A stretch of 64,000 nt of DNA from Negativicutes bacterium. Lineage in GTDB: Bacteria > Bacillota > Negativicutes > UBA1444. The translations under genes were made by a program, and so were the position numbers. Shown here one piece after another: positions 1 to 64,000 of the stretch. The notes beneath the pieces are model-generated. The model was not told where the DNA came from. It did not search any database and saw only the letters and a list, made by a program, of their open reading frames with translations. Every line of letters begins with the position of its first letter. Within the stretch, counting starts at the first letter, position 1. The stretch covers positions 640,001 through 704,000 of the forward strand of contig CAXXIN010000007.1 in the NCBI GenBank assembly GCA_963665275.2. Direction: 5' to 3'.

Positions 1-132
1 TGAATACTTTGCGCTAGCAATTCTGCCGGTCGGCAATCCTTTGACTGGTTGTCTACGCCACGTGCCACGACTACTCCAAAACAGGCGGTTTGGCAATAGA
101 GAGAACACTTTTTCTTCTACAATGAAATCCAT
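1..132 (-). CDS. 5' part of a B3/B4-domain (tRNA-binding-like) protein, runs off the window; apparent 1-nt insertion near 90
   Basis: AAGGAG RBS then MDFIVEEKVFSLLP; removing one base continues as TACFGVVVARGVDNQ, a typical B3/4 N-terminus. Confidence 0.55.
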   Translation of the reverse strand, partial: MDFIVEEKVFSLLPNRLFWSSRGTWRRQPVKGLPTGRIASAKYS

Positions 133-180
133 TTTTCTGCTCCTTCCATCTTACCATGCTGCTTATTCCCCATATTATAC

Positions 181-222
181 TGAACAGGCGCCGATAATCA
201 ACAGATTATCGGCGCCTGTTCA
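181..222 (-). terminator. 19-bp perfect inverted repeat after iorB
   Basis: TGAACAGGCGCCGATAATC-aaca-GATTATCGGCGCCTGTTCA. Confidence 0.7.
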
Positions 223-231
223 TAAGGTTGC

Positions 232-815
232 TTATTTTGCCAATGCGGCCACACCGGCCCTGAATGCCTCAATGTTCAACTTCAGGGTTGCCGGTTTTAC
301 ATTTTTGGCAATCTCCGCTTCAAAAATCGATATGAGTCAATTCCATTCCCTTGACCAATGCTCCCAACAGAACCAGGTTCATACCGCGGGCATTGCCGAT
401 TTGAGCTGCAATTTCGCCCGCCTGGATCACTGTTGTATGTGCTTTGGTCGCGAGGCTTTCCAATATATTTTCTGGATAATCACAGCTGCCGATCAAAATC
501 GGGCCGGAGGGAATTTGAAAATCATTAACGACGACTTTGCCGGATGGCTTGAGATATTCCAGCCAGCGCATGGCTTCCATTTTTTCAAAAGCCACCAAGA
601 TATCAGCCTGGCCTTTACCAATGATGGGTGAAAACACTTTTTCACCGAACCGGACTTGGTTGCTGACGCTTCCGCCGCGTTGAGCCATTCCGTGAACTTC
701 TGACATTTTGACGTCAAATCCCGCTGTCATCAATCCCATAGAAAGAATTTTACCGGCAAGAATGGTGCCTTGTCCGCCCACTCCTACCATCAATATGCTT
801 TTTACCTTCTGTCAT
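232..815 (-). CDS. iorB: Indolepyruvate:ferredoxin oxidoreductase beta subunit (two apparent homopolymer insertions near 322 and 800)
   Basis: GVGGQGTILAG and SEVHGMAQRGGSV motifs; corrected frame reads MTEGKSILMVG...IDFEAEIAKNVKPATLKLNIEAFRAGVAALAK*. Confidence 0.85.
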
Positions 816-816
816 A

Positions 817-2597
817 TTATTCACCCACCTTGCTGATTGCCTTGACCGGGCATACTTGCAGACAAATCTTGCAGCCAACGCACTGTCCGGCATCAATGGA
901 TACCTTTTTGGCAGCCTTGTCAAAACGGGAGCGCCGGGACAACCGGTTTTCACGCACATTTTGCAGCCGATACATTTGGCTTCGTCCACTCGGCAAGTGC
1001 CCATGTAATCGCCGAACTCTTCCTTGTCAGCCGCCGAATGCTTCTTGAGTACGCATGGCCAGCGGGTGATGATGACAGCGGGCTCATCCAGCGACAACGC
1101 CCAGGCCAACGCTTCCCGCACTTCCTTCAGGTTCAGCGGATTAACGACCCGTAGCGCATCAATTCCCAAAGCCCTGACAATGGCAGGAATATCCGCTTCC
1201 TTGGTGGGCATGCCTTGCAACGTGAATCCGGTGCCCGGATTTTCCTGATGCCCGGTCATGCCTGTGATCCGGTTGTCCATGATACACATAACCGTATTGC
1301 TGCGGTTGTAGGCAACATGCAGCAGACTGGTCATGCCGGAGTGGAAAAAGGTCGAATCGCCGATCACTGCCACCGTTCGGGTTTCGGAACCGATTCGGTT
1401 GAGAATTTTTTGCGTGCCATGTCCCATGCTGATGCTGGCGCCCATGCAGATGCAGGTATCTTTGGCATTGAGCGGAGCATTGCCACCTAGCGAGTAACAC
1501 CCTATGTCACCCGTAATCATCAGATTCTTCACCTTGCTGAGTTCATAGAAAAATCCTCGATGGGGGCACCCTGCACACAGTAACGGCGGACGTCCGACAA
1601 CCAGCGCCATGTCCGGCTCGGCAGAGGGAATATGTTCCCCCTTGAGAGCGATAGCTACGATATCGGGAGTCAGTTCGCCGATCGCGGGAATCTTTTCTTT
1701 GCCGATACAAGCGATACCGGCAGCTTTGATCTGTTCTTCCATATAGGGTTCTAATTCTTCGACTACATAAAGAGTTCCCACCTGGGCGGCAAAGGCCCTG
1801 ATTTTTTCAATCGGCAGTGGATAGGTAAAGCCGAGCTTCAAGTAGGATGCACTTGTGCCGAACACTTCCTGAGCATATTGGTAGGCAATGCCCGAAGTCA
1901 CGATACCCACTTTCTTATCGTTCCATTCGATGCGGTTCAATTCCGTTGTTTCCGTAAAGGCCTTTAGTTTGTTAATTCGCTCTTCAACTGCAACCCTGCG
2001 TTTGCGTGCCGTTGCCGGCACCAGATCATATTTTTGAACATCGCGTTCGTACGATTTTTTTGCTACGTCTTCCCGCTCGCCGATTTCAACGATACTCTTG
2101 CTGTGACAAATACGGGTTGTAATTCGCATCAGCACCGGCGTATCGAATTGCTCGCTGATCTCCAGAGCCGATTTCACCATGTCTTTGGCTTCCTGACTGT
2201 CACTGGGCTCTACCATCGCAATTTTGGCGAATTTCGCATAGTTCCGGTTATCCTGTTCATTCTGAGACGAGTGACATCCAGGATCATCGCCGCTTACCAG
2301 TACCATTCCGCCATTCACGCCAGAATAAGCGAAACTGAACAAGGGATCGGCCGCTACGTTAACACCCACCATCTTCATGGCAGCCAAGGAGCGGGCCCCG
2401 ATGACCGATGCGCCGATAGCAGTCTCCAGTGCCACTTTCTCATTGGGAGCCCATTCGGCAATGATATCCGCCTTGAATTCCGCGATATTTTCCAGAATCT
2501 CCGTGCTGGGGGTTCCCGGATATGCCGATGCGTATGATACTCCAGCTTCCCACGCGCCCTGCGCTATGGCTTCATTCCCGGTCAAAAGTTTTTTCAT
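817..2597 (-). CDS. iorA: Indolepyruvate:ferredoxin oxidoreductase alpha subunit (apparent frameshift near 930 in the ferredoxin domain)
   Basis: GNEAIAQG, YPGTPSTEI, CAGCPH, GDIGCY, GDSTFFHSG; second cluster motif CVGCKICLQVCP lies in the shifted frame ending at 817. Confidence 0.9.
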
Positions 2598-2643
2598 GCG
2601 GTAGCCTCCTCATCTGTTTCCCATTATGGGTCAGAACTTCAAT

Positions 2644-3228
2644 TTATTTATTTTTTCGCTTCGCATAGGCCAGGATAGCCCCTAAAGCGATGGACAACGA
2701 TGCGGCCACTAAAATTCGATACTCCGGCGGCAACAAAAAGGTTACTGCATGAGCAGGAATCCAAAAGAAAGGAATCGTTTTCAATACTACGAAACTTACA
2801 AATCCCTGCCAGTCAATCCTGTTGGTCACCTCAGCCAAGCTGATATCGCCAATTTTTCTGCCCTCACCGCAGACCATATCGATCGCTGTGTCTGTGAAGC
2901 GGTGGAAAGCCATAAAGGTAGGAGCAAAGGTCAGGTTCATGATGGCACTCGTAAATACAGCCAGCCAAATCGGCTTTAGCGCGCTATTTCCGCCATAGAG
3001 CAACCCCTTTGACAAGGCGCTGGTGGTTCCGGTGAAAAATATCTCGAACATCAGAACGATACCCATGCCGAGAACACCCCATACAGCAGAGCGATAGACA
3101 AGGCCCGGCGGCGTTTTCCAGTGACCGCCCACGATACGGATAGCGATCAATTCACCAATCGTAGCTAATACGGCAAACTTGGCGAATCCCATGAGATAGG
3201 GGTGTGCGAGGGTGAGTTCGGCAAACAA
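2644..3228 (-). CDS. Mpv17/PMP22-like membrane protein
   Basis: Hydrophobic; KTIPFFWIPAHAVTFLLPPEYRIL resembles the Mpv17/PMP22 C-terminal motif; likely TTG start at 3228 behind GAGAGGA. Confidence 0.6.
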   Translation of the reverse strand: MFAELTLAHPYLMGFAKFAVLATIGELIAIRIVGGHWKTPPGLVYRSAVWGVLGMGIVLMFEIFFTGTTSALSKGLLYGGNSALKPIWLAVFTSAIMNLTFAPTFMAFHRFTDTAIDMVCGEGRKIGDISLAEVTNRIDWQGFVSFVVLKTIPFFWIPAHAVTFLLPPEYRILVAASLSIALGAILAYAKRKNK

Positions 3229-3229
3229 G

Positions 3230-4144
3230 TTATGCTCCTCTCGCACCGGAAGCGATGCAACAGGCAAGGGCAATCGAATTCAGTTTCGCTGCGGCCGAGT
3301 CGGCGCGAGATACCATCACGACCGGGTGGGTAGCTCCCAGAATCACGCCAGCGCTTTTTGCTTTTGCACAATGAATAAGCGCTTTCCCCAGAAGGTTTCC
3401 AGCTTCGATACCAGGCACCATGAATAAGTCCACCTGACCAGAAATTTCGCTTTTCAAGCCTTTATGCACTGCTGCCTCCGGGCTCAGTGCTACATCCATG
3501 GCGATCGGACCTTCCATCCGCGCGCCCCCGAATTCACCCTGCCGGTTCATCTCAACCAAGGCCTGTGCGTCCACTGTCGCTGGCATCTTGGGATTGACCA
3601 CTTCGTTGGCAGTCAGGATCGCTACATTCGGTCGCGCAATCCCCAAGGCCCGTAACGCCGGCAATGTGCTGAGCAGAATATCCTTTTTCTCTGCCAGAGT
3701 GGGAGCAATATTCATGCCTCCATCCGTATGAAAAACAAGTTTTTCATCACCTGGAACTTCGAAGGCGGCCAAATGGCAAAGCAACCGTCCTGTCCGCAGT
3801 CCAAATTCCGGATTAAGAACCGCTCTCAGAAAGTCACTGCTATTGACCAGCCCCTTCATCAATATGCCTGCGGGGATTTCCTTCACGATGCTTGCGGCTT
3901 TCAGCGCAGCCTGAGCGACATCCTTCTCATCAACGATTCTTGTATCGGACGGCAATCCAACAATAGCTAACATGGGTCGGATGAGAGACGCATCTCCCAC
4001 AAGTATCGTTTCCGCCAAGCCTCCATCATAAGCCGCTTTCACGGCGCGCAGCGCTTCTTCGTCCTGCGCTGCCGCGACAACAAGCTGAACCGGCCCGTTT
4101 TGTTTGGCGCGATCCATTAGTTCTTCAAATTTGCGCAACACCAT
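3230..4144 (-). CDS. ptb: Phosphate butyryltransferase / phosphate acyltransferase
   Basis: ILMKGLV, DGGMNIAP, EGPIAMDVA, GNLLGK, SRADS motifs; next to buk. Confidence 0.85.
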   Translation of the reverse strand: MVLRKFEELMDRAKQNGPVQLVVAAAQDEEALRAVKAAYDGGLAETILVGDASLIRPMLAIVGLPSDTRIVDEKDVAQAALKAASIVKEIPAGILMKGLVNSSDFLRAVLNPEFGLRTGRLLCHLAAFEVPGDEKLVFHTDGGMNIAPTLAEKKDILLSTLPALRALGIARPNVAILTANEVVNPKMPATVDAQALVEMNRQGEFGGARMEGPIAMDVALSPEAAVHKGLKSEISGQVDLFMVPGIEAGNLLGKALIHCAKAKSAGVILGATHPVVMVSRADSAAAKLNSIALACCIASGARGA

Positions 4145-4158
4145 TATCTCCACCGTCC

Positions 4159-5223
4159 CTATTTATATTCATGAGGTTCCTCTTGATGGCGGAGAACCCT
4201 CAATGCTCCGGCAGCTAATGATTCCAGTTCTTCTTCGCCAGGAACGACGGTAACGGGAGCGATGAATTCCACACGCTCAACGATCGCCTCTACCAAATAC
4301 GGCGCATAGGCCATGCCACCGGTCAGCACGATACGATCGACTTTTCCCTTGAGCACACTCGCCATGGCAGCAATGTATTTTGCCACCTGATAAGATAGCG
4401 CCTCCAGCAGCAATGCTGCCTTTTCATTTCCTTCATCCGCCATCTTTTTGACTTGCCGGATGTCTTTCGTCCCCAGATATCCGTACAACCCACCCGAACC
4501 GAACAATCCGTCACGAACTTCCTGCAACGTATATTTGCCGGAAAAACACAATTTCACCAATTGGCTGCTGGGAACGCCACCGCAGCGATCCGGCGCGAAG
4601 GGCCCTTCATCCTTGCCATCCACCATATCGATCATTCGACCGCCGCTGTGGACCGATAGGGAAACCCCGGTGCCGAGATGGGCAACCACGAGATTGGCCT
4701 CAGTATATTTTTTCCCCAGTTCTGTTGCAACGTTACGGGCCACTGCCTTCATATTCAAGGCATGTGTCATGCTCACCCTTTCAAACCAAGGTGAACCGGA
4801 AATGCGGGCCACCGGTTCAAGCTCATCTACCGATACTGGATCGACAATGAAAGCGGGAATATTCAGTTGCCCCGCCAACTCAAAGGCAATAACCGGCCCC
4901 AGATTGGATGCATGCTCACCGCGTTCCGCCTTTTGCATATCGTGTTCCATGGCTTCATTAACGCGATAAGTTCCGCCAGGCAAAGGCTTGAGCAGCCCGC
5001 CGCGTCCTACGACCGCAGACAGTGATTCTAAAGGAATCCCTGCTTCCATCAGCTCACGCCTGATTAATTCTATACGGTAGGGATACTGGTCAAAGACGCG
5101 GGCAAACCCTTTTAATTCAGTTCCTTGATGTTCCAAAGTCTTTTTCATCACCACAGCGTCCCCGTCAAAGACGGCGATCTTCGTTGAGGTAGCGCCGGGA
5201 TTGATGGCCAGTATTCTTTCCAC
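4159..5223 (-). CDS. buk: Butyrate (branched/aryl acid) kinase
   Basis: INPGATSTK, HASNLG, HALNMKA, PGEEELESLA. Confidence 0.92.
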   Translation of the reverse strand: MERILAINPGATSTKIAVFDGDAVVMKKTLEHQGTELKGFARVFDQYPYRIELIRRELMEAGIPLESLSAVVGRGGLLKPLPGGTYRVNEAMEHDMQKAERGEHASNLGPVIAFELAGQLNIPAFIVDPVSVDELEPVARISGSPWFERVSMTHALNMKAVARNVATELGKKYTEANLVVAHLGTGVSLSVHSGGRMIDMVDGKDEGPFAPDRCGGVPSSQLVKLCFSGKYTLQEVRDGLFGSGGLYGYLGTKDIRQVKKMADEGNEKAALLLEALSYQVAKYIAAMASVLKGKVDRIVLTGGMAYAPYLVEAIVERVEFIAPVTVVPGEEELESLAAGALRVLRHQEEPHEYK

Positions 5224-5275
5224 GTGTATCCCCCTCTAACATTTGACGACAGCATTTTGCTGTCCCATTAAGTAT

Positions 5276-5306
5276 AGAATAAACCCTCCAGCAACAGGAG
5301 AGTCAA
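5276..5306 (-). promoter_or_regulatory. MerR-type promoter of the buk operon: TTGACT-N19-TATTCT with a dyad operator
   Basis: Minus strand TTGACT ctcctgttgctggagggtt TATTCT; 19-bp spacer with dyad ACTCTCC-n7-GGAGGGT, BmrR-like. Confidence 0.8.
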
Positions 5307-5315
5307 TATTGAAAT

Positions 5316-5340
5316 GAAAAAACCTCCGGGAGGCCGGAGG
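5316..5340 (-). terminator. Intrinsic terminator after the MerR gene
   Basis: CCTCCGG/CCGGAGG stem followed by a T-run on the minus strand. Confidence 0.7.
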
Positions 5341-5357
5341 CAAAGGATTTATCTCTG

Positions 5358-6185
5358 TCACCTTTTGGGTTTCACAGGAATTTGAATCTCCGTTACGAAC
5401 CGCCCTGAATCACGGGAAATAAATTCATCAACGATAGCGCGCTCAATCGATTCACCCGTGATCTGGTAGTTTTGTCGGCCAATGAACTCCAACAGCTCAC
5501 GGTACGGTTCTGGGGAATCATTATGACCGCCTTGAAAGAGCAGACAAGCATATTTTCCCGCCGGTAATACAACAGATAACGCCGAATTATCGATTGGGTC
5601 TTCAACTAAAATAAAAACAGAATTATATTCCTGGAAATTTTCTTCGCATAAATTTTCTTCGGATACTGTCAGGCCAACTTTCCCGATAAAAATAGGAGAA
5701 TGCGTGGCTCCGATGAGTTTTTCCAGCTTCCGCACCGACATTTCCAAGCTGGGACCCCGCTGTACGCTTGCCTGCAAACGGATAATCCTTCGGGCCGGAA
5801 ATTGTTTAAGGGATGGCACTCCGACCTCTGTTGAGTTCAATACCGATTCCAGTTCCTCAATCCTACTGCCGAACTTGCGGCGGGTCAGCTCCAGCTCACG
5901 AATTTTCTCATCGATGGCTTCTTCCTGCCTTTTCAGCAGCTGCAAAAAATGTTCAACCCGTCGATGTGTAAAGTGGGCCGTTATTTCACTCAGTGGCACT
6001 CCCAACAACCGGAGATACTTGATAATGTCCAGCTGTTCAAACTGTTCTGTGGAATAGTAACGATAACCGGTATGCCTATTGACCTCAATGGGCTTGAACA
6101 AACCGATTTCATCATAATACCGCAATGTTTTAACCGGGACATTCATTAAACGCGACATTTCACCGATCGAAAATCTGTTTTGCAT
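5358..6185 (-). CDS. MerR-family regulator with GyrI-like ligand domain (BmrR-like)
   Basis: FSIGEMSRLMNVPVKTLRYYDEIGLFKP...GYRYY; C-terminal LPAGKYA...EIQIPV. Confidence 0.9.
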   Translation of the reverse strand: MQNRFSIGEMSRLMNVPVKTLRYYDEIGLFKPIEVNRHTGYRYYSTEQFEQLDIIKYLRLLGVPLSEITAHFTHRRVEHFLQLLKRQEEAIDEKIRELELTRRKFGSRIEELESVLNSTEVGVPSLKQFPARRIIRLQASVQRGPSLEMSVRKLEKLIGATHSPIFIGKVGLTVSEENLCEENFQEYNSVFILVEDPIDNSALSVVLPAGKYACLLFQGGHNDSPEPYRELLEFIGRQNYQITGESIERAIVDEFISRDSGRFVTEIQIPVKPKR

Positions 6186-6221
6186 CAGAGTTGCACCTCC
6201 GAGGAGCTGTTGGCCGAAAAT

Positions 6222-6266
6222 CTATAAACCCCCTGCAGATACCCATTGAGACTGCAAGGGGTTTAT
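6222..6266 (-). terminator. Hairpin after bfr
   Basis: TATAAACCCCCTGCAG...CTGCAAGGGGTTTATA. Confidence 0.6.
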
Positions 6267-6291
6267 ATTCACAAAGCGTTTTTAGAATAAC

Positions 6292-6762
6292 CTACGCATC
6301 GACCTTGGTAGTCAGATAGATCCCAAGTGTCATGTGACCAATCTGGTCCTGATTCTCTTCAATTGCATCAATATGAGCATCTTCATCATTGAGGATATGC
6401 TCCAGAATCTCGCGCGTGGCAAAGTCCTTGACTTCTCCCGCCAGTTTGATTGCTTCGTTATAGCCAGCAATGGCCACTTCCTCAGCCTCATGATCGTACT
6501 GGAACATCTTCGGCACTTCGCTGCCGATGTGAATCGGATTGAGTTTCGTCACCACAGGGATTCCTTCCAGGAAAAGAATCCTCGAAATCAACATTCCAGT
6601 ATGCTTCATCTCATCAATGGCCCGTTTTTCAAAATGGTCGTGGAGTTTGCCATAACCCCAGTTATCGCACATTTCCGCATGAACAATATACTGGTTAATG
6701 GCGGTTAATTCGTCGGCAAGCAACGCATTCAGCGTCTCAATAAGTTTCGGATTTCCTTTCAT
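6292..6762 (-). CDS. bfr: Bacterioferritin
   Basis: MKGNPKLIETLN, ELTAINQYIVH, IDEMKH, EDAHID ferroxidase ligands. Confidence 0.93.
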   Translation of the reverse strand: MKGNPKLIETLNALLADELTAINQYIVHAEMCDNWGYGKLHDHFEKRAIDEMKHTGMLISRILFLEGIPVVTKLNPIHIGSEVPKMFQYDHEAEEVAIAGYNEAIKLAGEVKDFATREILEHILNDEDAHIDAIEENQDQIGHMTLGIYLTTKVDA

Positions 6763-6846
6763 CAGCGTAGCACCCCTTTCATCAAATAATAGTGGGCCTC
6801 ACAACCCCGCATTAAAAAGTATTCGACATCATGGTGAACATTCCTC

Positions 6847-7587
6847 TTAGCGTGCGGGTAATTTCCCGACAACAGCAGCATATACCGCAAACTGGTTTTC
6901 TCCATCAACTCCCAAGAGCGCATTCAATTTTTCATCGTCAAATGCAGCAATAGCGCAAACACCACATTCTAGGGGCGTCGCCCCCAGGTAAAGATTCTGG
7001 CAGACGTGGCCGGCATCCAGAAATATATAGCGCCAAGCCCGTTCGCTATAGCGCCAGGCGCTACGGTACACATCGGCTACCCAAAAGAATGTCATGGCAG
7101 CCGTAGTCACCATGTCCTGTCCCAAACAGGCATCTTGAAGCAACACACCAATTTTCGCATCCGTACGGACGGGTGCAATAGCATGTTCCAATGCAATATA
7201 TCGATAGAGTCCGGCAGTTAATCCTTTTTCCCGGTTGAGTAAAATATAGGTATCCAAAGGATGCCTGGCTCCAGCGGAAGGTACGGTGCGAATCGTCGAA
7301 GCGGGCATGACCTTCTGTACCCCCTGGGTACACCAAAGCAACCACGAAAGTTCCTCCAAAGTCACTGGCGCATGAGAAAATCGACGAATACTTCGTCTGC
7401 CGGCAATCGTATTTTCCAGCAAGGAAGAAGCCGGTTTCAGGGTCTCAGGCTTGGGCAGGTGAATAGTCGGCCCGCTGCCATTGTAGTGAGTCTCGAGGGC
7501 AGGCGCCGCAGTTCCCTGACTCTGCTCCGATGGCGTCAGGTTTTCATAATAGGTCAGGCGGATAAAATCTGTGCCAGTCTGCTTCAT
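6847..7587 (-). CDS. SagB/ThcOx-family nitroreductase-like dehydrogenase
   Basis: RRSIRRF, RTVPSAGARHP, LDAGHVCQNLYL. Confidence 0.85.
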   Translation of the reverse strand: MKQTGTDFIRLTYYENLTPSEQSQGTAAPALETHYNGSGPTIHLPKPETLKPASSLLENTIAGRRSIRRFSHAPVTLEELSWLLWCTQGVQKVMPASTIRTVPSAGARHPLDTYILLNREKGLTAGLYRYIALEHAIAPVRTDAKIGVLLQDACLGQDMVTTAAMTFFWVADVYRSAWRYSERAWRYIFLDAGHVCQNLYLGATPLECGVCAIAAFDDEKLNALLGVDGENQFAVYAAVVGKLPAR

Positions 7588-7695
7588 GGCTACCTCCCTG
7601 TAAATTAACGCAATATTTTATATATTTATTTATTCAACACCAACCTTTGTTTTTCCCCCTTCCTATTGTCTTTTCTTCCAGATAATCTTAGAAAA

Positions 7696-7728
7696 GACAG
7701 CAGTCACCCGAATACGGTGGCTGCTGTC
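7696..7728 (-). terminator. Hairpin downstream of the gamma-CA gene
   Basis: GACAGCAGTCACC...GGTGGCTGCTGTC with adjacent T-run on the minus strand. Confidence 0.6.
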
Positions 7729-7821
7729 TAAGGGTAAATCGTCAATTCTCATTAACCTTGATTTCGCCGCAATACTGCCCAATAATCTAACGCCTTGATC
7801 ATGTACTTTGCATGCCGGTCA

Positions 7822-8367
7822 CTAAACTATCTTTTCGCCGTGGTATCGCTCGCCGCCCGCGTCCGGCATAACCCCGTAGCGTTCTGTCCATAAAGATTTA
7901 TACTTCAGCGCCTGGGCATGGATACTGCCCCATTCGTCCGGGATCGACCGAACCACTTTTGCCGGCACTCCAACGACCAGCGAGTTCGGCGGTATAATCT
8001 GCCCTTCCCTCACCAGTGCTCCAGCTGCCACAATACTTCCGCGTCCAACCACCGCTCCCGTCAAAACAATAGCGCCGATACCAATCAGGCAATGATCTTC
8101 AATAACGGCGCCATGAACTACCGCACTGTGCCCCACCGTCACAAAGTCGCCGATAATACAAGGGTTGTGGTCCGCCACATGTAGCACGCTATTATCCTGC
8201 ACATTACTATAGTGTCCAATTTCGATGCGATTCACGTCGCCCCGTGCCACCGCATTACACCACATACTGCTGTATTCCTTCATTGCAACAGCACCAATAA
8301 CCTTGGCGCCATCTGCCAAAAAAGATTTCGGATCAAGTTCCGGGCTTTTCCCTTCGAATTCTTTCAT
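7822..8367 (-). CDS. Gamma carbonic anhydrase family (hexapeptide repeat) protein
   Basis: RGDVNRIEIG, SNVQDNSVLH, TVGHSAVVHG. Confidence 0.9.
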   Translation of the reverse strand: MKEFEGKSPELDPKSFLADGAKVIGAVAMKEYSSMWCNAVARGDVNRIEIGHYSNVQDNSVLHVADHNPCIIGDFVTVGHSAVVHGAVIEDHCLIGIGAIVLTGAVVGRGSIVAAGALVREGQIIPPNSLVVGVPAKVVRSIPDEWGSIHAQALKYKSLWTERYGVMPDAGGERYHGEKIV

Positions 8368-8512
8368 TTTTCTATACCCCTCTCATTAGAATATGCGTTA
8401 CTATATAGTATAAACCAAAGCAAAAAAAATGGAACCCTCCATGGTTCCAGTTGCTATCCGTATATGATATCGGCAGAGGAAAGGGGTTGTCACCCTGGCA
8501 GTAACGTAATAT

Positions 8513-9067
8513 TTATGAGGCTTGTACGTCTTTGTGATATTGCTGCGTCTGCTGCATTTGCTGCAGATAGGCTTGCATGGTCTGCAGATCGGAATCAGTG
8601 GCTGTGCCGGCAGCAATTTTATCCAGGAAATCCTTCAGATAGTCTTCCTTTGTGGTGCTTCCAGTATTACTGGAGGCGCTGGCATCACTGATGAAAGACT
8701 GTTGGATCTGCTGCAAAAAGCTTTGCATATCCGATAGATCCGAATCCGTTGCCGTCCCCGACGCTACTTTGTCCAGAAAGCTCTTAATGGGATCTTTGCT
8801 GCCACTCGTTCCCGAGCCCGAAGCCGATCCCGTTTCAGCGCCATTCGTCGGTGGCGGTCCCTGCGGCGGAGGAGGCGGTGGCGCACTGCCCGACAATTCG
8901 AACGTGTCACCATCACTATTGCTAGTCACATTAGTCCGAGTAGTCGCCGCTGTTGTTGCCGTGGCAGAAGCGCCAGCGCTGGTAGCCGCGCTTGACGTCG
9001 CGTTGCTGTTTTTCAATGCATTCAGCAGGTACCACCAGTCATTTCCTCCTACGGATGATACATTCAC
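8513..9067 (-). CDS. Ser/Thr-rich hypothetical protein with a poly-Pro run and two tandem helical repeats; possible flagellar-T3S substrate
   Basis: AGGAGG RBS; PPPPPPQGPPP; repeat FLDK(V/I)A(S/A)GTATDSDL..MQ..LQQ twice. Confidence 0.75.
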   Translation of the reverse strand: MNVSSVGGNDWWYLLNALKNSNATSSAATSAGASATATTAATTRTNVTSNSDGDTFELSGSAPPPPPPQGPPPTNGAETGSASGSGTSGSKDPIKSFLDKVASGTATDSDLSDMQSFLQQIQQSFISDASASSNTGSTTKEDYLKDFLDKIAAGTATDSDLQTMQAYLQQMQQTQQYHKDVQAS

Positions 9068-9132
9068 CTTACTTCCTCCTTGTTGTTATGTGTTTCGCTA
9101 GATACAATAATCCTCTACCTTATTTCTATATC

Positions 9133-9199
9133 GTAGAATTTCCTTTGATTTAGCTTTGTTTACAAATCTTTTTCAAAGAATTTTTGAATACAATTTGAA
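9133..9199. promoter_or_regulatory. Three 11-bp-phased direct-repeat boxes in the divergent promoter region
   Basis: ATCAAA-n5-TTCTAC (-, 9149-9133), TACAAA-n5-TTCAAA (+, 9161-9177), TTCAAA-n5-TTCAAA (-, 9199-9183). Confidence 0.55.
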
Positions 9200-9233
9200 A
9201 TAGGATTTAAAACTGCAAATTACGAGGTGGCAT

Positions 9234-9920
9234 ATGAAATTATTGCTGGTTGACGATGAGATAAAACTCCTGGAAGCACTTTCACATACATTGAAAAAAT
9301 CCGGTTATGTAACAGATACCGCTGCTGACGGAGATACCGGCCTGGAACTGGCAATGAGCGGAATATACGACATTATCATCCTTGATCGTATGTTGCCTGG
9401 GCGGACCGGCATGGATATACTGAGGGAAATTCGACAACATTCCATTAACACGCCGGTACTGTTCCTGACCGCACGGGATTCGTCCGAAGATCGTGTAACG
9501 GGGCTGGATGCGGGCGCCGATGATTATCTGGTGAAGCCGTTTTCCAAAGAAGAACTGTTGGCCCGTCTGCGGGCTCTGACCAGACGGCAAACCAAAGACC
9601 TTACTGAAAATACCATAACCGCCAACAATTTGACGCTCAATCCGATGCATTGCGAAGTAACTCACAACGGGGAGACGATCAGGCTCACGGTTAAAGAGTC
9701 ATTACTGCTCGAATTGCTGATGCGAAATGCCGGCCAAGTTATCACAAAAGAGCGAATCCTGTATAAAGTCTGGAGTTTTTCTTCGGACATAGAGATTGCC
9801 AACGTCGATTTATATATCCACTATCTGAGGAAAAAATTACCGGGTCATTGCATCCGAACCATTCGCGGCGTCGGATACTGTCTGCAGGAGGACGATAATG
9901 TTTCGCAAACTGTTACTTAA
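9234..9920 (+). CDS. OmpR/PhoB-family response regulator
   Basis: REC domain (DD, LDRMLP, FLTA, DDYLVKPF) plus winged helix (TIRGVGY). Confidence 0.95.
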   Translation: MKLLLVDDEIKLLEALSHTLKKSGYVTDTAADGDTGLELAMSGIYDIIILDRMLPGRTGMDILREIRQHSINTPVLFLTARDSSEDRVTGLDAGADDYLVKPFSKEELLARLRALTRRQTKDLTENTITANNLTLNPMHCEVTHNGETIRLTVKESLLLELLMRNAGQVITKERILYKVWSFSSDIEIANVDLYIHYLRKKLPGHCIRTIRGVGYCLQEDDNVSQTVT

Positions 9921-11265
9921 ACTGACAGTGCTAAATGCCAGTGTCATAGGGATCCTGTTTTGCGCCCTGATTACCGGAGCCTACCTGTTTGCCCAGTATG
10001 ACTTAAACCGACACGTAGAATTCTTTCTTTCAAAAGTTGCAGCCGACATCAACGCCGGTCGACGTCCGCCAATGTTTCCCGGGCCTCCTGGTAGCGGCCC
10101 GACCAAGGACAGCTCTTTGGATTCAAGTTCAGGTTTCCCGCCTGATTCACCTGATCCATCCGGTCCTCCGCCACCGGGACTGCCGTTCGGCCCCCCGGAA
10201 GAACCCCGTGAAGGAGAAATGCCTCGGCCAACACTATTTTATGCCAAGCTGGATTCAACTGGCGCCATTGTCTCCACCTCGGCATCGTTGCCGCTTGCCA
10301 AGGACCAACTTGAAGAATTGGCGCAAGTGGTTGTCCAGAGACCTAAACCCAGTGGTCAGGTAACTTTTCAAAATATCGTATATTTTTATCATGTCACTGC
10401 ACGAACGGACTCTCCCGGACAACTGCTGTTGTTCCAAAACTTCGAGAGGGAGCGGGATGTCTTCCGCACAATAATGACCGCCCTGGTAGTCATCGGCGTG
10501 GTTTGTTTTATCGCCTCCTTGTTCGGCAGCCTATTTCTTGCGCGCCGGGCCATGAAACCGATTCAAAAATCCTGGACGCAGCAACGCGATTTTTTGGCGG
10601 ATGCCTCTCACGAACTTCGCACTCCGTTGGCTGTAATTCAGGCCAATCTGGATGTGATTCAAAGCAATTCCGACGAACTCGTCGCAGAGCAAACCCAGTG
10701 GATGAATAACATTGATGAAAGCGTCAAAGCGATGGCTTCTCTGGTTGAATCTCTGCTTTTTCTTGCGCGGATTGACTCACAGCAACACCCTCTCGACAAG
10801 AAACTGTTTTCACTGGACCAGGCAATCGCCACTGCGGTAGGGCCCTATAAACTCCTGGCCGCAACAAAAAAAGTCAGCCTTACGACTGACTTGGAGCAAA
10901 GCTTGGATTTTTATGGCGACGAAGGACGAATCAAGCAGGTTGTCGGCATTTTGCTCGACAATGCCATACGTCACACAACCGAAGGTGGCAGTGTCAATGT
11001 TGTGCTAAAACAAATCAACAAAAGTGTGCAACTCTCAGTATCCGATACGGGCGAAGGGATTCCATTGGATCAACTGAACAAAATATTCGAACGTTTTTAT
11101 CAAGTCGATCCCGCACGTAACAAAGGGGGCACAGGACTCGGACTGTCCATTGCAAAATGCATCGTGGAAAACCATGATGGGGGCATTCAGGCAAGTAGCA
11201 GCCCCGGCTCCGGCGCCAGTTTTTTTGTCCGCTTGCCCCTCGCAGTTCAACATCCGCTCAAATGA
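9898..11265 (+). CDS. Sensor histidine kinase with a proline-rich extracytoplasmic domain
   Basis: Two TM segments, ADASHELRTP H-box, N/G1/F/G2 boxes; 20 Pro in 57 aa between the TMs. Confidence 0.95.
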   Translation: MFRKLLLKLTVLNASVIGILFCALITGAYLFAQYDLNRHVEFFLSKVAADINAGRRPPMFPGPPGSGPTKDSSLDSSSGFPPDSPDPSGPPPPGLPFGPPEEPREGEMPRPTLFYAKLDSTGAIVSTSASLPLAKDQLEELAQVVVQRPKPSGQVTFQNIVYFYHVTARTDSPGQLLLFQNFERERDVFRTIMTALVVIGVVCFIASLFGSLFLARRAMKPIQKSWTQQRDFLADASHELRTPLAVIQANLDVIQSNSDELVAEQTQWMNNIDESVKAMASLVESLLFLARIDSQQHPLDKKLFSLDQAIATAVGPYKLLAATKKVSLTTDLEQSLDFYGDEGRIKQVVGILLDNAIRHTTEGGSVNVVLKQINKSVQLSVSDTGEGIPLDQLNKIFERFYQVDPARNKGGTGLGLSIAKCIVENHDGGIQASSSPGSGASFFVRLPLAVQHPLK

Positions 11266-11292
11266 TCCACTGGCAAAATTCATTCAAGCCCA

Positions 11293-12036
11293 CTATCGCA
11301 AGTATCCGTAAGGAATGCTTCGGGTCATAACACAAAATAGTCGTTGCTCTGATTTGTCCGCCAAGTGTTGTGTTCCAAACAACGCTACTTGCAATAAGGG
11401 ATTCTCCTCGTGATCGGCGCCCTTACGCAATTTATCCAGCAATTCTTTACCGCTCTTTGTGGGTCCAGACATCTCATACAAAATGATTCGGCGTCCTAAA
11501 ACCGCCAGCAGAGGAACGGTCAGCACCAATAGCCATTTTTCTGTTCCCTCATAGTAATTCATGAACCTCAGACTGCCTGCCACGATTAAGCAAGGAGCTA
11601 TTACCGACATTACCCACTGCCAGCGGGCCGGTGTTTTCCACCAGCCCGCTTGTTGCATGTTTTCTTCGATAGCCCGCAAGCTTTCAACCAACCGGCGCCG
11701 AGTTCCCCGCAGCGTTCGCACATTGCCCTGGATCGCCATGAATGCCTGCACAGCATCAGCTTCCATTTGCGAAAGTCCTACTCCTTGCACCGGCAATACC
11801 TGCACCAACAGCTTTCGACTCGGCCCGCCAGGTTTCAGTTCTATGATTTTTCGTTCGTGCAACTCGAAAATCACCGTCTCGACAACCGCGCCCAGCCCAC
11901 CTCTGAGCAAGGCTACTTCCAGGGCTTTAGGACAAAAAGAGTCCGTCCGCCGCCTTCGGCGACTTCGTCGAAGCAGTAGAACGGCAAACCCAATAATAGC
12001 TCCCACATAAAACAAATACATAATATACGGGTACAT
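11293..12036 (-). CDS. TIGR04222-like membrane protein
   Basis: N-terminal TM, EVALLRGG..AVVETVIFEL, two further TMs, PTKSGKELL, VALFG. Confidence 0.55.
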   Translation of the reverse strand: MYPYIMYLFYVGAIIGFAVLLLRRSRRRRRTDSFCPKALEVALLRGGLGAVVETVIFELHERKIIELKPGGPSRKLLVQVLPVQGVGLSQMEADAVQAFMAIQGNVRTLRGTRRRLVESLRAIEENMQQAGWWKTPARWQWVMSVIAPCLIVAGSLRFMNYYEGTEKWLLVLTVPLLAVLGRRIILYEMSGPTKSGKELLDKLRKGADHEENPLLQVALFGTQHLADKSEQRLFCVMTRSIPYGYLR

Positions 12037-12066
12037 GCTTAAATTAAACCATCCTGAAAATTCGCC

Positions 12067-12948
12067 TTATTTTATGTCGTAACTACCCAACACACTGATC
12101 TTCAAAGCGGAGGCATGCTTGGACAGCACCTCGCCAAGCGCTTCGCGCCGCCCATCGCCATCCAGTTCCACAACAAATATATATTCACCCAGCAGTGTCT
12201 TGGCCGGCCGATCGTGCACCGAAACCAGTTTGTAACCTGCTTTTTCCACATCGCGCAAAAATCCAGGAAAAGCAGCGGCAGGCCCCTGCGCGGTCAATGC
12301 GGTCCGCGTTTGGCCGAACTTTTGAAAAGGCTTAAGGGTCACGATCCAAAACCGGGTAACATTCGTTTTGGTCACTTCGATCTGTTTGGCCATCACGTCC
12401 AGTTTATAAGTAACCGCAGCCTGAGGCGACGCAATGGCCGCGACAGATTTATCGCCGGTTTCCGCGACTTTCCGAGCACCTTCAGCCGTGCTGGAAACTT
12501 CAATCAGTTTTGCTTCCGGCAGATTTACCTTCAGCCAGTCTTTTCCCTGCGCGATCCCTTGCGGGTGAGACAAAATTGTTTTAATGTCACTCAGTACAGT
12601 CCCTGGAACCACCATCAAGGTCTGCCTGATTGGCAAATTGACTTCACCGACCACCACAAATGCCGGATCGCTGATGACCCCGTCCAAATAATTGTACACC
12701 GGGCCGCCGACCGTATTTTCGATGGGCACAACTGCATACTGAAACTCACCTGATTTCACGCCAGCCAATGTTTCCGGCACCGTTTTCATCGGTACGAAAG
12801 TCTCTTTGTCACCAAAAAATAATATGGACGCCTCTTCAGTATAGGTTGCCGCAGGCCCCAGATAACCAACACTCGCGGAAACCGTGCCTGAAAGCAGTAG
12901 GATCATCGCTGCAAGAACCGCGAACACTTGAACGGAAACTTTTTTCAT
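12067..12948 (-). CDS. pheA: Prephenate dehydratase (PheA-type PDT plus ACT domain) with an N-terminal signal peptide
   Basis: GYLGPAATYTEEA, VVPIENT, SHPQ, SSTAEGA, NVTRF; leader MKK-hydrophobic-VSA. Confidence 0.8.
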   Translation of the reverse strand: MKKVSVQVFAVLAAMILLLSGTVSASVGYLGPAATYTEEASILFFGDKETFVPMKTVPETLAGVKSGEFQYAVVPIENTVGGPVYNYLDGVISDPAFVVVGEVNLPIRQTLMVVPGTVLSDIKTILSHPQGIAQGKDWLKVNLPEAKLIEVSSTAEGARKVAETGDKSVAAIASPQAAVTYKLDVMAKQIEVTKTNVTRFWIVTLKPFQKFGQTRTALTAQGPAAAFPGFLRDVEKAGYKLVSVHDRPAKTLLGEYIFVVELDGDGRREALGEVLSKHASALKISVLGSYDIK

Positions 12949-12995
12949 CTGATTAATCCCTTCCTTTTCTACTTTTCTACCGGATTATCTTGAGA

Positions 12996-13634
12996 TCATT
13001 CGCCGCCTGCCCAAAGTCTTTTTAAATCCCTTGCTGCAGCCGACGGATCAGAACTGTCCATGATCGCACTAACCACTGCCACCCCATCTACTCCAGCTTG
13101 TCGAACAAACGCTATATTTCCGGCCGTTATCCCGCCGATCGCAACAACCGGAATGCGAACCGCATTTTTGATTTGCATCAATATTTCCATTGGCAGCAAA
13201 GCTTTACCCGGTTTGGTTCCTGTTGGGTACACAGCTCCGCTCCCTAGATAATCGGCTCCAGCTTTCTGAGCCGCAAGCGCATCCGCCACCGTTGCCGCTG
13301 TGGCGCCCAAGATTTTATCCGGTCCCAGCAACCGCCGTGCTACTTCAACCGGCAAGTCCTCCTGTCCAACATGCAGGCCATCCGCATCCACAGCCAACGC
13401 AATATCCAGACGATCGTTGATAATCAAAGGAACTCGAACCTTGCGAGCGATCTCCTTGACCCGCAGCGCCAGTTCATAAAACTCTCTCGATGTAGCCGTC
13501 TTCTCGCGCAGTTGCACCAGTGTCACTCCGCCATCAATAGCGCGCGCCACTTTCTTGCAAAACCCTTCAATATCTCTGGTTCCGCCATCCGTCACCAGGT
13601 ACAGCGAATACTCAATCTTTGATTTATTCAACAC
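12996..13634 (-). CDS. thiE: Thiamine-phosphate synthase
   Basis: LYLVTD, QLREK, INDR, HVGQED, AIGGI. Confidence 0.95.
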   Translation of the reverse strand: MLNKSKIEYSLYLVTDGGTRDIEGFCKKVARAIDGGVTLVQLREKTATSREFYELALRVKEIARKVRVPLIINDRLDIALAVDADGLHVGQEDLPVEVARRLLGPDKILGATAATVADALAAQKAGADYLGSGAVYPTGTKPGKALLPMEILMQIKNAVRIPVVAIGGITAGNIAFVRQAGVDGVAVVSAIMDSSDPSAAARDLKRLWAGGE

Positions 13635-14439
13635 TACATCTCCCCTGCCTCAACACATCTTCTGCAGTCAAAATTGAAATGGCATCCACCAACCGGATCC
13701 GGAACGATCCAGTCCCTTCTCCCGGCAGCAAAGATGCGCAAGCCATCTCGCCCGCAATTCCCATAAACATCACGCCAGCTGTCACCGCGCTCAGCGATGC
13801 CCCCATCGCCGCACAACAGGAAGCAACGAGCGAAGTCGTCATACAGCCGGTCCCTGTGACCCGCGACATCATGGCATCCCCATTGTCTATCCGGCAGACA
13901 GTCCGCCCGTCACTAACAAAGTCGGTTGGCCCGGTTGCCGCTACCAAACATCCCATTTGTTGCGCCGCCTGACGGACTGTTTCGGCCGCATTGTCAGCCG
14001 ATGCCAGCGAGTCGATTCCGCGCATCGCCGCGTATACTCCCGTCATACGCTGAATCTCCGCCAAATTCCCCCGCACCGCCGTCAATCGGATACACAGAGC
14101 GATCTGCTCGACAGTTCGGGTTCGGACCTGAGTAAAACCGACACCAACGGGATCAAGTATAACCGGGATTCCCATTGCATTGGCCTTTTTACCGGCAAGC
14201 AGCATGGATTCAAGCATGCGGGTATTCGGAGTGCCCAGATTCAATATCAAGGCTGCCGACTGGGCTACAACCTCCTCCACCTCGACCGGATCATTAGCCA
14301 TGATCGGGGAGGCTCCAATAGCCAGAGTAACGTTGGCGCAATCGTTGATGCTGATATAGTTGGTGATATGATGGACGATCGGCTTCCGAATCCTGACCTG
14401 CTCAATGCCAGAGGCAATCTGTTCCATCAGGCTCATCAT
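13624..14439 (-). CDS. thiM: Hydroxyethylthiazole kinase
   Basis: HHITNY, GASPIMA, LDPVGVG, RGN..EI, TGTGC. Confidence 0.95.
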   Translation of the reverse strand: MMSLMEQIASGIEQVRIRKPIVHHITNYISINDCANVTLAIGASPIMANDPVEVEEVVAQSAALILNLGTPNTRMLESMLLAGKKANAMGIPVILDPVGVGFTQVRTRTVEQIALCIRLTAVRGNLAEIQRMTGVYAAMRGIDSLASADNAAETVRQAAQQMGCLVAATGPTDFVSDGRTVCRIDNGDAMMSRVTGTGCMTTSLVASCCAAMGASLSAVTAGVMFMGIAGEMACASLLPGEGTGSFRIRLVDAISILTAEDVLRQGRCSVE

Positions 14440-14475
14440 ACAGCCACCGGCTCTATCGTAAGCACCCTAATGTTT

Positions 14476-15282
14476 TTATTCATCAAGCAACCCTGCTTTT
14501 TGATAAAGCTCATAGAAATGGTGCGTCGGTCCCACGCCTTTGCCGATCGCCAAGGCATGTTCGATCGCAATGGTAATATATTTTTTCGCTGCGGCAACTG
14601 CTTGTTCCACTGGCAATCCTTTCGCCAAATTCGCCGCAATAGCCGAAGACAATGTACAGCCGGTTCCATGGGTATTTTGCGTCGGAACGCGTGGTGCTTC
14701 AAACCTCACAAAACGGTGTCCATCAAACAATATATCGGTTGCATCTTCCGTTCGGTGTCCGCCCTTCAAAAGAACATTTTTCGGGCCCATCGCATGAATG
14801 GCCCGAGCGGCCTCTTCCATGTCGGCAATGGTTTCGATTTTTCGATGCACCAGAACCTCGGCTTCGGGAATATTCGGTGTGACCACTGTGGCCAACGGCA
14901 GCAGCTCAGAAATCAGGACGGCTTCCGCATCGGGTTGCAACAGGTGATAGCCGCTTTTGGAGATCATCACAGGATCGACTACAATCAAGTCCGGTGTATA
15001 TTTTTTCAATCCGGCAGCAATCACGCGAATGGTTTCCGGTTGTGACACCATCCCCACTTTGACCGCATCAGCCCCTATATCGTCAAAAATCGCTTCGATC
15101 TGTTTGGTTATAATCTCTGGCCAAACATCCTGAACAGCAGTTACGCCCAACGTATTTTGGGCCGTTATTGCCGTAATAACACTCATGCCAAAAACGCCAT
15201 GCGCCGCAAAAGTTTTCAGATCCGCCTGAATCCCCGCACCGCCGCTCGAATCCGATCCAGCGATCGTTAACGCCTTTTTCAT
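14476..15282 (-). CDS. thiD: HMP/HMP-P kinase
   Basis: IAGSDSSGGAGIQADLK, DPVM, THGTGCT; start trimmed to MKKALT. Confidence 0.95.
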   Translation of the reverse strand: MKKALTIAGSDSSGGAGIQADLKTFAAHGVFGMSVITAITAQNTLGVTAVQDVWPEIITKQIEAIFDDIGADAVKVGMVSQPETIRVIAAGLKKYTPDLIVVDPVMISKSGYHLLQPDAEAVLISELLPLATVVTPNIPEAEVLVHRKIETIADMEEAARAIHAMGPKNVLLKGGHRTEDATDILFDGHRFVRFEAPRVPTQNTHGTGCTLSSAIAANLAKGLPVEQAVAAAKKYITIAIEHALAIGKGVGPTHHFYELYQKAGLLDE

Positions 15283-15458
15283 GCTCCCAATCCTCTTTTC
15301 TCCTTGCTTATCTTTCAATACCAGCGTATATTCTTCGCTTTTTCCGGCCAAAATCCCTGCCCGCTTCGGCGGTAGGTTCAATTGTTCTATGAAAAAATCA
15401 CTGCAAGTCAGGCGGTTTCCTGCAGCAGTGAAATGAGACTGGATTGATTCAGTTTGAG

Positions 15459-16685
15459 TTACTCATATCGTAGTGCATCGATTGGATCAAGCATAGCGGC
15501 CTTGCGGGCTGGATAAACGCCAAAGAACAGCCCTATCACGACCGATACTCCAAAGGCTCCTACAATAGCCCACCACGATACTACCGTATTCCAACCGGCG
15601 ACCAAAGAAATCACCCTGGCGCCGAGAACCCCAACGACAATGCCAAACAACCCGCCAGTTACACTGATGGCAACTGCTTCAATAATGAACTGCATGAGCA
15701 CGTTTCGGAAAGTTGCTCCCAGCGCCTTCCGAATGCCGATTTCCCTCGTTCGCTCCGTCACCGATACCAACATGATGTTCATGATGCCGATGCCGCCAAC
15801 CAAGAGTGAAATGGCTGCAACATTGCCCAGAAGCAGCGTGATCGTATCAGTCGTTTCAGTCATCGTCGCCATAAGCGCCGTCATATTTCGCACGGTAAAA
15901 TCGTTTTCAACGGCGGGCGCCAACCTGTGCCGGCTTCTCAGCAATGAAGTCGCCTCATCCTGAACTTTATTAATAACTTCTGCGTTCTTCGCCTGAATGC
16001 TTATATTGTTGAGATAGGTAATTCCCATTAGGCGATCCTGGGCCGTTGCCAACGGCACGATGACCATATCGTCCTGATCCTGACCCATTGCCGATTGTCC
16101 TTTGCTGCCCAGTACACCAACCACTCGAAAGGGAGCCTGGTTGATGCGAATTGTTTTCCCAATAGGGCTGGCAGCCCCAAACAAATTGGTCGCCACCGTC
16201 TGCCCGAGGACTGCTACGCGCGCGCGCGAATTATCGTCACTATTGCTAAAAAATGCTCCAGAAGCCATTTTGAAATTCCGTACAGCCAGAAAATCCGGTG
16301 TGGTTCCCTGTACAGAGGTCTTCCAATTTTGGTTGCCGTAAATGACCTGATATTGTGAACTGACCGACGGCAACACATAATTAACGCCGGAAATCTGCTT
16401 TGAAATTGCCTTGGCGTCTTGATTGGTCAGGGTTATATTCGAACCGGCAGCCAGGCGAACCGTTCCGGGAGGAGCGTTGGAACCCGGCATGACTATGAGC
16501 AGATTGCTGCCCAGACTGGCAATGGAACTCTGAACTTTTTGCTGCACCCCCATCCCGATCGACACCATCGCAATGACGGCGCCAACACCGATAATGATTC
16601 CCAGCATCGTTAATATTGACCGCATTTTATTGGACCGAAGCCCTTCCAATGCTATACTTATGCTTTCCCTGAACACGGGTCCCAC
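15459..16685 (-). CDS. MacB/FtsX-type ABC permease
   Basis: RSILTMLGIIIGV, ISLLVGGIGIMNIMLVSVTERTREIGIRKALGA, LDPIDALRYE. Confidence 0.93.
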   Translation of the reverse strand: MGPVFRESISIALEGLRSNKMRSILTMLGIIIGVGAVIAMVSIGMGVQQKVQSSIASLGSNLLIVMPGSNAPPGTVRLAAGSNITLTNQDAKAISKQISGVNYVLPSVSSQYQVIYGNQNWKTSVQGTTPDFLAVRNFKMASGAFFSNSDDNSRARVAVLGQTVATNLFGAASPIGKTIRINQAPFRVVGVLGSKGQSAMGQDQDDMVIVPLATAQDRLMGITYLNNISIQAKNAEVINKVQDEATSLLRSRHRLAPAVENDFTVRNMTALMATMTETTDTITLLLGNVAAISLLVGGIGIMNIMLVSVTERTREIGIRKALGATFRNVLMQFIIEAVAISVTGGLFGIVVGVLGARVISLVAGWNTVVSWWAIVGAFGVSVVIGLFFGVYPARKAAMLDPIDALRYE

Positions 16686-16694
16686 CGCCCTTCC

Positions 16695-17387
16695 CTATAT
16701 GGCAAGTTTATCTGCATTGCGCTGGTCGCTGAGAATTTTTCCATCCCGAACATGGACGACCCGCTGTGCGTATGCCGCAATATCCGCTTCATGTGTAACC
16801 ATGATGATCGTTCGCCCTTGCGCATGCAAGTTGCAAAAAACATCCATGATCTCGATGCTGGACTTCGTATCCAGATTGCCAGTCGGTTCATCGGCGATCA
16901 ATATCGCCGGATCTGTGACCAGCGCTCTCGCAATGGCTACTCGCTGCCGTTGACCGCCAGAGAGTTCATTAGGCCGATGATCTTTCCGCTCAACAATTCC
17001 TACCATAGCCAACGTTGAAAGCGCCCGATTCATTCGCTCGTCATTATCTACGCCAGAGTATACCAATGGCAAGGCAATATTTTTCACGGCTGAAATCCGC
17101 GGCAACAAATTAAAGTTTTGAAATACAAACCCTATTTTTCGGTTGCGAGTCAACGCCAGTTGATCATCATTTAGCAGTGCAACTTCATCACCGTCCAACC
17201 GATAGGAACCGGAAGTCGGTCGGTCCAGGCAACCAATAATGTTCATCAACGTTGATTTACCGGAACCTGACGGACCGGTGATGGCTACAAACTCGCCCCG
17301 ATTGATGGACAAGTTCACTCCATCCAGCGCATGGACCGCCGTATCTCCCATCTGGTAAATTTTCTTTATTGCTTTGAGTGTAATCAT
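16695..17387 (-). CDS. MacB/LolD-type ABC ATPase
   Basis: GPSGSGKST, LSGGQRQR, ADEPTGNLD. Confidence 0.95.
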   Translation of the reverse strand: MITLKAIKKIYQMGDTAVHALDGVNLSINRGEFVAITGPSGSGKSTLMNIIGCLDRPTSGSYRLDGDEVALLNDDQLALTRNRKIGFVFQNFNLLPRISAVKNIALPLVYSGVDNDERMNRALSTLAMVGIVERKDHRPNELSGGQRQRVAIARALVTDPAILIADEPTGNLDTKSSIEIMDVFCNLHAQGRTIIMVTHEADIAAYAQRVVHVRDGKILSDQRNADKLAI

Positions 17388-17408
17388 TATTTTGAGTCTC
17401 CACTTCTT

Positions 17409-18494
17409 CTAAATTGCGGGCGGCGGTCCCTGATTCTGCTTGGTTGTGGCAGCGCCGGTCGGCGCCGCTCCCGGCACAATCACCTGATCGCCGATATTCA
17501 GACCCGTGGTGATCTCCACATTATCGTCGTCGTTAAGTCCTGTTTCCACCGTTATGTTCTGTGCTTTTCCATTTACCATGACCTGAACGTATTTCTTGCC
17601 CTTTTCTTCTTTAACGGAGGATACTGGAACAACCATGACATTTTTGCTTTCGCCGACACGAATCGTTGTCCGCGCGGTCATCGTTGGAAACAACAGCCCT
17701 TCGGAGGAGTCGACGTCCACATATACAGGATAATACACTACATTGGAGGACGTCGTGGCACTCCGGGAAATAGTCGTCACTTTACCGGTAAAAGTTTTAT
17801 TCGGATAAGTATCCACCGTGAAGGACACCGTTTGCCCCAGCTTTACCCGGCCGATATCGGTCTCGTCAACCAATACTTTAATCTGCATTTTTGACATATC
17901 GGCAATATACATAATGACCTGTGGGCTGGAAATCCCCTGGGCCACCGTCTGACCCGCAGGTGTCGGTTTGCCGATCACCACGCCGTCTATCGGCGATGCA
18001 ATCACATAATATTGAAGCTGCGAGACATAGTTGTTGTAATTGGCCTGCGCAACCTTTAAATTGGTCCGGTCAGTGTCAAGTTGCTGGAGCGACTGACCGC
18101 CGGCCGCCGTCAGCCTGCTGCTTCTTTCATAAGTAGTCGCATAATTGTCCAGCTGCGCCTTATATTGAGCCACCTGCGTCTGCAACGTGGTATCATCCAA
18201 GACCAACAAAACCTGTCCAGCTTTCACCACATCATTTTCCTTCACGCGCAACTCTGTGATTAGACCAGTCACCCGCGAGCTGATTTCTACCGTATTGACG
18301 GCGGAAATCGTTCCCGTGGCCGAAATTGCCGCCTGCACATCGCCTCTCGTCACGGCAACCGTTACCTCTTGGCTGACTACCACATTGCGATGCTGCATGT
18401 AATACATTCCACCGCCGATGCCACCCGCCACTACCAGTACTGTTAATGCAGCCGCAATTTTATGTTTCATCAGATTTTGCCATATCTTGCCCAT
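17409..18494 (-). CDS. MacA-type periplasmic adaptor (membrane fusion protein)
   Basis: N-terminal TM, lipoyl halves, SPIDGVV, VDETDIG; C-terminal QGPPPAI. Confidence 0.9.
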   Translation of the reverse strand: MGKIWQNLMKHKIAAALTVLVVAGGIGGGMYYMQHRNVVVSQEVTVAVTRGDVQAAISATGTISAVNTVEISSRVTGLITELRVKENDVVKAGQVLLVLDDTTLQTQVAQYKAQLDNYATTYERSSRLTAAGGQSLQQLDTDRTNLKVAQANYNNYVSQLQYYVIASPIDGVVIGKPTPAGQTVAQGISSPQVIMYIADMSKMQIKVLVDETDIGRVKLGQTVSFTVDTYPNKTFTGKVTTISRSATTSSNVVYYPVYVDVDSSEGLLFPTMTARTTIRVGESKNVMVVPVSSVKEEKGKKYVQVMVNGKAQNITVETGLNDDDNVEITTGLNIGDQVIVPGAAPTGAATTKQNQGPPPAI

Positions 18495-18527
18495 TTCGAA
18501 CCCTCACTTATCCCTTCACTTATCTTA

Positions 18528-18570
18528 AGTATGCCTTTGAATTGTTACAGCTTTGTTACAGCTTGTTATA
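18528..18570 (-). promoter_or_regulatory. Response-regulator direct repeats (TGTAACA, 11-bp period) plus a -10-like CATACT upstream of the macAB-type operon
   Basis: TTGTTACAGCT twice at 18542-18563 plus a third partial copy. Confidence 0.7.
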
Positions 18571-18684
18571 CATCAGATGAAATTTTCCTTTTCAATGCAA
18601 TTCACGCCTATAACGGATTGACTTCCAGCTCAAAGCTCATTATTCTAAAGTTGAGACTGATGCTGTACGAATTAGGGGGCAACG

Positions 18685-19353
18685 ATGCAAAATAGAACAA
18701 TATTGATTACCGACGATGAGCTGCGTATTCGCAAACTAGTCGCAGATTTTCTTCTTCATGAAGGGTACACGGTATTAGAAGCAGAAAATGGGCGAATTGC
18801 ACTGGAGATTTTAGAAAAAGAAAAAGTCGACCTCGTGATACTCGATGTTATGATGCCTGAACAGGATGGCCTCAGTGTATGTCGCGAAATACGCAAAAAG
18901 AGTTCCATCCCGGTAATCATGCTCACAGCCAAAAGCGAAGAAATCGATCAGCTCTTTGCTTTCGAGTTGGGAGCTGACGAGTATGTCACCAAACCCTTCA
19001 GCCCCAAAATACTAACGGCGAGAGTCAATGCCTTGCTGCGACGTCTGGAAACCGAAACGCCGCTTAACACCAATGGACTGGTGATTGATACTGAATCCAG
19101 ACAGGTATCCATTGACGCGCAGCCACTGGAACTAAGTCCCAAAGAATATGACTTGCTCGCCTATTTATTCGATAACAAAGGAAAAGCGCTCAGCCGTCAA
19201 CAAATTTTGAATCAGGTTTGGAACTATGATTATTTTGGCGATCTTCGAACAGTTGACACCCACATCAATCGGTTGCGAACCAAGCTGGGCGAAAAAAGCT
19301 CCTTGGTTCAGACGATTCGTGGATATGGTTATCGTTTCGAGGTAGAAAAATGA
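18685..19353 (+). CDS. OmpR/PhoB-family response regulator
   Basis: LDVMMP, MLTAK, DEYVTKPF, RTVDTHINRLR. Confidence 0.95.
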   Translation: MQNRTILITDDELRIRKLVADFLLHEGYTVLEAENGRIALEILEKEKVDLVILDVMMPEQDGLSVCREIRKKSSIPVIMLTAKSEEIDQLFAFELGADEYVTKPFSPKILTARVNALLRRLETETPLNTNGLVIDTESRQVSIDAQPLELSPKEYDLLAYLFDNKGKALSRQQILNQVWNYDYFGDLRTVDTHINRLRTKLGEKSSLVQTIRGYGYRFEVEK

Positions 19354-20837
19354 AGTTCTCGATTCGAACCCGACTTTTTCTGACCCTAAGCGCACTACTC
19401 CTGTTTTTTGTGCTGATGTCGTTGAGCCTGACCCGGCTCGGTCTGGAAAAATACTATATGTGGCAGAAGGAGGACCTCCTGATTGCGACCAGCACTGCCA
19501 TAGACGATCTATACCGCGGCAACCCTGCCGACATCGCAATCGAACTTAAGCGAGCCGCCAATGCGTTGGGGGCCGGCATCATCATTTCCGACCGCAACGG
19601 GCAGCTGAAATATACTTCGTTCGGCCCCTTCATTCATCAAAGTTCCCCGGGGAATGGCCCTGCTTCTTTTCAGTTTCCTCCCCCGCCGCCCCATATCACC
19701 AAAAGCAGAAAGACGATTGACGACCGGACTGTATTGGAAATGCAGAGCGATCCCGATATCAAAATCGACTTTATGGTCATTGACCGACGACTGAACAACG
19801 GAGACACTTTGCACATGCGCCAGACCGTTGCGCCGATTTCCGAGAGCGCGGCTGTCGCTTCCCATTTCATGGTTTTCACCGGCTTGCTGTCTATCCTTGC
19901 CGGATGTATTTGGGCGTTCTTTTTTGCAAAAAGGTTTACCCTGCCGATCCAAAATCTCAACCGCCTCGCTCAACGCATGGCCTTGCTGGATTTTTCGCAA
20001 AAAGCTTCCATTGAGCGTAATGATGAGATCGGTGCTCTTGGTCAGAGTATCAATCATCTCTCCGACCAGCTGGATACGGCCATATCCGAACTCAACCAAA
20101 AAAACCGCCAATTACTGGCGGATGTGGAAAAAGAACGTCAGCTGGACAAAATGCGAAAGGACTTTATCTCCAGCGTTTCGCATGAACTAAAAACACCGCT
20201 TTCCCTTATTCTCGGTTATGCAGAAGGACTGAAGGAAAATGTGGCGCAAGATCAACAAAGCAAAGATTACTATTGTTCCATCATTATGGATGAAGCAGGA
20301 AAAATGGACCGCTTGGTGCATGATCTATTGAACTTGTCCCAAATCGAATCGGGGGGATTTCAACTGAATCGTGAGACCTTCAATTTGGAAGTTTTGCTTG
20401 GCGAATTGGCCCAAAAATATCAGCCCATATTGACGGACAAAGGGGTTGTCTTGGACCTACAATGCTCGACTGATTTGTTCGTTTCTGGCGACCGATTGCG
20501 CATTGAGCAGATTTTGTCCAATTATTTGAACAATGCCATCGAACATGCTACCGGTGAAAAAAAGATTAGTTTGTCGGTTGCCGCTGCAGAAGATCCTGAA
20601 CACGTCCGCGTCACTGTATTTAACTCAGGCTTCCCCATTCCGCAAGACAGTCTGGAAAAAATCTGGACCAGTTTTTATAAAGTTGACAAATCCCGAACGC
20701 GCGCCCGCGGTGGTCAAGGGTTGGGACTATCGATTGTCCGCGCGATTCAGGAGCTGCATGACAATCGCTACGGTGTGGACAACCTGGAATCAGGAGTTCG
20801 ATTTTGGTTTGACATTGATAAGGCAAAAACTATATAA
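19350..20837 (+). CDS. HAMP-containing sensor histidine kinase (PPPPP in the sensor loop)
   Basis: Two TMs, HAMP, SHELKTP, GQGLGLSIV. Confidence 0.95.
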   Translation: MKFSIRTRLFLTLSALLLFFVLMSLSLTRLGLEKYYMWQKEDLLIATSTAIDDLYRGNPADIAIELKRAANALGAGIIISDRNGQLKYTSFGPFIHQSSPGNGPASFQFPPPPPHITKSRKTIDDRTVLEMQSDPDIKIDFMVIDRRLNNGDTLHMRQTVAPISESAAVASHFMVFTGLLSILAGCIWAFFFAKRFTLPIQNLNRLAQRMALLDFSQKASIERNDEIGALGQSINHLSDQLDTAISELNQKNRQLLADVEKERQLDKMRKDFISSVSHELKTPLSLILGYAEGLKENVAQDQQSKDYYCSIIMDEAGKMDRLVHDLLNLSQIESGGFQLNRETFNLEVLLGELAQKYQPILTDKGVVLDLQCSTDLFVSGDRLRIEQILSNYLNNAIEHATGEKKISLSVAAAEDPEHVRVTVFNSGFPIPQDSLEKIWTSFYKVDKSRTRARGGQGLGLSIVRAIQELHDNRYGVDNLESGVRFWFDIDKAKTI

Positions 20838-20841
20838 AGTG

Positions 20842-20884
20842 TATACAAACCTGTAATAATCCTGTAACAAATTCCCTTCATAAT
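20842..20884 (+). promoter_or_regulatory. TGTAA(T/C)A direct repeats plus a CATAAT -10 upstream of the 20926 gene
   Basis: TGTAATA (20852) and TGTAACA (20863), then 9 nt to CATAAT, the same geometry as at 18528-18570. Confidence 0.65.
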
Positions 20885-20925
20885 AAAGATGGAGTAAGAA
20901 ATCCATCCAGAAGGGAGATTGAATC

Positions 20926-21450
20926 ATGAACATCAATTGGAACAAAAAACTCGCAAGCGGCTTGGTACTCAGCAGCCTTCTACTATCGCTGGCTGTCGCC
21001 ATGGCGGCAGAGCCGCCAAACGCCCCTCCCGGACCCAACCCGGACGCCGTCCAGACCGGGAAGCCACGCCCAGAGGATCATGCCCAACGCCTACGCGCCA
21101 CACTGAAAAAACTGGTCGAAAAAAAGATTATAGAAGCCGACCAGGCGCATCGTGTAATATTGTTCTTTCACCAAAAAGATACCGAACGCAAAGCCGAATG
21201 GGATAAAATCCAAGCGTTAAGCGCAGACGAACGGGAAACTTATATGCAGCAACAATGCATACAACGGTGCCAGAAACGACCAGATTTGGTCAAGGACCTC
21301 ATGGAGGGAACCGGGTTGACTCAGGATCAGGCAAAAGCAATAGCCGATGAAATGCGTCCCCCACATGGTCCTGTTCCTGGCGGCCCTGGCGGCCCCGGCG
21401 GACCTGGCGGACCCGGACCCGAAAAACCTGACAACCCCACCGCGCCCTGA
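20926..21450 (+). CDS. Exported helical protein with Pro/Gly-rich termini
   Basis: Signal peptide ending AMA; EPPNAPPGPNP and PPHGPVPGGPGGPGGPGGPGP. Confidence 0.8.
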   Translation: MNINWNKKLASGLVLSSLLLSLAVAMAAEPPNAPPGPNPDAVQTGKPRPEDHAQRLRATLKKLVEKKIIEADQAHRVILFFHQKDTERKAEWDKIQALSADERETYMQQQCIQRCQKRPDLVKDLMEGTGLTQDQAKAIADEMRPPHGPVPGGPGGPGGPGGPGPEKPDNPTAP

Positions 21451-21466
21451 TTGTTCAAAAAATAGC

Positions 21467-21504
21467 AAGGATCACCTCCGCATGCTACGGATGGTGATCC
21501 TTGT
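21467..21504. terminator. Bidirectional terminator between convergent genes
   Basis: CAAGGATCACC...GGTGATCCTTG flanked by A/T runs. Confidence 0.65.
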
Positions 21505-21511
21505 TATTTTG

Positions 21512-21940
21512 TCATACAGTCCTGCTGAAACCACGAGATACCCCTTGGTACCAACGGCCGATATAGGCATTTCGAATATTCCGTGTAACCCGGTTGCCTC
21601 CCAAATGAACTGCAATTTCGTTTTTCTTTTCTTTCGCCGTTTGAACAAGCTGCATTTGAAGCTCTTTGATTTGATTTTGAAGTTCTTGAACCGCCTTGAA
21701 CCTTGCCTGAACAACAGCGCATCCTTGCCATTCCTGTTCGTCCATCTCCTTTTGCGCCATTATTGTTAAATCCTTCAACAGTTGTCCTCGTATTTGCAAT
21801 AGCCGCTTCAGTCCGCGCAATGATTTATGTTCGCCTTGAAGGAAACGAATCTGCCGTTCCGTATTATCCGCAATGGCTTCCAAAAGAACTATTTTTCTAT
21901 TCAACAGGTTCATATACTCGACTTGTGTCATCATAATCAC
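21512..21940 (-). CDS. FlgN/FliT-like flagellar export chaperone
   Basis: Small, helical, overlaps the fliD stop; C-terminal NAY...G motif. Confidence 0.55.
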   Translation of the reverse strand: MIMMTQVEYMNLLNRKIVLLEAIADNTERQIRFLQGEHKSLRGLKRLLQIRGQLLKDLTIMAQKEMDEQEWQGCAVVQARFKAVQELQNQIKELQMQLVQTAKEKKNEIAVHLGGNRVTRNIRNAYIGRWYQGVSRGFSRTV

Positions 21941-23871
21941 TCATCCGAACTCATTAAAGAGTCAATATAGGAACTTTGTGAATTCATCTCTTCGATCGCT
22001 TCTTCCATTGCAGAGAACTTTGCTTCCCATCGTTCCCGCAATGCATCCAAGCGATCTTCTTCTTTTTCAATTCGTTCTTCATAATCAGTGATTTTAGTAG
22101 TTAATGAATTATCGGTATCACTGCCGTCGCTATCCATTCCTGCCAACTCCAATAACCGTCCCTTATTTCCCGCTGAATCAGTAGATGTGGAAACATAATC
22201 GGATAAAATATCATAGAATCGTAGGGCGATCCCTTCTTCTTCGTAACGCGTTTCTCGTTCAGCACTGGTCATAGTCCTCACTGCCGAGTTGGTGGAATAT
22301 GAGGTCGACTTTTGCGCAAACAGCGCCTGTACTGCGGAAGCGTCTTCTTCAATTGCCGCCGTCAGTGCATCCTCGTCAATGTATAATTTGCCATTTTCAT
22401 CATACGTGCCTGAAGTAATACCAATTGCTGATAGCGACAACGAAGAATCCGATACCGAATCCATTAAGGCAAGTCGAAAATTGCGGAGCATATCACTCAG
22501 CGTATCATCTCCCTCAAGTAATCCTGTTTTTGCTTTCGCATTCCATTTTTCGATCTCGGTGTCGCTCATTTCCGCTTCCTCATCGTCAGTCAACGGAAGA
22601 TAATCGCTGTCATAATTTTCATCTAGTGTGTCGTTGATTGATTCAATCAATGTATTATACGCAACAACAAAATTGTCAATCAAATCATAAACGGCATCCG
22701 TATCTTGCTCAACATCCACCGTGACTTCTTCGGTTGTCACATCGGCAAGTTTATAAGTTACGCCATCCAGTTCAATCGAATTGGAGCTGCGAGTAACTTT
22801 CGTCCCATCGTAGACCATGATCGCGTCAGTTCCCTCTGCGGCCGTCCCACCTAACAAACTGGAGATAAACGAACTGCTGTCGCTATCCGCTACCGTCAGC
22901 ATCTCGCCGGCTCCCGTGTCATCAGATGTCAAAACCAGCATATCCGTCAGTTCATCATATTTGAGCGTTGCGCCACAATCCGAATCATTAACCGCATCAA
23001 TAACATCACCCAATGTTTCATCTTCCGCGAAAGTAAAAGAGGTGCCATTGATGGTAAACGTTACTTCATTATCGCCACTCGTTGAATTCGCAACGAAAGT
23101 CATTGCCGTATCTAATTGCGCAGAGATTTCCGCCAGTGTCGAATCCTCGGTAACTCTATTCGAAGTAACATCCGTTGAAGCAAATCCTAAATTTGTCAGC
23201 GCTCCATCCGATGTGCTATCCGCAATCGAAATCGACGACACCCCGCTGTCTGTAGCGGCAGTAAAAGTCAAAACACTTGCGCCATCAACCGTAGTAGTTC
23301 CGACCGTCACTTTGCCGTTACCGACTGCAGTGTCAACTGCATCCTGCAAAGAATCTGCATCGGTTACGGAAGAATCAATCGTTACCGTATAATCAGTTCC
23401 ATCCACCGTAATAACAAAGCTTTCTCCCACAGCGCTGGTATAATCCGCTGCGCTGCTGGCCGTGATGTCTTCGGATAACGTTGAGCTGCTGCTGATTGTC
23501 TCCGCCGTCGCCAACTGAGTCACTTCAATCGTGTGGGAACCAGCCTCCGCATCCACACCGGCAGTAGCCGTCACAGCCGAAGTATCGGAACTGGTTGTAT
23601 CAAATTGCAAATAGTTTGCTTGTTTGATCAGGCTGGATGAGGATGTGGATGAAAAATAGGTATCGACGAACTCCGACAAGTCGTCAATGATATCCCGATA
23701 CGCTTCCTGCTTCCATTCTGTCAGCTGCAATTGCTGATTTAACGAATCCAGTTTTGAACTTTCGGCATCGACCAGTTCATCAACAAGTGAAGCGGTGTCG
23801 ATTCCCGAAGCAAGTCCCGATATGGCAGTACTGCCGCTGCTGGTAGTGTAGGTGGTAATGCTGCTTGACAT
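21937..23871 (-). CDS. fliD: Flagellar filament cap protein
   Basis: ISGLASGIDT, EWKQEAYR, VTQLATA, YLPLTD..E..MS..EIEKW..KAKTGLL, C-terminal KFSAME. Confidence 0.93.
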   Translation of the reverse strand: MSSSITTYTTSSGSTAISGLASGIDTASLVDELVDAESSKLDSLNQQLQLTEWKQEAYRDIIDDLSEFVDTYFSSTSSSSLIKQANYLQFDTTSSDTSAVTATAGVDAEAGSHTIEVTQLATAETISSSSTLSEDITASSAADYTSAVGESFVITVDGTDYTVTIDSSVTDADSLQDAVDTAVGNGKVTVGTTTVDGASVLTFTAATDSGVSSISIADSTSDGALTNLGFASTDVTSNRVTEDSTLAEISAQLDTAMTFVANSTSGDNEVTFTINGTSFTFAEDETLGDVIDAVNDSDCGATLKYDELTDMLVLTSDDTGAGEMLTVADSDSSSFISSLLGGTAAEGTDAIMVYDGTKVTRSSNSIELDGVTYKLADVTTEEVTVDVEQDTDAVYDLIDNFVVAYNTLIESINDTLDENYDSDYLPLTDDEEAEMSDTEIEKWNAKAKTGLLEGDDTLSDMLRNFRLALMDSVSDSSLSLSAIGITSGTYDENGKLYIDEDALTAAIEEDASAVQALFAQKSTSYSTNSAVRTMTSAERETRYEEEGIALRFYDILSDYVSTSTDSAGNKGRLLELAGMDSDGSDTDNSLTTKITDYEERIEKEEDRLDALRERWEAKFSAMEEAIEEMNSQSSYIDSLMSSDE

Positions 23872-23892
23872 TGTCGGTTCCCTCCTTTAATG

Positions 23893-25011
23893 TCAGGATA
23901 AGTAATCGACCAGAGATTTGGTGATGACTTTCGCACCGACCGATAATGATGCGTCATAAATCGTTTGGGCTGTGGCATATTCCGTCGTAGCCACGGAAAG
24001 ATCCGAATCGATATTTGAGCTAAGCAATCCAGTATAGGTTGTGTAGTCACTGGTTAAGCGTGACGAACAAGTCTCCACATAATTCATGCGCGCTCCCAAA
24101 TCCGACGTTTCCGTGGAAATCGACGCCAAATTGGCATCAATCTCATCCAACAATCCATCCATAGTGAATGTTGTCGTAGTGGTTCCTGTTGCCAAGCCGG
24201 TAGTCGAGTCAACCACGACCGACTGATAACTGGTTTCACCACTCAGTCCGAGTAGCAGTTTGTCAATCGTATCAAATAAATTACCGTTTCCCGTCCCTGT
24301 CACACTCTGGCCTTCCACATTGACAGCCGTCTCACTGCTGTACCCGGTATTGTACTTGATTTCCTGCGCGGTTGTACTGGTGTAGATATTACTGGTCGTC
24401 GTTGACCCGCTCGTTGTCGAAGCATAGGTATTGTAGGCATCCACTAACCCTGTTGAGTCAACCGAACTTGATACCACACTATATAAACTGAGATAGCTTC
24501 CTTTAAATGTCGTTTGTTCCAGCTCTGTTGCATCTCCAGTAGTAGAATCCGTTACAGTAGTCGTCGCTGAATCATATGGTGCCTCATCCGTGGAGTATCC
24601 GCCGAAAATATAGCGTCCTGCATACTGTGTATTCATCAATTCAACGATACTGTCTTTTATTTCGGATACTTCCGCCGAGATGGCCGCAAGTTCAGTATCA
24701 TCCAAAATATCGCTGGAAGCTTGTGATGTTAGATCACGAATTTGCTGCATTGCATCTGTCAGAGAATCCAGTGTACTCGACGTCACTTTCATCCATGAAG
24801 TAGCATCAGTGGCGTTCGACTGATACTGCTCAATTTTCGCTATGACACTGCGATATTGCAACGTCTTGGTCGCCGCAACCGGATCATCCGAAGCTTCCTG
24901 AAACTTCACGCCGGTCGACGTTTCTTCTTGCGCATCACTCAAACGCCCCATATTATCATTAATATTTCGGATTACACTTTGGGTCATCATGGTGTTTGTG
25001 ATCCGCATCAT
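23893..25011 (-). CDS. flgL: Hook-associated protein 3
   Basis: MRITNTMM, SDDPVA, GRYIFGG, LGARMN, SLVDYL. Confidence 0.92.
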   Translation of the reverse strand: MMRITNTMMTQSVIRNINDNMGRLSDAQEETSTGVKFQEASDDPVAATKTLQYRSVIAKIEQYQSNATDATSWMKVTSSTLDSLTDAMQQIRDLTSQASSDILDDTELAAISAEVSEIKDSIVELMNTQYAGRYIFGGYSTDEAPYDSATTTVTDSTTGDATELEQTTFKGSYLSLYSVVSSSVDSTGLVDAYNTYASTTSGSTTTSNIYTSTTAQEIKYNTGYSSETAVNVEGQSVTGTGNGNLFDTIDKLLLGLSGETSYQSVVVDSTTGLATGTTTTTFTMDGLLDEIDANLASISTETSDLGARMNYVETCSSRLTSDYTTYTGLLSSNIDSDLSVATTEYATAQTIYDASLSVGAKVITKSLVDYLS

Positions 25012-25037
25012 TGTCTCCACCCTCTTTCGTTCATCTT

Positions 25038-26588
25038 TTAACCGTCGACCATATCCAGCATGGTCTGATACACTTCTTGCCACATACTAACGGCTTTGGC
25101 CGAAGCGGCAAAAGATTCTTGGTACAGAACTAAATTGGTAGTTTCTTCAGTGGTTGACACGCTGGATACAGATGCACGCCTGGTATCTATCGCACTCAAA
25201 ATTGTGTCATGTCTATCTGTTTGCGTTGTTGCATAGGAATTGGCTGTGCCTAGCGTTGCCGTCATGGATTCCAAATAATCGCTCAAGCTGCAATTGCCGA
25301 AAACCTCTTGCGAGTCGCAAAGATCAATCAACTCCAGCATATTTTCCGCATTCTCCGTCTCTGTCGTATCAGATGACGAAGAGGCTGCAATATTGGATAC
25401 ATCACTTAGCACCTCATATGACAGTGAAATATTCGCCGCCGTTATCTTGGAGTAAGCTGCGGCAGTTTCTTCATCGGTGGGAGTTGTCGTTCGATCCAGG
25501 AAACTTGTGGAACTCGTTTCATCGTAAGTGAAAAAGCAAATTCCTGTATCGCCATCGGAATCATACCCGTCGGCATGACCGGAATAACTGCTGGTTCCTT
25601 CATTAAAGGCTTCAGCCAAAGTTTGGGCGTACTCATCCAGTTGATCCATATAATAAACGATGCCCTTATAGTCTCCATTTTCTCCCGTACCATCGCGCAG
25701 TTCCAGCAATGCCCCCAGTTGCCCGCTTTCCGGAGTTACTGAATCGCCGGTATCACTCCACACCACCTCATACATACCGTTGTCTGTACTGGTGGAATCG
25801 ACCACTTCATTGCATTCCAGCGTCCGATAGTTACTGCCGTTGACCAACGTGCCGCCATCAAGTGTAATAACCAGCGTTGTAACTTTTTCTCCCGAAACGG
25901 ACGTACCTGCCGAAGTTTCCGTTACTTCAACATTCACTAAACTTGATAACTTATCGATCAAGAGATCTCTCTGATCTTCCAGATCACTGGCGTCACTACC
26001 GCCGACCTGCGCTTTCTGAATCTGTTGATTCAAAGCGGCAATCCGTTCACTATAGGAATTGATCTCCGATACGGAAGTTTTGACGTCTTCGTTCAAAGAA
26101 TCCCGTTCACTTGACAGAGATGTCGCCATACTGTTCAAATAATCGCAAACCGCTTGCCCGGCCTGTTGCAAACAAGTCCGGGCATCCGTGCTGTTGGGGT
26201 CGGTAGAAACGTCTTCCAATGCGGCGGAGAAGTCACTCATAACCGTGTCGAACCCATCTTCGCTGCTGATGTCTTCCAGTACGTCTTCCAACTCACCCAG
26301 CGTCGTCGACTTGGTTTCCCATGCTATCGCCACACTGTTTTCGTCCCGGTACTCGGCATCAATCAACGCATCTCGTTCTCGAGAAATCGAAGTAATTTCA
26401 GTTCCAGAACCGGTGCTGGCGCTTGAAATATATATAGCTGCCGGGCCTATCGCCGACTGAGTAACCGTTTTGCGGGAATAACCGTCCGTATTGGCATTAC
26501 TAATATTATTGGTCGCAACCGACATCGCCGCCTGACTGGCATATAATCCAGTCGTGGCCGAATATAATCCGGTAAAAGTCGAAGACAT
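25038..26588 (-). CDS. flgK: Hook-associated protein 1 (copy 2)
   Basis: NNISNANTDGYSRK, DLEDQRDLLID, SGQLGALLELRD, SVSSVS..EE. Confidence 0.9.
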   Translation of the reverse strand: MSSTFTGLYSATTGLYASQAAMSVATNNISNANTDGYSRKTVTQSAIGPAAIYISSASTGSGTEITSISRERDALIDAEYRDENSVAIAWETKSTTLGELEDVLEDISSEDGFDTVMSDFSAALEDVSTDPNSTDARTCLQQAGQAVCDYLNSMATSLSSERDSLNEDVKTSVSEINSYSERIAALNQQIQKAQVGGSDASDLEDQRDLLIDKLSSLVNVEVTETSAGTSVSGEKVTTLVITLDGGTLVNGSNYRTLECNEVVDSTSTDNGMYEVVWSDTGDSVTPESGQLGALLELRDGTGENGDYKGIVYYMDQLDEYAQTLAEAFNEGTSSYSGHADGYDSDGDTGICFFTYDETSSTSFLDRTTTPTDEETAAAYSKITAANISLSYEVLSDVSNIAASSSSDTTETENAENMLELIDLCDSQEVFGNCSLSDYLESMTATLGTANSYATTQTDRHDTILSAIDTRRASVSSVSTTEETTNLVLYQESFAASAKAVSMWQEVYQTMLDMVDG

Positions 26589-26611
26589 AATTCACCTCCA
26601 GAAGCTACGCA

Positions 26612-28111
26612 TCACCTTATCAGTGAAATAATATCCGATACCAGGCCGTCCACAAGACTTAGATATTTCGAGGATGCACTATAGGCGGTTTGGTACTCAA
26701 TCATTTTAGACAATTCATCCTCCATAGAAACACTCGATACTGACAATCGATCGGTGTTGGTTTGCGTGGTCAGACTTTCCTGCGTCGTCACCAGTCCTGC
26801 CGTCGTTTCGTTTTCCGTCGCCAGCCAGGAAACAACGGCTGTATAATAATCGTCGACACTCTTGGAAAGCCCATCGACCTCCAACAGATCCGAATCTTGC
26901 AGCCCGGCAATCGCAGTCGCGATTCCCCCGTCACTGGCCTCGCCGGTCGCAGATACCGCCAACAAGGACGAGTCTGAAGACAAGGCTGAATTGACCTGGA
27001 TATTGCTGATGTTTAATCCTGTTCCGTCGCCTGTTCCGCTGTTGATGAAGAACACCGTCGTATTGGTGTTGGTTGTGTCGGTTTCACCAAGTTCAACGCC
27101 GGAACTAAAAAGATCATTCACTTTGTAGGCAATCGTCGTGATCAAAGCATTCAATCCTTGTCGCAGTTCTCCGATCGAACTGGCGGATGAGGGGTCGAAA
27201 TCATACGGAAGATCTGTACTGGAAATAGTCAGCACGGCGCTCTGATCAGCGTCTTCCATCTGGGCCAAAATACTGCCGGAAGAAAAGCCCACAGTTTTGC
27301 CCGTTTCCGCCCAAGTCACCGTCAACGGATCGTTCGCTGATCCGTCTCCAGACGCAACCAATGTATGTGTCTTATCATCACTGACCAGGTACACGCCGCC
27401 GATCAAAACTTGATATGTTCCATCAGTCTGTACGTTGACTGTAACGTCTGCCAAATCAGACATTTGATCAACCAAGGTGTCACGCTGATCCTCCAGATCG
27501 TTGGCTGTATATCCTTTGGTTTCTGCAAGTTTGATTTGCGAATTCAAATCAGCTACCTGTGTCGCCAAGTCGTTTAACGTATCCACCGATTCGTAAACAT
27601 TCGCCGCACATTCTTCCTGCAGTTGCTGCAACTGAGAATCCATTTCCGACACTAAATCCACCAAGCTGGTTGCCGATTCCAGAACCGTATCCTGTGCACT
27701 CGTACTGGAAAGATCTTTCGCGAGCTCTTCCCAACTGGAAAAAAAATCTTCCATGGCCAATTGTACGCCTGTTTCCTCTGCTGAGTCATCCGATGTAGAG
27801 GTTGAAAAATCGCCCAGCAAAGCCTCCGCGCTGCTCAAAGTATCGCTCTTGGCTTCATAGTAATACAGGTCCGCATTTTCACTGCGATAGGTCCGATCCA
27901 GCATTGTGCTTCGCAGGCGCGTAACCGAATCCAAAGCAACGCCTGTCCCCAGAACCGCCGACGAAGTGACAATTTCGGAAGTATTCGTCCGTTGCCTGGA
28001 ATATCCCGTTGTATTGACATTCGCCAAATTATGGCTGATCGTCTCCAAAGCTGTTTGGTTGACGGACATTCCTGTATAACCCAGACTATATGAGCCGATT
28101 GTAGAAGACAT
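26612..28111 (-). CDS. flgK: Hook-associated protein 1 (copy 1)
   Basis: HNLANVNTTGYSRQR, NDLEDQRD, SVSSVSMEDE..MIEYQTAY.AS. Confidence 0.9.
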   Translation of the reverse strand: MSSTIGSYSLGYTGMSVNQTALETISHNLANVNTTGYSRQRTNTSEIVTSSAVLGTGVALDSVTRLRSTMLDRTYRSENADLYYYEAKSDTLSSAEALLGDFSTSTSDDSAEETGVQLAMEDFFSSWEELAKDLSSTSAQDTVLESATSLVDLVSEMDSQLQQLQEECAANVYESVDTLNDLATQVADLNSQIKLAETKGYTANDLEDQRDTLVDQMSDLADVTVNVQTDGTYQVLIGGVYLVSDDKTHTLVASGDGSANDPLTVTWAETGKTVGFSSGSILAQMEDADQSAVLTISSTDLPYDFDPSSASSIGELRQGLNALITTIAYKVNDLFSSGVELGETDTTNTNTTVFFINSGTGDGTGLNISNIQVNSALSSDSSLLAVSATGEASDGGIATAIAGLQDSDLLEVDGLSKSVDDYYTAVVSWLATENETTAGLVTTQESLTTQTNTDRLSVSSVSMEDELSKMIEYQTAYSASSKYLSLVDGLVSDIISLIR

Positions 28112-29517
28112 CAGCTCACCATATTGATGACAGTTTGCATCATGTCATCAGACACAGTAATCAGTTTGCTTGCCGCCTGATACGCCCGCTCCGCTACCAT
28201 CATCTCCGCGAATTGAGATGATAAGTCCACATTCGATGCTTCCAGCGCCCCGGCGGTCAGGGAACCCGTACCTCCACTTCCTGCGACCACTGCGCCATCG
28301 TACGAACCGGAATTCGCACTTGCGGCATACAGACTGGTCCCGACTTTATCGAGACCACCGGCATTGTTGAAACTAGCCAACCCGATCTGAGCCAGCACCT
28401 GTGTTTGATTATTACTGTAGACCCCGGTAATCGTACCATCGGAGCCGATAGAGTAACTCGACAGAGTACCGCTTGCGTACCCGTCGCTGGAATCTACGGC
28501 AATAGAACCCTCCGTATAGAGACTAACGGCAGAAACATCCATGGAAACTGTGAAATCATCGATGTTAACCAGCTTGTTGCCACTGGCGTCCGTAGCGGCT
28601 GCCATGCTGATGTCATAGGTCTTAGAAAAAGTATAAGTTTCAGGAGTTGATCCCGTTACTGTCGGATCCGAACTGTAATAAGTCCCTGTCAGCAATTTCC
28701 CCGTTGAGTCAAATGCCAGATAGCCGCTGCCGGAAGCGTTGACATTATCGGCTGAATCAGACGCCTCCCAATATACGGTCGTAACAGTCGTTGCCGTGCC
28801 ATCCTCGTCATAAACTGCAGCTGAATAGCATTTTGTAAAATCCACATCCACATCATATTCATTGCCGAGCGCATCATACACCGATATCGTGGCCGAAGTG
28901 TCCGCGTCCAAATCAGTTGTAGCGCCGATATCAAAAACACTGTCCCCCTGCGCCTCTGCCGTCGAATCCAGTGTGCCATCCATCGTCGCCGTGGTTGTTT
29001 TTTCAGGCGCGATCACCTGCTTGCTGGATCCGTCGGCATTATAAAAAAGATTAATGCCTGAAACCGCGGCCTCCGTATCGATCACCTGATCCGCATCCGG
29101 TTCCCAACCGCAGACTTTATATCCGTTCACATTCAGGTTCCCCTCCGCATCCACGCCGAAATTACCGGCCCGCGTGAAATAGTAACTTCCTGTGGTGTCG
29201 CCTTCCACAATGAAGTACCCGCCCCCGTTGATCGCCACATCAGTGTCGACTCCGGTACTGGTAATGCTGCCACTCGTCACATTTGTCGATATTGCGGCCA
29301 CGGATACGCCGAGGCCGATCTGCTTGGCATTGGTGCCGCCGGTGTTGGAAGTTGTGCTTGCTCCCGAAGACGAGCTAAGGGTCTGACTAAGCAAATCAGA
29401 AAAAGTGGCGGTCTGACTTTTATAGGCCACGGTGCTCACATTGGCTAAGTTGTTCCCGATGACATCCAGTTTGGTCTGTTGCGCGTTCAGCGCCGTTAGT
29501 GCCGCATAAACCGACAT
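28111..29517 (-). CDS. flgE: Flagellar hook protein
   Basis: LDVIGNNLANV, QIGLGV, FTRAGNF, VYDALG, LEASNVDL. Confidence 0.92.
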   Translation of the reverse strand: MSVYAALTALNAQQTKLDVIGNNLANVSTVAYKSQTATFSDLLSQTLSSSSGASTTSNTGGTNAKQIGLGVSVAAISTNVTSGSITSTGVDTDVAINGGGYFIVEGDTTGSYYFTRAGNFGVDAEGNLNVNGYKVCGWEPDADQVIDTEAAVSGINLFYNADGSSKQVIAPEKTTTATMDGTLDSTAEAQGDSVFDIGATTDLDADTSATISVYDALGNEYDVDVDFTKCYSAAVYDEDGTATTVTTVYWEASDSADNVNASGSGYLAFDSTGKLLTGTYYSSDPTVTGSTPETYTFSKTYDISMAAATDASGNKLVNIDDFTVSMDVSAVSLYTEGSIAVDSSDGYASGTLSSYSIGSDGTITGVYSNNQTQVLAQIGLASFNNAGGLDKVGTSLYAASANSGSYDGAVVAGSGGTGSLTAGALEASNVDLSSQFAEMMVAERAYQAASKLITVSDDMMQTVINMVS

Positions 29518-29628
29518 CTTTCTTCATCCTCCCGACAACTCTATTTCCTTATTGATTTCCGAAACAGAAGCCGGCCTCCCTGTAAGGGTCCAGCCGAGTT
29601 CTCGGTATCCCTTGTTTTGACGAACACT

Positions 29629-30045
29629 TTAAGTTGCCGTCCCGTTGACGGAGGTAATGTCGCTATAACTTACCGACGTACTGCCGATCGTAAGAGAAGC
29701 TTTCCCGCTGCTGACAGTCACCGCCGACACCGTTCCGCTGCCCGTGGTCGTCGTTCCTGAGTCATCTGTAGTGCTGTAGGATACATCCTGTCCTATCAGA
29801 CTAAAGGCCGAAGTTGCTTCTGCTGTGCTGCTCATGGAGGATAGCTGTTCGAGTGTGCTCATCTGCGCCAATTGAGAAACCAGTTCCGTGTTTTCTACCG
29901 GATTCGTCGGGTCCTGATTTTGCAATTGTGCGCACAGAAGCGTAATGAAGGATTCAAAACTGGCCAGACTGCTAGTGGCTGTAGTGCTGCTAAGAGTGCT
30001 GGACGAGGCCGTAACCGTACCTGTACTTGAAATGCTTGTACTCAC
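29629..30045 (-). CDS. flgD: Hook capping protein
   Basis: FITLLCAQLQNQDPTNP, QLAQMSTLEQ; GTG start at 30045 behind AAGGAG. Confidence 0.9.
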   Translation of the reverse strand: MSTSISSTGTVTASSSTLSSTTATSSLASFESFITLLCAQLQNQDPTNPVENTELVSQLAQMSTLEQLSSMSSTAEATSAFSLIGQDVSYSTTDDSGTTTTGSGTVSAVTVSSGKASLTIGSTSVSYSDITSVNGTAT

Positions 30046-30156
30046 CTTACTCACTCCTTATCTTTTTCGCTCTTGTTTTTTGGAGGATCAGTCATGCTTT
30101 CCCGATGACTATAACTTTCAGATATTTTTCTTCATTTGGTATTTCCACATCTCATA

Positions 30157-30173
30157 TTAGATTTTTGTTTGAT
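30157..30173 (-). promoter_or_regulatory. Direct-repeat box upstream of the flgD operon
   Basis: Minus strand ATCAAA-caaaa-ATCTAA. Confidence 0.5.
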
Positions 30174-30302
30174 TATTTGCTGGAATAGATTTATATTCTC
30201 TTTGAAAATAAAAATATGCTCCGCAATAAGACCCAAAGCCCTATTCTACAGCTTGTTCTCGAACATTATAAATTTTGAATGATTTTTTCATAGCTAATAA
30301 AA

Positions 30303-30336
30303 ATTAAATGATTTTCTAATATATTCCCCCTATAAT
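30303..30336 (+). promoter_or_regulatory. Direct-repeat box and TATAAT upstream of the orphan regulator
   Basis: ATTAAA-tgatt-TTCTAA at 30303-30319; TATAAT at 30331. Confidence 0.5.
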
Positions 30337-30401
30337 TCAAATGGAAAGCTAAGATGGCAAATTTTACTACATGGACGTAGCCACACTTGGGGGAGACTCT
30401 C

Positions 30402-31058
30402 GTGAAACTTCTTTTGGCGGAAGACGAGCCGAAACTTGCCAGTGCCTTGTCTTATCTGATGAAGAAAAACGGATACATCGCCGATGTTGCTTCCAATGGA
30501 GAAACGGCCCTGGAAATGGCTGCTACCGGAGTCCATGACATGTTAGTTTTAGACCGGGCATTGCCGCTCCGTGATGGGCTATCGGTTCTCAAAGAATACC
30601 GGTCTTTGGGTTTTGATAACCCAGTCCTCTTTCTGACCGCCCTCGACTCCCTTCAGGATCGCGTCGAAGGCTTGGATGCCGGCGCTGACGATTATATGGT
30701 CAAACCCTTTTCGTCGAACGAGTTACTCGCACGAATGCGCGCTCTGACCCGCCGAATTGCTCCTGCAGATAAAATCAATTTTGTTATGGCGGCTGGCATC
30801 ATCCTTGATCCTTCACGCAGTGAAGCAAAAATCAGTGATTCCTGGATAAAACTGACGGTGAAAGAATCTATGATTTTGGAATTGTTGATGCGCAACTTTG
30901 GGCAAGTCATCCCGACTGATCGTATCCTGGAAAAAGTTTGGGGAGAACAGTCCGCCGTATATCGGCCTTATGTACACTTGTACATTCATTATCTGCGAAA
31001 AAAGCTCCCAGCCATTTGTTTAAAAACCATTCACGATGTTGGCTATTCTCTGCAATAA
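30402..31058 (+). CDS. Orphan OmpR-family response regulator, paralog of 9234..9920
   Basis: LDRALP, FLTA, DDYMVKPF; shares LTVKES..LELLMRN.GQVI and YIHYLRKKLP with the 9234 protein. Confidence 0.9.
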   Translation: MKLLLAEDEPKLASALSYLMKKNGYIADVASNGETALEMAATGVHDMLVLDRALPLRDGLSVLKEYRSLGFDNPVLFLTALDSLQDRVEGLDAGADDYMVKPFSSNELLARMRALTRRIAPADKINFVMAAGIILDPSRSEAKISDSWIKLTVKESMILELLMRNFGQVIPTDRILEKVWGEQSAVYRPYVHLYIHYLRKKLPAICLKTIHDVGYSLQ

Positions 31059-31153
31059 TCATTCACCGAACCGCGTGTGCCGCGCAGAATTTTTTCTGCG
31101 CATTTTTTTTTACCACCAATATTTTTTGATAAAAATTTTTATGGGTATTCGAT

Positions 31154-31170
31154 TTCAAATATTCTTCTAA
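31154..31170 (+). promoter_or_regulatory. Direct-repeat box upstream of flagellin
   Basis: TTCAAA-tattc-TTCTAA, with AATAAT 16 nt downstream. Confidence 0.5.
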
Positions 31171-31286
31171 TTTTTTACATCGAACAAATAATTAGCCGGG
31201 GAAGGTTGAGGTGATTCCAGTGAACTAAGCAGCAGAAAACACCAGGGTAAGCCACCGACTCATGAGCTGGGGTAAGCTCAAAAAGG

Positions 31287-31321
31287 GGAGTAAGGATACT
31301 CCACCTAAAAATTCAAGGAGG
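31287..31321 (+). promoter_or_regulatory. CsrA-type binding hairpin and SD in the flagellin leader
   Basis: GGAGTA-AGGA-TACTCC hairpin with GGA in the loop, then CAAGGAGG, as in Firmicute hag leaders. Confidence 0.7.
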
Positions 31322-31329
31322 AAAAAATC

Positions 31330-32553
31330 ATGATTATCAATCACAACATGGCGTCTTTGAACACATTGAACTCCTTAAACGCCAACAGTACGACCATGCA
31401 GAAATCCTTAGCCAAACTGTCTTCCGGTCTGCGGATCAACAGTGCAGCCGATGATGCTGCCGGACTCGCGATTTCAGAAAAAATGCGCGGTCAGATCAGC
31501 GGCCTCGACACCGCCAGTTCCAACGCCCAGAATGGTATATCGCTCCTGCAGACAGCGGAAGGTGCGCTCGATGAAACCACCAGCATTCTACAACGTATGC
31601 GTGAGTTGGCGGTAGAATCTGCTAGCGATACCATTACCGACGATGATCGAGATGATATCCAGTCTGAGTTCTCGGAACTAACCGAAGAAATTGACCGAAT
31701 TGCCTCTACCACGCAATTCAACACCAAAAACCTGCTCGACGGCTCGATGAGTAGTGATAATACCACCGTTACTGCGAACGTATCTGAAAACACTTCTTTC
31801 GCATCTGCAACCACATCCGGCACTCTCGCGACCGCTTTGACGGACTCCAGCGGCAATTCGTTGGGAATTACCGAAGGCGATACCATTTCACTCAGTTATG
31901 TCAAAGATGGTGCTCTGCAAACGACCTCATTCACAGTCACTTCCGCTACCACCGTTGCAGATCTCGATACAGGAGATTTTGCAATAACAACCGCTACGAC
32001 AGGCACACTGACTGCTACGGCGACCACCGGCGGAACAACAACTGCGGTGTATGGATTAACTTATACTGTAACGGATTCTGATGGCGACAAGAGAACCACG
32101 GCCAGCGATGCGTTATCAGATTTTACGCAGACCACTGCCGCCAATAATTTGCGTGCTGATGGCTCGGCCACAATTTTGATTGGCGCCAACACTGGACAAG
32201 ATTTCAATATTTCAATCGATGCCATGGACGCCAGCTCACTTGGCGTAGCCAATCTTACCGTCACATCCCAGACGGCAGCCGAAGTGGCCATCTCGGTCAT
32301 CGACACCGCAACTTCAATGGTGTCGGCTGCACGTGGTAAAATGGGCGCCGAAGAAAATCGTTTGGAACACACCATTAACAACTTAACTACAGCCAGCGAA
32401 AACACCACGGCAGCTGAGTCCCGTATTCGCGATGTAGATATGGCGGCTGAAATGGCAGAGTACACCAAGCTCAGTGTTATCAACCAAGCTGCCACTGCTA
32501 TGTTGGCACAATCCAATCAGTTGCCCCAACAAGTTCTGTCACTTCTGCAATAA
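31330..32553 (+). CDS. fliC: Flagellin
   Basis: MIINHN, KLSSGLRINSAADDAAGLAISEKMR, ESRIRDVDMA, QQVLSLLQ. Confidence 0.97.
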   Translation: MIINHNMASLNTLNSLNANSTTMQKSLAKLSSGLRINSAADDAAGLAISEKMRGQISGLDTASSNAQNGISLLQTAEGALDETTSILQRMRELAVESASDTITDDDRDDIQSEFSELTEEIDRIASTTQFNTKNLLDGSMSSDNTTVTANVSENTSFASATTSGTLATALTDSSGNSLGITEGDTISLSYVKDGALQTTSFTVTSATTVADLDTGDFAITTATTGTLTATATTGGTTTAVYGLTYTVTDSDGDKRTTASDALSDFTQTTAANNLRADGSATILIGANTGQDFNISIDAMDASSLGVANLTVTSQTAAEVAISVIDTATSMVSAARGKMGAEENRLEHTINNLTTASENTTAAESRIRDVDMAAEMAEYTKLSVINQAATAMLAQSNQLPQQVLSLLQ

Positions 32554-32597
32554 CCTCACAATCTCAACCTGACCCGGTAACAAATTCTCATAAACAT

Positions 32598-32626
32598 AAG
32601 GGATGTACTCTTGTACATCCCTTGAT
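32598..32626 (+). terminator. Hairpin after fliC
   Basis: AAGGGATGTAC-tctt-GTACATCCCTT. Confidence 0.65.
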
Positions 32627-32655
32627 TTATATCTCAACGAAAGGCTGTTAAATTT

Positions 32656-34611
32656 ATGGCAACAATTTCTCTATGTGTTATCACCAAAAACGAACATGAT
32701 AATATTGCCCGTTGCCTGCGTAGCGTTAAAAACGATGTCGCTGAAATGATCGTTGTCGATACAGGCTCTTCGGATGATACGGTCTCCATTGCCCAATCAT
32801 TGGGTGCTAAAATTTTTCATTACACTTGGGCTAATGATTTTTCCGCCGCACGTAACTTTGCATTGGATCAGGCTGTCGGGGACTGGATCATATTTTTGGA
32901 TGCCGACGAATATTTTGAGCAAGGTACAAGCACTGCGCTTCCAGATGTTGTGCGGAAAATTCACGGGAATCGAAAAATTGATGCCGCTTGCATATTAATG
33001 AAACATATGGAATCAATTGATGGAGCCGTGATCGCGCACACCCAACTTGTTCGCCTTTTTCGTCATTCCCGGCTGATCCGATATCACGGGCGAATTCATG
33101 AAGCGATATACAAGCAGGGACGCAGTCCTGTTGCAGTTTATGTGCCGGAATCAACGTTAGCTATTCGGCATACCGGTTACTCGCAATCCAGATTACCTGA
33201 AAAAGCTCTTCGGAATCTTCCACTATTGGAGCAGGAAGTCGCAGACAATGCAACCAATTGTCTGACTTACTATCATATCAGTCAATCACATATTCTATTG
33301 CATAATTATGAGCAGGCTGCTCATTACGCTTTGAAAGCACTCGAAAATAATGAAGAAATTATGTTTTCCAACGCCCGCTATAAGCCTTACGTTTTTTATA
33401 TCAAAAGCATGCTATTATTGAACTTATTCATGCAAGACAAAGTCGCAACGATGGTTGCAGAGGCATTGGAAAAGCATCCTGACCATCCAGAAATATTGCA
33501 CTGCATCGGCATGTATCATCAAAAATGCGGTCGCTACTCCAAAGCATTACCGTTTTTAGTGCAATCCTTGGTTGCGAATGAAAACTTTCACAGCAACTTG
33601 GACAATGAATTCTTGAAAATCAAGGGACAAGTTCAAGAGGAAATTGCCGTTCTTCACGATAAGATGAATCATGTGTCGCAAGCCTTCGATTATACCATTG
33701 CCGCCCTTAAATCTGACAAGCATCTTGGTTCGTCTTTGGCGCGGCTTCTCTCTCAAGTCAAAACGCAAAAACCTGCCGACATTGTTCAATTGCTTGACAG
33801 TCTCTACAACGTTCAAAACAAGGCTGATGTTGATTTTTTAGTTCGCAATCTCGCTGTGTTGAATCAGAAACACCTGTTCGCCCACTATCTCAAGTTGCTA
33901 TCCACACAGTTCCAGGAAAACTATTTTATCGGTATGAAATTCCTTGTATGCGATAAATACGAAGCGGCTTTTCAGTGTTTTGCGACGCTCGTTGAGCATT
34001 CTAATCCAGATGGCGCCGAGCTATTCGCAGTGGTTTCTTGCCTTTTGGCCGACCGCCCAGATTGGCTGTCCAGCTTAGTATCACCAGCCGACTCTCCATT
34101 GCGGAAAATCGCCAGTATATATTTCCAGTTGGATTCAGCAGTTGATCTGTCCGATGTGAATTTTTCATCCTACTCCACGCTATTTCTAAATTTCATCCAC
34201 TTGAGTTCAGAAGAACAATTATTTCGGCTACTGCAAGTTTCTTCTCGTTTCTTGCAACCAGGCGCCCCTCTGAAAGTGTTGGATCATCTGATAAAGTATC
34301 ACGTATATCCGCCTGTTTTTCATTTTTGTTTAGAGCGGCTGCAAACAACAACAATTACTTCCGACTTGGCCGGACAGTATTCTATGCGTGCCGGTTTTTG
34401 TTGCTATAAAGTTAAGGACTGGGAACATGCTGTATTTTTTTTCAGACAAGCCTTACCACACGAAACGTCTCGAAGTGCCGCAGTAGAGTTATTAACCTGG
34501 TCGTATCAACAATGCCTCGATCCTACTGTACGCAAAAAAATAGAAGCCATCTGCGAAGAATACAATCTAGACCTTGCTCTGCCGGCGCATACTCCAGTTA
34601 ACGGGGTGTGA
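32656..34611 (+). CDS. GT2 glycosyltransferase with TPR repeats (flagellin glycosylation type)
   Basis: ISLCVITKNE, VDTGSSD, DFSAARN, FLDADE, GRIHE, HTGY; helical C-terminus; follows fliC. Confidence 0.88.
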   Translation: MATISLCVITKNEHDNIARCLRSVKNDVAEMIVVDTGSSDDTVSIAQSLGAKIFHYTWANDFSAARNFALDQAVGDWIIFLDADEYFEQGTSTALPDVVRKIHGNRKIDAACILMKHMESIDGAVIAHTQLVRLFRHSRLIRYHGRIHEAIYKQGRSPVAVYVPESTLAIRHTGYSQSRLPEKALRNLPLLEQEVADNATNCLTYYHISQSHILLHNYEQAAHYALKALENNEEIMFSNARYKPYVFYIKSMLLLNLFMQDKVATMVAEALEKHPDHPEILHCIGMYHQKCGRYSKALPFLVQSLVANENFHSNLDNEFLKIKGQVQEEIAVLHDKMNHVSQAFDYTIAALKSDKHLGSSLARLLSQVKTQKPADIVQLLDSLYNVQNKADVDFLVRNLAVLNQKHLFAHYLKLLSTQFQENYFIGMKFLVCDKYEAAFQCFATLVEHSNPDGAELFAVVSCLLADRPDWLSSLVSPADSPLRKIASIYFQLDSAVDLSDVNFSSYSTLFLNFIHLSSEEQLFRLLQVSSRFLQPGAPLKVLDHLIKYHVYPPVFHFCLERLQTTTITSDLAGQYSMRAGFCCYKVKDWEHAVFFFRQALPHETSRSAAVELLTWSYQQCLDPTVRKKIEAICEEYNLDLALPAHTPVNGV

Positions 34612-34643
34612 TCACGGCACAGCATCCCTGTTTGTCACAAAAC

Positions 34644-36710
34644 TCAACCTATCTTGCTGTTTGCAAGGGTCTTTGCTTTTTCGTTGTTCACTAATTCAAT
34701 GATCGATTTTGCTCTCTTAATTTCTTGGGGATATTGCGCAGCACCCGCACTTGAAACGAATTTTGCAAAAGCCTCCACTGCCGGATCCACTTCACCCAGT
34801 TTCATATGAAGTTCGGCTTTATTAAAGAGCCAAATCGGATTAGCGCCAAAGAGCAAGGCAATTTCAGTGCATGATAATGCTTCTTTGAACATATTGTTTT
34901 TGAAAAGCACTTGCACTAAATTTCCCAGTGGTTCCAAGGTGCTGATAACATTTTTCTTTTGCACAGAATATTCTTGGGCCAAGCACGCAGCATTGCGTGC
35001 TAAATTTTTAGTATAGTTTATTGTTTTGGGGCTCGTATATTTCAATGCAATGGGCAGAATATGCGATAAATCAACGGGTTTCTTTTGCGTTTTCACCTCA
35101 GCATTTTTGTCGGCAAGATCATAATGCTTAGCCATTTCCGCCAACATATGAGCGGTTACCTCGCCCCCCTCCATCAAAGAAGTAAACAGTACTTCCCAAT
35201 GGAAACCCTCACCCGCTTTTCGGTCATATCTTGATAACGAATTTATCCATCCTACATATATTTTTGACTTTAACTGCTCTATCGACCGCAATGGAAAATG
35301 GGCAATCCTAAGCTCTTCTATGACAGCCTTACCTATACTGTTTCCGTCATGATGTTGGATTACAACATCATGCGACCCCATTGCCAATTGAAGGCTCTGC
35401 CTCTGCATAACATACTTGCTAACCATTACTTTATAAAACTTTTCATATTGTTCTTGCCGCATATGCTGCATTTTTAATAACGCAACCGGCTCTTCCGGAT
35501 CATCGTTGCCATCTGGAATATATGTCCGCCATTTTACATAATGGAGTTTTTGCAAATCAACTTCTTCCAATACGACTCTGGGATTTTCCGACTCATTCGG
35601 GACAATAAATTCGTCAGCATCCAGAGGAATAATCAAATCCGGTTGAAACGTTTTCATTGCCTCGTGAAGAATTTGGCTCATTTTGGCATCTTGCAAATAA
35701 TTTGTCTCAGGGTCATCGTATATATATAGTGGAAATCCTTCCGAACGTAAATTTTCCAGAATGGACTTGGTATCATCACAACTTCCGTTATCTACGACCA
35801 CCATTCCATCAAAAATATTCATGTGATATCGCACGAAAGACTCAATAATATCTTCTTCGTTTTTAATCATACTGATGGAGAATATCTTTCTTTTCGGCGT
35901 CGCAAAGCTACATTTTCTACATAACACGGAAACCGTGTCATGGTCTAAATACTGGCGAATATATTCTTTTTTTTCGTTCAGTAAAATGTCATCATATTCA
36001 TCTTGCATGAGGTTTCCCATAATATATTCCATGCCGTAATCCATGCAGCAAAGTACCACTCTGCCGTCCGGCAACAGCACGTTATGATTCAAATCAATAC
36101 CGGACAAACAACACTGAATTCGTCCACGGTGGTGAACCCGATTCATTTTGATCCCGCCGCTATCCTCAACATTGCCGGCGCGGTCATGAATAGACAGACG
36201 CATATTAACATCGACAATTTTTTGAACTTCTGACGGAGTCGGCCCATGTGCACAAAATTTCATGATTTTCTTCAGCCTATCGGGCGCCGTTGAAACAATG
36301 CACTGCAATAATTGCAAGTATTCCGCTGTAACCATGATTTTTGAATTGCCATCGATATCCGGCAGATGAATGACAAAATCCGTGAAGTCAATGCCCTTAA
36401 TGCGATCAAAATCATCTAATGTCATACCAACTAACGTAGTGTATACCGCAATTCGATGGCCTTTTTGCGCTGCATACAAAAGCATCTGGGTTGCATCCGG
36501 GTTAAGCCAAGGCTCCGCCATACCTGAAAAATCAATCCGGACACTGGCGGGAACTTTATCAATGCAATTTTTATAGGTTTCCATGGTTAAAACATTAACA
36601 TTAGAGCATTTTGAGTATTCTTGTATCAATTTCAATTGCGGGCAAAGCACACAATCCACTTTACAGCCGATCCGAGTTGTAATTTCCAAAGTGCCAGCGG
36701 ATTTTATCAT
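34644..36710 (-). CDS. Radical SAM/SPASM-like domain fused to a GT2-like glycosyltransferase and a TPR tail
   Basis: CKVDCVLC (CxxxCxxC), FSGMAEP, DGRVVLCCMD..GNL..CRKC; then MIKNEEDII, VDNGS, PLDADEF, HFPLRS. Confidence 0.8.
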   Translation of the reverse strand: MIKSAGTLEITTRIGCKVDCVLCPQLKLIQEYSKCSNVNVLTMETYKNCIDKVPASVRIDFSGMAEPWLNPDATQMLLYAAQKGHRIAVYTTLVGMTLDDFDRIKGIDFTDFVIHLPDIDGNSKIMVTAEYLQLLQCIVSTAPDRLKKIMKFCAHGPTPSEVQKIVDVNMRLSIHDRAGNVEDSGGIKMNRVHHRGRIQCCLSGIDLNHNVLLPDGRVVLCCMDYGMEYIMGNLMQDEYDDILLNEKKEYIRQYLDHDTVSVLCRKCSFATPKRKIFSISMIKNEEDIIESFVRYHMNIFDGMVVVDNGSCDDTKSILENLRSEGFPLYIYDDPETNYLQDAKMSQILHEAMKTFQPDLIIPLDADEFIVPNESENPRVVLEEVDLQKLHYVKWRTYIPDGNDDPEEPVALLKMQHMRQEQYEKFYKVMVSKYVMQRQSLQLAMGSHDVVIQHHDGNSIGKAVIEELRIAHFPLRSIEQLKSKIYVGWINSLSRYDRKAGEGFHWEVLFTSLMEGGEVTAHMLAEMAKHYDLADKNAEVKTQKKPVDLSHILPIALKYTSPKTINYTKNLARNAACLAQEYSVQKKNVISTLEPLGNLVQVLFKNNMFKEALSCTEIALLFGANPIWLFNKAELHMKLGEVDPAVEAFAKFVSSAGAAQYPQEIKRAKSIIELVNNEKAKTLANSKIG

Positions 36711-36730
36711 TTACGTTTCCTCCCAAGAAG

Positions 36731-38503
36731 TCATTCAGCTTCGCCCGATGAATCCAATTTTTGTTGAGCTTTTGCCGAATTAATTCGTTCGATCAAGAGC
36801 AGATCATTGTCAGTTTTATTGATAATTCCATGCATATAATTTAGTGCTGCATCATATTCTTGTAGTCTGAATAGAACATAGCTGAAATTATATAGCGTAT
36901 TCGAATCTTCGGAATTAATTCGCAAAGCTTGTTGCAAATATGGAATAACACAGTCGAATTTTTTTTCGGCAAAATTAGCTGACGCGATTCTATTTAGCAC
37001 ATCAGTTTGATTGGAAACATCCCTATCGATGATCTCTATGACTGTTTCAATTGGGTATCGATTGAGAGCCTTAATGTTTTCCATCACATTGATATCTCGT
37101 GCAAGTTCCAGCAGTATTTCCCTTAATTCATCAAGCACGAACCCTTTGGGGGCACTGATCAGATATTGATATGCCAAATATTGATCCTTAAATTTATTTT
37201 CAGTCATGGCGCTGATGGTATCAACATACTGTTTGTCACTCTCAGAGCAAGCAATTTGCGTTGTACTGCACTGCAACTGGCTAAACCCGACGCCAAAAAA
37301 CATTTTTTTTATTTCATTTAGCGTAAAAAAACGTAAATGTGTTTTATCGAGAATCCCTGCATTTTCGTAGTTCCAATGCCCGTACAGCAAATTCCGAATC
37401 ACACTGAAATGCATCACATTGGGAATGCTGGCAAGAATTTTTCCACCCGGCGCTAAATATTGATAAAGCATCTGTAGTGCTCCCCAAGGGTTTTTCAGAT
37501 GCTCTAAAATATCAGCTAAAATAATATACTGAAAAAAACGTTTGGGATATGGCAATTCCAACGCTTCAACATCCGCAGCGCACACGTCGGCAAAGGTACT
37601 GGCATCCTGCGCTGCATTCACATTTAATTCAATTCCATATAATGCTGCGCTACGAAATTGATTCCGTATCTGTAACAAAGTGGCCCCACAAGCACAACCG
37701 ACTTCTAGAACTCGAAAAGCTTCATCTCGCGGCGCATCAATAAAATTGATAATTTCTTGGCGAATCATCATTGAGTAGTTGGATGAATAGCCCCATTTAT
37801 TTTCGAACTTTTGAGCGTTGGTTTGCAACAATTGGTTATACTCTGAAGCTTTGTCCCGAAAAGACACACTGCCAAAATGGTGAATAAAAGTGTCCCGGCA
37901 AAGCAGCAGTTTATACCCTGCCCGTCTGATTCTTACCGAATAGTCGTCGTCTTCAAAATTGCCTGGTGAAAACATTTCATCCAATAGTCCAACTTTTTCC
38001 ACAACTTCTTTTTTGATTAGTAAACAAAAACCCACTAATTTTAATCTTTCGTCCCACTTAGCAGCAGTTGATATATTGTAATCCTTGGCGAATCGCTGCA
38101 TCTCCTGAATCGATTTATATTGCACAGCAATAGTTTGACCATACGAGCAATTATTCGTCACTGCGCCGACCGCGCCAATCTCGGGATTACTATATAAAGC
38201 TTGCAATAAATTGCTAAGCCAATTGTTCGTTACTATCACGTCATTATTCAGCAACAAGACATTATCGCCTTTGGCAATCGTCATTCCCTGATTACACCCT
38301 GTAGGGAATCCCATATTTTCGCGGTTGAATATTGTTCGCACGTCTTTTTGCTGTTTCAACCATTTTTCGGTGCCATCTGTGGAATGGTTGTCCACAATAA
38401 CAATTTCATAGGTTCCCTGTTTAGTATATTTTCTGATGCTGTCGATGCATTGCCGCGTGTACTCAATTTTATTATATGTAAGAATAACAATGCTGGTTTT
38501 CAT
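36731..38503 (-). CDS. GT2 glycosyltransferase fused to a SAM-dependent methyltransferase and a TPR tail
   Basis: SIVILTYN, LLNND, GNFEDDDY; LEVGCACG, DILEHL, GILDKTHLRFFT. Confidence 0.88.
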   Translation of the reverse strand: MKTSIVILTYNKIEYTRQCIDSIRKYTKQGTYEIVIVDNHSTDGTEKWLKQQKDVRTIFNRENMGFPTGCNQGMTIAKGDNVLLLNNDVIVTNNWLSNLLQALYSNPEIGAVGAVTNNCSYGQTIAVQYKSIQEMQRFAKDYNISTAAKWDERLKLVGFCLLIKKEVVEKVGLLDEMFSPGNFEDDDYSVRIRRAGYKLLLCRDTFIHHFGSVSFRDKASEYNQLLQTNAQKFENKWGYSSNYSMMIRQEIINFIDAPRDEAFRVLEVGCACGATLLQIRNQFRSAALYGIELNVNAAQDASTFADVCAADVEALELPYPKRFFQYIILADILEHLKNPWGALQMLYQYLAPGGKILASIPNVMHFSVIRNLLYGHWNYENAGILDKTHLRFFTLNEIKKMFFGVGFSQLQCSTTQIACSESDKQYVDTISAMTENKFKDQYLAYQYLISAPKGFVLDELREILLELARDINVMENIKALNRYPIETVIEIIDRDVSNQTDVLNRIASANFAEKKFDCVIPYLQQALRINSEDSNTLYNFSYVLFRLQEYDAALNYMHGIINKTDNDLLLIERINSAKAQQKLDSSGEAE

Positions 38504-38575
38504 GTTGCTCCTCTATGCATAAGTTACGCAAATTAATTGACAGCTGTACCTGATAAATAATGAATTCACTTTTAA

Positions 38576-38619
38576 ATAATCCCCCGTTGGCCAAAAACGC
38601 CGTCGGGGGATTATTTTTT
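38576..38619 (-). terminator. Hairpin downstream of the EF-hand gene
   Basis: AATAATCCCCCG...CGGGGGATTATT. Confidence 0.55.
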
Positions 38620-38668
38620 CTTAGTAATTACTCAAACTTTATACGTTGATAACTTCAAAAAGAATACC

Positions 38669-39295
38669 TTATACGCTGGTTACCCCGGCATTGCCGCCCA
38701 TCGCCGTAGCATATTCAGATTCCGTTAAGCCGCCCGACCCATCCTGATCAAGGCTGTTGAACAAATTTGCCGCCATTTCTTCACTTACGTCTTCGGGGCG
38801 AGCCGCTGCCAGTTCATCGGCGCTTACGACACCGTCTTGGTTAGTATCCAGTTCACTGAACGACTGTGAATCAGTTGACGATCCTGAATCGGACGACGTA
38901 GACGAAGGCGGCGGCGGTGGCATATTATCCATGGCTGCAAATTCCGATTCCGTCAAGGAACTCGAACTATCCGAGTCAATGGTGCTATAAAGATTAGCAG
39001 CCATTTCTTCACTTACATCACTGGGTCGCGCTGATGTGAACTCCGTTTCGCTGAGTGATCCGTCTCCGTCGGTATCCATCTTGCTAAACATTTCCGATGC
39101 CGACACCATGGAAGATTTTGCCGCATCAGACAACTGGAATGTATCTCCGTCCGAATTGCTGGCAACAACTCCCGATAATGCGGATGTCGAGCTTTGCGAT
39201 GACTCTTCACTCGACTTGGAACTCTTTGTTCCACTATTGGCATACAGGCTGAGCAACAGTGCGGAGGAAGTGTTGTTCACGGAAGAAATGCTCAT
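38669..39295 (-). CDS. Ser-rich EF-hand protein (four EF-like loops) with a poly-Pro linker; possible flagellar-T3S substrate
   Basis: DTDGDGSLSETE, DSDSSSSLTESE, DTNQDGVVSADE, DQDGSGGLTESE; duplicated ARP.DVSEEMAANL; MPPPPP; start MSISSV. Confidence 0.85.
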   Translation of the reverse strand: MSISSVNNTSSALLLSLYANSGTKSSKSSEESSQSSTSALSGVVASNSDGDTFQLSDAAKSSMVSASEMFSKMDTDGDGSLSETEFTSARPSDVSEEMAANLYSTIDSDSSSSLTESEFAAMDNMPPPPPSSTSSDSGSSTDSQSFSELDTNQDGVVSADELAAARPEDVSEEMAANLFNSLDQDGSGGLTESEYATAMGGNAGVTSV

Positions 39296-39350
39296 TTTCA
39301 CACGCCTTCTTTCATATTTTTGGGACACGCTTTTGAAAATGTCCTTAGTC

Positions 39351-39390
39351 ATTATAATTGTCGCCGTTTTCTCTTTGAATATCATTTAAT
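39351..39390 (-). promoter_or_regulatory. Direct-repeat box occupying the -35 position, with a TATAAT -10
   Basis: Minus strand ATTAAA-tgata-TTCAAA, then 17 nt to TATAAT. Confidence 0.65.
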
Positions 39391-39423
39391 AATTGGCCTG
39401 TTATTCTTTTTTATGGAAACAGA

Positions 39424-39470
39424 AAAGCAGTGGACTTCTTGCCTTGTATAGCCAAGAAGTCCACTGCTTT
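39424..39470 (-). terminator. Terminator after hyi
   Basis: AAAGCAGTGGACTTCTTG...CAAGAAGTCCACTGCTTT. Confidence 0.7.
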
Positions 39471-39500
39471 ATTTTATCGTTCGAAAGGGCGTTAACCCAA

Positions 39501-40286
39501 TTACAAACTGAATCCGTAATCCCCGATCCAACGGAAAGAGCTGGCGCTATCCGAGATCGGTAGGTATTCGAGCCCGACATATCCTGTATACCCGGCAGCG
39601 TCAAAATCAGCCAACAACCAACGAAAATTGATCTCACCTGTTCCTGGTTGGTGCCTCCCGGGGTTATCGGCAATCTGGATATGTGCTATTTTTGACAGGG
39701 AGTTCCGCAAAATCCCGGAGAGTTCCCCTTCCATTCTTTGCGCATGGTAAACGTCATATTGAAGAAAAGCATTGGCGTGCCCGACTTCCTCCAACAATTC
39801 CAGCACCTGCGAGGTAGTATTCAGTGTGAACTCCGGCATGTCGCGCGAATTGAGCGGTTCAACCAGCAGTTTGACGCCGACGGCGGACAGAGTTTCCGCC
39901 GCAAACCGCAGGTTGTCAACCAACGTCTTTCGTTGCTCGGAAACTGGAATGTCCGGCAGCGTTTTCCCTGCCAGGCAGTTTACCTGCGGCGCCTTAAGCG
40001 CTTTGGCATATTCGGCTGCTTTATGTACGCCCGCCTGAAATTCCGGCTTGCGGGCGGGATCTATGGCGATGCCCCGGTCACCCGCCGCCCAGTTTCCTGC
40101 AGGCAAATTGAACAGCACAAGTTTTTGACCATTGTCAGACAAGACTTTTTGCAGATCCGCAATCGCATATTCATAAGGAGACATAAATTCCACCGCTTTG
40201 AACCCTGCTTTATTAGCTGCGGCAAAGCGCTCCATGAATGGAACTTCTTGAAACAGCATCGTCAGATTCACGGAAAATTTCGGCAT
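39501..40286 (-). CDS. hyi: Hydroxypyruvate isomerase
   Basis: FSVNLTMLF, EPLN..D.P, YDVYHAQ, HIQIADNPGRHQPGTGEI. Confidence 0.9.
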   Translation of the reverse strand: MPKFSVNLTMLFQEVPFMERFAAANKAGFKAVEFMSPYEYAIADLQKVLSDNGQKLVLFNLPAGNWAAGDRGIAIDPARKPEFQAGVHKAAEYAKALKAPQVNCLAGKTLPDIPVSEQRKTLVDNLRFAAETLSAVGVKLLVEPLNSRDMPEFTLNTTSQVLELLEEVGHANAFLQYDVYHAQRMEGELSGILRNSLSKIAHIQIADNPGRHQPGTGEINFRWLLADFDAAGYTGYVGLEYLPISDSASSFRWIGDYGFSL

Positions 40287-40324
40287 ATCTTCAGACTCCT
40301 TTCTGGTATAGTCTTGGCGCAGCT

Positions 40325-41095
40325 CTACCCAGCGGCCCGCTGATCACGGTATTGTTTCAGCGAATTGACCGCTTGTTGAACCTCTGGGGATTCGGGCAAT
40401 TTTTCGGCCATTTTTTCTAGATACTCCCGTTCTCTAACTGTGCGAAACGTCCATGGGAAATTCATGTCGAACATCCAGGACATACGGAACAGCATCAGAT
40501 CCGCCGAAGTCCGTATGTGCTCAAAGCGAGCCACCTCACCCTGAAGAATGCAATTCAAAGTGCCGGGTGAGACCTGTTGCACCTCGCCGTACTCCGGCAT
40601 CGGCAACATTTGGAACAACGCGTCCTCACTCGTGATCATCTCCAGGATATCAATCTTGTCCGCATCCCGGATCATCCGCGACAGATAGACCGATTCCTCG
40701 CTATCAGGAGGAATATCGCGACCATTATGATACCTCACAGCTTTTTGCACCAGCTCTTGCTGAACTTCCGGCAACTTCCCCAGCACACCCGTTTCTTTTA
40801 AAATGCGCACGCCCATGCAGGCGTGATCCTCGGACCGGAAATCATTGAACGTACGGTACTGCGTGTATTGCTGAAAACGTCCCACATCATGGAACAGCGC
40901 CACGGTCTGGGCCAAGGTGCTCCGTTCGGGCTCCAGTCGCAAAGAACCTGCCAACTCAGCCATCCGTTCACATACGCGGGCGGTGTGGTCTTCCTTGAGT
41001 CGCACGTGGGCCTGAATATCGGGGTCTTCCGAATAAAATGACCGTACATACTCTGTAAACCACCGCTTCAGCGGGTAAATGTCATCAGATATCAT
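40325..41095 (-). CDS. HD-domain phosphohydrolase
   Basis: LKEDHTARV, LFHDVGRF, DHA, RDADKIDI. Confidence 0.85.
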   Translation of the reverse strand: MISDDIYPLKRWFTEYVRSFYSEDPDIQAHVRLKEDHTARVCERMAELAGSLRLEPERSTLAQTVALFHDVGRFQQYTQYRTFNDFRSEDHACMGVRILKETGVLGKLPEVQQELVQKAVRYHNGRDIPPDSEESVYLSRMIRDADKIDILEMITSEDALFQMLPMPEYGEVQQVSPGTLNCILQGEVARFEHIRTSADLMLFRMSWMFDMNFPWTFRTVREREYLEKMAEKLPESPEVQQAVNSLKQYRDQRAAG

Positions 41096-41106
41096 ACCGT
41101 CACGTC

Positions 41107-41601
41107 CTATGACCTCATATTGATGAATTGGAGATCGATGCCGAAATCCTGCGCCCGTAAATGAGTGATCACTTTCTGCAGTTCATCTTTTTTCGCGCTC
41201 GATATGCGGATCTGGTCTCCCTGAGTTGAAGTCTGCACTTTCAGTTTCAGTCCTTTGATGGAAGCAACAATATCCCGTGCCTTGTCAGCTGCGATCCCGG
41301 TCTGGATCGTCATCATCTGACGCACAGTCCCTTTGGAAGCCTGTTCAATCTTGCCTGGAACCAAACTACGCGCCGAAATACCGGCTTTCACCATTTTCAG
41401 CCGCAGCACATCCATCATGGCATCCAGCTTAAACTCATCCTGCGCCGCAAATTTCAAGCCGGCCGCCTCAACTGTGATTTCCGCCAAGGCACCTTTAAAA
41501 TCATAGCGCTGGCCAATCTCCTTCATCGCCTGATTCACGGCGTTGTCCATACCCTGCATGTCGACCTGTGAAACCACGTCAAACGAACAATCCTGTGCCA
41601 T
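41107..41601 (-). CDS. yajQ: YajQ-family nucleotide/c-di-GMP-binding protein
   Basis: SFDVVSQVD, NAVNQA, RYDFKG, QGDQIRI, LQFIN.R. Confidence 0.9.
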   Translation of the reverse strand: MAQDCSFDVVSQVDMQGMDNAVNQAMKEIGQRYDFKGALAEITVEAAGLKFAAQDEFKLDAMMDVLRLKMVKAGISARSLVPGKIEQASKGTVRQMMTIQTGIAADKARDIVASIKGLKLKVQTSTQGDQIRISSAKKDELQKVITHLRAQDFGIDLQFINMRS

Positions 41602-41602
41602 A

Positions 41603-42511
41603 TTAATATCCCTCCCGTAAATATATTTTGTATTTTTCCACCAACCGGACCGGATAATAAGAGTCCTTTGCCTTGCGCAGGCCTTCCTCACCCATGTCTT
41701 CTTCCCGGTTGATAAACTCGACATCGCCCCAAGCCTGACGACAACATTCCTGATTGATCATTGCATAGAGCCCCTGTACGGCTGGATCTGCTTTTTCCAT
41801 GTGAATGACCATAGTATCCGTGTTCAGTGCCTCGCCAAAACTAAACGCCACCGGACGTCCATTCAATCGAATGATGCCGCCGCGCAACCCCAGCAAATCA
41901 AAATGTTGCAACGCTTCCTCAATCGCCCGATACTCGTTGCCGAGAACGGCACTGGCGTCACAGTCGCGGTTCTCACACCAGGCAGCCGCTACCTGCAGGC
42001 AATCCTCTCCTGAATCAGTGGTCAACGGTTCATATTGCCAGTCCGCATGCTCTGCCCGGAACCGGTTCACAAAATTTCGTTTTGAATGGTATTTTCGTCC
42101 GGCCAGCGTCCGCAAATCTTCTGCCCGGTAAAGGTAGTCGAAATAATCCCGCTGCGGTTCCATCAGAAAACGGTCTGGCCACATTTCCTGCACTTCGGCG
42201 CACATTGCGGGTGAAAGTCCTTTCATTAAAAAGCTCTCTCCGCGCGAAAGGCTCTCCTTCACCGCCGCATCAACTGCCTGCGCAAAAGCTTTCTCTGGCG
42301 GCGTAAAGGCAGGCAAAAAATAAATCAGGCCATTGGCCTGCAGCCGGACATACAATGATTCATCCTGCACAGCCCAGGATGTCGAATAATTATTTCGCCA
42401 AACCAACAAATTGGTGAACGTAAACCAGGAGTTCTCGTAATAGCGCCGGTGGAAGGCCAGGTCAAATACCTGCTTATCTTCCAGCTCAATGGGTTTAAAA
42501 TTCAATATCAA
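41603..42511 (-). CDS. DUF2156 / phosphatidylglycerol lysyltransferase-domain protein
   Basis: DYLY..EDL..LAGRKYHSKRN, HMEKA, INREEDMG.EGLRKAK.SY.P. Confidence 0.85.
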   Translation of the reverse strand: MILNFKPIELEDKQVFDLAFHRRYYENSWFTFTNLLVWRNNYSTSWAVQDESLYVRLQANGLIYFLPAFTPPEKAFAQAVDAAVKESLSRGESFLMKGLSPAMCAEVQEMWPDRFLMEPQRDYFDYLYRAEDLRTLAGRKYHSKRNFVNRFRAEHADWQYEPLTTDSGEDCLQVAAAWCENRDCDASAVLGNEYRAIEEALQHFDLLGLRGGIIRLNGRPVAFSFGEALNTDTMVIHMEKADPAVQGLYAMINQECCRQAWGDVEFINREEDMGEEGLRKAKDSYYPVRLVEKYKIYLREGY

Positions 42512-42625
42512 TCATCTCCATAATATTATATAATTCTCTCTTCACTTGTGTTTTCCTTTATATATTCAGACGTAAAAGAAAACACCGACTGCACTTTTTC
42601 TCTGCAGCCGGCATTTTTCTTCAGT

Positions 42626-45220
42626 TTATTGTTCGTCGCTCTTTTGCACTTCTAGGTCGATTTTTCCTGATTCCGCAGTAAGTTTGACCACCGACCCTTC
42701 AGGCACTTCGCCCCGTACAATGCGCTTGGAAAGCTCGGTCTCCACAGCCCGGCTGATCAATCGTCGCAGCGGACGAGCGCCATAGTTGGGATCGTAACCT
42801 TCCGTTGCCAGTCGCCTTAGGACCGCATCACTCCATTTCAACGTGATGTTGATCTGTTTCTGCAGCCGTTTCGCCAGTCCTGCCAGCATAATTCCGGCAA
42901 TTGTTCCAACTTGTTCTGCAGACAGGGCATTGAATACGATGATATCATCGATCCGATTCAGAAATTCTGGCCGGAAGTGAACTTTCATCATCTCAAGCAC
43001 CCGTCCTTTGGCCACTTCAAAGGAATTATTCAAGATCTCGGCTGACCCAAGATTCGAAGTCATAATGATCACTGTGTTCTTGAAATCAACCGTCCGGCCC
43101 TTGCCATCCGTCAAGCGTCCATCCTCGAGAATCTGCAGCAACACATTGAACACATCATTATGCGCTTTTTCAATCTCATCAAGCAAGATAACGCTGTATG
43201 GACGGCGCCGCACCGCTTCCGTGAGCTGCCCGCCTTCATCGTATCCGACATATCCCGGTGGTGCTCCAATCAGGCGGGACACAGTATGTTTTTCCATATA
43301 TTCGCTCATGTCGAGACGGATCATGCTCCGTTCGTCATCGAACAATACTTCAGCCAGAGTTTTAGCCAATTCTGTCTTGCCGACTCCGGTCGGTCCAAGA
43401 AAAACGAACGATCCGATGGGACGCCCGGGATCCTTGATCCCCGCCCGAGCACGGATGATGGCTTCACTGACAGCCTGCACTGCTTCGTCCTGTCCGACTA
43501 CACGCTCATGCAAGACATCTTCGAGATGCGCCAGCTTTTCGCGTTCGCCTGTCAGCATTCGGGTAACCGGAATGCCGGTCCAACGGCTGACGACTTTGGC
43601 GATATCATCTTCGTCGACTTCTTCTTTCAAAAGCATTTTATGGTTGCGTTTTTCTTTCAGCAGTTCTTCTTCGCTTTGTAATCGATGTTCCAATTCCGGC
43701 AGGCGACCATATTTCAGTTCAGCCAGACGATTCAGGTCATAGGCGCGTTCCGCCCCTTCCATGTCGTTGCGAACTGATTCGATTTCTTTTTTCAACCCGC
43801 GCAGCCGGGTAATCCCCTGCTTTTCAACTTGCCACTGCGCTTTTAGCGAATCTGATTGTTGCTTTGTTTCAAGCAATTCTTCTTCGATTCGGGCCAGTCG
43901 TTCCACGGAAGCTGGATCTTTTTCGTTTTTGAGCGCTTGCTGTTCGATCTCCAGCTGCATGACACGACGCAACAACTCATCAAGTTCAGTAGGCATGGAA
44001 TCGATTTCGGTCCTCAGTTTTGCAGCCGATTCGTCCATCAAATCAATGGCCTTGTCCGGCAAAAAGCGATCGGCAATGTAACGATCCGACAGAACAGCCG
44101 CCGCTACCAGCGCTGAATCTTTGATCTTTACGCCATGGTGAACTTCGTAACGGTCTTTCAGTCCGCGCAGGATGGAAATCGCATCCTCCACCGAGGGTTG
44201 CGCCACCATGACCGGCTGGAAACGGCGCTCCAACGCGGCATCTTTTTCGATATGCTTACGGTATTCATTGAGGGTCGTTGCACCGATACAGCGCAGCTCC
44301 CCGCGAGCCAGCATTGGTTTTAGAATGTTGCCGGCATCCATGGCCCCTTCGGCAGCGCCGGCGCCGACTACGGTATGCAGTTCATCGATGAACAGAATAA
44401 TCCTGCCCTCGGATTTAGAAATTTCTGTGAGTACACCTTTGAGACGTTCCTCGAATTCCCCGCGGTACTTCGATCCCGCCACCATCGCGCTAAGGTCGAG
44501 GGAATAAACGATCTTGTTTTTCAGTGATTCCGGCACATCCCCCGCAATAATCCGGCGGGCCAATCCCTCTACGATTGCCGTCTTACCGACACCAGGTTCG
44601 CCAATGAGCACAGGATTATTTTTGGTCCGCCGCGATAAAATCTCAATTACACGCCGAATTTCCTCATCCCGGCCAATCACCGGGTCAAGTTTCCCCTGTT
44701 TGGCCAGCTCGGTGAGATCGCGACCATACTTGGCCAGCAGCTGTTCGCCGCCTTCAGGGTTATCGCTGGTAACATTCTGCCCCTTACGAAAATCACGGGC
44801 CCATTCCCGGATTTTTGAACGGGTCAGCCCAAAATCCCGGCAAACTTGAACAACATCACTGTCGCCGTCTTCCGCAAGCGCCATCAGCAGATGTTCAACA
44901 CTGATATATTCGTCCTGCGCATCTTTCGCCATTTTTTCGGCCAGCGCCATCACCCGCACCATCGCGGTATTCCAGTGCAGGTTCCCTTCCTGCCCCTTGA
45001 CAACCGGCTGGTTTTTCACGAGTTGTCCGGCTTTCGTTTCGATCAGTCCCGGTTCGATCTTAGCCTGAGCCAATATATAATCAATGATCCCGTCCCGGTC
45101 TTTCATTAATGCATGCAACACATGCCGGGAGGTCACTTCCTGATGATAATTCATTGCCGCCGATTGCTGCGCGTCTTGCAGCACCGCCGTCGTTTTTTGC
45201 GTGAACTTTTCTTCCGCCAT
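42626..45220 (-). CDS. clpB: ATP-dependent disaggregase ClpB
   Basis: Two AAA+ modules ([16 protein letters not shown]), long M-domain, AELKYG. Confidence 0.97.
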
Positions 45221-45238
45221 TTCTCTTCCCTCCTTCGC

Positions 45239-46156
45239 CTATCGGTTCCTTAATTCAAAAATCTTTCGATACATTTCAACTTCCTCGGGGCTCTGCTCCA
45301 GCGGAGTGTCGATTTTCACCCGCACGAACATATCTCCAAGCGTGCCATTTTTGCGTTTGAGGCCTTTATCTTTCAACCGCATTTTTTGTCCATTATGAAT
45401 ACCGGCCGGAATTTTCAGCTGAATCATTCCATCCGGCGTAGGCACAGAAATTTTGTCACCTACTACCGCCTGATCAGGATAAATGGTCAGATCAGCTTCA
45501 ATATCCACCTGGTCTTCGATTTTCCAGATCGGATGCGGCAACGCTTTCAGCTGCAGCAATAAATCGCCTGCAGTTCCGCCTCCACGCCCTTCGCCGCCAA
45601 GCCCCTTAAGGCGCAACACCGCGCCAGGATAAATTCGCGGTGGAATTTTCACCTTAACGGTCTTCGTTGTTCTGCCTGTCTGAATCTGGATATCCTTTTC
45701 GCCGCCTTTGTAAAATTCCTCGACCAAAAGATTGATCTCAGCTTCTATATCTTCGCCTCGCACAGGTCCGCGCGATCGCTCCGCACGGCCCCCGCGACGA
45801 CCAAAAACATCCTGACCGAACATCGAAGCGAAGAAGTCGCTGAAACCATCCAGGCCTTCCCCGTTGACATTTGCGTTGCGAAAATCAAACCCGCCGATAT
45901 CGGGACCAGGCTGAAAATCCTGCCCTGATTGCCAGTTCATGCCCAATCGATCGTACTTGGACCTTTTATCCGCGTCACTGAGCACTTCATAGGCCTCGTT
46001 GATCGTTTTGAATTTTTCTTCTGCCGCCTTCTTGGCATCACCCTGATGTAAATCAGGGTGATGCTGCCTGGCGAGCTTGCGGTAAGCAGTCTTTATTTCT
46101 TTCTCAGTTGCCGTCCGGGGAACTCCCAGAGCTTCATAGTAGTCGATAAATTTCAT
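45239..46156 (-). CDS. Class B J-domain protein (CbpA/DnaJ2-like, no zinc finger)
   Basis: HPD motif, G/F region FSDFF, DnaJ C-terminal domain. Confidence 0.9.
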
Positions 46157-46181
46157 CGTATGCTCACCGCCATTTCAGCCA

Positions 46182-48062
46182 TTATTTCTTTTCTTCGTAC
46201 TCAGCATCCATCACATCATCGCCGCTCTTTTTGTGTGCGGCAGGATTTTCAACCGTTGGCCCCTGTGCTTCCGGCTTACACTGGCACGCCTGTCCGTAAG
46301 CCTGCTCAAGTTCCGTTTTAACGCTGCGCATCGCTTCAATGTCCGCATTATCATCAAGCGCCTTCTTTGCTTTTTCTAACGCAGCTTCCAATAACCCTTT
46401 GACATGTGCAGGCAAAGTCCCTGCTTGTTCCGCCAGGATTCGTTTGGACTGATAGGCGAGGGAGTCCACTTCGTTCCGGACTTCCACCAGCAATCGCCGC
46501 TGTTTGTCTTCTTCGGCGTGTTGTTTGGCGGTATTGACCATATTGTTCACTTCATCCTTCGGCAAATTGCTCGAGTTGGAAATCGTGATGGTCTGTTCCT
46601 TGCCAGTTGTCTTATCTTTGGCGCTTACGGTCAGAATACCGTTGGCGTCAATATCAAAGGTGACCTCAATTTGGGGAATTCCCCGCTGCGCCGGCGCAAT
46701 ACCGCTGAGTTTGACCCGTCCCAAGGTTCGGTTGTCCTTGGCCATTTCACGCTCACCTTGCAGTACATGCACATCCACTTCTGGCTGGTTATCATCCGCC
46801 GTGCTGAAAACCTGGCTACGCCGAGCTGGAATCGTCGTGTTTCGCTCGATGATCTTGGTCATCACGCCGCCCAGTGTTTCCACCCCTAGAGACAACGGCG
46901 TCACATCCAACAATACGACATCTTTCAGTTCCCCCGTTAGAACGCCAGCCTGAATCGCGGCGCCTACCGCCACGACTTCATCCGGGTTCACGCTTTGATT
47001 CGGTTCCTTCCCCGTCAGCGAACGCACCATTTTTTGCACCGCAGGAATTCGCGTAGAGCCTCCAACGAGAATTACTTCCGCGATATCTTTCGCCGTCAGT
47101 TTAGCATCGGACATTGCCTGTTCCACCGGTTTGCGGCAACGGTTCACGAGCGCCGAAGTCAAATCGTCGAACTTGGCCCGGCTGAGTTTCGCCTCCAAAT
47201 GGCGTGGCCCGGAAGCATCCGCAGTAACGAATGGCAGACTGATGGTAGTCTCCGTAACGGCCGACAACTCAACCTTGGCTTTTTCCGCCGCTTCTGTCAG
47301 TCTCTGGAGCGCTTGCTTGTCTGTGCGCAACTCGATTCCGTCAGATTTCTTGAACTCGTCAGCCATCCAGTCCACCAGGACTTTGTCGAAATCGTCGCCG
47401 CCCAGATGAGTGTCCCCGCTCGTCGATTTTACTTCGAATACGCCATCTCCCACTTCGAGGATCGACACGTCAAAGGTGCCGCCGCCGAGGTCAAAGACCA
47501 AGATCGTTTCATTTTTCTTTTTGTCTAATCCATACGCCAAAGCCGCTGCCGTCGGCTCGTTGATGATCCGCAGGACATTCAGTCCGGCAATTTTCCCGGC
47601 ATCTTTGGTAGCTTGACGTTGAGCATCGTTGAAATATGCCGGTACGGTGATTACGGCATCAGTAATTTTTTCGCCGAGATACTTGGCGGCATCATCCACC
47701 ATTTTGCGCAGCACCTGCGCAGAAATTTCTTCCGGCGCATATCCTTTGTCGTCGACCTGAAACTTTACCGTATTTCCAGGTCCTGTCGTCACCTTATAAG
47801 GTACCAGTTTCATCTCTTCGGTGACTTCGTCATATCGTCGGCCAATAAATCGCTTAACTGATGAAAAGGTCTTTGTGGGATTCATTACCGACTGGCGTTT
47901 GGCCAACTGCCCAACCAACCTCTCGTTATTGTCCCGAAACGCCACTACCGATGGCGTAGTTCGACCACCTTCAGTATTGGCAATCACCTCCGGTCGTTCC
48001 CCTTCCAGTACTGCTATGACCGAGTTGGTCGTCCCTAAATCAATTCCTACTGCTCTTCCCAT
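46182..48062 (-). CDS. dnaK: Hsp70 chaperone DnaK
   Basis: [43 protein letters not shown]. Confidence 0.97.
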
Positions 48063-48195
48063 AACCAAAACCTCCTTTTCTTTCTGCGCAATCGCGTAAC
48101 TGCTGTCTAATGAAAGCAACACAACACATTATGATAATTTCGTAAAAAAACCGGCCTCCCTTTCAGGAGAGAGACCGGTTCGCAAGTGCAACCTT

Positions 48196-48624
48196 TTACT
48201 GAATGTCCACCACATGTCCCTTTTCGGACTTGGTTGCCTTGGGAATCGTGATGGTCAGTACGCCTTCTGCGAACTTAGCTGACGCCTTGTCACTGTCAAC
48301 CAGCGCTGGCAACGGCAAGGTTCGACTGTAGGTTCCATAAAAACGTTCCGAATGGAAATAGTTATCTTTTTTATCTTCGAAGTCTGATTTTACTTCGCCA
48401 CGGAGCGTGATAGTATCTTCCGTCACCGTCACGTTGATATCCTCTTTTTTGACACCAGGCACATCAGCTTTCACAACGATTTCCGTTTCATTCTGGATAA
48501 TATCCACCTTGGGTTCGCCACCCTTGAATAAAACAGGAACATTAGGAACATCCAGCATCCTGGTCATGTCGGAGATGTCGCGGAAAAGGTGGTCCATAGG
48601 CGACCACATCCTGAGATTTGCCAT
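48196..48624 (-). CDS. Small heat shock protein Hsp20
   Basis: PKVDI, DVPGV, ERFYG.Y.R...LP, GVLTITIPK. Confidence 0.93.
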   Translation of the reverse strand: MANLRMWSPMDHLFRDISDMTRMLDVPNVPVLFKGGEPKVDIIQNETEIVVKADVPGVKKEDINVTVTEDTITLRGEVKSDFEDKKDNYFHSERFYGTYSRTLPLPALVDSDKASAKFAEGVLTITIPKATKSEKGHVVDIQ

Positions 48625-48668
48625 GTTGAACCCTCCTCATTTATTTTTAGGCTTTTGCCCTTGACTTG

Positions 48669-48710
48669 ATTGTAACAAACCAGTTTTTAAAAGTCAATAT
48701 TTTTGACTTT
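48669..48710 (-). promoter_or_regulatory. SigA promoter of the hsp20-dnaK-dnaJ-clpB operon with an overlapping inverted repeat
   Basis: TTGACT-N17-TACAAT with extended TG; AAAGTCAA-n5-TTGACTTT over the -35, containing a CtsR-like AGTCAAA half-site. Confidence 0.65.
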
Positions 48711-48825
48711 ATCTTTTTATAATATTTCATCGAAAAAATCATACGTTGGCTTATATACAAAAGACACCAAAAGTGCATACAAAAGGCGGCGTCAGTTTTC
48801 ACCAACGCCGCCTTTGAGAAACGAG

Positions 48826-50655
48826 TTATTCGACTGTAACGCTTTTCGCCAGGTTTCGGGGTTTATCAACGTCGCAGCCTCTTGTAACTGCCGCATAGTA
48901 AGCCAGCAGTTGCAGGGGAATGACCGCCAGGATAGGCGCCAAATATTTGTCAGTGGCTGGAATGAAGATCGTGTGATCGACGTATTTTTTGATCTGTTCG
49001 TCCCCTTCCATTGCCAAGCCGATAACAACCGCATCGCGTGCTTTGACTTCCTTGATATTGCTCAAGGTTTTTTCATAGACATCCATCTGTGTGGCGAGGG
49101 CAATCACCGGGACTCCTTCGATAATGAGCGCAAGTGTGCCATGTTTCAGTTCACCAGCTGCATAGGCTTCAGCATGGATATAAGAAATTTCCTTGAGTTT
49201 CAAGGCCCCTTCCATCGCCACGGCATAGTCGAGCGACCGGCCGATGAAAAACACATCTTCATTGAAGCCGTACAATTCCGCAAAAGTTTTGACCGACTGT
49301 CCATTGGCGAGAAATGTCTCCGCTTTTTGCGGCAAATTCCGCAGTTCTGACACGATTTTCTGCAGCCTGTCTGCGGGAAGGCTCTCACGTAAGGCGGCCA
49401 GATAGAGCGAGACCATCAGCATGATCAACAGTTGCGTAGTATAGGCTTTGGTGGATGCGACCGCAATTTCCGGACCGGCCCAGGTATATATCACCTGATC
49501 CGCCTCGCGCGAAATGGATGAGCCAACAACATTGGTCACTGCCAATGTGCGAGCGCCCAGCCGCTTCGCTTCTTTCAGGGCGGCCAACGAGTCGCTGGTT
49601 TCACCGGATTGGCTGATCACGATGACCAATGTGCTGGAATCCACCAACGGATTCCGGTATCGGAACTCGGACGCGATATCGACCTCGACCGGTATCCGCG
49701 CCAATTGTTCGATGTAGTATTTGCCGACCAGACCCGCATGATAAGCTGTTCCGCAGGCGGTAATCATGATTTTTTTGATAGCGGCGACATCTTCACGAGT
49801 CCATTTCAATTCGTCAAACGTGATGACATTATTATCCCGGCTCACCCGAGCCGTCATAGTATCCCGAAACGCCTTGGGCTGCTCAACAATCTCTTTGAGC
49901 ATGAAATGATCGTACCCGCCTTTTTCAGCCGCCTCCGCATCCCAGTTGACTTCGAAGACCTTCTTGGAAATAGGCACGCCCTGACGGTTGGTCACCCAGA
50001 CGGAGTCTTTGGTTACGACAGCCATTTCGCCGTCGCTGAGAATGAAGGTCCGCCGGGTACGGCTGATGATCGCAGGGATATCGGATGCGATGAAATTCTC
50101 CCCTTCACCCAGGCCAATAACCAGAGGGTTGTCCTGCTTGGTGCAGATAATCTTATCCGGGTCATGTTTGGAAATAAACACCAGCGAGTAGGATCCTCGA
50201 ATTTCGGACAGTACTTTTTTTACGGCGTCAACAAAATCTCCTTGATAATACTCTTCCACCAGATGAGCCACGACTTCGGTATCAGTTTCAGACACGAATT
50301 TATGGCCTTTTTCGATCAATCGTTCCTTAATTTGGAGATAGTTTTCGACGATTCCATTATGTACGACCACGAAATCTCCATGGCAATCGGTATGGGGGTG
50401 AGAGTTGATGTCGGATGGACGACCATGAGTAGCCCAACGGGTGTGTCCGATCCCCATATGACCCTTGGGAATATGCCCTTCGATCTTCTTTTCGAGGCTT
50501 CCGAGACGGCCCATACATTTTTCAACGACGATTTCCTCACCATTGAACACGGCAATACCAGCCGAGTCATAACCACGATATTCCAGTTTGCGCAACCCTT
50601 CCAGCAAAAAAGCTGCAGCCTGTTTCGGGCCAACATAGCCCACAATGCCACACAT
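48826..50655 (-). CDS. glmS: Glutamine-fructose-6-phosphate transaminase
   Basis: MCGIVG, EYRGYDSAG, SQSGET, PRNLAKSVTVE. Confidence 0.98.
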   Translation of the reverse strand: MCGIVGYVGPKQAAAFLLEGLRKLEYRGYDSAGIAVFNGEEIVVEKCMGRLGSLEKKIEGHIPKGHMGIGHTRWATHGRPSDINSHPHTDCHGDFVVVHNGIVENYLQIKERLIEKGHKFVSETDTEVVAHLVEEYYQGDFVDAVKKVLSEIRGSYSLVFISKHDPDKIICTKQDNPLVIGLGEGENFIASDIPAIISRTRRTFILSDGEMAVVTKDSVWVTNRQGVPISKKVFEVNWDAEAAEKGGYDHFMLKEIVEQPKAFRDTMTARVSRDNNVITFDELKWTREDVAAIKKIMITACGTAYHAGLVGKYYIEQLARIPVEVDIASEFRYRNPLVDSSTLVIVISQSGETSDSLAALKEAKRLGARTLAVTNVVGSSISREADQVIYTWAGPEIAVASTKAYTTQLLIMLMVSLYLAALRESLPADRLQKIVSELRNLPQKAETFLANGQSVKTFAELYGFNEDVFFIGRSLDYAVAMEGALKLKEISYIHAEAYAAGELKHGTLALIIEGVPVIALATQMDVYEKTLSNIKEVKARDAVVIGLAMEGDEQIKKYVDHTIFIPATDKYLAPILAVIPLQLLAYYAAVTRGCDVDKPRNLAKSVTVE

Positions 50656-50689
50656 CTATTAGTTTCCTCCAATATGCTATTCATTTTCT

Positions 50690-50828
50690 GCCACAGTCGT
50701 TTTGTCCCACTGGTCGCCCAGCGGTTTTGTCGACTGCTTTCGACTGCAGACAGTCGGGAGGCATCCGCTGAAAACTCGATTAACCTCCGCCTCGTCCACT
50801 TGCCTTTCGGCAAGTGCCAGCGCTATAT
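50690..50828 (-). ncRNA. glmS ribozyme (GlcN6P-activated)
   Basis: Minus strand TATAGCGCTGGCACTTGCC-gaaa-GGCAAGTGGACGAGGCGGAGGTTAATCGAGTTTTCAGCGGATGCCTCCCG matches the core consensus; lies 5' of glmS. Confidence 0.93.
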
Positions 50829-50938
50829 GATTCTGTTCCAGCCTGCGTCACTGTTTTTTTGTTCTCACCTCTTTCCCTGACAATATGGGCGGCTCCAGAA
50901 TATATTTAATGCCATTGTATATTATGCGAAGGGCTGGG

Positions 50939-52279
50939 TCAATTCAACTCAGCCCTGATTGTGGAGGCCACTTGCTCTGCCAGGCGTTCGAGTTCAGTCA
51001 AGGTCGGGCCCTCCACCATGACCCTGATGAGCGGCTCCGTTCCCGAAGCCCGAACCAGAATTCGTCCTGATTCTCCCAGCGCCTTTTCAGCGCTTTCGAC
51101 AATCGCGGCAATACGGGGATTTTCCTCCCACCCGGCCTTGCTGCGTACGCGGATATTGACCAGCACCTGCGGGAAACGGGTCATGAGTTCTCCGAGTTGC
51201 GACAGTGGCAATCCACTGCGATGCATGGCTGCCAAAAGTTGCAGCGCAGTCATTAGCCCGTCGCCTGTCGTGCTGTATTCACCGAAAATGATGTGCCCGG
51301 ACTGCTCACCGCCCAGGGACAATCCATGTGTCTGCATGGCCTCCAAAACGTAGCGGTCGCCGACCGAAGTCACCATGACATTGCCGCCGGCCTTGCGGAT
51401 GGCCTGGTGCAGTCCGATATTGCTCATGACAGTCGTCACCAGTGTAGTTTGCTTCAAAGCATTGTTGCGGAGTAGTTCATTAGCCAAGATAACCATGATT
51501 TGATCGCCATCCACCATTTGCCCCTTTTCGTCGATAGCCAGGCAACGGTCTGCATCCCCGTCAAAGGCCAGGCCTAAATCGGCCCCCTGTGCAATAACAG
51601 CTGTCTGAAGCGATTCCATATGGGTCGACCCGCAGTGATCATTGATGTTAAAGCCGTCCGGTGCGGCGTGCAGGACGCTAAGTTTTATCCCCAGTTGGGA
51701 TAAAACAGCAGGCGCCGCTTCAAAAGAGGCTCCGTTGGCGCAATCGATCACCACATGCAACCCTGACAGTTTCTCACGGAGAGTACCGCAGAGAAACTCC
51801 TGATAAGCGCCGATTCGGTCATGCCGATAGGTAATAGCTCCGACAGCTTTGCCAGTGGGACGCGGCAAGGACTCCATGCCGCGGGCCACGATTTCTTCCA
51901 GCTCGTCTTCCACGGCGTCAGGTAATTTGTAGCCGCTTCCACTGAAAAACTTGATTCCATTATCGGCGAACGGATTATGGGAAGCCGAAATGACCACCCC
52001 GGCTGCGGCGTCAGACGTACTCGTCAACCAAGCCACTCCGGGCGTAGGAATGATGCCGAGGACCTCGGCATTGCCGCCGGCTGAGCAAATACCTGCACAC
52101 AGGGCTGCCTCCAGCATTTGACCGGAAACCCGGGTGTCCCGTCCAATCAGAAAGGTTGGTTTTTCATGTTCACGACCAAAATACCAGGCAGCCGCCCAGC
52201 CCAGCCGGAAAGCCAGCTCCGGAGTTAATTCCGTGTTGGCGAGTCCCCTCACTCCATCGGTGCCAAATAATCTTGCCAT
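50939..52279 (-). CDS. glmM: Phosphoglucosamine mutase
   Basis: LFGTDGVRG, ISASHNP, FDGDADR, GGEQSGH, RASGTEP. Confidence 0.97.
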   Translation of the reverse strand: MARLFGTDGVRGLANTELTPELAFRLGWAAAWYFGREHEKPTFLIGRDTRVSGQMLEAALCAGICSAGGNAEVLGIIPTPGVAWLTSTSDAAAGVVISASHNPFADNGIKFFSGSGYKLPDAVEDELEEIVARGMESLPRPTGKAVGAITYRHDRIGAYQEFLCGTLREKLSGLHVVIDCANGASFEAAPAVLSQLGIKLSVLHAAPDGFNINDHCGSTHMESLQTAVIAQGADLGLAFDGDADRCLAIDEKGQMVDGDQIMVILANELLRNNALKQTTLVTTVMSNIGLHQAIRKAGGNVMVTSVGDRYVLEAMQTHGLSLGGEQSGHIIFGEYSTTGDGLMTALQLLAAMHRSGLPLSQLGELMTRFPQVLVNIRVRSKAGWEENPRIAAIVESAEKALGESGRILVRASGTEPLIRVMVEGPTLTELERLAEQVASTIRAELN

Positions 52280-52309
52280 TCATTCTTCCCCCTGTGTTAT
52301 CGTTTATAA

Positions 52310-53929
52310 TTATTCCGGTTTATATTCGCACAAAATCGCATTTGCGGTATTCTGACCATCAAGGGCGGCGCTCATGATGCCACCGGCGTAGCCCGCACCC
52401 TCCCCCATAGGATATAGGCCGGACACATTGACCGATTCTCTGTTTTCACCCCGCAGAATCCTGAGCGGGGCAGAAGTCCGGGTTTCCACACCTGTCAGTA
52501 CAGCTCCGGGATGATTGAACCCTTTGATTTTTCGACCAAAATCCGGTAGCGCCCGCCGCAATGACCCTGAAACAAAATCCGGCAAACACTCATCCAGGTT
52601 GACGCTCTTCACACCGGGACCATATGTTGGCTGCGTCAGGAAGTTCGTTCCTCCCGAAGAACCCGTCATGAACTCGCCAACCGTCTGAACCGGAGCAAAA
52701 TAAGACCCACCGGCCACTGCGAACGCTTTTCTTTCATAATGGCGTTGAAATTCGACTCCATCCAGGACCCCGTTTCCATAATCTTCTGGGGTCACGTTTA
52801 CCGCGATGGCACTGTTGGCAGAACCGGAGGCGCGCTGATAATGGCTCATCCCATTTACAACAACGCCGCCAGCTTCCGACGCCGCGCCGATCACAACGCC
52901 GCCGGGACACATGCAAAAAGAATAAGCCGTTCGGCCAGCAAGCTTGTCATGAAACACCAAAGAGTAATCTGCCGCCCCCAGCTTGGGATGCCCTGCTGCG
53001 CGTCCATATTGGGATTGGTCAATCAATTCCTGTGGATGCTCAATGCGTACGCCGATGGAGAACGGCTTGGCTTCCATTGCTACACCACGGTGATGCAGCG
53101 CCAGATAGGTGTCCCGCGCACTGTGTCCGATGCCCAGCATCGCGACGTTGCAAGGAAGAACTGGACAATCATTGACATATATGCCAGTCAGTACTCCCGC
53201 TTCAATCCGGAAGTCCGTCACTGTTTGCCCGAATCGAACCTCGCCTCCCAACGATTCGATCTGCTGCCGAATGTTTTTCACAACCTGCCGCAGACGATCG
53301 GTTCCGATATGAGGTTTATACCAATATCTAATTTCAGGCGGCGCGCCAGCATCAACGAGAGTATTCAATACCTCATTCATCAGTCGGTCATGAACCCGTG
53401 TCGTCAGCTTGCCATCCGAAAAAGTCCCGGCGCCACCTGCACCAAACTGAACATTGGAGGTTTCATCCAAGATCCCTTTGTCCCAAAACTTCTGTACAGC
53501 CAACTGGCGTTGTTCAACGTCCGGACCCCTCTCAAGCACCAGTGGCCGATACCCGCGCTGTGCGAGTGCGAGCGCGGCAAACATACCGGCGGGCCCAAAG
53601 CCGATCACCACCGGTCTTTCCGCCAGCAGTCGGGTTCCTGTTTCAAATTCTGGCGGAGGTGATTGCTCCACTATGACGATATTTTTATCCTCACTCCAGT
53701 GTTGCTCCCATTTTTTCCCCGCATCCGGCACTTCGGTTTCAATAGTGTATACAAATGAAATCTTATCTTCGCGGCGGGCATCCAGTGCCTGCCTTACGAT
53801 CCGGAAATTTTTCAACTGTTGGCGCCCGATGCGCAAACGTGCAGAAACAAGGGTCTCCAGTGAAACTTTATCATCTATGGACACCCTTAAATTAGCCAAG
53901 CGCAAAATCTGAGGTACCTGTTTATTCAT
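52310..53929 (-). CDS. Uncharacterised FAD-dependent oxidoreductase (COG2509-like)
   Basis: VIGFGPAG, SNVQFGAGGAGTFSDGKL, FCMCPGG, GVETRTS, GEGAGYAGGI. Confidence 0.88.
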   Translation of the reverse strand: MNKQVPQILRLANLRVSIDDKVSLETLVSARLRIGRQQLKNFRIVRQALDARREDKISFVYTIETEVPDAGKKWEQHWSEDKNIVIVEQSPPPEFETGTRLLAERPVVIGFGPAGMFAALALAQRGYRPLVLERGPDVEQRQLAVQKFWDKGILDETSNVQFGAGGAGTFSDGKLTTRVHDRLMNEVLNTLVDAGAPPEIRYWYKPHIGTDRLRQVVKNIRQQIESLGGEVRFGQTVTDFRIEAGVLTGIYVNDCPVLPCNVAMLGIGHSARDTYLALHHRGVAMEAKPFSIGVRIEHPQELIDQSQYGRAAGHPKLGAADYSLVFHDKLAGRTAYSFCMCPGGVVIGAASEAGGVVVNGMSHYQRASGSANSAIAVNVTPEDYGNGVLDGVEFQRHYERKAFAVAGGSYFAPVQTVGEFMTGSSGGTNFLTQPTYGPGVKSVNLDECLPDFVSGSLRRALPDFGRKIKGFNHPGAVLTGVETRTSAPLRILRGENRESVNVSGLYPMGEGAGYAGGIMSAALDGQNTANAILCEYKPE

Positions 53930-53930
53930 T

Positions 53931-54851
53931 TCAAGGCCCTTGCCCAACAGTGATCCGCACCATTACGGTCTTGCGGTCAGCCGTCACACCCGATGGGAGT
54001 TGGAGGGGAACTTCCCTGGTAACATCTTTTGTTACCCCTGTCAAAGATACCGGTTCAGTCACGACGGCAGTAATTTTATCCAGTGCGTCTTTTGGACCCT
54101 TCAATTCAATCTTCAATGGCTCAGTAAATACCTTGCGCAAGAGAACCCCATCCGGCAAGTTGCCGATCAGAACAGTTTTGATATCAACAGTTTTTATAAC
54201 AGCCCCCGACTCCAAGTTTCCAGACACGGTAACCTGTGATGGTTCCACCGTCAGGCTCTTCATTTCCGCTCCATTAGGTCCCAGTAAAACAAGTTTTGAT
54301 GTAATGGAAAAAGCCGGCGTCTGTTCACGTATTTCCAGTGGCGCTACAACTTTATCTATTGAATCCAAAACACTCTGTGGGCCGGTAATAGTTGTCACTG
54401 CAGGTTTCACTTCCACCTTGCCAATCACCATCTGTGATGCGATCGGTCCCGACAAACGAGGCAGAATCGAGAATTGACGGGATCGGACTGCCTCTATCTT
54501 GACGGTAACCTTATCAGGCGTCACTTCAACCAGCTCATACCCGCCTGGTAAAGCTACCGCCACTGGCAGATTATATTGTCCAGTCGCCATTCCCTTCAAG
54601 TCAACCGTAGCGCGGAATTCTTTGACAGCCGCTCCGGCAATCGCATTGCGAAGGCCGCGCACCTTGACCCTGACCGTTTCCGGCGCCTCCATAACGACCA
54701 TTTTCTCCGAAAGATTCCTTGTGCTCAGCGCAACTTGAAAGGTCCCTTCAACCGGTGGATTTTGTTCGTTCATGACAAAAGTCCAAACGATCAGGGCCAC
54801 TAAAACCGCCAGCAGTTTAGGGAGCAGATTCCTGCCCAAAAAATAGTTCAT
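53931..54851 (-). CDS. cdaR: YbbR-repeat regulator of diadenylate cyclase
   Basis: N-terminal TM (KLLAVLVALIVW), three YbbR-like repeats, follows cdaA. Confidence 0.88.
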   Translation of the reverse strand: MNYFLGRNLLPKLLAVLVALIVWTFVMNEQNPPVEGTFQVALSTRNLSEKMVVMEAPETVRVKVRGLRNAIAGAAVKEFRATVDLKGMATGQYNLPVAVALPGGYELVEVTPDKVTVKIEAVRSRQFSILPRLSGPIASQMVIGKVEVKPAVTTITGPQSVLDSIDKVVAPLEIREQTPAFSITSKLVLLGPNGAEMKSLTVEPSQVTVSGNLESGAVIKTVDIKTVLIGNLPDGVLLRKVFTEPLKIELKGPKDALDKITAVVTEPVSLTGVTKDVTREVPLQLPSGVTADRKTVMVRITVGQGP

Positions 54852-55669
54852 TGCCGGCCATTCCTCCGATTGATATAATCACTCAGCCCCTGAGTCTTTG
54901 TCGAAAATAATTCTTCAAGCCGGGACTGCAGGGAGGTGAAATCCAGACGTCGTTCCAGTCGACCCCCGAGAGCAATGGAAATCAAACCGGTTTCTTCACT
55001 AACCACGATGACGATCGAGTCCGATTGTTCGCTAAGTCCAATAGCAGCGCGATGGCGCGTTCCCAATTCCTTGTCCAGTCCAGACCTTTCCGTCAACGGC
55101 AATAAGCAGCCCGCTGCCACCACCCGGTTTCCCCTGATGATCAGGGCTCCATCGTGCAGCGGCGTATTGGGCACAAAACAGTTGAGCAGCAATTCACTGG
55201 ACACCAGTCCGTCGATACGGATTCCGCTTTCCACATAATCATTCAACCCTGTTTCTCGTTCCACAACGATCAGTGCCCCGGTCTTGGTTTTGGACAAGGT
55301 CACAGCCGTTTTGGCCAGATCGCGAAACAATTGTGTCATTTCTTCTTCATTCAATCGTTTAGACTTGCCAAAAAAACGGCCCCTGCCGATATGTTCAAGT
55401 GCGCGCCTAAGTTCCGGCTGAAAAACGACCGGCAACGCAACCGCCACAACGGTCAGAGTCTTCCCCAGCAACCAATATAGCGCGTTCAAGTGGAGCCAGT
55501 TGCTGATCAGAGCCATCACCAGCACAACAAGCAGGCCCTTGAGCAAAGTCACAGCTCGGGTATCTTTGATCAATGCATATAGTTTGTATAGAACGAACGC
55601 CACGATCAAAACGTCGAGCAGATCGATCAGCCCAAAAGGCGGTATGAAGTTTCGAAACTGCTGGTCCAT
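54848..55669 (-). CDS. cdaA: Membrane diadenylate cyclase
   Basis: Three TMs, FQPELRRALE, LHDGA, GTRHRAA. Confidence 0.96.
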   Translation of the reverse strand: MDQQFRNFIPPFGLIDLLDVLIVAFVLYKLYALIKDTRAVTLLKGLLVVLVMALISNWLHLNALYWLLGKTLTVVAVALPVVFQPELRRALEHIGRGRFFGKSKRLNEEEMTQLFRDLAKTAVTLSKTKTGALIVVERETGLNDYVESGIRIDGLVSSELLLNCFVPNTPLHDGALIIRGNRVVAAGCLLPLTERSGLDKELGTRHRAAIGLSEQSDSIVIVVSEETGLISIALGGRLERRLDFTSLQSRLEELFSTKTQGLSDYINRRNGRQ

Positions 55670-55771
55670 TTTGCGTACACCCCATTATGAAGAATGTCCC
55701 GTTGGTTCGTTGTGGTATTAATATTCGCCCTGCACCCTGCAAAACCCTTTGTTCTTTCGCAGACATAACGA

Positions 55772-55797
55772 AAGCCTCCCGCAGCTGCGGGAGGCTT
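55772..55797 (-). terminator. Terminator after ilvE
   Basis: AAGCCTCCCGC-agct-GCGGGAGGCTT. Confidence 0.65.
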
Positions 55798-55811
55798 GAA
55801 ACCCCTTATGA

Positions 55812-56885
55812 TCAGAGTTTCGTAACCGTATTGACCCAGCCGTGATTGTCCGGCAGAGTCCCGTACTGTATCCCGGCAATTTCATCGAAGAATTTTTGTG
55901 CAGTTGGACCAGTCTTATTATTATTGATAATGAGTTTTTTGTTTTTCCATGAAAGTTCGCCGACAGGAGAAATGACGGCAGCCGTCCCTGATGCGAACAC
56001 TTCCTGCAGTGTCCCGTTCTCATGAGCAGCGAATACTTCATCAATGGAAATCTGCCGTTCCGATACCTTCATGCCCCATGCGCGGGCAAGCTCCAAGACG
56101 GTGCGACGGGTAATTCCCCCAAGAATGCTGCCGTTTAGCGCCGGTGTAATCAGTTCGTCGTTGATTTTGAAAAAGATGTTGCTGGTGCCAACTTCCTCGA
56201 TATACTTACGTTCAACACCATCCAGCCAGAGAACCTGAGAATATCCATCGTGCTTGGCCTCGATCTGGGCACGGAGACTTGCCGCATAATTTGCCGGAGT
56301 CTTGGCTTCACCAATGCCGCCCGGAACTGCACGCACGTATTTGTCTTCCACTCGGATCCCCACTGGATTAAATCCTTCCGCATAGTAGGTACCAGAGGGA
56401 GACAAAATAATGAACAGTTTAAAAGTATTGGAGCATCTCACGCCAACAAACGGATCGGTGGCAATGATGAATGGACGAATATAGATGGATGTACCCAATT
56501 TACCGGGTAAAAACCGTTTATCCACTTCCAGTAGTTTGAATAATCCGGCCTGGACCTGATCCACATCAGTGTTCGGAATACAGAGAATATCCGCAGAACG
56601 GTTGAACCGCTGCAGATAGTCCCGGATGCGGAATACCACCAGTCTGTCATCATGAGTCTTGAAGGCTTTGATTCCTTCAAAGATAGCCTGTCCATAATGC
56701 AGAACCATTGCGGATGGAAAGAGGTTGATTTCTTCGTACGGAACAATCCGTGGTGAATGCCACCCCTTATCCGTTTCGTAGTCCATCACGAACATGTGGT
56801 CGGTGAAATACGTGCCAAACCCTAGTTTTTCCTCATCGGGCATGGTACCCGGCCTGGTTGTTTTTTGGATGCTGATTTCTGTCAT
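55812..56885 (-). CDS. ilvE: Branched-chain amino acid aminotransferase
   Basis: FTDHMF, LHYGQAIFEG, YIRPF, GEAKTPANY, GTAAVISPVG. Confidence 0.95.
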   Translation of the reverse strand: MTEISIQKTTRPGTMPDEEKLGFGTYFTDHMFVMDYETDKGWHSPRIVPYEEINLFPSAMVLHYGQAIFEGIKAFKTHDDRLVVFRIRDYLQRFNRSADILCIPNTDVDQVQAGLFKLLEVDKRFLPGKLGTSIYIRPFIIATDPFVGVRCSNTFKLFIILSPSGTYYAEGFNPVGIRVEDKYVRAVPGGIGEAKTPANYAASLRAQIEAKHDGYSQVLWLDGVERKYIEEVGTSNIFFKINDELITPALNGSILGGITRRTVLELARAWGMKVSERQISIDEVFAAHENGTLQEVFASGTAAVISPVGELSWKNKKLIINNNKTGPTAQKFFDEIAGIQYGTLPDNHGWVNTVTKL

Positions 56886-56945
56886 ACCGTTACCCCCCAC
56901 TACCGCTTTCTTTTTATTGTGCGTAGGAATATCCTACTAAAGCCT

Positions 56946-56979
56946 AATTTTGTGAAACTCCCGAACATTTTGGAAAATT
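56946..56979. promoter_or_regulatory. Two CodY-box-like sequences upstream of ilvE
   Basis: AATTTTGTGAAACTC and ACATTTTGGAAAATT, 3-4 mismatches to AATTTTCWGAAAATT. Confidence 0.35.
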
Positions 56980-57197
56980 AGAATATGGCCCCAACAATCC
57001 AGTACGATTGCAGCTGCTTTGCAGGCGAAATACTGCTGTTTGTAGACACTCTATCACTCTCGTCCACAAATGTCAACCAGCTTGCATATTGTATTCTTTT
57101 TTCCTTCTTTTGTGTAACGAGTTGTTTTGCGATAACTTTTTTGACACCATATAGTCTACGGATTTTGTTGGAGAGATACGCAGCGGTGTCTGTCGGC

Positions 57198-58502
57198 TTA
57201 GTGGCCTCCTGGCATTAACGGGACCGTCGTTCCAGCTTCAGTCATTATGGTAATGGAAAAATCATCCTTGCCAATTTTTTCTCTGGCAATTCGCATTGCT
57301 TCCGCCGCATCAGCGGCTGGAATCAATCCGGCATTGCGGACAAACTCCGCATTCTCAGGTTTAGTAACAATGATGAGAGAAATATTCTGTGCGATATAGG
57401 CAAATTTGAGGGCAATGAATCCTGGCACGGTGAAGCCTGCCCGCAGGGCGATCTCCCGATCATATTTGTCGACATATGTGAACCAGTTGCTGAAATCAGG
57501 CGGCTCTTTGATATCCCGGCATTCCAGGAAACAAATTGCAACACCACCGGGCTTGGTCGCCATGGCGGCATTATCAATAGTTTTCGAGCCCTGATAAAGG
57601 TTGATGTCGCGCGGATATCCCCCGGCAGAAGCCAGCACCAGATCCGCCTGTTGCTGGATAGGAATTCCGTAAATCCGTTCCACTTCCTTGCAACCGGCTT
57701 CCCATGCTTTATACCAGTGCCCGGCAAAAAACTTGGTAAACTTCCCTTGTGGATTATAGACCGCATTGAGCAGGAATGCTGGATTGAGAGCTGCCGCATG
57801 TTCAGTCATGTCTTCATGCATTTCGTTCCCATTGAGTTTACCTGAGACGCTGTTCACATTTAATCCCTTGCCGATTTCCTTGTGCAAGGCAAAGGTATGA
57901 TTTCCTTGTATGCTCTCATACGCACTGATTCCCGGCATGACCGCCTTGCGACCGCCACCGAATCCCGCCATCAGATGATAGACGATGCCGCTGGTCAGAA
58001 TCACTTTGTCGGCCTCGGCAACCCTGCGGTTTACGACAATTGGGACTCCGCGGGAAGTTTCGCCGATTTTAACGAGGTTTTCCTTGTCAAGAGAATTGTG
58101 TTGATATACTTTGACACGGTGACAGACCTCCTCGCCGCAAACCACGATATCTTCCGCCGCTGTATGCGGACGGTGTGCGCCAAGTGTGACTACAATGGAT
58201 ATATTGGCATCCTCCACGCCGGCAAAATTTAATTCATCAAGAACAACCGGTAAGAATTGGTCATGTTTGATCCAGGCTCTTGTAATATCGCCCACAGTGA
58301 TGACCACTTTGTCACCCGATGATACGACTTGCGCCAGGGGCAGCGTGCCAATCGGGTTACGCAGTGTTTCCCTGACAGCGGCAGGAATATCAATAATCTC
58401 CTCGGCCGAGTTCCCCTTAACATCATAAATTACATTTTCTGCGGGAAGTTCCACTTCCATGCTTCCTTCGCCGATACGAAAACTATAACTTTTCTTGCTC
58501 AT
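57198..58502 (-). CDS. LarA-superfamily nickel-pincer-dependent racemase/epimerase
   Basis: NPIG, DITR, LGAHR, HLMAGFGGGRK, GGYPRDINLYQ..K. Confidence 0.88.
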   Translation of the reverse strand: MSKKSYSFRIGEGSMEVELPAENVIYDVKGNSAEEIIDIPAAVRETLRNPIGTLPLAQVVSSGDKVVITVGDITRAWIKHDQFLPVVLDELNFAGVEDANISIVVTLGAHRPHTAAEDIVVCGEEVCHRVKVYQHNSLDKENLVKIGETSRGVPIVVNRRVAEADKVILTSGIVYHLMAGFGGGRKAVMPGISAYESIQGNHTFALHKEIGKGLNVNSVSGKLNGNEMHEDMTEHAAALNPAFLLNAVYNPQGKFTKFFAGHWYKAWEAGCKEVERIYGIPIQQQADLVLASAGGYPRDINLYQGSKTIDNAAMATKPGGVAICFLECRDIKEPPDFSNWFTYVDKYDREIALRAGFTVPGFIALKFAYIAQNISLIIVTKPENAEFVRNAGLIPAADAAEAMRIAREKIGKDDFSITIMTEAGTTVPLMPGGH

Positions 58503-58539
58503 ATACATCCTCCTGTACGCTTATTTATTTCTTTTGGGA

Positions 58540-59829
58540 TCAATATTTTTGGTATGACAAAACTGCTGCACAGCAAGCAGCAAACAGCGCCAATCCAACC
58601 AAAAACATCAAGCCGCCGACATAGCTTCCGGAAATGCTGATGAAAAAGCCCATGAGAACAGGTGAAAATGCCGATCCACCGTTGGAAACACCGTTCATCA
58701 TGCCAGCGCCGGCGCCAATCGCCTTACCGGGAACGATCTGTTGCACCAGCGCCCACGCCGGAGCAATGCCAAGACCAATGGAAGCAATACCAAAAGAAAT
58801 CAGTACAGCCGCTGTTGTATTGTCCGGGGCATATGCGCCAAAATAAATTCCTGCAGCGGCGCCGAGCATTGAGACGATGCAGATTGGAGCCCGCCGGCCC
58901 ATCTTGTCCGATATATATCCCGATGCCAGCACGCTGGCGATGCCAAGTACATAGGGAAGGGATGCAAAGGCGCCCATGGCGGCCCAGGAAAATCCACGGG
59001 CCACTTTGAGATAAGAGGGTAACCAGGCCATTGTACCCCAGAATATTGAGGCCAGACAGAAATAGTAAAGGGTCACCATCCAGAAGCGATAGTTAAAAAT
59101 AAAAACCTTCATACTTTCCCAAACCGTAGTGTGCCCAGCCAGCGCTTCCATCTCTTTTTCGGACTTCTGTCCTTCTTCAATCAGGTCACGTTCGGCCTTG
59201 TTCACACCTTTGTGCTCACGCGGGAAGTCCGTCGTAAAGAACCACAATAATATCAACGGGATCAAGCCAAATGCTACCAGAATGAAAAAGCTCATACGCC
59301 AGCCATAGGACTGGATGGCCCAAGTCAGAAAAGGCATGGCAATCGCCGGCCCTGCCATCAGTCCAACTACCCACACCGCATTGGCTTTGCCTCGCTCATG
59401 TGGTGGAAACCAGTTTTTAACATATTTACTTTGCATCGGCCAATGCATCCCTTCGCCAATCCCTAGGATCACCCGCGCCGCCAACATGATGGTAAAGGTT
59501 GAGGCAATGCCGCCGACAACAAGAGAAATACCCCATAAAAGAATAGATAAAGACATCGCTTTTCGTGGTCCCAGAATATCTCCAAGCGGACTGAGAAAAA
59601 CGTTAGAAAGTCCGTAAAAAATCAAAAACACAGTCATGAGCAAGCCCATTTGCATCGGCTGTCCTTTGATTCCCATTTCCGTAAGGAATGTATTATCGGC
59701 CAAAAGAACAGAAACATTTACCCGGTCTAGGTAGGCAATCAGCAAAGTCACCAATAAAATTAGAACAAGAATTACCCGCTGTCTCGTCGGCTTCATTTCA
59801 TCCACACCAATTGTCCCCTTTCCCTCCAT
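58540..59829 (-). CDS. MFS transporter (anion:cation symporter type)
   Basis: AYLDRVNVS, RVILGIGEG, WFPPHERGKAN, about 12 TMs. Confidence 0.92.
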   Translation of the reverse strand: MEGKGTIGVDEMKPTRQRVILVLILLVTLLIAYLDRVNVSVLLADNTFLTEMGIKGQPMQMGLLMTVFLIFYGLSNVFLSPLGDILGPRKAMSLSILLWGISLVVGGIASTFTIMLAARVILGIGEGMHWPMQSKYVKNWFPPHERGKANAVWVVGLMAGPAIAMPFLTWAIQSYGWRMSFFILVAFGLIPLILLWFFTTDFPREHKGVNKAERDLIEEGQKSEKEMEALAGHTTVWESMKVFIFNYRFWMVTLYYFCLASIFWGTMAWLPSYLKVARGFSWAAMGAFASLPYVLGIASVLASGYISDKMGRRAPICIVSMLGAAAGIYFGAYAPDNTTAAVLISFGIASIGLGIAPAWALVQQIVPGKAIGAGAGMMNGVSNGGSAFSPVLMGFFISISGSYVGGLMFLVGLALFAACCAAVLSYQKY

Positions 59830-59876
59830 GAATTTACGTTCCCCCGAAATTTAGTTAAGTAGCTGAAAGATATGTG

Positions 59877-59886
59877 TTGTATACAA
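59877..59886. promoter_or_regulatory. GntR/FadR-type palindrome upstream of the MFS-larA operon
   Basis: Perfect palindrome TTGTATACAA. Confidence 0.45.
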
Positions 59887-60146
59887 AATACTTATGAATG
59901 CAAAAAAATTATAGCTCCCATCGATCAGCCAACTCCCCTATCAACCCCTTCACTCAAGCGCACCCTATCCAGCGTATAGATTGTACGTTATTCTATCGAT
60001 TATCCACGGTTTTGTCAACATTATGTAACAATATTATGTAGCACGCAGTCTGAATGTGCAAAAATTCGCAACTAAACTTTGCTTTTTATTATCGCCCCCC
60101 ATGTTCCAGACTGATGGTTCTTTACATGAAGATTATTTCAAAACAC

Positions 60147-60187
60147 AAACCCCGCAGATGTTGAATTCTCAACACCTGCGGGGTTTT
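60147..60187 (-). terminator. Hairpin after argH
   Basis: AAACCCCGCAG.TGTTGA...TCAACA.CTGCGGGGTTT. Confidence 0.6.
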
Positions 60188-60231
60188 CGCCGTCGCAAAC
60201 GCAGATTTTTTTATTGGATCAGTGTTCCAGG

Positions 60232-61651
60232 CTAAAGATCATTTTGTTTTTCATACAAGCAGCACGTCATCTGCTGCGACTGCAGAATCTTGTAGCAGGA
60301 AGCAAGAGCCTGTTTGACTTGGGCGGTGGAGGTTCCCCCCTCTGAATTCCGTGCTTCAATACAGGTTTCGATACGCAACGCTTCCAGAATATCGGGCCCA
60401 AACAATGAGCACATTGCCTGCAGCTCCGGCAGGGGCAACTCCGTTAGACTGCGCTCGGTTTCGATAGCTATACGCACCGCTCGTCCCACTACGGCATGGG
60501 CTTCGCGGAAAGGCAATCCTTTGCGCACCAGATAATCGGCCATGTCCGTTGCATTGGAATAATCATCGTCCAGAACTTGGCGCATTCGATCTGCATTAAC
60601 CTTCATACCCTTCAACATCGAGGCATAAACCGAAAGGCTGAATTTCAGGGTGTCGATCGTATCGAACACACCTTCCTTGTCTTCCTGCAAATCTTTGTTG
60701 TAAGTCATGGGCAATCCTTTGAGAATCGTCAACATAGCCATCAGATGACCCACCACACGGCCGGTTTTTCCTCTCACCAGTTCGCAAACATCAGGGTTTT
60801 TCTTTTGCGGCATGATGCTGGATCCGGTGCAGTGTGCATCATCGAGTTCGATGAAGGCGAATTCGGTGGAAGACCACAGGATCAGCTCTTCGCTGAGCCG
60901 GGAAAGATGAACCATTAAAATCGAAGCAAAAGACAGGAATTCCAGGATATAATCCCGATCGCTCACTGCATCCATACTGTTGGCCATAGATACGAGAAAA
61001 CTTTAATTCATCGGCGACCATGCGACGGTCGATGGGAAAGGTAGTACCTGCCAAGGCGCCGGCGCCGAGAGGCATGATGTCTGTACGCTCCCACACTCCC
61101 CGCAATCGGTCAAAATCCCGCGACAGCATGTGAAAATAGGCTAGCAAATGGTGGGAGAACAGCACTGGCTGCGCCCGCTGCAAATGAGTATATCCTGGCA
61201 GAATAACGTCGATGTTGATTTCGGCCACTTCAAGCAGTGCGCTTTCCATGGAATGAAGGAGCGAAGCAATCGATTGGATAGCCGATTTCATATACATGTG
61301 AGTGTCAAGCGCCACCTGATCGTTGCGGCTGCGGGCGGTGTGCAGCTTGCCGCCTACCGGTCCGATCCGCTCCGTAAGGCGTTTTTCAATATTCATGTGA
61401 ATATCTTCAAGGGCAATTTCAAAAGTGAAGTTTCCGGCTTCGATATCCGCCAGGATGGATGCCAATCCGGCAATAATGGTGTCGGTTTCCATCTGAGTCA
61501 AAATCCCACAGCGTCCGAGCATGCGGGCATGCGCCATGCTACCAAGAATATCTTGCCGGTACATCCGTTGGTCAAAGGAAATGGAGGAGGTGAACTCCTC
61601 CACACTCGCGTCGGTGTCCCGGGTAAACCGGCCACCCCACAGTTTCGTCAC
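60232..61651 (-). CDS. argH: Argininosuccinate lyase, split by a 1-nt insertion near 60983 (probably a sequencing error)
   Basis: [16 protein letters not shown] in one frame; [22 protein letters not shown] in the other; TATGGCCAAC versus expected TATGCCAAC. Confidence 0.9.
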
Positions 61652-62880
61652 TTCTTCTTCGCCTCTTTCTGCATCATCAGCGCCCGAATTTTGAGCGGCA
61701 GACCAAACAGATTAATGAAGCCTTCGGCATCTTTCTGATTGTAAACTTCGTCCCGTCCAAAGGTAACGAACCCTTCGCTATAGAGGGAATATGGTGATTT
61801 CGCGCCAGCGCTCATGATATTGCCTTTATAAAGTTTGACACGCACGGTGCCTGTCACCGTCTGCTGCGTCTCGTTCACAAAAGCATCCAAGGCTTCACGC
61901 AGCGGAGCAAACCACATTCCGTCATAAACCAGTTCAGCATAGCGAACAGCCATTTGTTCCTTGTAGTGTAGCGTTGCGCGGTCCAGCGTGAGGGCTTCCA
62001 GCTCCCTGTGGGCGTAGAAGAGGATCGATCCACCGGGAGTTTCGTAAACACCGCGGGATTTCATCCCTACGAGTCGATTTTCGACCAGGTCGGCAATTCC
62101 GACGCCATGTTTAGCGCCCAGTTCGTTAAGTTTGGTTACCAACTCCAACGGTTTAAGGGTTTTGCCGTCGATGGAAACAGGGATCCCTTTTTCAAATCCA
62201 ATTTCCACATATTCCGCCTTATCAGGAGCCGTCTCCGGTGTTTTGGAAATCATGCAGAGATCCGGTTTGGGCTCATTCCAGGGATCTTCGAGATCGGCGC
62301 CTTCGTGGCTCAGATGCCAGAGGTTTTCATCCATGCTGTACGGACGGGCTTTGGTGACCGGAATGGGAATACCGCGTTGTTCCGCATAATCGATGGCATC
62401 TTCACGAGACCGAATATCCCACATCCGCCAAGGCGCAATGATTTTCAGATGAGGAGCAAGGGCTTTGATTGTCAATTCAAAACGGACCTGATCGTTGCCT
62501 TTGCCAGTCGCGCCGTGAGCGATAGCTTCAGCGCCTTCCTGTGCTGCGACACGAGCCAGTGCCTGTGCAATGATCGGGCGCGCCATGGAGGTTCCCAAAA
62601 GATACTTCCCTTCATAGACAGCTCCAGCCTTCAATGTCGGCCAGATATAATCCGTGATGAAGGCTTCGCGCAAATCTTCCACGTATACTTTGCTGGCCCC
62701 TGTCTTAATCGCTTTGTTTTTTACAAATTCAAAATCGTCACCCTGACCGACATCAGCACACACCGCGATGACTTCATAACCGTAATTCTCAATTAGCCAG
62801 GGAATGATGACGGATGTATCCAATCCGCCGGAATAGGCCAGTACTACTTTTTTGTTTTCAGTTGCTTGTGTTTCGCTCAT
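61648..62880 (-). CDS. argG: Argininosuccinate synthase
   Basis: [34 protein letters not shown]. Confidence 0.98.
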
Positions 62881-62917
62881 AATTATTTCCCTCCAAAAAA
62901 TCTATTATTCTTATATT

Positions 62918-63853
62918 CTACATCACCAACGCAAGTATTGCCTTCTGAACATGTAAACGATTTTCGGCTTCATCAAAAATTTCATCCGCGTGAGCTTCAA
63001 ACAATTCATCGCTAATTTCTTCACCCCGGTGCGCCGGCAGACAATGCTGCACCATCGCTCCCGGTTTGGCAATCGCCATCATGGCACTATTGAGGCTGTA
63101 GCCGCCGAAGGCTTTGAGCCTGGCCCTGTGTTCCGCTTCGTGCCCCATGCTGGACCATACGTCAGTCACCAGGACATCGGCGTCGCGCGCTGCTTCACGC
63201 GGGTCATTGCACACTACCACGCTGCCGCCGGTTTCCAGTGCTGCCGCTTGTGCAGATGCAACAATATCAGCCTTGGGTTCATAGCCGGTCGGTGTGGCTA
63301 CAACGATATGCATGCCGGTCTTGGCGCCCCCCTCCATCAGGGAGTTTGCCATATTGAAACCATCCCCCAGAAAAGCGAGCTTCAGCCCCTTAAGTGATCC
63401 CTTATGTTCACGCACGGTAAACAAATCTGCCAGCACCTGACAGGGATGATGGGAATCCGTCAGTCCATTAACAACCGGGATCGAAGCCCACTCAGCCAGC
63501 TCTTCCACATCTTTCTGCGCATAGGTTCGGATCATGATGCCGTCGAGATATCGCGAAAGTACACGGGCGGTGTCCCGAATCGGTTCGCCCCGTCCCATCT
63601 GCAGGTCATTGGCGGAAAGGAACAGCGCCGAACCACCGAGTTGATACATTCCCACCTCGAAAGAAACACGGGTCCGAGTGGATGATTTTTGAAAAATCAT
63701 GCCCAAAGACTTTCCCTTGAGCAGTGGATGTTCAATACCGGCCTTCTGTTTCTGCTTCAGATCAGCCGCCGTACAAAAGATTTCCTCCACCTCCGCCGGT
63801 GACAGATCGTGCAGCGACAGCAAATCCTTTCCTTTCATACTCGTCATACTCAT
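62918..63853 (-). CDS. argF: Ornithine carbamoyltransferase
   Basis: STRTRVSFE, HPCQ, SMG, HCLPAHRG. Confidence 0.96.
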   Translation of the reverse strand: MSMTSMKGKDLLSLHDLSPAEVEEIFCTAADLKQKQKAGIEHPLLKGKSLGMIFQKSSTRTRVSFEVGMYQLGGSALFLSANDLQMGRGEPIRDTARVLSRYLDGIMIRTYAQKDVEELAEWASIPVVNGLTDSHHPCQVLADLFTVREHKGSLKGLKLAFLGDGFNMANSLMEGGAKTGMHIVVATPTGYEPKADIVASAQAAALETGGSVVVCNDPREAARDADVLVTDVWSSMGHEAEHRARLKAFGGYSLNSAMMAIAKPGAMVQHCLPAHRGEEISDELFEAHADEIFDEAENRLHVQKAILALVM

Positions 63854-63892
63854 GATATACCTTCCTTTATTTCCGTCGGCATAAGCTGACGG

Positions 63893-64000
63893 TTATTGCC
63901 ACTTTTCCAGCACGGCGTCAAGCACGGCGATGACCTCGTCCACGTGCCCGCGGTTAATGTTCAGCGGTGGAACGAAACGCAGTACGTTACCGGCGGTGCA
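63893..64000 (-). CDS. argD: 3' end of acetylornithine aminotransferase (partial)
   Basis: [15 protein letters not shown]...LEKWQ*; upstream of argF. Confidence 0.8.

Follow-up and report, generated by a model that had tools for sequence, protein, structure and literature searches.

Gene content and conserved linkage suggest a swappable distal flagellum beside an envelope-stress-like unit in a Negativicutes island

What joint role, if any, can be assigned to distal flagellar genes, response regulators, sensor kinases, a MacAB-type exporter and several proteins with proline runs that lie side by side in a Negativicutes bacterium? In the window (the whole stretch of 64,000 nucleotides that was analyzed), these genes occupy positions 8513 to 39390. 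The first-pass annotation had proposed them as a possible regulon of defense against tannins or polyphenols. We favor, at somewhat better than even odds (about 0.55), a conserved Negativicutes island with two linked modules. One would comprise all flagellar parts beyond the rod, without basal-body, motor or export genes. The other would be an envelope-stress-like unit: a MacAB-type exporter and a small exported helical protein, on both of which the two-component system RR2/HK2 acts via a direct-repeat box, CTGTAACAA. The arrangement suggests that the cell can exchange the exposed portion of its flagellum in response to a signal. No description of such a cassette was found in the literature searched. 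The genes at 12067–15381 (prephenate dehydratase, thiE, thiM and thiD) are unrelated to the island.

The cassette contains distal flagellar parts only, with basal-body, motor and export genes absent. Six of them are on the minus strand: the hook cap FlgD (29629–30054; Pfam FlgD and FlgD tudor domain), the hook protein FlgE (28111–29517; FlgE-family matches in Pfam and NCBIfam), FlgK1 (26612–28111) and its second paralog FlgK2 (25038–26588) (TIGR02492, 268 and 294.5 bits, cut-off 170.75), the hook–filament junction protein FlgL (23893–25083; TIGR02550, 208.9 bits vs. a cut-off of 127.2) and the filament cap FliD (21937–23871; Pfam FliD_N and FliD_C). Flagellin follows on the plus strand (31330–32553; Pfam Flagellin_N and Flagellin_C). 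Three glycosyltransferase-type genes recognized with Pfam (32656–38503) probably serve flagellin glycosylation, a role assigned from their position: GT2-TPR (32656–34611, plus), SPASM/GT2 (34644–36710, minus) and GT2-methyltransferase (36731–38503, minus). The GT2-TPR gene is beside the flagellin gene also in genomes G005 and G009.

Next to FliD, p21512 (21512–21940, minus strand) is a small, basic, proline-free, three-helix protein and a candidate FliT- or FlgN-like chaperone. By BLAST, a relative occurs after the cassette FliD in 14/17 cassette loci, a count that includes L014 through a blastp match (tblastn had missed it); at L022 and L001 the stretches stop short of that position, and at L064 a 139-residue ORF without match occupies it. 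Eight family members were aligned. The structure model has a pLDDT of 81.6, and no significant match was found in the PDB (FliT, 6ch2_E, ranks 19th with E 0.76).

Besides the cassette, this bacterium has a primary set of flagellar structural genes on contigs C9 and C19. Only a single copy each of FlhA, FliF and FliS is found in the genome, and any second hook and filament would thus have to be mounted on the normal basal body. At 92.6% completeness, the assembly might in principle have missed another basal-body set; against this, one FlhA locus per genome is found in the 10 other cassette genomes checked (11/11 with the present one), five of which are assemblies of one or two contigs. FlgK_D1 matches number three per genome in four genomes and five in one two-cassette genome, as for a single primary FlgK and two more from each cassette. 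In a cell with a single export gate, the cassette subunits would be exported by the ordinary flagellar type III machinery and would polymerize on the ordinary rod, yielding a hook, junction and filament of a second type. Comparative evidence thereby supports the proposal that a replacement hook and filament are built on the normal basal body.

The external subunits had been described as nearly proline-free and acidic, and they are. Proline amounts to 0.2% in FliD and FliC, 0.5% in FlgL, 0.6% in FlgK1, 0.8% in FlgK2, 0.9% in FlgE and 1.4% in FlgD, and the pI values are 4.1–4.2 vs. 4.6–5.5 for the primary paralogs on C9 and C19 (proline 0.2%–3.7%). For proline, no cassette protein ranks above the 1.5th percentile of the 3221 genome ORFs of at least 200 residues (median 4.4%), a rough stand-in for the proteome in which some ORFs are spurious. 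When cassette and primary proteins are pooled, the former are richer in D (9.0 vs. 5.7), E (5.9 vs. 3.4) and S + T (27.5 vs. 22.1), and poorer in P (0.6 vs. 2.3), K (2.2 vs. 4.2), N (4.5 vs. 7.3) and Q (3.5 vs. 5.2). Flagellin itself shows no contrast in proline, because the primary flagellin already has only 0.2%. For FlgE, the cassette proteins of the other genomes looked at have 0.7%–1.9% proline, vs. 2.8%–4.0% in the six counted as primary and 1.1%–5.9% in the primary-type proteins of all twelve genomes looked at. Seven alignment columns carry proline in at least four of six primary FlgE, and five of these columns are proline-free in 8/8 cassette FlgE. The second hook and filament would then be strongly acidic and Ser/Thr-rich, with little Pro, Lys, Asn or Gln.

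With FlgK2 as a marker, the cassette is found in 49/301 Negativicutes genomes (21/93 genera). The order FlgE-FlgK1-FlgK2-FlgL is syntenic in 16/17 loci, flanked by FlgD, FliD and the small helical protein wherever the stretch extends that far; the copy on C20 breaks off inside FlgK2 where its contig ends. All nine cassette FlgE form one clade, separate from 12 primary-type FlgE (SH-aLRT 100), six of the latter being from other genomes with unmapped flagellar gene sets. A link between a proline-rich kinase and the proline-poor flagellar set had been proposed as a check and is seen: the sensor part of HK1 occurs in 69/301 genomes, namely 48/49 cassette-positive and 21/252 cassette-negative, although related genomes are not independent and such counts overstate the support. 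A single contig places HK1 at most 40 kb from FlgK2 in 25 genomes, 20 of which have the two at most 11 kb apart (nine families; co-occurrence and distances were cross-tabulated by hand). In at least 20 genomes of five families, a close MacB ortholog is found no more than 31 kb from the cassette FlgK2. The grouping of the island genes is also upheld in other families, where MacAB, RR2/HK2, p20926-like and p8513-like proteins recur beside the cassette; the two modules may be functionally coupled. In three cassette-negative genomes (G089, G109 and G172), HK1 adjoins MacB, and MacAB rather than the cassette may thus be its ancestral or main target. No RR1/HK1-type gene was found near the cassette at 2/17 loci, L036 and L059 (in the genome of the latter, HK1 is 319 kb away). 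At L015, the nearby response regulator is only 37% identical to RR2 and the nearby kinase only 29% identical to HK1.

A dedicated two-component system, HK1 and RR1 together with the orphan regulator RR3, probably governs expression of the cassette. RR1 (9234–9920, plus strand; Pfam Response_reg and Trans_reg_C) and RR3 (30387–31058, plus strand; Pfam) are OmpR-family response regulators with 55.5% identity. The RR3 gene is divergent from flgD and immediately upstream of the flagellin gene, a position kept in G005 and G009. The sensor histidine kinase HK1 (9898–11265, plus strand; Pfam HisKA and HATPase_c) has a periplasmic loop that begins, directly after TM1, with a proline-rich stalk (Pro makes up 25.7% of the first 70 residues of the loop). 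The stalk is present in 21/21 HK1 homologs examined, and the 19 other kinases of the genome have 0%–5% Pro N-terminal to the catalytic core. A TIGR04222-domain membrane protein (11293–12036, minus strand; NCBIfam, 76.2 bits vs. a cut-off of 43) adjoins the HK1-type kinase in the window and on contig C20 (where the paralog is 49% identical); it was not seen beside HK1 in the loci examined from other families.

Candidate RR1/RR3 boxes are TTCAAATTGTATTCAAAA (9182–9199, minus strand), a direct repeat with an 11-bp period upstream of and oriented towards p8513, and TTCAAATATTCTTCTAAT (31154–31171, plus strand), upstream of the cassette flagellin gene and conserved in G005 and G009. The pattern TTCWAAW-N4-TTCWAAW has these two sites in the window vs. 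0.02 expected, a count that is partly circular since the pattern was derived from them; a variant also allowing C at the last base has five matches in the 3.97-Mb genome, and the box was not found in other families. In the flagellin 5′ leader, the hairpin GGAGTAAGGATACTCC (31287–31302, plus strand), with GGA in its loop, and an AAGGAGG ribosome-binding site together make a candidate CsrA site pair, as in the hag leader of B. subtilis. In other families, flgD is preceded by a σ28-like promoter: the pattern TAAA-N15-16-[GCT]CGA[TA]A has 12 matches on both strands of 355 kb, among them matches 45–64 nt upstream of the cassette flgD in 4/14 flgD upstream regions and two about 65 nt upstream of RR1-type genes. 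The flgD upstream region of the window itself contains no such match, nor does the strict pattern occur in any fliC upstream region.

The second module has its own box. The MacAB-type ABC exporter (15459–18494, minus strand; Pfam) consists of the MacB permease (15459–16685), the ATPase (16695–17387) and the HlyD-family adaptor MacA with a C-terminal PPP tail (17409–18494); in G156, TolC-like OEP genes adjoin the close MacB orthologs. On the plus strand are RR2 (18685–19353; Pfam) and HK2 (19350–20837; Pfam), a kinase with a HAMP domain and PPPPP in its sensor domain; orthologs of this regulator–kinase pair adjoin MacAB in six other loci. The RR2 box is CTGTAACAA-AG-CTGTAACAA (18542–18561, minus strand), 48 nt upstream of macA and followed by a third, weaker repeat, and CTGTAATAA-TC-CTGTAACAA (20851–20870, plus strand), 56 nt upstream of p20926. 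The pattern CTGTAAYAA-NN-CTGTAACAA has two occurrences in the window vs. 0 expected. In 385 kb of other loci, 3/3 matches are at equivalent positions in two other families, upstream of macA in G124 and G136 and of the p20926-like gene in G124. Direct repeats do precede several units, as first described, but they are two different boxes instead of one shared repeat, and no box common to the MacAB/p20926 unit and the flagellar genes was found. The protein p20926 (20926–21450, plus strand), with a signal-peptide-like N-terminus and an LTQDQ motif, is a candidate periplasmic stress protein. Its 12.1% Pro includes PP and GPGP runs, and Pro/Gly-rich disordered tails surround an AlphaFold core at residues 49–143 (pLDDT 70–88). 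It has no Pfam match and no clear fold match; an atlas search gave 0.78 for the Spy/CpxP and heavy-metal-resistance rows, where 0.9 would be more than a lead.

The proline runs noted at the outset are real: PPP or longer occurs in 5/23 proteins defined in 8513–39390 (p8513, HK1, the MacA tail, HK2 and the EF-hand protein) and in 113/3221 genome ORFs of at least 200 residues (3.5%; binomial P = 0.001). The acidic, S/T-rich p8513 (8513–9067, minus strand; Pfam EAD10, E 1.1e-7) has a PPPPPP..PPP linker and two EAD10-like helical repeats. Its family has three members in this genome, and in G121 a 433-residue relative (EAD10, 62.9 bits) adjoins the two-component system of the cassette. The EF-hand protein (38669–39295, minus strand; Pfam EF-hand_7 and others) carries a PPPPP linker between two EF-hand pairs. 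Orthologs are present in G005 and G009, and, judging from those of the same genus, its most likely start is M31 (39295). Both p8513 and the EF-hand protein share with the C20 paralog an N-terminal module MxxSSV...SNSDGDTF[E/Q]LS, and all three lack a signal peptide.

The cassette could be mainly a secretion conduit, with a hook–filament channel exporting signal-less S/T-rich proteins (the p8513 family, the EF-hand protein, FlxA-like proteins) via the flagellar type III apparatus. Their N-termini resemble those of the cassette FlgD and FliD, FlxA-like and EAD10-repeat proteins are beside cassettes in G060 and G121, and the EF-hand protein is similar to XopAW, type III-secreted calcium-binding effectors. 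We consider this quite improbable: the N-terminal likeness is low-complexity and judged without statistics, the XopAW match (NCBIfam, 93.2 bits) is below the cut-off of 120 and largely over the EF-hands, and candidate cargo is found beside only 6/17 cassette loci. Tannins preferentially bind Pro-rich and basic proteins, and the defense model has the HK1 loop sensing tannin, Pro-run proteins secreted as decoys, MacAB exporting either these or the agent, and the normal hook and filament giving way to low-binding ones. Both the contrast in composition and the Pro runs are conserved, and the components are genuinely linked across families. But the same composition fits adaptation to ionic strength, pH, proteases, reactive carbonyls or cationic peptides, and nothing favors tannin over any other signal; the role of secreted sponges gains no support, as p8513 and the EF-hand protein lack signal peptides and the Pro-rich stretches are placed as a stalk directly after TM1 in the kinases or as a linker between EF-hand pairs; and the RR2 box of MacAB and p20926 was not found upstream of the flagellar genes. 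This is the least likely of the readings considered. In Acinetobacter baumannii, according to the accessible part of the report, cells that lose baeR become sensitive to tannic acid, a compound that also induces macB (PMC4498774); this precedent connecting BaeSR, MacAB and tannic acid keeps the idea possible for the efflux half only.

Two other readings, each unlikely and the former slightly more so, concern the cassette itself. The genes could have no joint function, as redundant old paralogs that persist through drift or for the variety they give in antigens or phage receptors, in a neighborhood of inherited synteny. Some genomes do have two or three copies (G058, G156, G068 and others), the third copy on C20 has two frameshifts, and the distribution within the genus is patchy (3/11 other genomes). 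However, reading frames are intact in 16/17 loci examined, and HK1/RR1 and MacAB stay adjacent (in nine and five families) with the surrounding gene order reshuffled between families, which inherited synteny alone would not maintain. Alternatively, the cassette proteins could be minor components of a mixed hook, junction and filament, tuning its mechanics like minor flagellins elsewhere. With 58% identity between the cassette flagellin and the primary one on C19, co-polymerization is conceivable; FlgE, FlgK, FlgL and FliD, in contrast, are only 24%–43% identical to their counterparts, and the duplication of every distal part, including both caps (FlgD and FliD), makes sense for a complete matched structure. 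Known systems point both ways. [quoted passage not shown] In Shewanella piezotolerans, as far as the available excerpt goes, two FlgL paralogs do not cross-complement (PMC5178100), which fits the preferred reading, the swapping of distal parts as a matched set.

The island 8513-39390, mapped by Pfam and NCBIfam scans of its open reading frames (ORFs), carries on the minus strand the genes for p21512, FliD, FlgL, FlgK2, FlgK1, FlgE and FlgD (21512-30054), followed by the orphan OmpR-family regulator RR3 (30387-31058, plus strand), the cassette flagellin (31330-32553, plus strand) and three glycosyltransferase-type genes (32656-38503). The proteins of this cassette belong to the flagellar axial families FlgD, FlgE, FlgK, FlgL, FliD and flagellin. 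FlgK1 and FlgK2 score 268 and 294.5 bits (cut-off 170.75, TIGR02492), FlgL scores 208.9 bits (cut-off 127.2, TIGR02550), and the Pfam FliD_N/C, FlgD, Flagellin_N/C and FlgE domains are all above their cut-offs. For FlgE, the equivalog models stay below their cut-offs and the FlgEFG subfamily model reaches 257 against 70. With FlgK1 as query against genome contigs, the nearest named relative, and the only one, comes from an uncultured Veillonellaceae MAG. The GC content is 0.41–0.45 over the flagellin and glycosyltransferase genes (30000-38500) versus about 0.50 elsewhere, such a low value being typical of glycosylation islands. As regards a phage- or plasmid-borne origin, no integrase or mobility gene occurs among the Pfam matches in 7822-41095. 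At the Rfam gathering threshold, the window and four cassette loci yield nothing besides a glmS ribozyme/riboswitch elsewhere in the window (50684-50835, minus strand, 109.6 bits).

These are not the only flagellar structural genes of the genome. A primary set is present, with FlgD and FlgE on contig C9 and FlgK, FlgL, FliC, FliD and FliS on contig C19, together with one FlhA, one FliF and one FliS in the whole genome. A single FlhA locus is found also in each of 10 other cassette-bearing genomes (11/11 checked in total), five of which are assemblies of one or two contigs. Those five carry three FlgK_D1 genes apiece, the number rising to five with two cassettes, which amounts to one primary FlgK plus two per cassette. 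Together, the single FlhA and the FlgK counts indicate that the cassette duplicates exactly the rod-distal parts and nothing proximal. The first-pass annotation had proposed a replacement flagellum on the normal basal body, and the comparison across genomes favors such an arrangement, which would use one export gate for both sets. A complete secondary flagellar system (of the laf or flag-2 type) would have FlhA and FliF genes of its own; with one of each in the genome, that candidate was rejected.

Of 17 cassette loci, 16 share the syntenic order FlgE-FlgK1-FlgK2-FlgL, with FlgD, FliD and the small helical protein flanking it wherever the stretch reaches them. The 17 loci represent 15 genomes and 8 GTDB families (L001 is from a MAG without family label); the seventeenth, on contig C20 of the same genome as the window, is cut at the contig end. 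The FlgK2 marker (E ≤1e-75) is present in 49 of 301 sampled Negativicutes genomes, in 21 of 93 genera, and in 3 of the 11 other genomes of the same genus. In a tree of FlgE, all nine cassette proteins form one clade, separate from 12 primary-type FlgE (SH-aLRT 100), with a midpoint root only and with 6 of the 12 primary-type proteins taken from genomes whose own sets are unmapped.

The C20 locus (C20:9909-17484) is a third, partial copy of the island, with the order p8513 paralog, RR1/HK1 paralogs, TIGR04222 membrane protein, p21512-like protein, FliD, FlgL and the start of FlgK2. It is 49%–87% identical to the window copy (38%–40% for the p8513 and p21512-like paralogs), and in both its FliD gene and its p21512-like gene a frameshift divides the coding sequence over two frames; either the copy is decaying or the assembly is in error. 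In the window, the same units stand 9.4 kb apart, the gap holding pheA and thiEMD, which are unrelated, as well as the MacAB and RR2/HK2 unit. Since the units are contiguous on C20, those of the window are merely separated by these 9.4 kb, and the housekeeping genes for prephenate dehydratase (pheA) and thiE-thiM-thiD (12067-15381) look like an insertion into the island. In the one-contig assembly of G156 (L057/L058, C1:4620000-4656000), MacAB pumps with TolC-like outer-membrane factor (OEP) genes flank the cassette on both sides. That locus has three RR1-type regulator genes, one HK1, FlaG and a FliS-like ORF, and a second cassette occurs elsewhere in the genome.

The external flagellar subunits had been described at first pass as nearly Pro-free and acidic, and they are: seven cassette proteins have 0.2%–1.4% Pro and pI 4.1–4.2, each ranking no higher than the 1.5th percentile for Pro in a set of 3221 ORFs of 200 aa or more from the same genome (a crude proxy proteome). 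The primary set has 0.2%–3.7% Pro and pI 4.6–5.5. When pooled and compared with it, the cassette is higher in Asp, Glu, Ser, Thr and Tyr and lower in Lys, Arg, Asn, Gln, Pro and Gly. The Pro contrast with the primary paralogs resides in the hook, junction and cap proteins and does not extend to flagellin, because the primary flagellin itself has 0.2% Pro. In other genomes, cassette FlgE have 0.7%–1.9% Pro versus 2.8%–4.0% in six primary FlgE (1.1%–5.9% in all twelve FlgE of primary type), and FlgK, FlgL and FliD shift likewise (pI 4.1–4.5 in cassettes versus 4.3–7.1). Five of the seven FlgE columns with a conserved Pro in the primary type are Pro-free in all eight cassette FlgE. The conservation as a whole, composition shift included, is a trait of one paralog lineage, not of many independent events. 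The opposite extreme also holds, with PPP runs in 5 of 23 island proteins versus 3.5% of ORFs (P = 0.001).

The two-component system RR1/HK1 (9234-11265, plus strand) is followed by the TIGR04222 membrane protein (11293-12036, minus strand). OmpR/PhoB-type domains (receiver and winged helix; HisKA/HATPase) are present in RR1, RR2, RR3, HK1 and HK2. A Pro-rich stalk forms the start of the HK1 sensor loop, and this architecture (TM1, short helix, 20–50 Pro-rich residues, conserved FFFVK-type domain and TM2) is shared by 21 of 21 homologs examined, 20 of them chosen from 68 other genomes with a match. Pro makes up 8.6%–25.7% of their first 70 loop residues; in the 19 other kinases of the genome, the part preceding the catalytic core has 0%–5%. 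The HK1 sensor part (residues 1–215) is found in 69 of 301 genomes and, by hand comparison, in 48 of 49 cassette-positive versus 21 of 252 cassette-negative ones, counts drawn from related genomes whose independence is thereby overstated. The one cassette-positive genome without HK1 is an 86%-complete assembly. In 25 genomes, HK1 and FlgK2 lie on one contig at most 40 kb apart, the distance being at most 11 kb in 20 (9 families), and the adjacency persists though the surrounding gene order differs between families. The pairing of a Pro-rich kinase with a Pro-poor flagellar set, expected from the window, thus recurs across genomes, and such linkage and co-occurrence argue for the proposed grouping into one system. 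HK1 adjoins MacB in three cassette-negative genomes and may therefore serve the pump as well.

Between the RR1/HK1 unit and the cassette lie a MacAB-type exporter (15459-18494, minus strand), RR2 and HK2 (18685-20837, plus strand) and the exported protein p20926 (12% Pro). A MacB periplasmic core with FtsX permease, an ABC ATPase and an HlyD-family adaptor are all encoded in the window, and the predicted exporter is of the MacAB-TolC tripartite type; there is no OEP gene in 8513-39390, but in G156 the orthologous pumps have OEP genes next to them. Nearly all genomes of the class encode a MacB-type permease (292 of 301, E ≤1e-110), and by hand comparison the closest MacB orthologs lie no more than 31 kb from a cassette FlgK2 in at least 20 genomes, belonging to 5 families. 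A box CTGTAAYAA-NN-CTGTAACAA occurs at two window sites, one preceding macA by 48 nt and the other preceding p20926 by 56 nt, each pointing towards its gene. With up to two mismatches, 385 kb of other loci contain only three sites, two in G124 (before macA and before a p20926-like gene) and one in G136 (before macA), and the box is kept at its targets in three families. Because it precedes both genes, RR2/HK2, MacAB and p20926 can be read as a unit with a shared candidate operator which, as far as regulation can be judged from the box, would resemble BaeSR- or Cpx-type stress regulons. In its predicted structure, p20926 combines a helical core with disordered Pro/Gly tails. It has no Pfam match up to E = 5, including the Spy/CpxP/ZraP models; leads of the Spy/CpxP type in an atlas search score only 0.78 (below 0.9), and the best hits of a fold search over 48,161 chains are unrelated helical proteins (Z 6.4). 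It contains an LTQDQ motif, which we take to be pertinent to the Spy/CpxP/ZraP family.

The small proteins are less easily named. For p21512, there is no Pfam or NCBIfam match, the predicted model is a three-helix bundle, and a fold search returns nothing at E ≤0.001 (FliT, 6ch2_E, is only at rank 19 with E 0.76). It was rejected as FliS, a separate ORF with a FliS-like N-terminus (by eye) following it in L015, L036, L057 and L060. The S/T-rich p8513 (8513-9067, minus strand; PPPPPP..PPP and EAD10-like repeats), for which an atlas search gives unnamed clusters only, has an N-terminal module and a poly-Pro linker in common with its C20 paralog and with the EF-hand protein (38669-39385). Relatives of these proteins adjoin cassettes in G005, G009, G060 and G121; that of G060, beside the cassette flagellin gene, is small and S/T/Q-rich with a FlxA match (PF14282, E 3.8e-12), and that of G121 has EAD10 repeats. 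At 238 aa, the long EF-hand ORF is probably extended by 30 codons at its 5' end, the G005 and G009 orthologs beginning at an MSISSV motif, which argues for the later start at 39295. The extension (39296-39385) contains the 11-mer TTCAAAGAGAA, present also upstream of flgD, and a TATAAT box. As a XopAW effector, the EF-hand protein was discarded (NF041410, 93.2 bits, below the cut-off of 120, in a match overlapping the EF-hand region). Export of such signal-less proteins through the flagellar apparatus would be an attractive but purely speculative idea.

A box TTCWAAW-N4-TTCWAAW that precedes both p8513 and the cassette flagellin gene is a candidate RR1/RR3 box, with two window sites versus 0.02 expected for a pattern derived from these same two sites. 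A variant also allowing C at the last base has five matches in the whole genome, and the box is kept upstream of the flagellin gene in two genomes of the same genus. Promoters of the sigma-28 (FliA/SigD) type have the form TAAA-N15-GCCGATAT. In 4 of 14 loci (from other families), a pattern like it precedes cassette flgD by 45–64 nt, and it also precedes two RR1-type genes by about 65 nt, among a total of 12 matches in 355 kb on both strands. If the flgD promoters are real, the cassette hook operon would be a late flagellar operon in those families, which is unusual for hook genes. We did not observe the pattern before cassette flgD in the window, where RR3 sits divergently. For fliC in the window, the sole candidate is degenerate (TAAA-N16-CGATTT, read by eye), and a loose regular expression run on the whole genome is uninformative (379 matches).

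In the leader of the cassette flagellin (31287-31302), a conserved GGA-loop hairpin stands beside an AAGGAGG ribosome-binding site, and by eye a similar pair occurs in the primary flagellin leader (C19, upstream of 166527). The leader resembles that of B. subtilis hag, which is under CsrA control, and the likeness suggests CsrA-type translational control of both flagellins. In three families (G060, G058 and G031), a long GGACGA...TCGTCC hairpin with a T-run precedes the cassette flagellin gene and has an identical 30-nt element, TAATAAGCCGAGTGGCCATGAGGCTTGTTATA, behind it, with a variant upstream of flgD in G058 (approximately L013:7260-7470, L021:3700-3910 and 8640-8800, L023:8740-8950). This conserved leader has no Rfam match in the three genomes; it could be an operator or leader element.

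The whole island may be read as one integrated surface-defence programme. Two envelope sensors would detect an agent that damages or fouls exposed proteins; MacAB-TolC would pump it out while a periplasmic helper protein is made; and every exposed flagellar part would be swapped, on the existing basal-body design, for a glycosylated, strongly acidic and chemically inert version with little Lys, Pro, Asn or Gln and with a three-protein junction containing two FlgK. The signal-less EF-hand and p8513-type proteins would exit via the flagellar export apparatus. We consider this full programme rather unlikely, with a probability of roughly one in five, and tannin would be only one among several candidate agents. 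The tannin trigger favored in the first-pass annotation gains no comparative support, the composition fitting several other selective agents equally well. The one literature link found, between tannic acid and BaeR and macB in Acinetobacter (PMC4498774), concerns the efflux half only. The decoy role assigned to the Pro-run proteins is likewise without comparative support; their Pro-rich segments look like stalks and linkers.

Known second flagellar systems are whole machines, and known alternative flagellins involve the exchange of a single gene. The modular spare set beyond the rod would be an intermediate design between the two, kept in about one sixth of the sampled Negativicutes genomes; in the openly accessible main texts searched, we found no account of such a cassette in Negativicutes. 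If the reading is right, the rod–hook boundary would be a natural exchange point of the flagellum, the distal parts would co-evolve as a matched set, and bacteria could alter the chemistry of the exposed flagellum on a sensed condition. The doubling of FlgK within each cassette raises a direct structural question on the hook–filament junction; we know of no description of a three-protein junction with two FlgK. The family of kinases with a Pro-rich stalk and the link to MacAB offer genetic handles towards the signal.

Complete secondary systems, the lateral flagella of Vibrio and Shewanella and flag-2 of Enterobacterales, are, like the cassette, second and separately regulated structural gene sets beside a primary one, but they have their own basal body, export apparatus and motor, whereas the cassette has rod-distal parts only. 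Phase variation between fliC and fljB in Salmonella and the extra FlgE/FlgD paralogs of Helicobacter and Campylobacter similarly place alternative exposed subunits on one basal body. There, one or two proteins are swapped or added; the cassette duplicates the whole distal assembly, caps and three-protein junction included. Spy and CpxP belong to envelope stress regulons of the BaeSR or CpxAR type with efflux pumps, and here too an OmpR-family two-component system lies by a tripartite exporter and a small exported helical protein, with a direct-repeat box before both macA and p20926; the pump, however, is of MacAB type and not RND, and p20926 has no Spy/CpxP/ZraP Pfam match. FlxA-like proteins (PF14282), for which we know of no function, have a build similar to the p8513-type proteins, p8513 itself falling below a FlxA match.

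In Shewanella piezotolerans, the distal parts of the two flagellar sets are not freely interchangeable (PMC5178100). The closest case found is the RpoE6 cluster of Azospirillum brasilense (FlgK-FlgL-FliD-FliS-FliC2, with an ECF sigma/anti-sigma pair), which like the cassette is a partial distal set with an internal dedicated regulator and a likely glycosylated flagellin (PMC12826043). Unlike the cassette, it has in the gene list of that source neither FlgD nor FlgE and a single FlgK, and it combines an ECF sigma/anti-sigma regulator with an alphaproteobacterial host, where the cassette is associated with a two-component system (PMC12826043).

Follow-up and report, generated by a model that had tools for sequence, protein, structure and literature searches.

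Why would a bacterium carry a second set of genes for the outer parts of its flagellum, and nothing for the machine beneath them? The question is raised by a window of 64,000 nucleotides from a Negativicutes bacterium, of which positions 21512-38503 encode flgD, flgE, two flgK genes, flgL, fliD, a FlgN/FliT-like chaperone, fliC, an OmpR-type regulator and glycosyltransferases (Table 1). We give a probability of roughly 0.6 to the reading that this set of flagellar genes, termed the kit, may serve as a functional alternative flagellar exterior on a shared basal body, probably with its own regulator.

Gene content of the locus and of the genome

Gene identities in the window were assigned by using Pfam. 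Matches to FliD_N/C, FlgK_D1 and FlgD, and those of FliC to Flagellin_N/C, each exceed the curated cut-off, with E-values of 1.8e-50 and 6e-42 for FlgK_D1 in the FlgK pair. In FlgL, Flagellin_N lies above its curated cut-off and Flagellin_C, at 21.3 bits, below the 23-bit cut-off. The database record of FlgL uses the ATG start; a GTG upstream, at 25083, would yield 396 aa. FlgE carries PF00460 (E 5.5e-9), PF22692 (E 1.3e-9) and PF06429 (E 5.3e-15), and it matches solved FlgE chains at E 2e-48. FlgE_D2 (PF07559) is present in the primary FlgE and was not found in window FlgE at E ≤ 0.001; the D2 stretch of the latter aligns weakly with D2 of Salmonella FlgE (E 7.6e-4). The window chaperone, searched by itself, had no Pfam matches. 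Sixteen homologs encoded behind kit fliD were aligned; FlgN matches 11 of them (best E 4.5e-5) and FliT six, and the top solved structure for the chaperone profile is FlgN 5b3d (E 0.018). A hairpin (32597-32624) lies downstream of fliC.

Table 1. Features of the flagellar locus, in window coordinates
Feature	Position	Strand	Basis or remark
FlgN/FliT-like export chaperone, 142 aa	21512..21940	-	immediately after fliD
FliD filament cap, 644 aa	21937..23871	-	Pfam FliD_N + FliD_C
FlgL (HAP3), 372 aa	23893..25011	-	Pfam Flagellin_N/C
FlgK1 (HAP1 paralog), 516 aa, 6 Cys	25038..26588	-	Pfam FlgK_D1
FlgK2 (second HAP1 paralog), 499 aa	26612..28111	-	Pfam FlgK_D1
FlgE hook protein, 468 aa	28111..29517	-	Pfam Flg_bb_rod, D1, Flg_bbr_C
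FlgD hook cap, 141 aa	29629..30054	-	Pfam FlgD + FlgD_tudor
AT-rich divergent control region, flgD / regulator gene	30055..30386	.	sequence read
OmpR-family response regulator	30387..31058	+	Pfam Response_reg + Trans_reg_C
fliC leader: loose TAAA-N16-TCGATTTC (31130-31156), GGA-loop hairpin (31287-31302), AAGGAGG ribosome site	31130..31329	+	
FliC flagellin, 407 aa, monocistronic	31330..32553	+	Pfam Flagellin_N/C
GT2 glycosyltransferase with TPR repeats, candidate flagellin glycosyltransferase	32656..34611	+	Pfam
SPASM domain + GT2 glycosyltransferase	34644..36710	-	Pfam; putative kit role, from position alone
GT2 glycosyltransferase-methyltransferase fusion	36731..38503	-	Pfam; putative kit role, from position alone

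As the first-pass annotation had claimed, not one of the 56 ORFs scanned in the window (17 + 39) encodes a protein of the rod, ring, motor or export apparatus, or FliK or FlgM. The window has none of the parts that would make up a complete secondary flagellar system: a separate export gate (FlhA/FlhB/FliPQR), MS/C ring, rod and stator. The kit consists of all the extracellular parts; the basal body, motor, export gate, hook ruler and sigma/anti-sigma pair are encoded elsewhere, each once in the genome. Genome-wide, there is one FlhA (a single FHIPEP match), one FliK and one FlgM, all outside the window. The annotation's idea also required a primary paralog set elsewhere in the genome, and a complete, intact set of hook, junction, cap and flagellin genes was found. 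Annotation of the same genome shows a primary fla operon and late locus, and the frameshifts of primary fliD are assembly errors (10 insertions, missing from the contigs of two runs).

Dual flagellar systems such as flag-2 of Enterobacterales, Fla2 of Rhodobacter sphaeroides and the second apparatus of Pseudomonas fluorescens F113 (PMC6993521, PMC6180460, PMC5031763) resemble this arrangement, in that genes for hook, hook-associated proteins, cap and flagellin are present a second time, next to the primary set. However, those systems have their own basal body, export apparatus and motor, whereas the kit lacks all three in a genome with single FlhA, FliK and FlgM proteins. Separate regulation is a feature of the known dual systems and is predicted for the kit. 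In flagellin multiplicity and switching, as with Salmonella fliC/fljB and the six flagellins of Caulobacter (PMC4861720, PMC7591256), alternative filament subunits are used on a single basal body, as the kit flagellin presumably would be. However, switching multiplies flagellin only, whereas the kit operon encodes hook cap, hook, both junction proteins, filament cap and chaperone.

Related modules in Negativicutes

From gene order and phylogeny, we assign the region to an old family of accessory "distal flagellum" modules that is widespread in Negativicutes. These modules have the order flgD-flgE-flgK2-flgK1-flgL-fliD-(FlgN/FliT-like chaperone), plus their own fliC and usually a gene for an OmpR-type response regulator close by; the window adds candidate flagellin glycosyltransferase genes. 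The window shows this order, which is identical in Sporomusa rhizae, a Pelosinus sp. and several MAGs, and its FlgE, FlgK, FlgL and FliD fall inside the kit groups of the trees. One branch with support of 100 separates kit from primary proteins for FlgE (21 and 10 sequences), FlgL (18 and 8) and FliD (16 and 8), and FlgK1 (20), FlgK2 (21) and primary FlgK (8) are likewise single-branch groups with support of 100. The flagellins showed no such clean split on their tree (three changes).

The kit operon is present in zero to three copies per Negativicutes genome, always with a primary set alongside. In all 10 genomes with listed matches, a primary hook is accompanied by one to three FlgE-FlgK-FlgK trios. 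At least eight Flg_bbr_C matches, as expected for a primary set and at least one kit, occur in 36 of the 126 flagellated genomes (251 sampled in the class), a census of match counts in which gene adjacency was checked in 10 genomes only. The kit genes are intact and under purifying selection: compared with locus L039, dN/dS is 0.03-0.06 in the five of 10 genes with computable dS, and the other five are saturated.

Two kit-specific Cys residues are conserved in 20 of 21 kit FlgE proteins, and window FlgE has a Lys one or two residues ahead of each. Conserved Cys residues are rare in axial proteins. Lysinoalanine cross-linked hooks are described for spirochetes and Thermanaerovibrio (PMC13228583), and the kit is similar in having a hook protein with conserved Cys. 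However, the kit pair aligns with Gln and Val, not with any Cys, of Treponema FlgE chain 6ndx_B, which has no Cys in the stretch aligned to kit FlgE, and no match to the spirochete cross-link site was found in this alignment; cross-link chemistry in kit hooks is putative.

Composition of the exterior proteins

The first-pass annotation had counted few Pro residues, and its counts are correct for FliD (1 in 644), FlgL (2 in 372, or 2 in 396 from the GTG start), the FlgK pair (4 in 516 and 3 in 499), FlgE (4 in 468) and FliC (1 in 407); the two Pro of FlgD also stand, in a protein of 141 aa rather than 138. Its figure of about 14 basic residues in FlgE is likewise exact (12 Lys and 2 Arg). FliD has 4.7% Lys+Arg and 19.9% Asp+Glu, and FlgD has 44% Ser+Thr and two Lys+Arg residues. 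Among 2522 ORFs of the genome (≥200 aa), no kit protein ranks above the 1.5th percentile for Pro or the 7.5th for Lys+Arg, or below the 98.7th for net negative charge, and FliD is last of all in Pro share and first in net negative charge. When the comparison is with the closest database homologs, which include many kit-type proteins, FliD alone stands out (Pro below 150 of 150); for Pro, FlgK1 lies at the median of 119 homologs, and FlgE and FlgL rank at the 10th and about the 2nd-3rd percentile. The trait is not confined to this lineage but is common to an old, widespread kit family.

In all six protein families, here and in other genomes, kit composition departs from that of the primary set. 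Most kits have less Lys, Arg, Asn, Gln, Pro and Met, as well as less His, and more Ser, Thr, Ala, Asp and Glu. The largest gains are in Ser/Thr in four families and in Ala with Ser or Thr in FlgK and FlgL; gains of Ser, Thr and Ala were absent from the earlier observations. Pro medians for kit versus primary are 1.59 versus 3.18 (FlgE), 0.93 versus 3.32 (FlgL) and 0.62 versus 1.60 (FliD), and Lys+Arg medians are 4.9 versus 10.0 (FliC) and 6.6 versus 10.2 (FliD). Over the 21 pairs formed by seven kit proteins in 22 kits, median Spearman correlations are 0.77 for Lys+Arg (positive in 21/21 pairs), 0.76 for Ser+Thr and 0.54 for Pro, although these values overstate the support because related genomes are not independent. 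Three kits (L073, L077 and L082) are undepleted and two (L047 and L085) show little depletion, and therefore this chemistry is not a defining kit trait.

Six positions given in the first-pass annotation as Pro in orthologs, and substituted here, were all borne out on alignments with primary paralogs. Pro occupies the FlgE GGTN[A]KQIG site in 9/10 primaries and 9/21 kits, the FlgE FNN[A]GGL site in 10/10 and 10/21, the FlgL [A]SDDP site in 7/8 and 9/18, the FlgL ..[T]KSLV site in 7/8 and 0/18, and the FliD EED[A] site in 8/8 and 12/16; at the FlgK KGI[V]YY site, Pro is found in 0/8 primaries versus 31/41 kit FlgK proteins. Over all primary-conserved columns, the window kit retains 7 of 20 Pro, compared with 600 of 1163 residues overall (Fisher p=0.18). 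The loss of conserved Pro is thus inseparable from general divergence and cannot serve as the special signal proposed in the first-pass annotation. Loss of conserved basic residues, which it also proposed, is separable (Lys+Arg 40/104, p=0.005), and loss of Asn+Gln is significant as well (69/158, p=0.03).

These patterns bear on whether the composition merely reflects neutral lineage drift after an old duplication, with Pro and Lys poverty lacking adaptive meaning. Flagellar axial proteins are usually Pro-poor, as is the primary FliC of this genome (1 Pro in 413). Together with the FlgK1 median, Pro retention at the overall rate, a shift that affects core and variable columns alike, and the undepleted state of L073 and L077, which stand at the base of the kit group in the FlgE tree, this is what drift would produce. 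However, drift does not predict a common direction in six protein families, strong co-variation within modules, persistence of the composition despite saturated synonymous sites, or values so extreme in the organism's own proteome. Kits of differing composition also coexist within single genomes (G132, G065, G176 and G062). Drift seems unlikely. The exterior-only gene content, the intact primary set, the composition shift and its co-variation across seven proteins fit a swappable exterior whose surface chemistry may matter, and the original proposal is in part supported.

Regulation, glycosylation and assembly

The sigma-28-type promoter pattern TTAAG-N14-17-CGAT[AT] lies upstream of fliC in 10/10 primaries and in this genome's own primary; it occurs upstream of fliC in 0/14 kits and is absent from the window copy. 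The window leader has a loose sigma-28-like TAAA-N16-TCGATTTC in common with L039, which makes this negative result less clear-cut, and window fliC may depend on sigma-28. The flgD/regulator control region gave no sigma-28-type match, and sigma-70-like matches there do not rise above shuffles. By eye, the kit flgD promoters of L051, L072, L078, L081 and L090 have a TAAA..GCGA(T/A)A-like block in common; the regular expression scored in 3 of 18. Within 2.5 kb, homologs of the OmpR-type regulator occur at 12/22 kit loci versus 0/7 primary late loci, which suggests that the kit exterior is probably under its own regulator. In the window, a terminator-like hairpin (31082-31101) follows the regulator gene, and no kinase gene adjoins it.

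In the Bacillus subtilis hag leader, which is subject to FliW/CsrA control, a GGA in a hairpin loop lies upstream of a GGA-containing ribosome site. The window has this layout at 31287-31322, as do the primary fliC leader of this genome and most kit and primary fliC leaders (by eye, uncounted), and fliW and csrA genes reside in the primary locus.

Such a common leader, along with the single export gate, would also suit co-assembly, in which kit and primary subunits mix in one flagellum, as in multi-flagellin filaments, without any replacement. The two FlgK paralogs in every kit show that mixed junctions are tolerated, and kit and primary flagellins intermingle on the tree. However, mixing requires no full parallel set with hook cap and filament cap, kit fliC genes lack the primary-type sigma-28 promoter, and a dedicated regulator often adjoins the kit. 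We consider co-assembly distinctly unlikely.

Another alternative is a low-nitrogen version of an abundant structure for use when nitrogen is scarce. Lys, Arg, Asn, Gln and His all fall in kits, and the window kit has 0.09-0.22 side-chain nitrogens per residue versus 0.23-0.33 in the primary set and a proteome median of 0.33, as is expected of an element-sparing paralog. However, the shift is equal or stronger in FliD, FlgK, FlgL and FlgD, where sparing brings no gain because only a handful of copies are present per flagellum. Moreover, as the first-pass annotation had anticipated for Pro, sparing leaves the loss of Pro and Met unexplained, as it does the gain of Asp/Glu. We regard this account as improbable. 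A silent relic of horizontal transfer, or a secreted set for a non-motility role such as adhesion, is very improbable, because despite a GC content of 0.41-0.45 across 30-40 kb of the window versus ~0.50 in the surroundings and a patchy distribution in the order (kit-type FlgE match in 5/13 genomes), every kit gene is intact, dN/dS is low where computable, and gene order and content are kept across families of the class.

Flagellin glycosylation islands encode GT2-TPR enzymes such as Listeria GmaR, or Maf proteins. The glycosyltransferase genes beside window fliC resemble such islands, and GT2-TPR homologs adjoin kit fliC in L038, L039, L040 and L081; in the primary locus, their place is taken by a Maf/MptE-like gene and one for a UDP-GlcNAc 2-epimerase. 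In contrast to the islands, Ser/Thr enrichment in the kit reaches the hook and cap, which are not known as targets of glycosylation, and kit glycosylation is putative.

For the alternative exterior on a shared basal body, we infer expression on a signal, assembly on that common base and a selective reason for the chemistry. Activation of the regulator would send kit FlgD and FlgE out through the genome's only flagellar type III apparatus, to form a different hook on the rod shared with the primary set. Once FliK has switched the export substrate, an alternative junction, cap and filament would follow, made of kit FlgK1/K2, FlgL, FliD and FliC, with flagellin remaining under FliW/CsrA translational control. 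The resulting exterior would have a pI of ~4, half the Lys+Arg, less Asn, Gln, Pro and Met, far more Ser, Thr, Ala, Asp and Glu, and probably heavy O-glycosylation. A more tentative extension is a "wardrobe" of zero to three swappable hook-to-filament cassettes per genome, graded in charge and hydroxyl content, that fit one basal-body type, would let the cell re-skin its entire outer flagellum, and would have hooks reinforced covalently through the two conserved Cys. Many kits have an OmpR-type regulator gene nearby, and some have their own chaperones and glycosylation genes.

Known second systems double the whole machine and known switching swaps the filament alone, whereas the kit corresponds exactly to the extracellular half. 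If the proposed reading is correct, several structurally distinct hooks, junctions and filaments would depend on one basal body, export gate and hook ruler, which would provide a natural system for learning which flagellar interfaces must co-evolve. The module-wide drop in Lys, Arg, Asn, Gln and Pro and rise in Ser, Thr, Asp and Glu is a clear signal that lends itself to tests with pH, salt, Ca2+, nitrogen supply, proteases or phages, with the primary and kit sets of one genome as built-in controls. The module would also reveal how bacteria adjust a motility organelle to conditions through its surface chemistry, its glycosylation and perhaps its cross-linking.

Gene content of the kit and of the primary set

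The flagellar genes in the window specify exterior parts only. Their identities by Pfam are those that the first-pass annotation had assigned, and none of the 56 window ORFs scanned encodes a rod, ring, motor, export-gate, FliK or FlgM protein, in keeping with its description of an exterior-only kit. A 142-aa ORF 3' of fliD gives no Pfam match when taken alone. Because its homologs at the same position in related loci, once aligned (n=16), match Pfam FlgN (11/16) and FliT (6/16), and because the top solved-structure match to the family profile is FlgN (E 0.018), we call it a putative FlgN/FliT-like export chaperone; the signal is weak but consistent. Of the genes near fliC, one encodes a SPASM iron-sulfur domain fused, unusually, to a GT2 glycosyltransferase and adjoins the flagellin gene. 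Another encodes an acidic EF-hand protein (3-4% K+R) with a 60%-identity counterpart in L038 and L039, the loci holding the kits nearest to that of the window. Farther along, an argininosuccinate lyase is divided between two overlapping ORFs, which may reflect an assembly indel like those in primary fliD.

The primary set was also found elsewhere in the same genome (G000; 20 contigs, 92.6% complete), as a classical fla operon on contig C9 and a late locus on C19, with one FHIPEP/FlhA, one FliK and one FlgM. Primary fliD has three apparent frameshifts in the assembly, but a pseudogene is ruled out by comparison with contigs of two runs from different studies. Relative to these, a 5-kb stretch of the assembly has 10 single-base insertions, four of them inside primary fliD, where they give rise to the seeming frameshifts, and no other letter differs. 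When the inserted bases are dropped, the frame is open for 498-507 aa, which is the length of primary FliD in relatives. Therefore, the primary set is intact and the assembly has local insertion errors. At the end of the fla operon, cheA and cheB appear as several short ORFs, likely also through assembly errors. A third, partial set at the end of C20 is 60-65% identical to the window kit; the assembly holds no third FlgE.

Positions of kit genes, neighbouring features and related loci (window coordinates unless a contig or locus is named)
Feature	Position	Strand	Content or basis
ORF	20926-21450		No Pfam match
FliD, FlgL, FlgK x2, FlgE, FlgD	within 21937-32553	-	Pfam
FlgK1	25038-26588	-	One of two FlgK paralogs
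FlgE	28111-29517	-	468 aa
OmpR-type response regulator, then FliC	within 21937-32553	+	Pfam
Terminator-like hairpin	31082-31101		After regulator gene
Loose promoter-like block	31130-31156		fliC leader
Terminator-like hairpin	32597-32624		After fliC
Three glycosyltransferase genes, EF-hand protein gene	downstream of fliC		GT2-TPR, SPASM-GT2, GT2-methyltransferase; Pfam
SPASM-GT2 fusion	34644-36710
EF-hand protein	38669-39385
Argininosuccinate lyase	60232-61651		Lyase_1 N part; Lyase_1 C part + ASL_C2
Classical fla operon	C9		flgB-flgC-fliE-fliF-fliG-fliH-fliI-fliJ-fliK-flgD-flgE-fliL-fliM-fliY-cheY-fliOPQ-flhB-flhA-flhF-flhG
cheA, cheB	C9:85000-87500 (L036:335-2499)		Hpt, H-kinase_dim, receiver, CheB_methylest pieces
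Late flagellar locus	C19		flgM, flgK-flgL-DUF6470-fliW-csrA-fliC, Maf-like gene, flaG-fliD-fliS
Stretch with inserted bases	C19:152999-157999 (L035:3000-8000)		Primary fliD
RTX repeat proteins	C19:195713-218329 (L098, L099)		Three proteins, 1148-1534 aa
Third, partial set	C20:13660-17484 (L034)		FlgK C-terminus at contig end, FlgL, FliD with one frameshift, chaperone, regulator-kinase pair
FlgE of nearest relatives	L038/L039 10001-11812		603 aa

Residue composition

A recount reproduced the proline totals of the first-pass annotation, as well as the 14 K+R of FlgE. When the 2522 genome ORFs with 200 aa or more are ranked, no kit protein exceeds the 1.5th percentile for Pro or the 7.5th for K+R, and none falls below the 98.7th for net negative charge or the 99.6th for S+T. 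In two of these rankings kit FliD stands at the very end, with the smallest Pro share and the largest net negative charge. The composition is far beyond chance within the proteome, and the observation of the first-pass annotation is correct. The genome's only other proteins that are as acidic and as poor in K/R and Pro are three RTX calcium-binding repeat proteins on C19; a subtilase with an RTX repeat is encoded in the same region.

Proline and K+R content of kit and primary proteins. Medians are from 12 additional genomes with both sets and from loci with a kit only; fragmentary ORFs under family-specific minimum lengths and the frameshifted primary FliD of G000 are excluded.
Protein	Pro, window kit	Pro, G000 primary	Median Pro %, kit	Median Pro %, primary	Median K+R %, kit	Median K+R %, primary
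FlgD	2/141	5/136	1.45	2.93
FlgE	4/468	20/541	1.59	3.18	3.6	6.0
FlgK	4/516 and 3/499	6/514	0.80	1.54	5.0	7.8
FlgL	2/372 or 2/396 (by start chosen)	15/412	0.93	3.32	6.0	8.8
FliD	1/644	6/498	0.62	1.60	6.6	10.2
FliC	1/407	1/413	0.35	0.49	4.9	10.0

The kit is also unusual when compared with the primary set. Within G000, K+R is 4.8-10.6% in the primary set and 1.4-6.3% in the kit. Across loci, K, R, N, Q, P and M are lower and S is higher in the kits in all six families, and Y is higher in all except FliD. T, A and D are each higher in five families, and E is clearly so only in FlgK and FliD. Core columns that align well and variable parts both show the shift. A GC-driven amino-acid bias was set aside by codon-table reasoning, because AT-rich (K, N, I, F, M) and GC-rich (P, R, G) residues both fall. 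When the comparison is made with the nearest database homologs, many of which are themselves kit-type, the claim of unusual composition holds only in part. Window FliD has less Pro than all 150 representatives (only 2/150 have less K+R, and only 2/150 more D+E), and FlgE and FlgL are at the 10th and the 2nd-3rd percentile for Pro, whereas FlgK1 equals the median (0.78%, n=119). The trend runs through the whole family, and the window clade (window, L038 and L039) is its extreme.

The first-pass annotation proposed a systematic loss of prolines and basic residues at conserved sites, and the substituted positions that it listed are right on alignments. We scored the window kit at 1163 columns in which one residue is common to at least 70% of primaries, with Fisher p values calculated for each residue class against all others. 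The kit keeps the residue at 600 columns (52%). Retention is 40/104 (38%, p 0.005) for K+R, with Lys at 14/51 (27%, no separate p), 69/158 (44%, p 0.03) for N+Q, 77/122 (63%, p 0.007) for D+E, and 7/20 (35%, p 0.18) for Pro. Thus, loss at conserved sites is demonstrable for basic and amide residues, but not for proline. The low Pro totals mostly reflect that Pro is scarce throughout these families and that the variable domains have none, and the data do not bear out the emphasis on proline as a special signal. What is robust is that the module as a whole has lost Lys, Arg, Asn and Gln and gained Ser, Thr and Ala, with Asp and Glu also higher in most families.

These features vary together across the module. 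In 22 kits, all 21 pairs of seven proteins correlate positively in K+R, S+T and Pro content (median Spearman 0.77, 0.76 and 0.54, respectively), although the kits are related and the correlations are thus descriptive rather than a test. Kits L073, L077 and L082 resemble primaries in composition, and L047 and L085 lie in between. Four genomes carry a depleted kit together with a non-depleted or intermediate one: G132 (L072/L073), G065 (L078/L077), G176 (L081/L082) and G062 (L086/L085). This pattern fits one shared driver that acts on the whole exterior. Nitrogen sparing is hard to reconcile with these data as that driver, because the shift is equally strong in FliD, FlgK, FlgL and FlgD, which are present in few copies per flagellum. 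The property under selection could be charge, hydration or glycan sites, Ca2+ binding, or protection from proteases specific for Lys/Arg. With less K, M, I and F and more D, E, T and A, the kits have a signature like that of proteins that face high salt.

Distribution and age of the kits

The gene order flgD-flgE-flgK2-flgK1-flgL-fliD-chaperone, with fliC nearby, is also found in two species of the same genus, in Sporomusa rhizae DSM 16652, in a Pelosinus sp., and in several Sporomusaceae, Negativicutes and Bacillota MAGs. In the S. rhizae strain, which is cultivable, the kit is at 1.01-1.03 Mb and the primary loci are at 2.53 and 4.20 Mb. A primary hook adjoining flgC/fliK and a primary flgK/fliD locus are present in each of five kit-bearing genomes. 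Kit-type FlgE matches occur in 5 of 13 genomes of the window's own order. Classing genomes by the best E-value of a kit FlgE query was rejected, since the values are not bimodal: domain insertions split matches, and some primary hooks reach 1e-60. Flg_bbr_C matches were counted instead. Any match occurs in 126 of 251 sampled genomes of the class, and counts per genome cluster at 5-6, 8, 11 and 14. At least 8 matches are found in 36 of the 126, a census that rests on match counts, with gene adjacency checked in 10 genomes. Five genomes with 11-14 matches were listed in full, and in each of them the surplus consists of FlgE-FlgK-FlgK trios on one strand at a spacing of ~1.5 kb, which ORF labelling confirmed (three trios in G065; two each in G056, G062, G132 and G176). 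The count is a lower bound on kits, because G000 and G172 score 7 despite having one. The first-pass description, an exterior-only kit whose genome has its primary set at other loci, is confirmed, and it extends to a module family. In the accessible parts of the (mainly non-subscription) literature, searches turned up no account of flagellar modules limited to the exterior or of duplicate flgE-flgK operons in Negativicutes.

A single branch with support of 100 separates kit from primary proteins in trees of FlgE (21 kit, 10 primary including two Clostridia MAGs; IQ-TREE LG+C20), FlgK (20 K1, 21 K2, 8 primary; FastTree), FlgL (18 and 8; FastTree) and FliD (16 and 8; FastTree). Compositional attraction alone does not explain this grouping, because kits undepleted in K/R/Pro still join the kit group. 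Kits of one genome fall into different subgroups within the kit part of the FlgE tree. Flagellins are not cleanly separated (3 changes; FastTree), and window FliC is 57% identical to the primary FliC of G000. On these trees, the kits are old paralogs rather than recent copies. Between the window and L039, the seven structural proteins share 73-86% amino-acid identity, except FlgD (63%). Synonymous sites are saturated, and dN/dS, computable for 5 of 10 genes, is 0.03-0.06. The kit genes are under purifying selection. Window FlgE is shorter than that of its nearest relatives; in L038 and L039 the ~135 extra residues are a second match to query residues 179-309, pointing to the loss or gain of a tandem domain copy.

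Apart from the residues described here, cysteine is nearly absent from these flagellar families, and the primary FlgE, FlgD, FlgK, FlgL and FliC of G000 have none. Kit FlgE has two conserved Cys. Each occurs in 20/21 kits; the first (NGYKVCGW in the window) is also present in 3/10 primaries and the second (DFTKCY) in 0/10. In kit FlgK1, Cys is semi-conserved at three columns, with 15-20 of the 41 kit FlgK rows (K1 and K2) occupied at each. By alignment, the hook residues correspond to Gln and Val in Treponema FlgE (chain 6ndx_B) and to Thr and Thr in Salmonella FlgE. They align to no Cys of 6ndx_B, and an approximate placement of the spirochete lysinoalanine site gave no match to it. Lysinoalanine links are reported for an extracellular hook of Synergistota in a 2026 preprint (PMC13228583).

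Regulation and probable assembly

Inspection of primary fliC leaders gave a sharp consensus for the class, TTAAG-N17-CGATAA. The form TTAAG-N17-CGATAA/T, a sigma-28-type promoter, precedes 10/10 primary fliC genes of other genomes and that of G000, ~70-130 bases from the start (L075, L080, L084, L088, L092, L094, L096 and G000 C19); in one of three Sporomusa rhizae primary copies it is just 11 bases before the ORF-finder start. This primary-type promoter was found before 0/14 kit fliC genes and is absent from window fliC. Even the primary promoters escaped a strict TAAA-N13-17-NCGAT[AT] search. The window fliC leader has a loose TAAA-N16-TCGATTTC that is common to L039, and TAAA..GCGA(T/A)A-like blocks precede flgD in five kits elsewhere by eye (three by regex); thus, sigma-28 input to the kit is possible. 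YCGATTT was too weak to be accepted as a kit motif (3/15 kit fliC and 2/19 kit flgD, versus ~0.5 and 0.8 in shuffles), and a sigma-70-like scan of 20800-32800 was uninformative, with 19 sites versus 16.9 in shuffles.

Terminator-like hairpins flank fliC, which therefore forms its own unit. No RNA data set was listed for window 26000-33000. In most kit and primary fliC leaders, by eye, a hairpin with GGA in its loop precedes an AAGGAGG ribosome site, a layout known for CsrA control of flagellin, and fliW-csrA is located in the primary locus. An OmpR-type regulator lies within 2.5 kb of 12/22 kit loci and within 6 kb of 15/22 (contig ends cut four of the seven others), versus 0/7 primary late loci. 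The receiver of the window regulator is canonical by eye (acidic pair, Asp in MLVLDR, Thr and Lys motifs), and no kinase gene lies beside it. The most probable reading of the sequences is that the kit would be expressed and assembled on the shared basal body.
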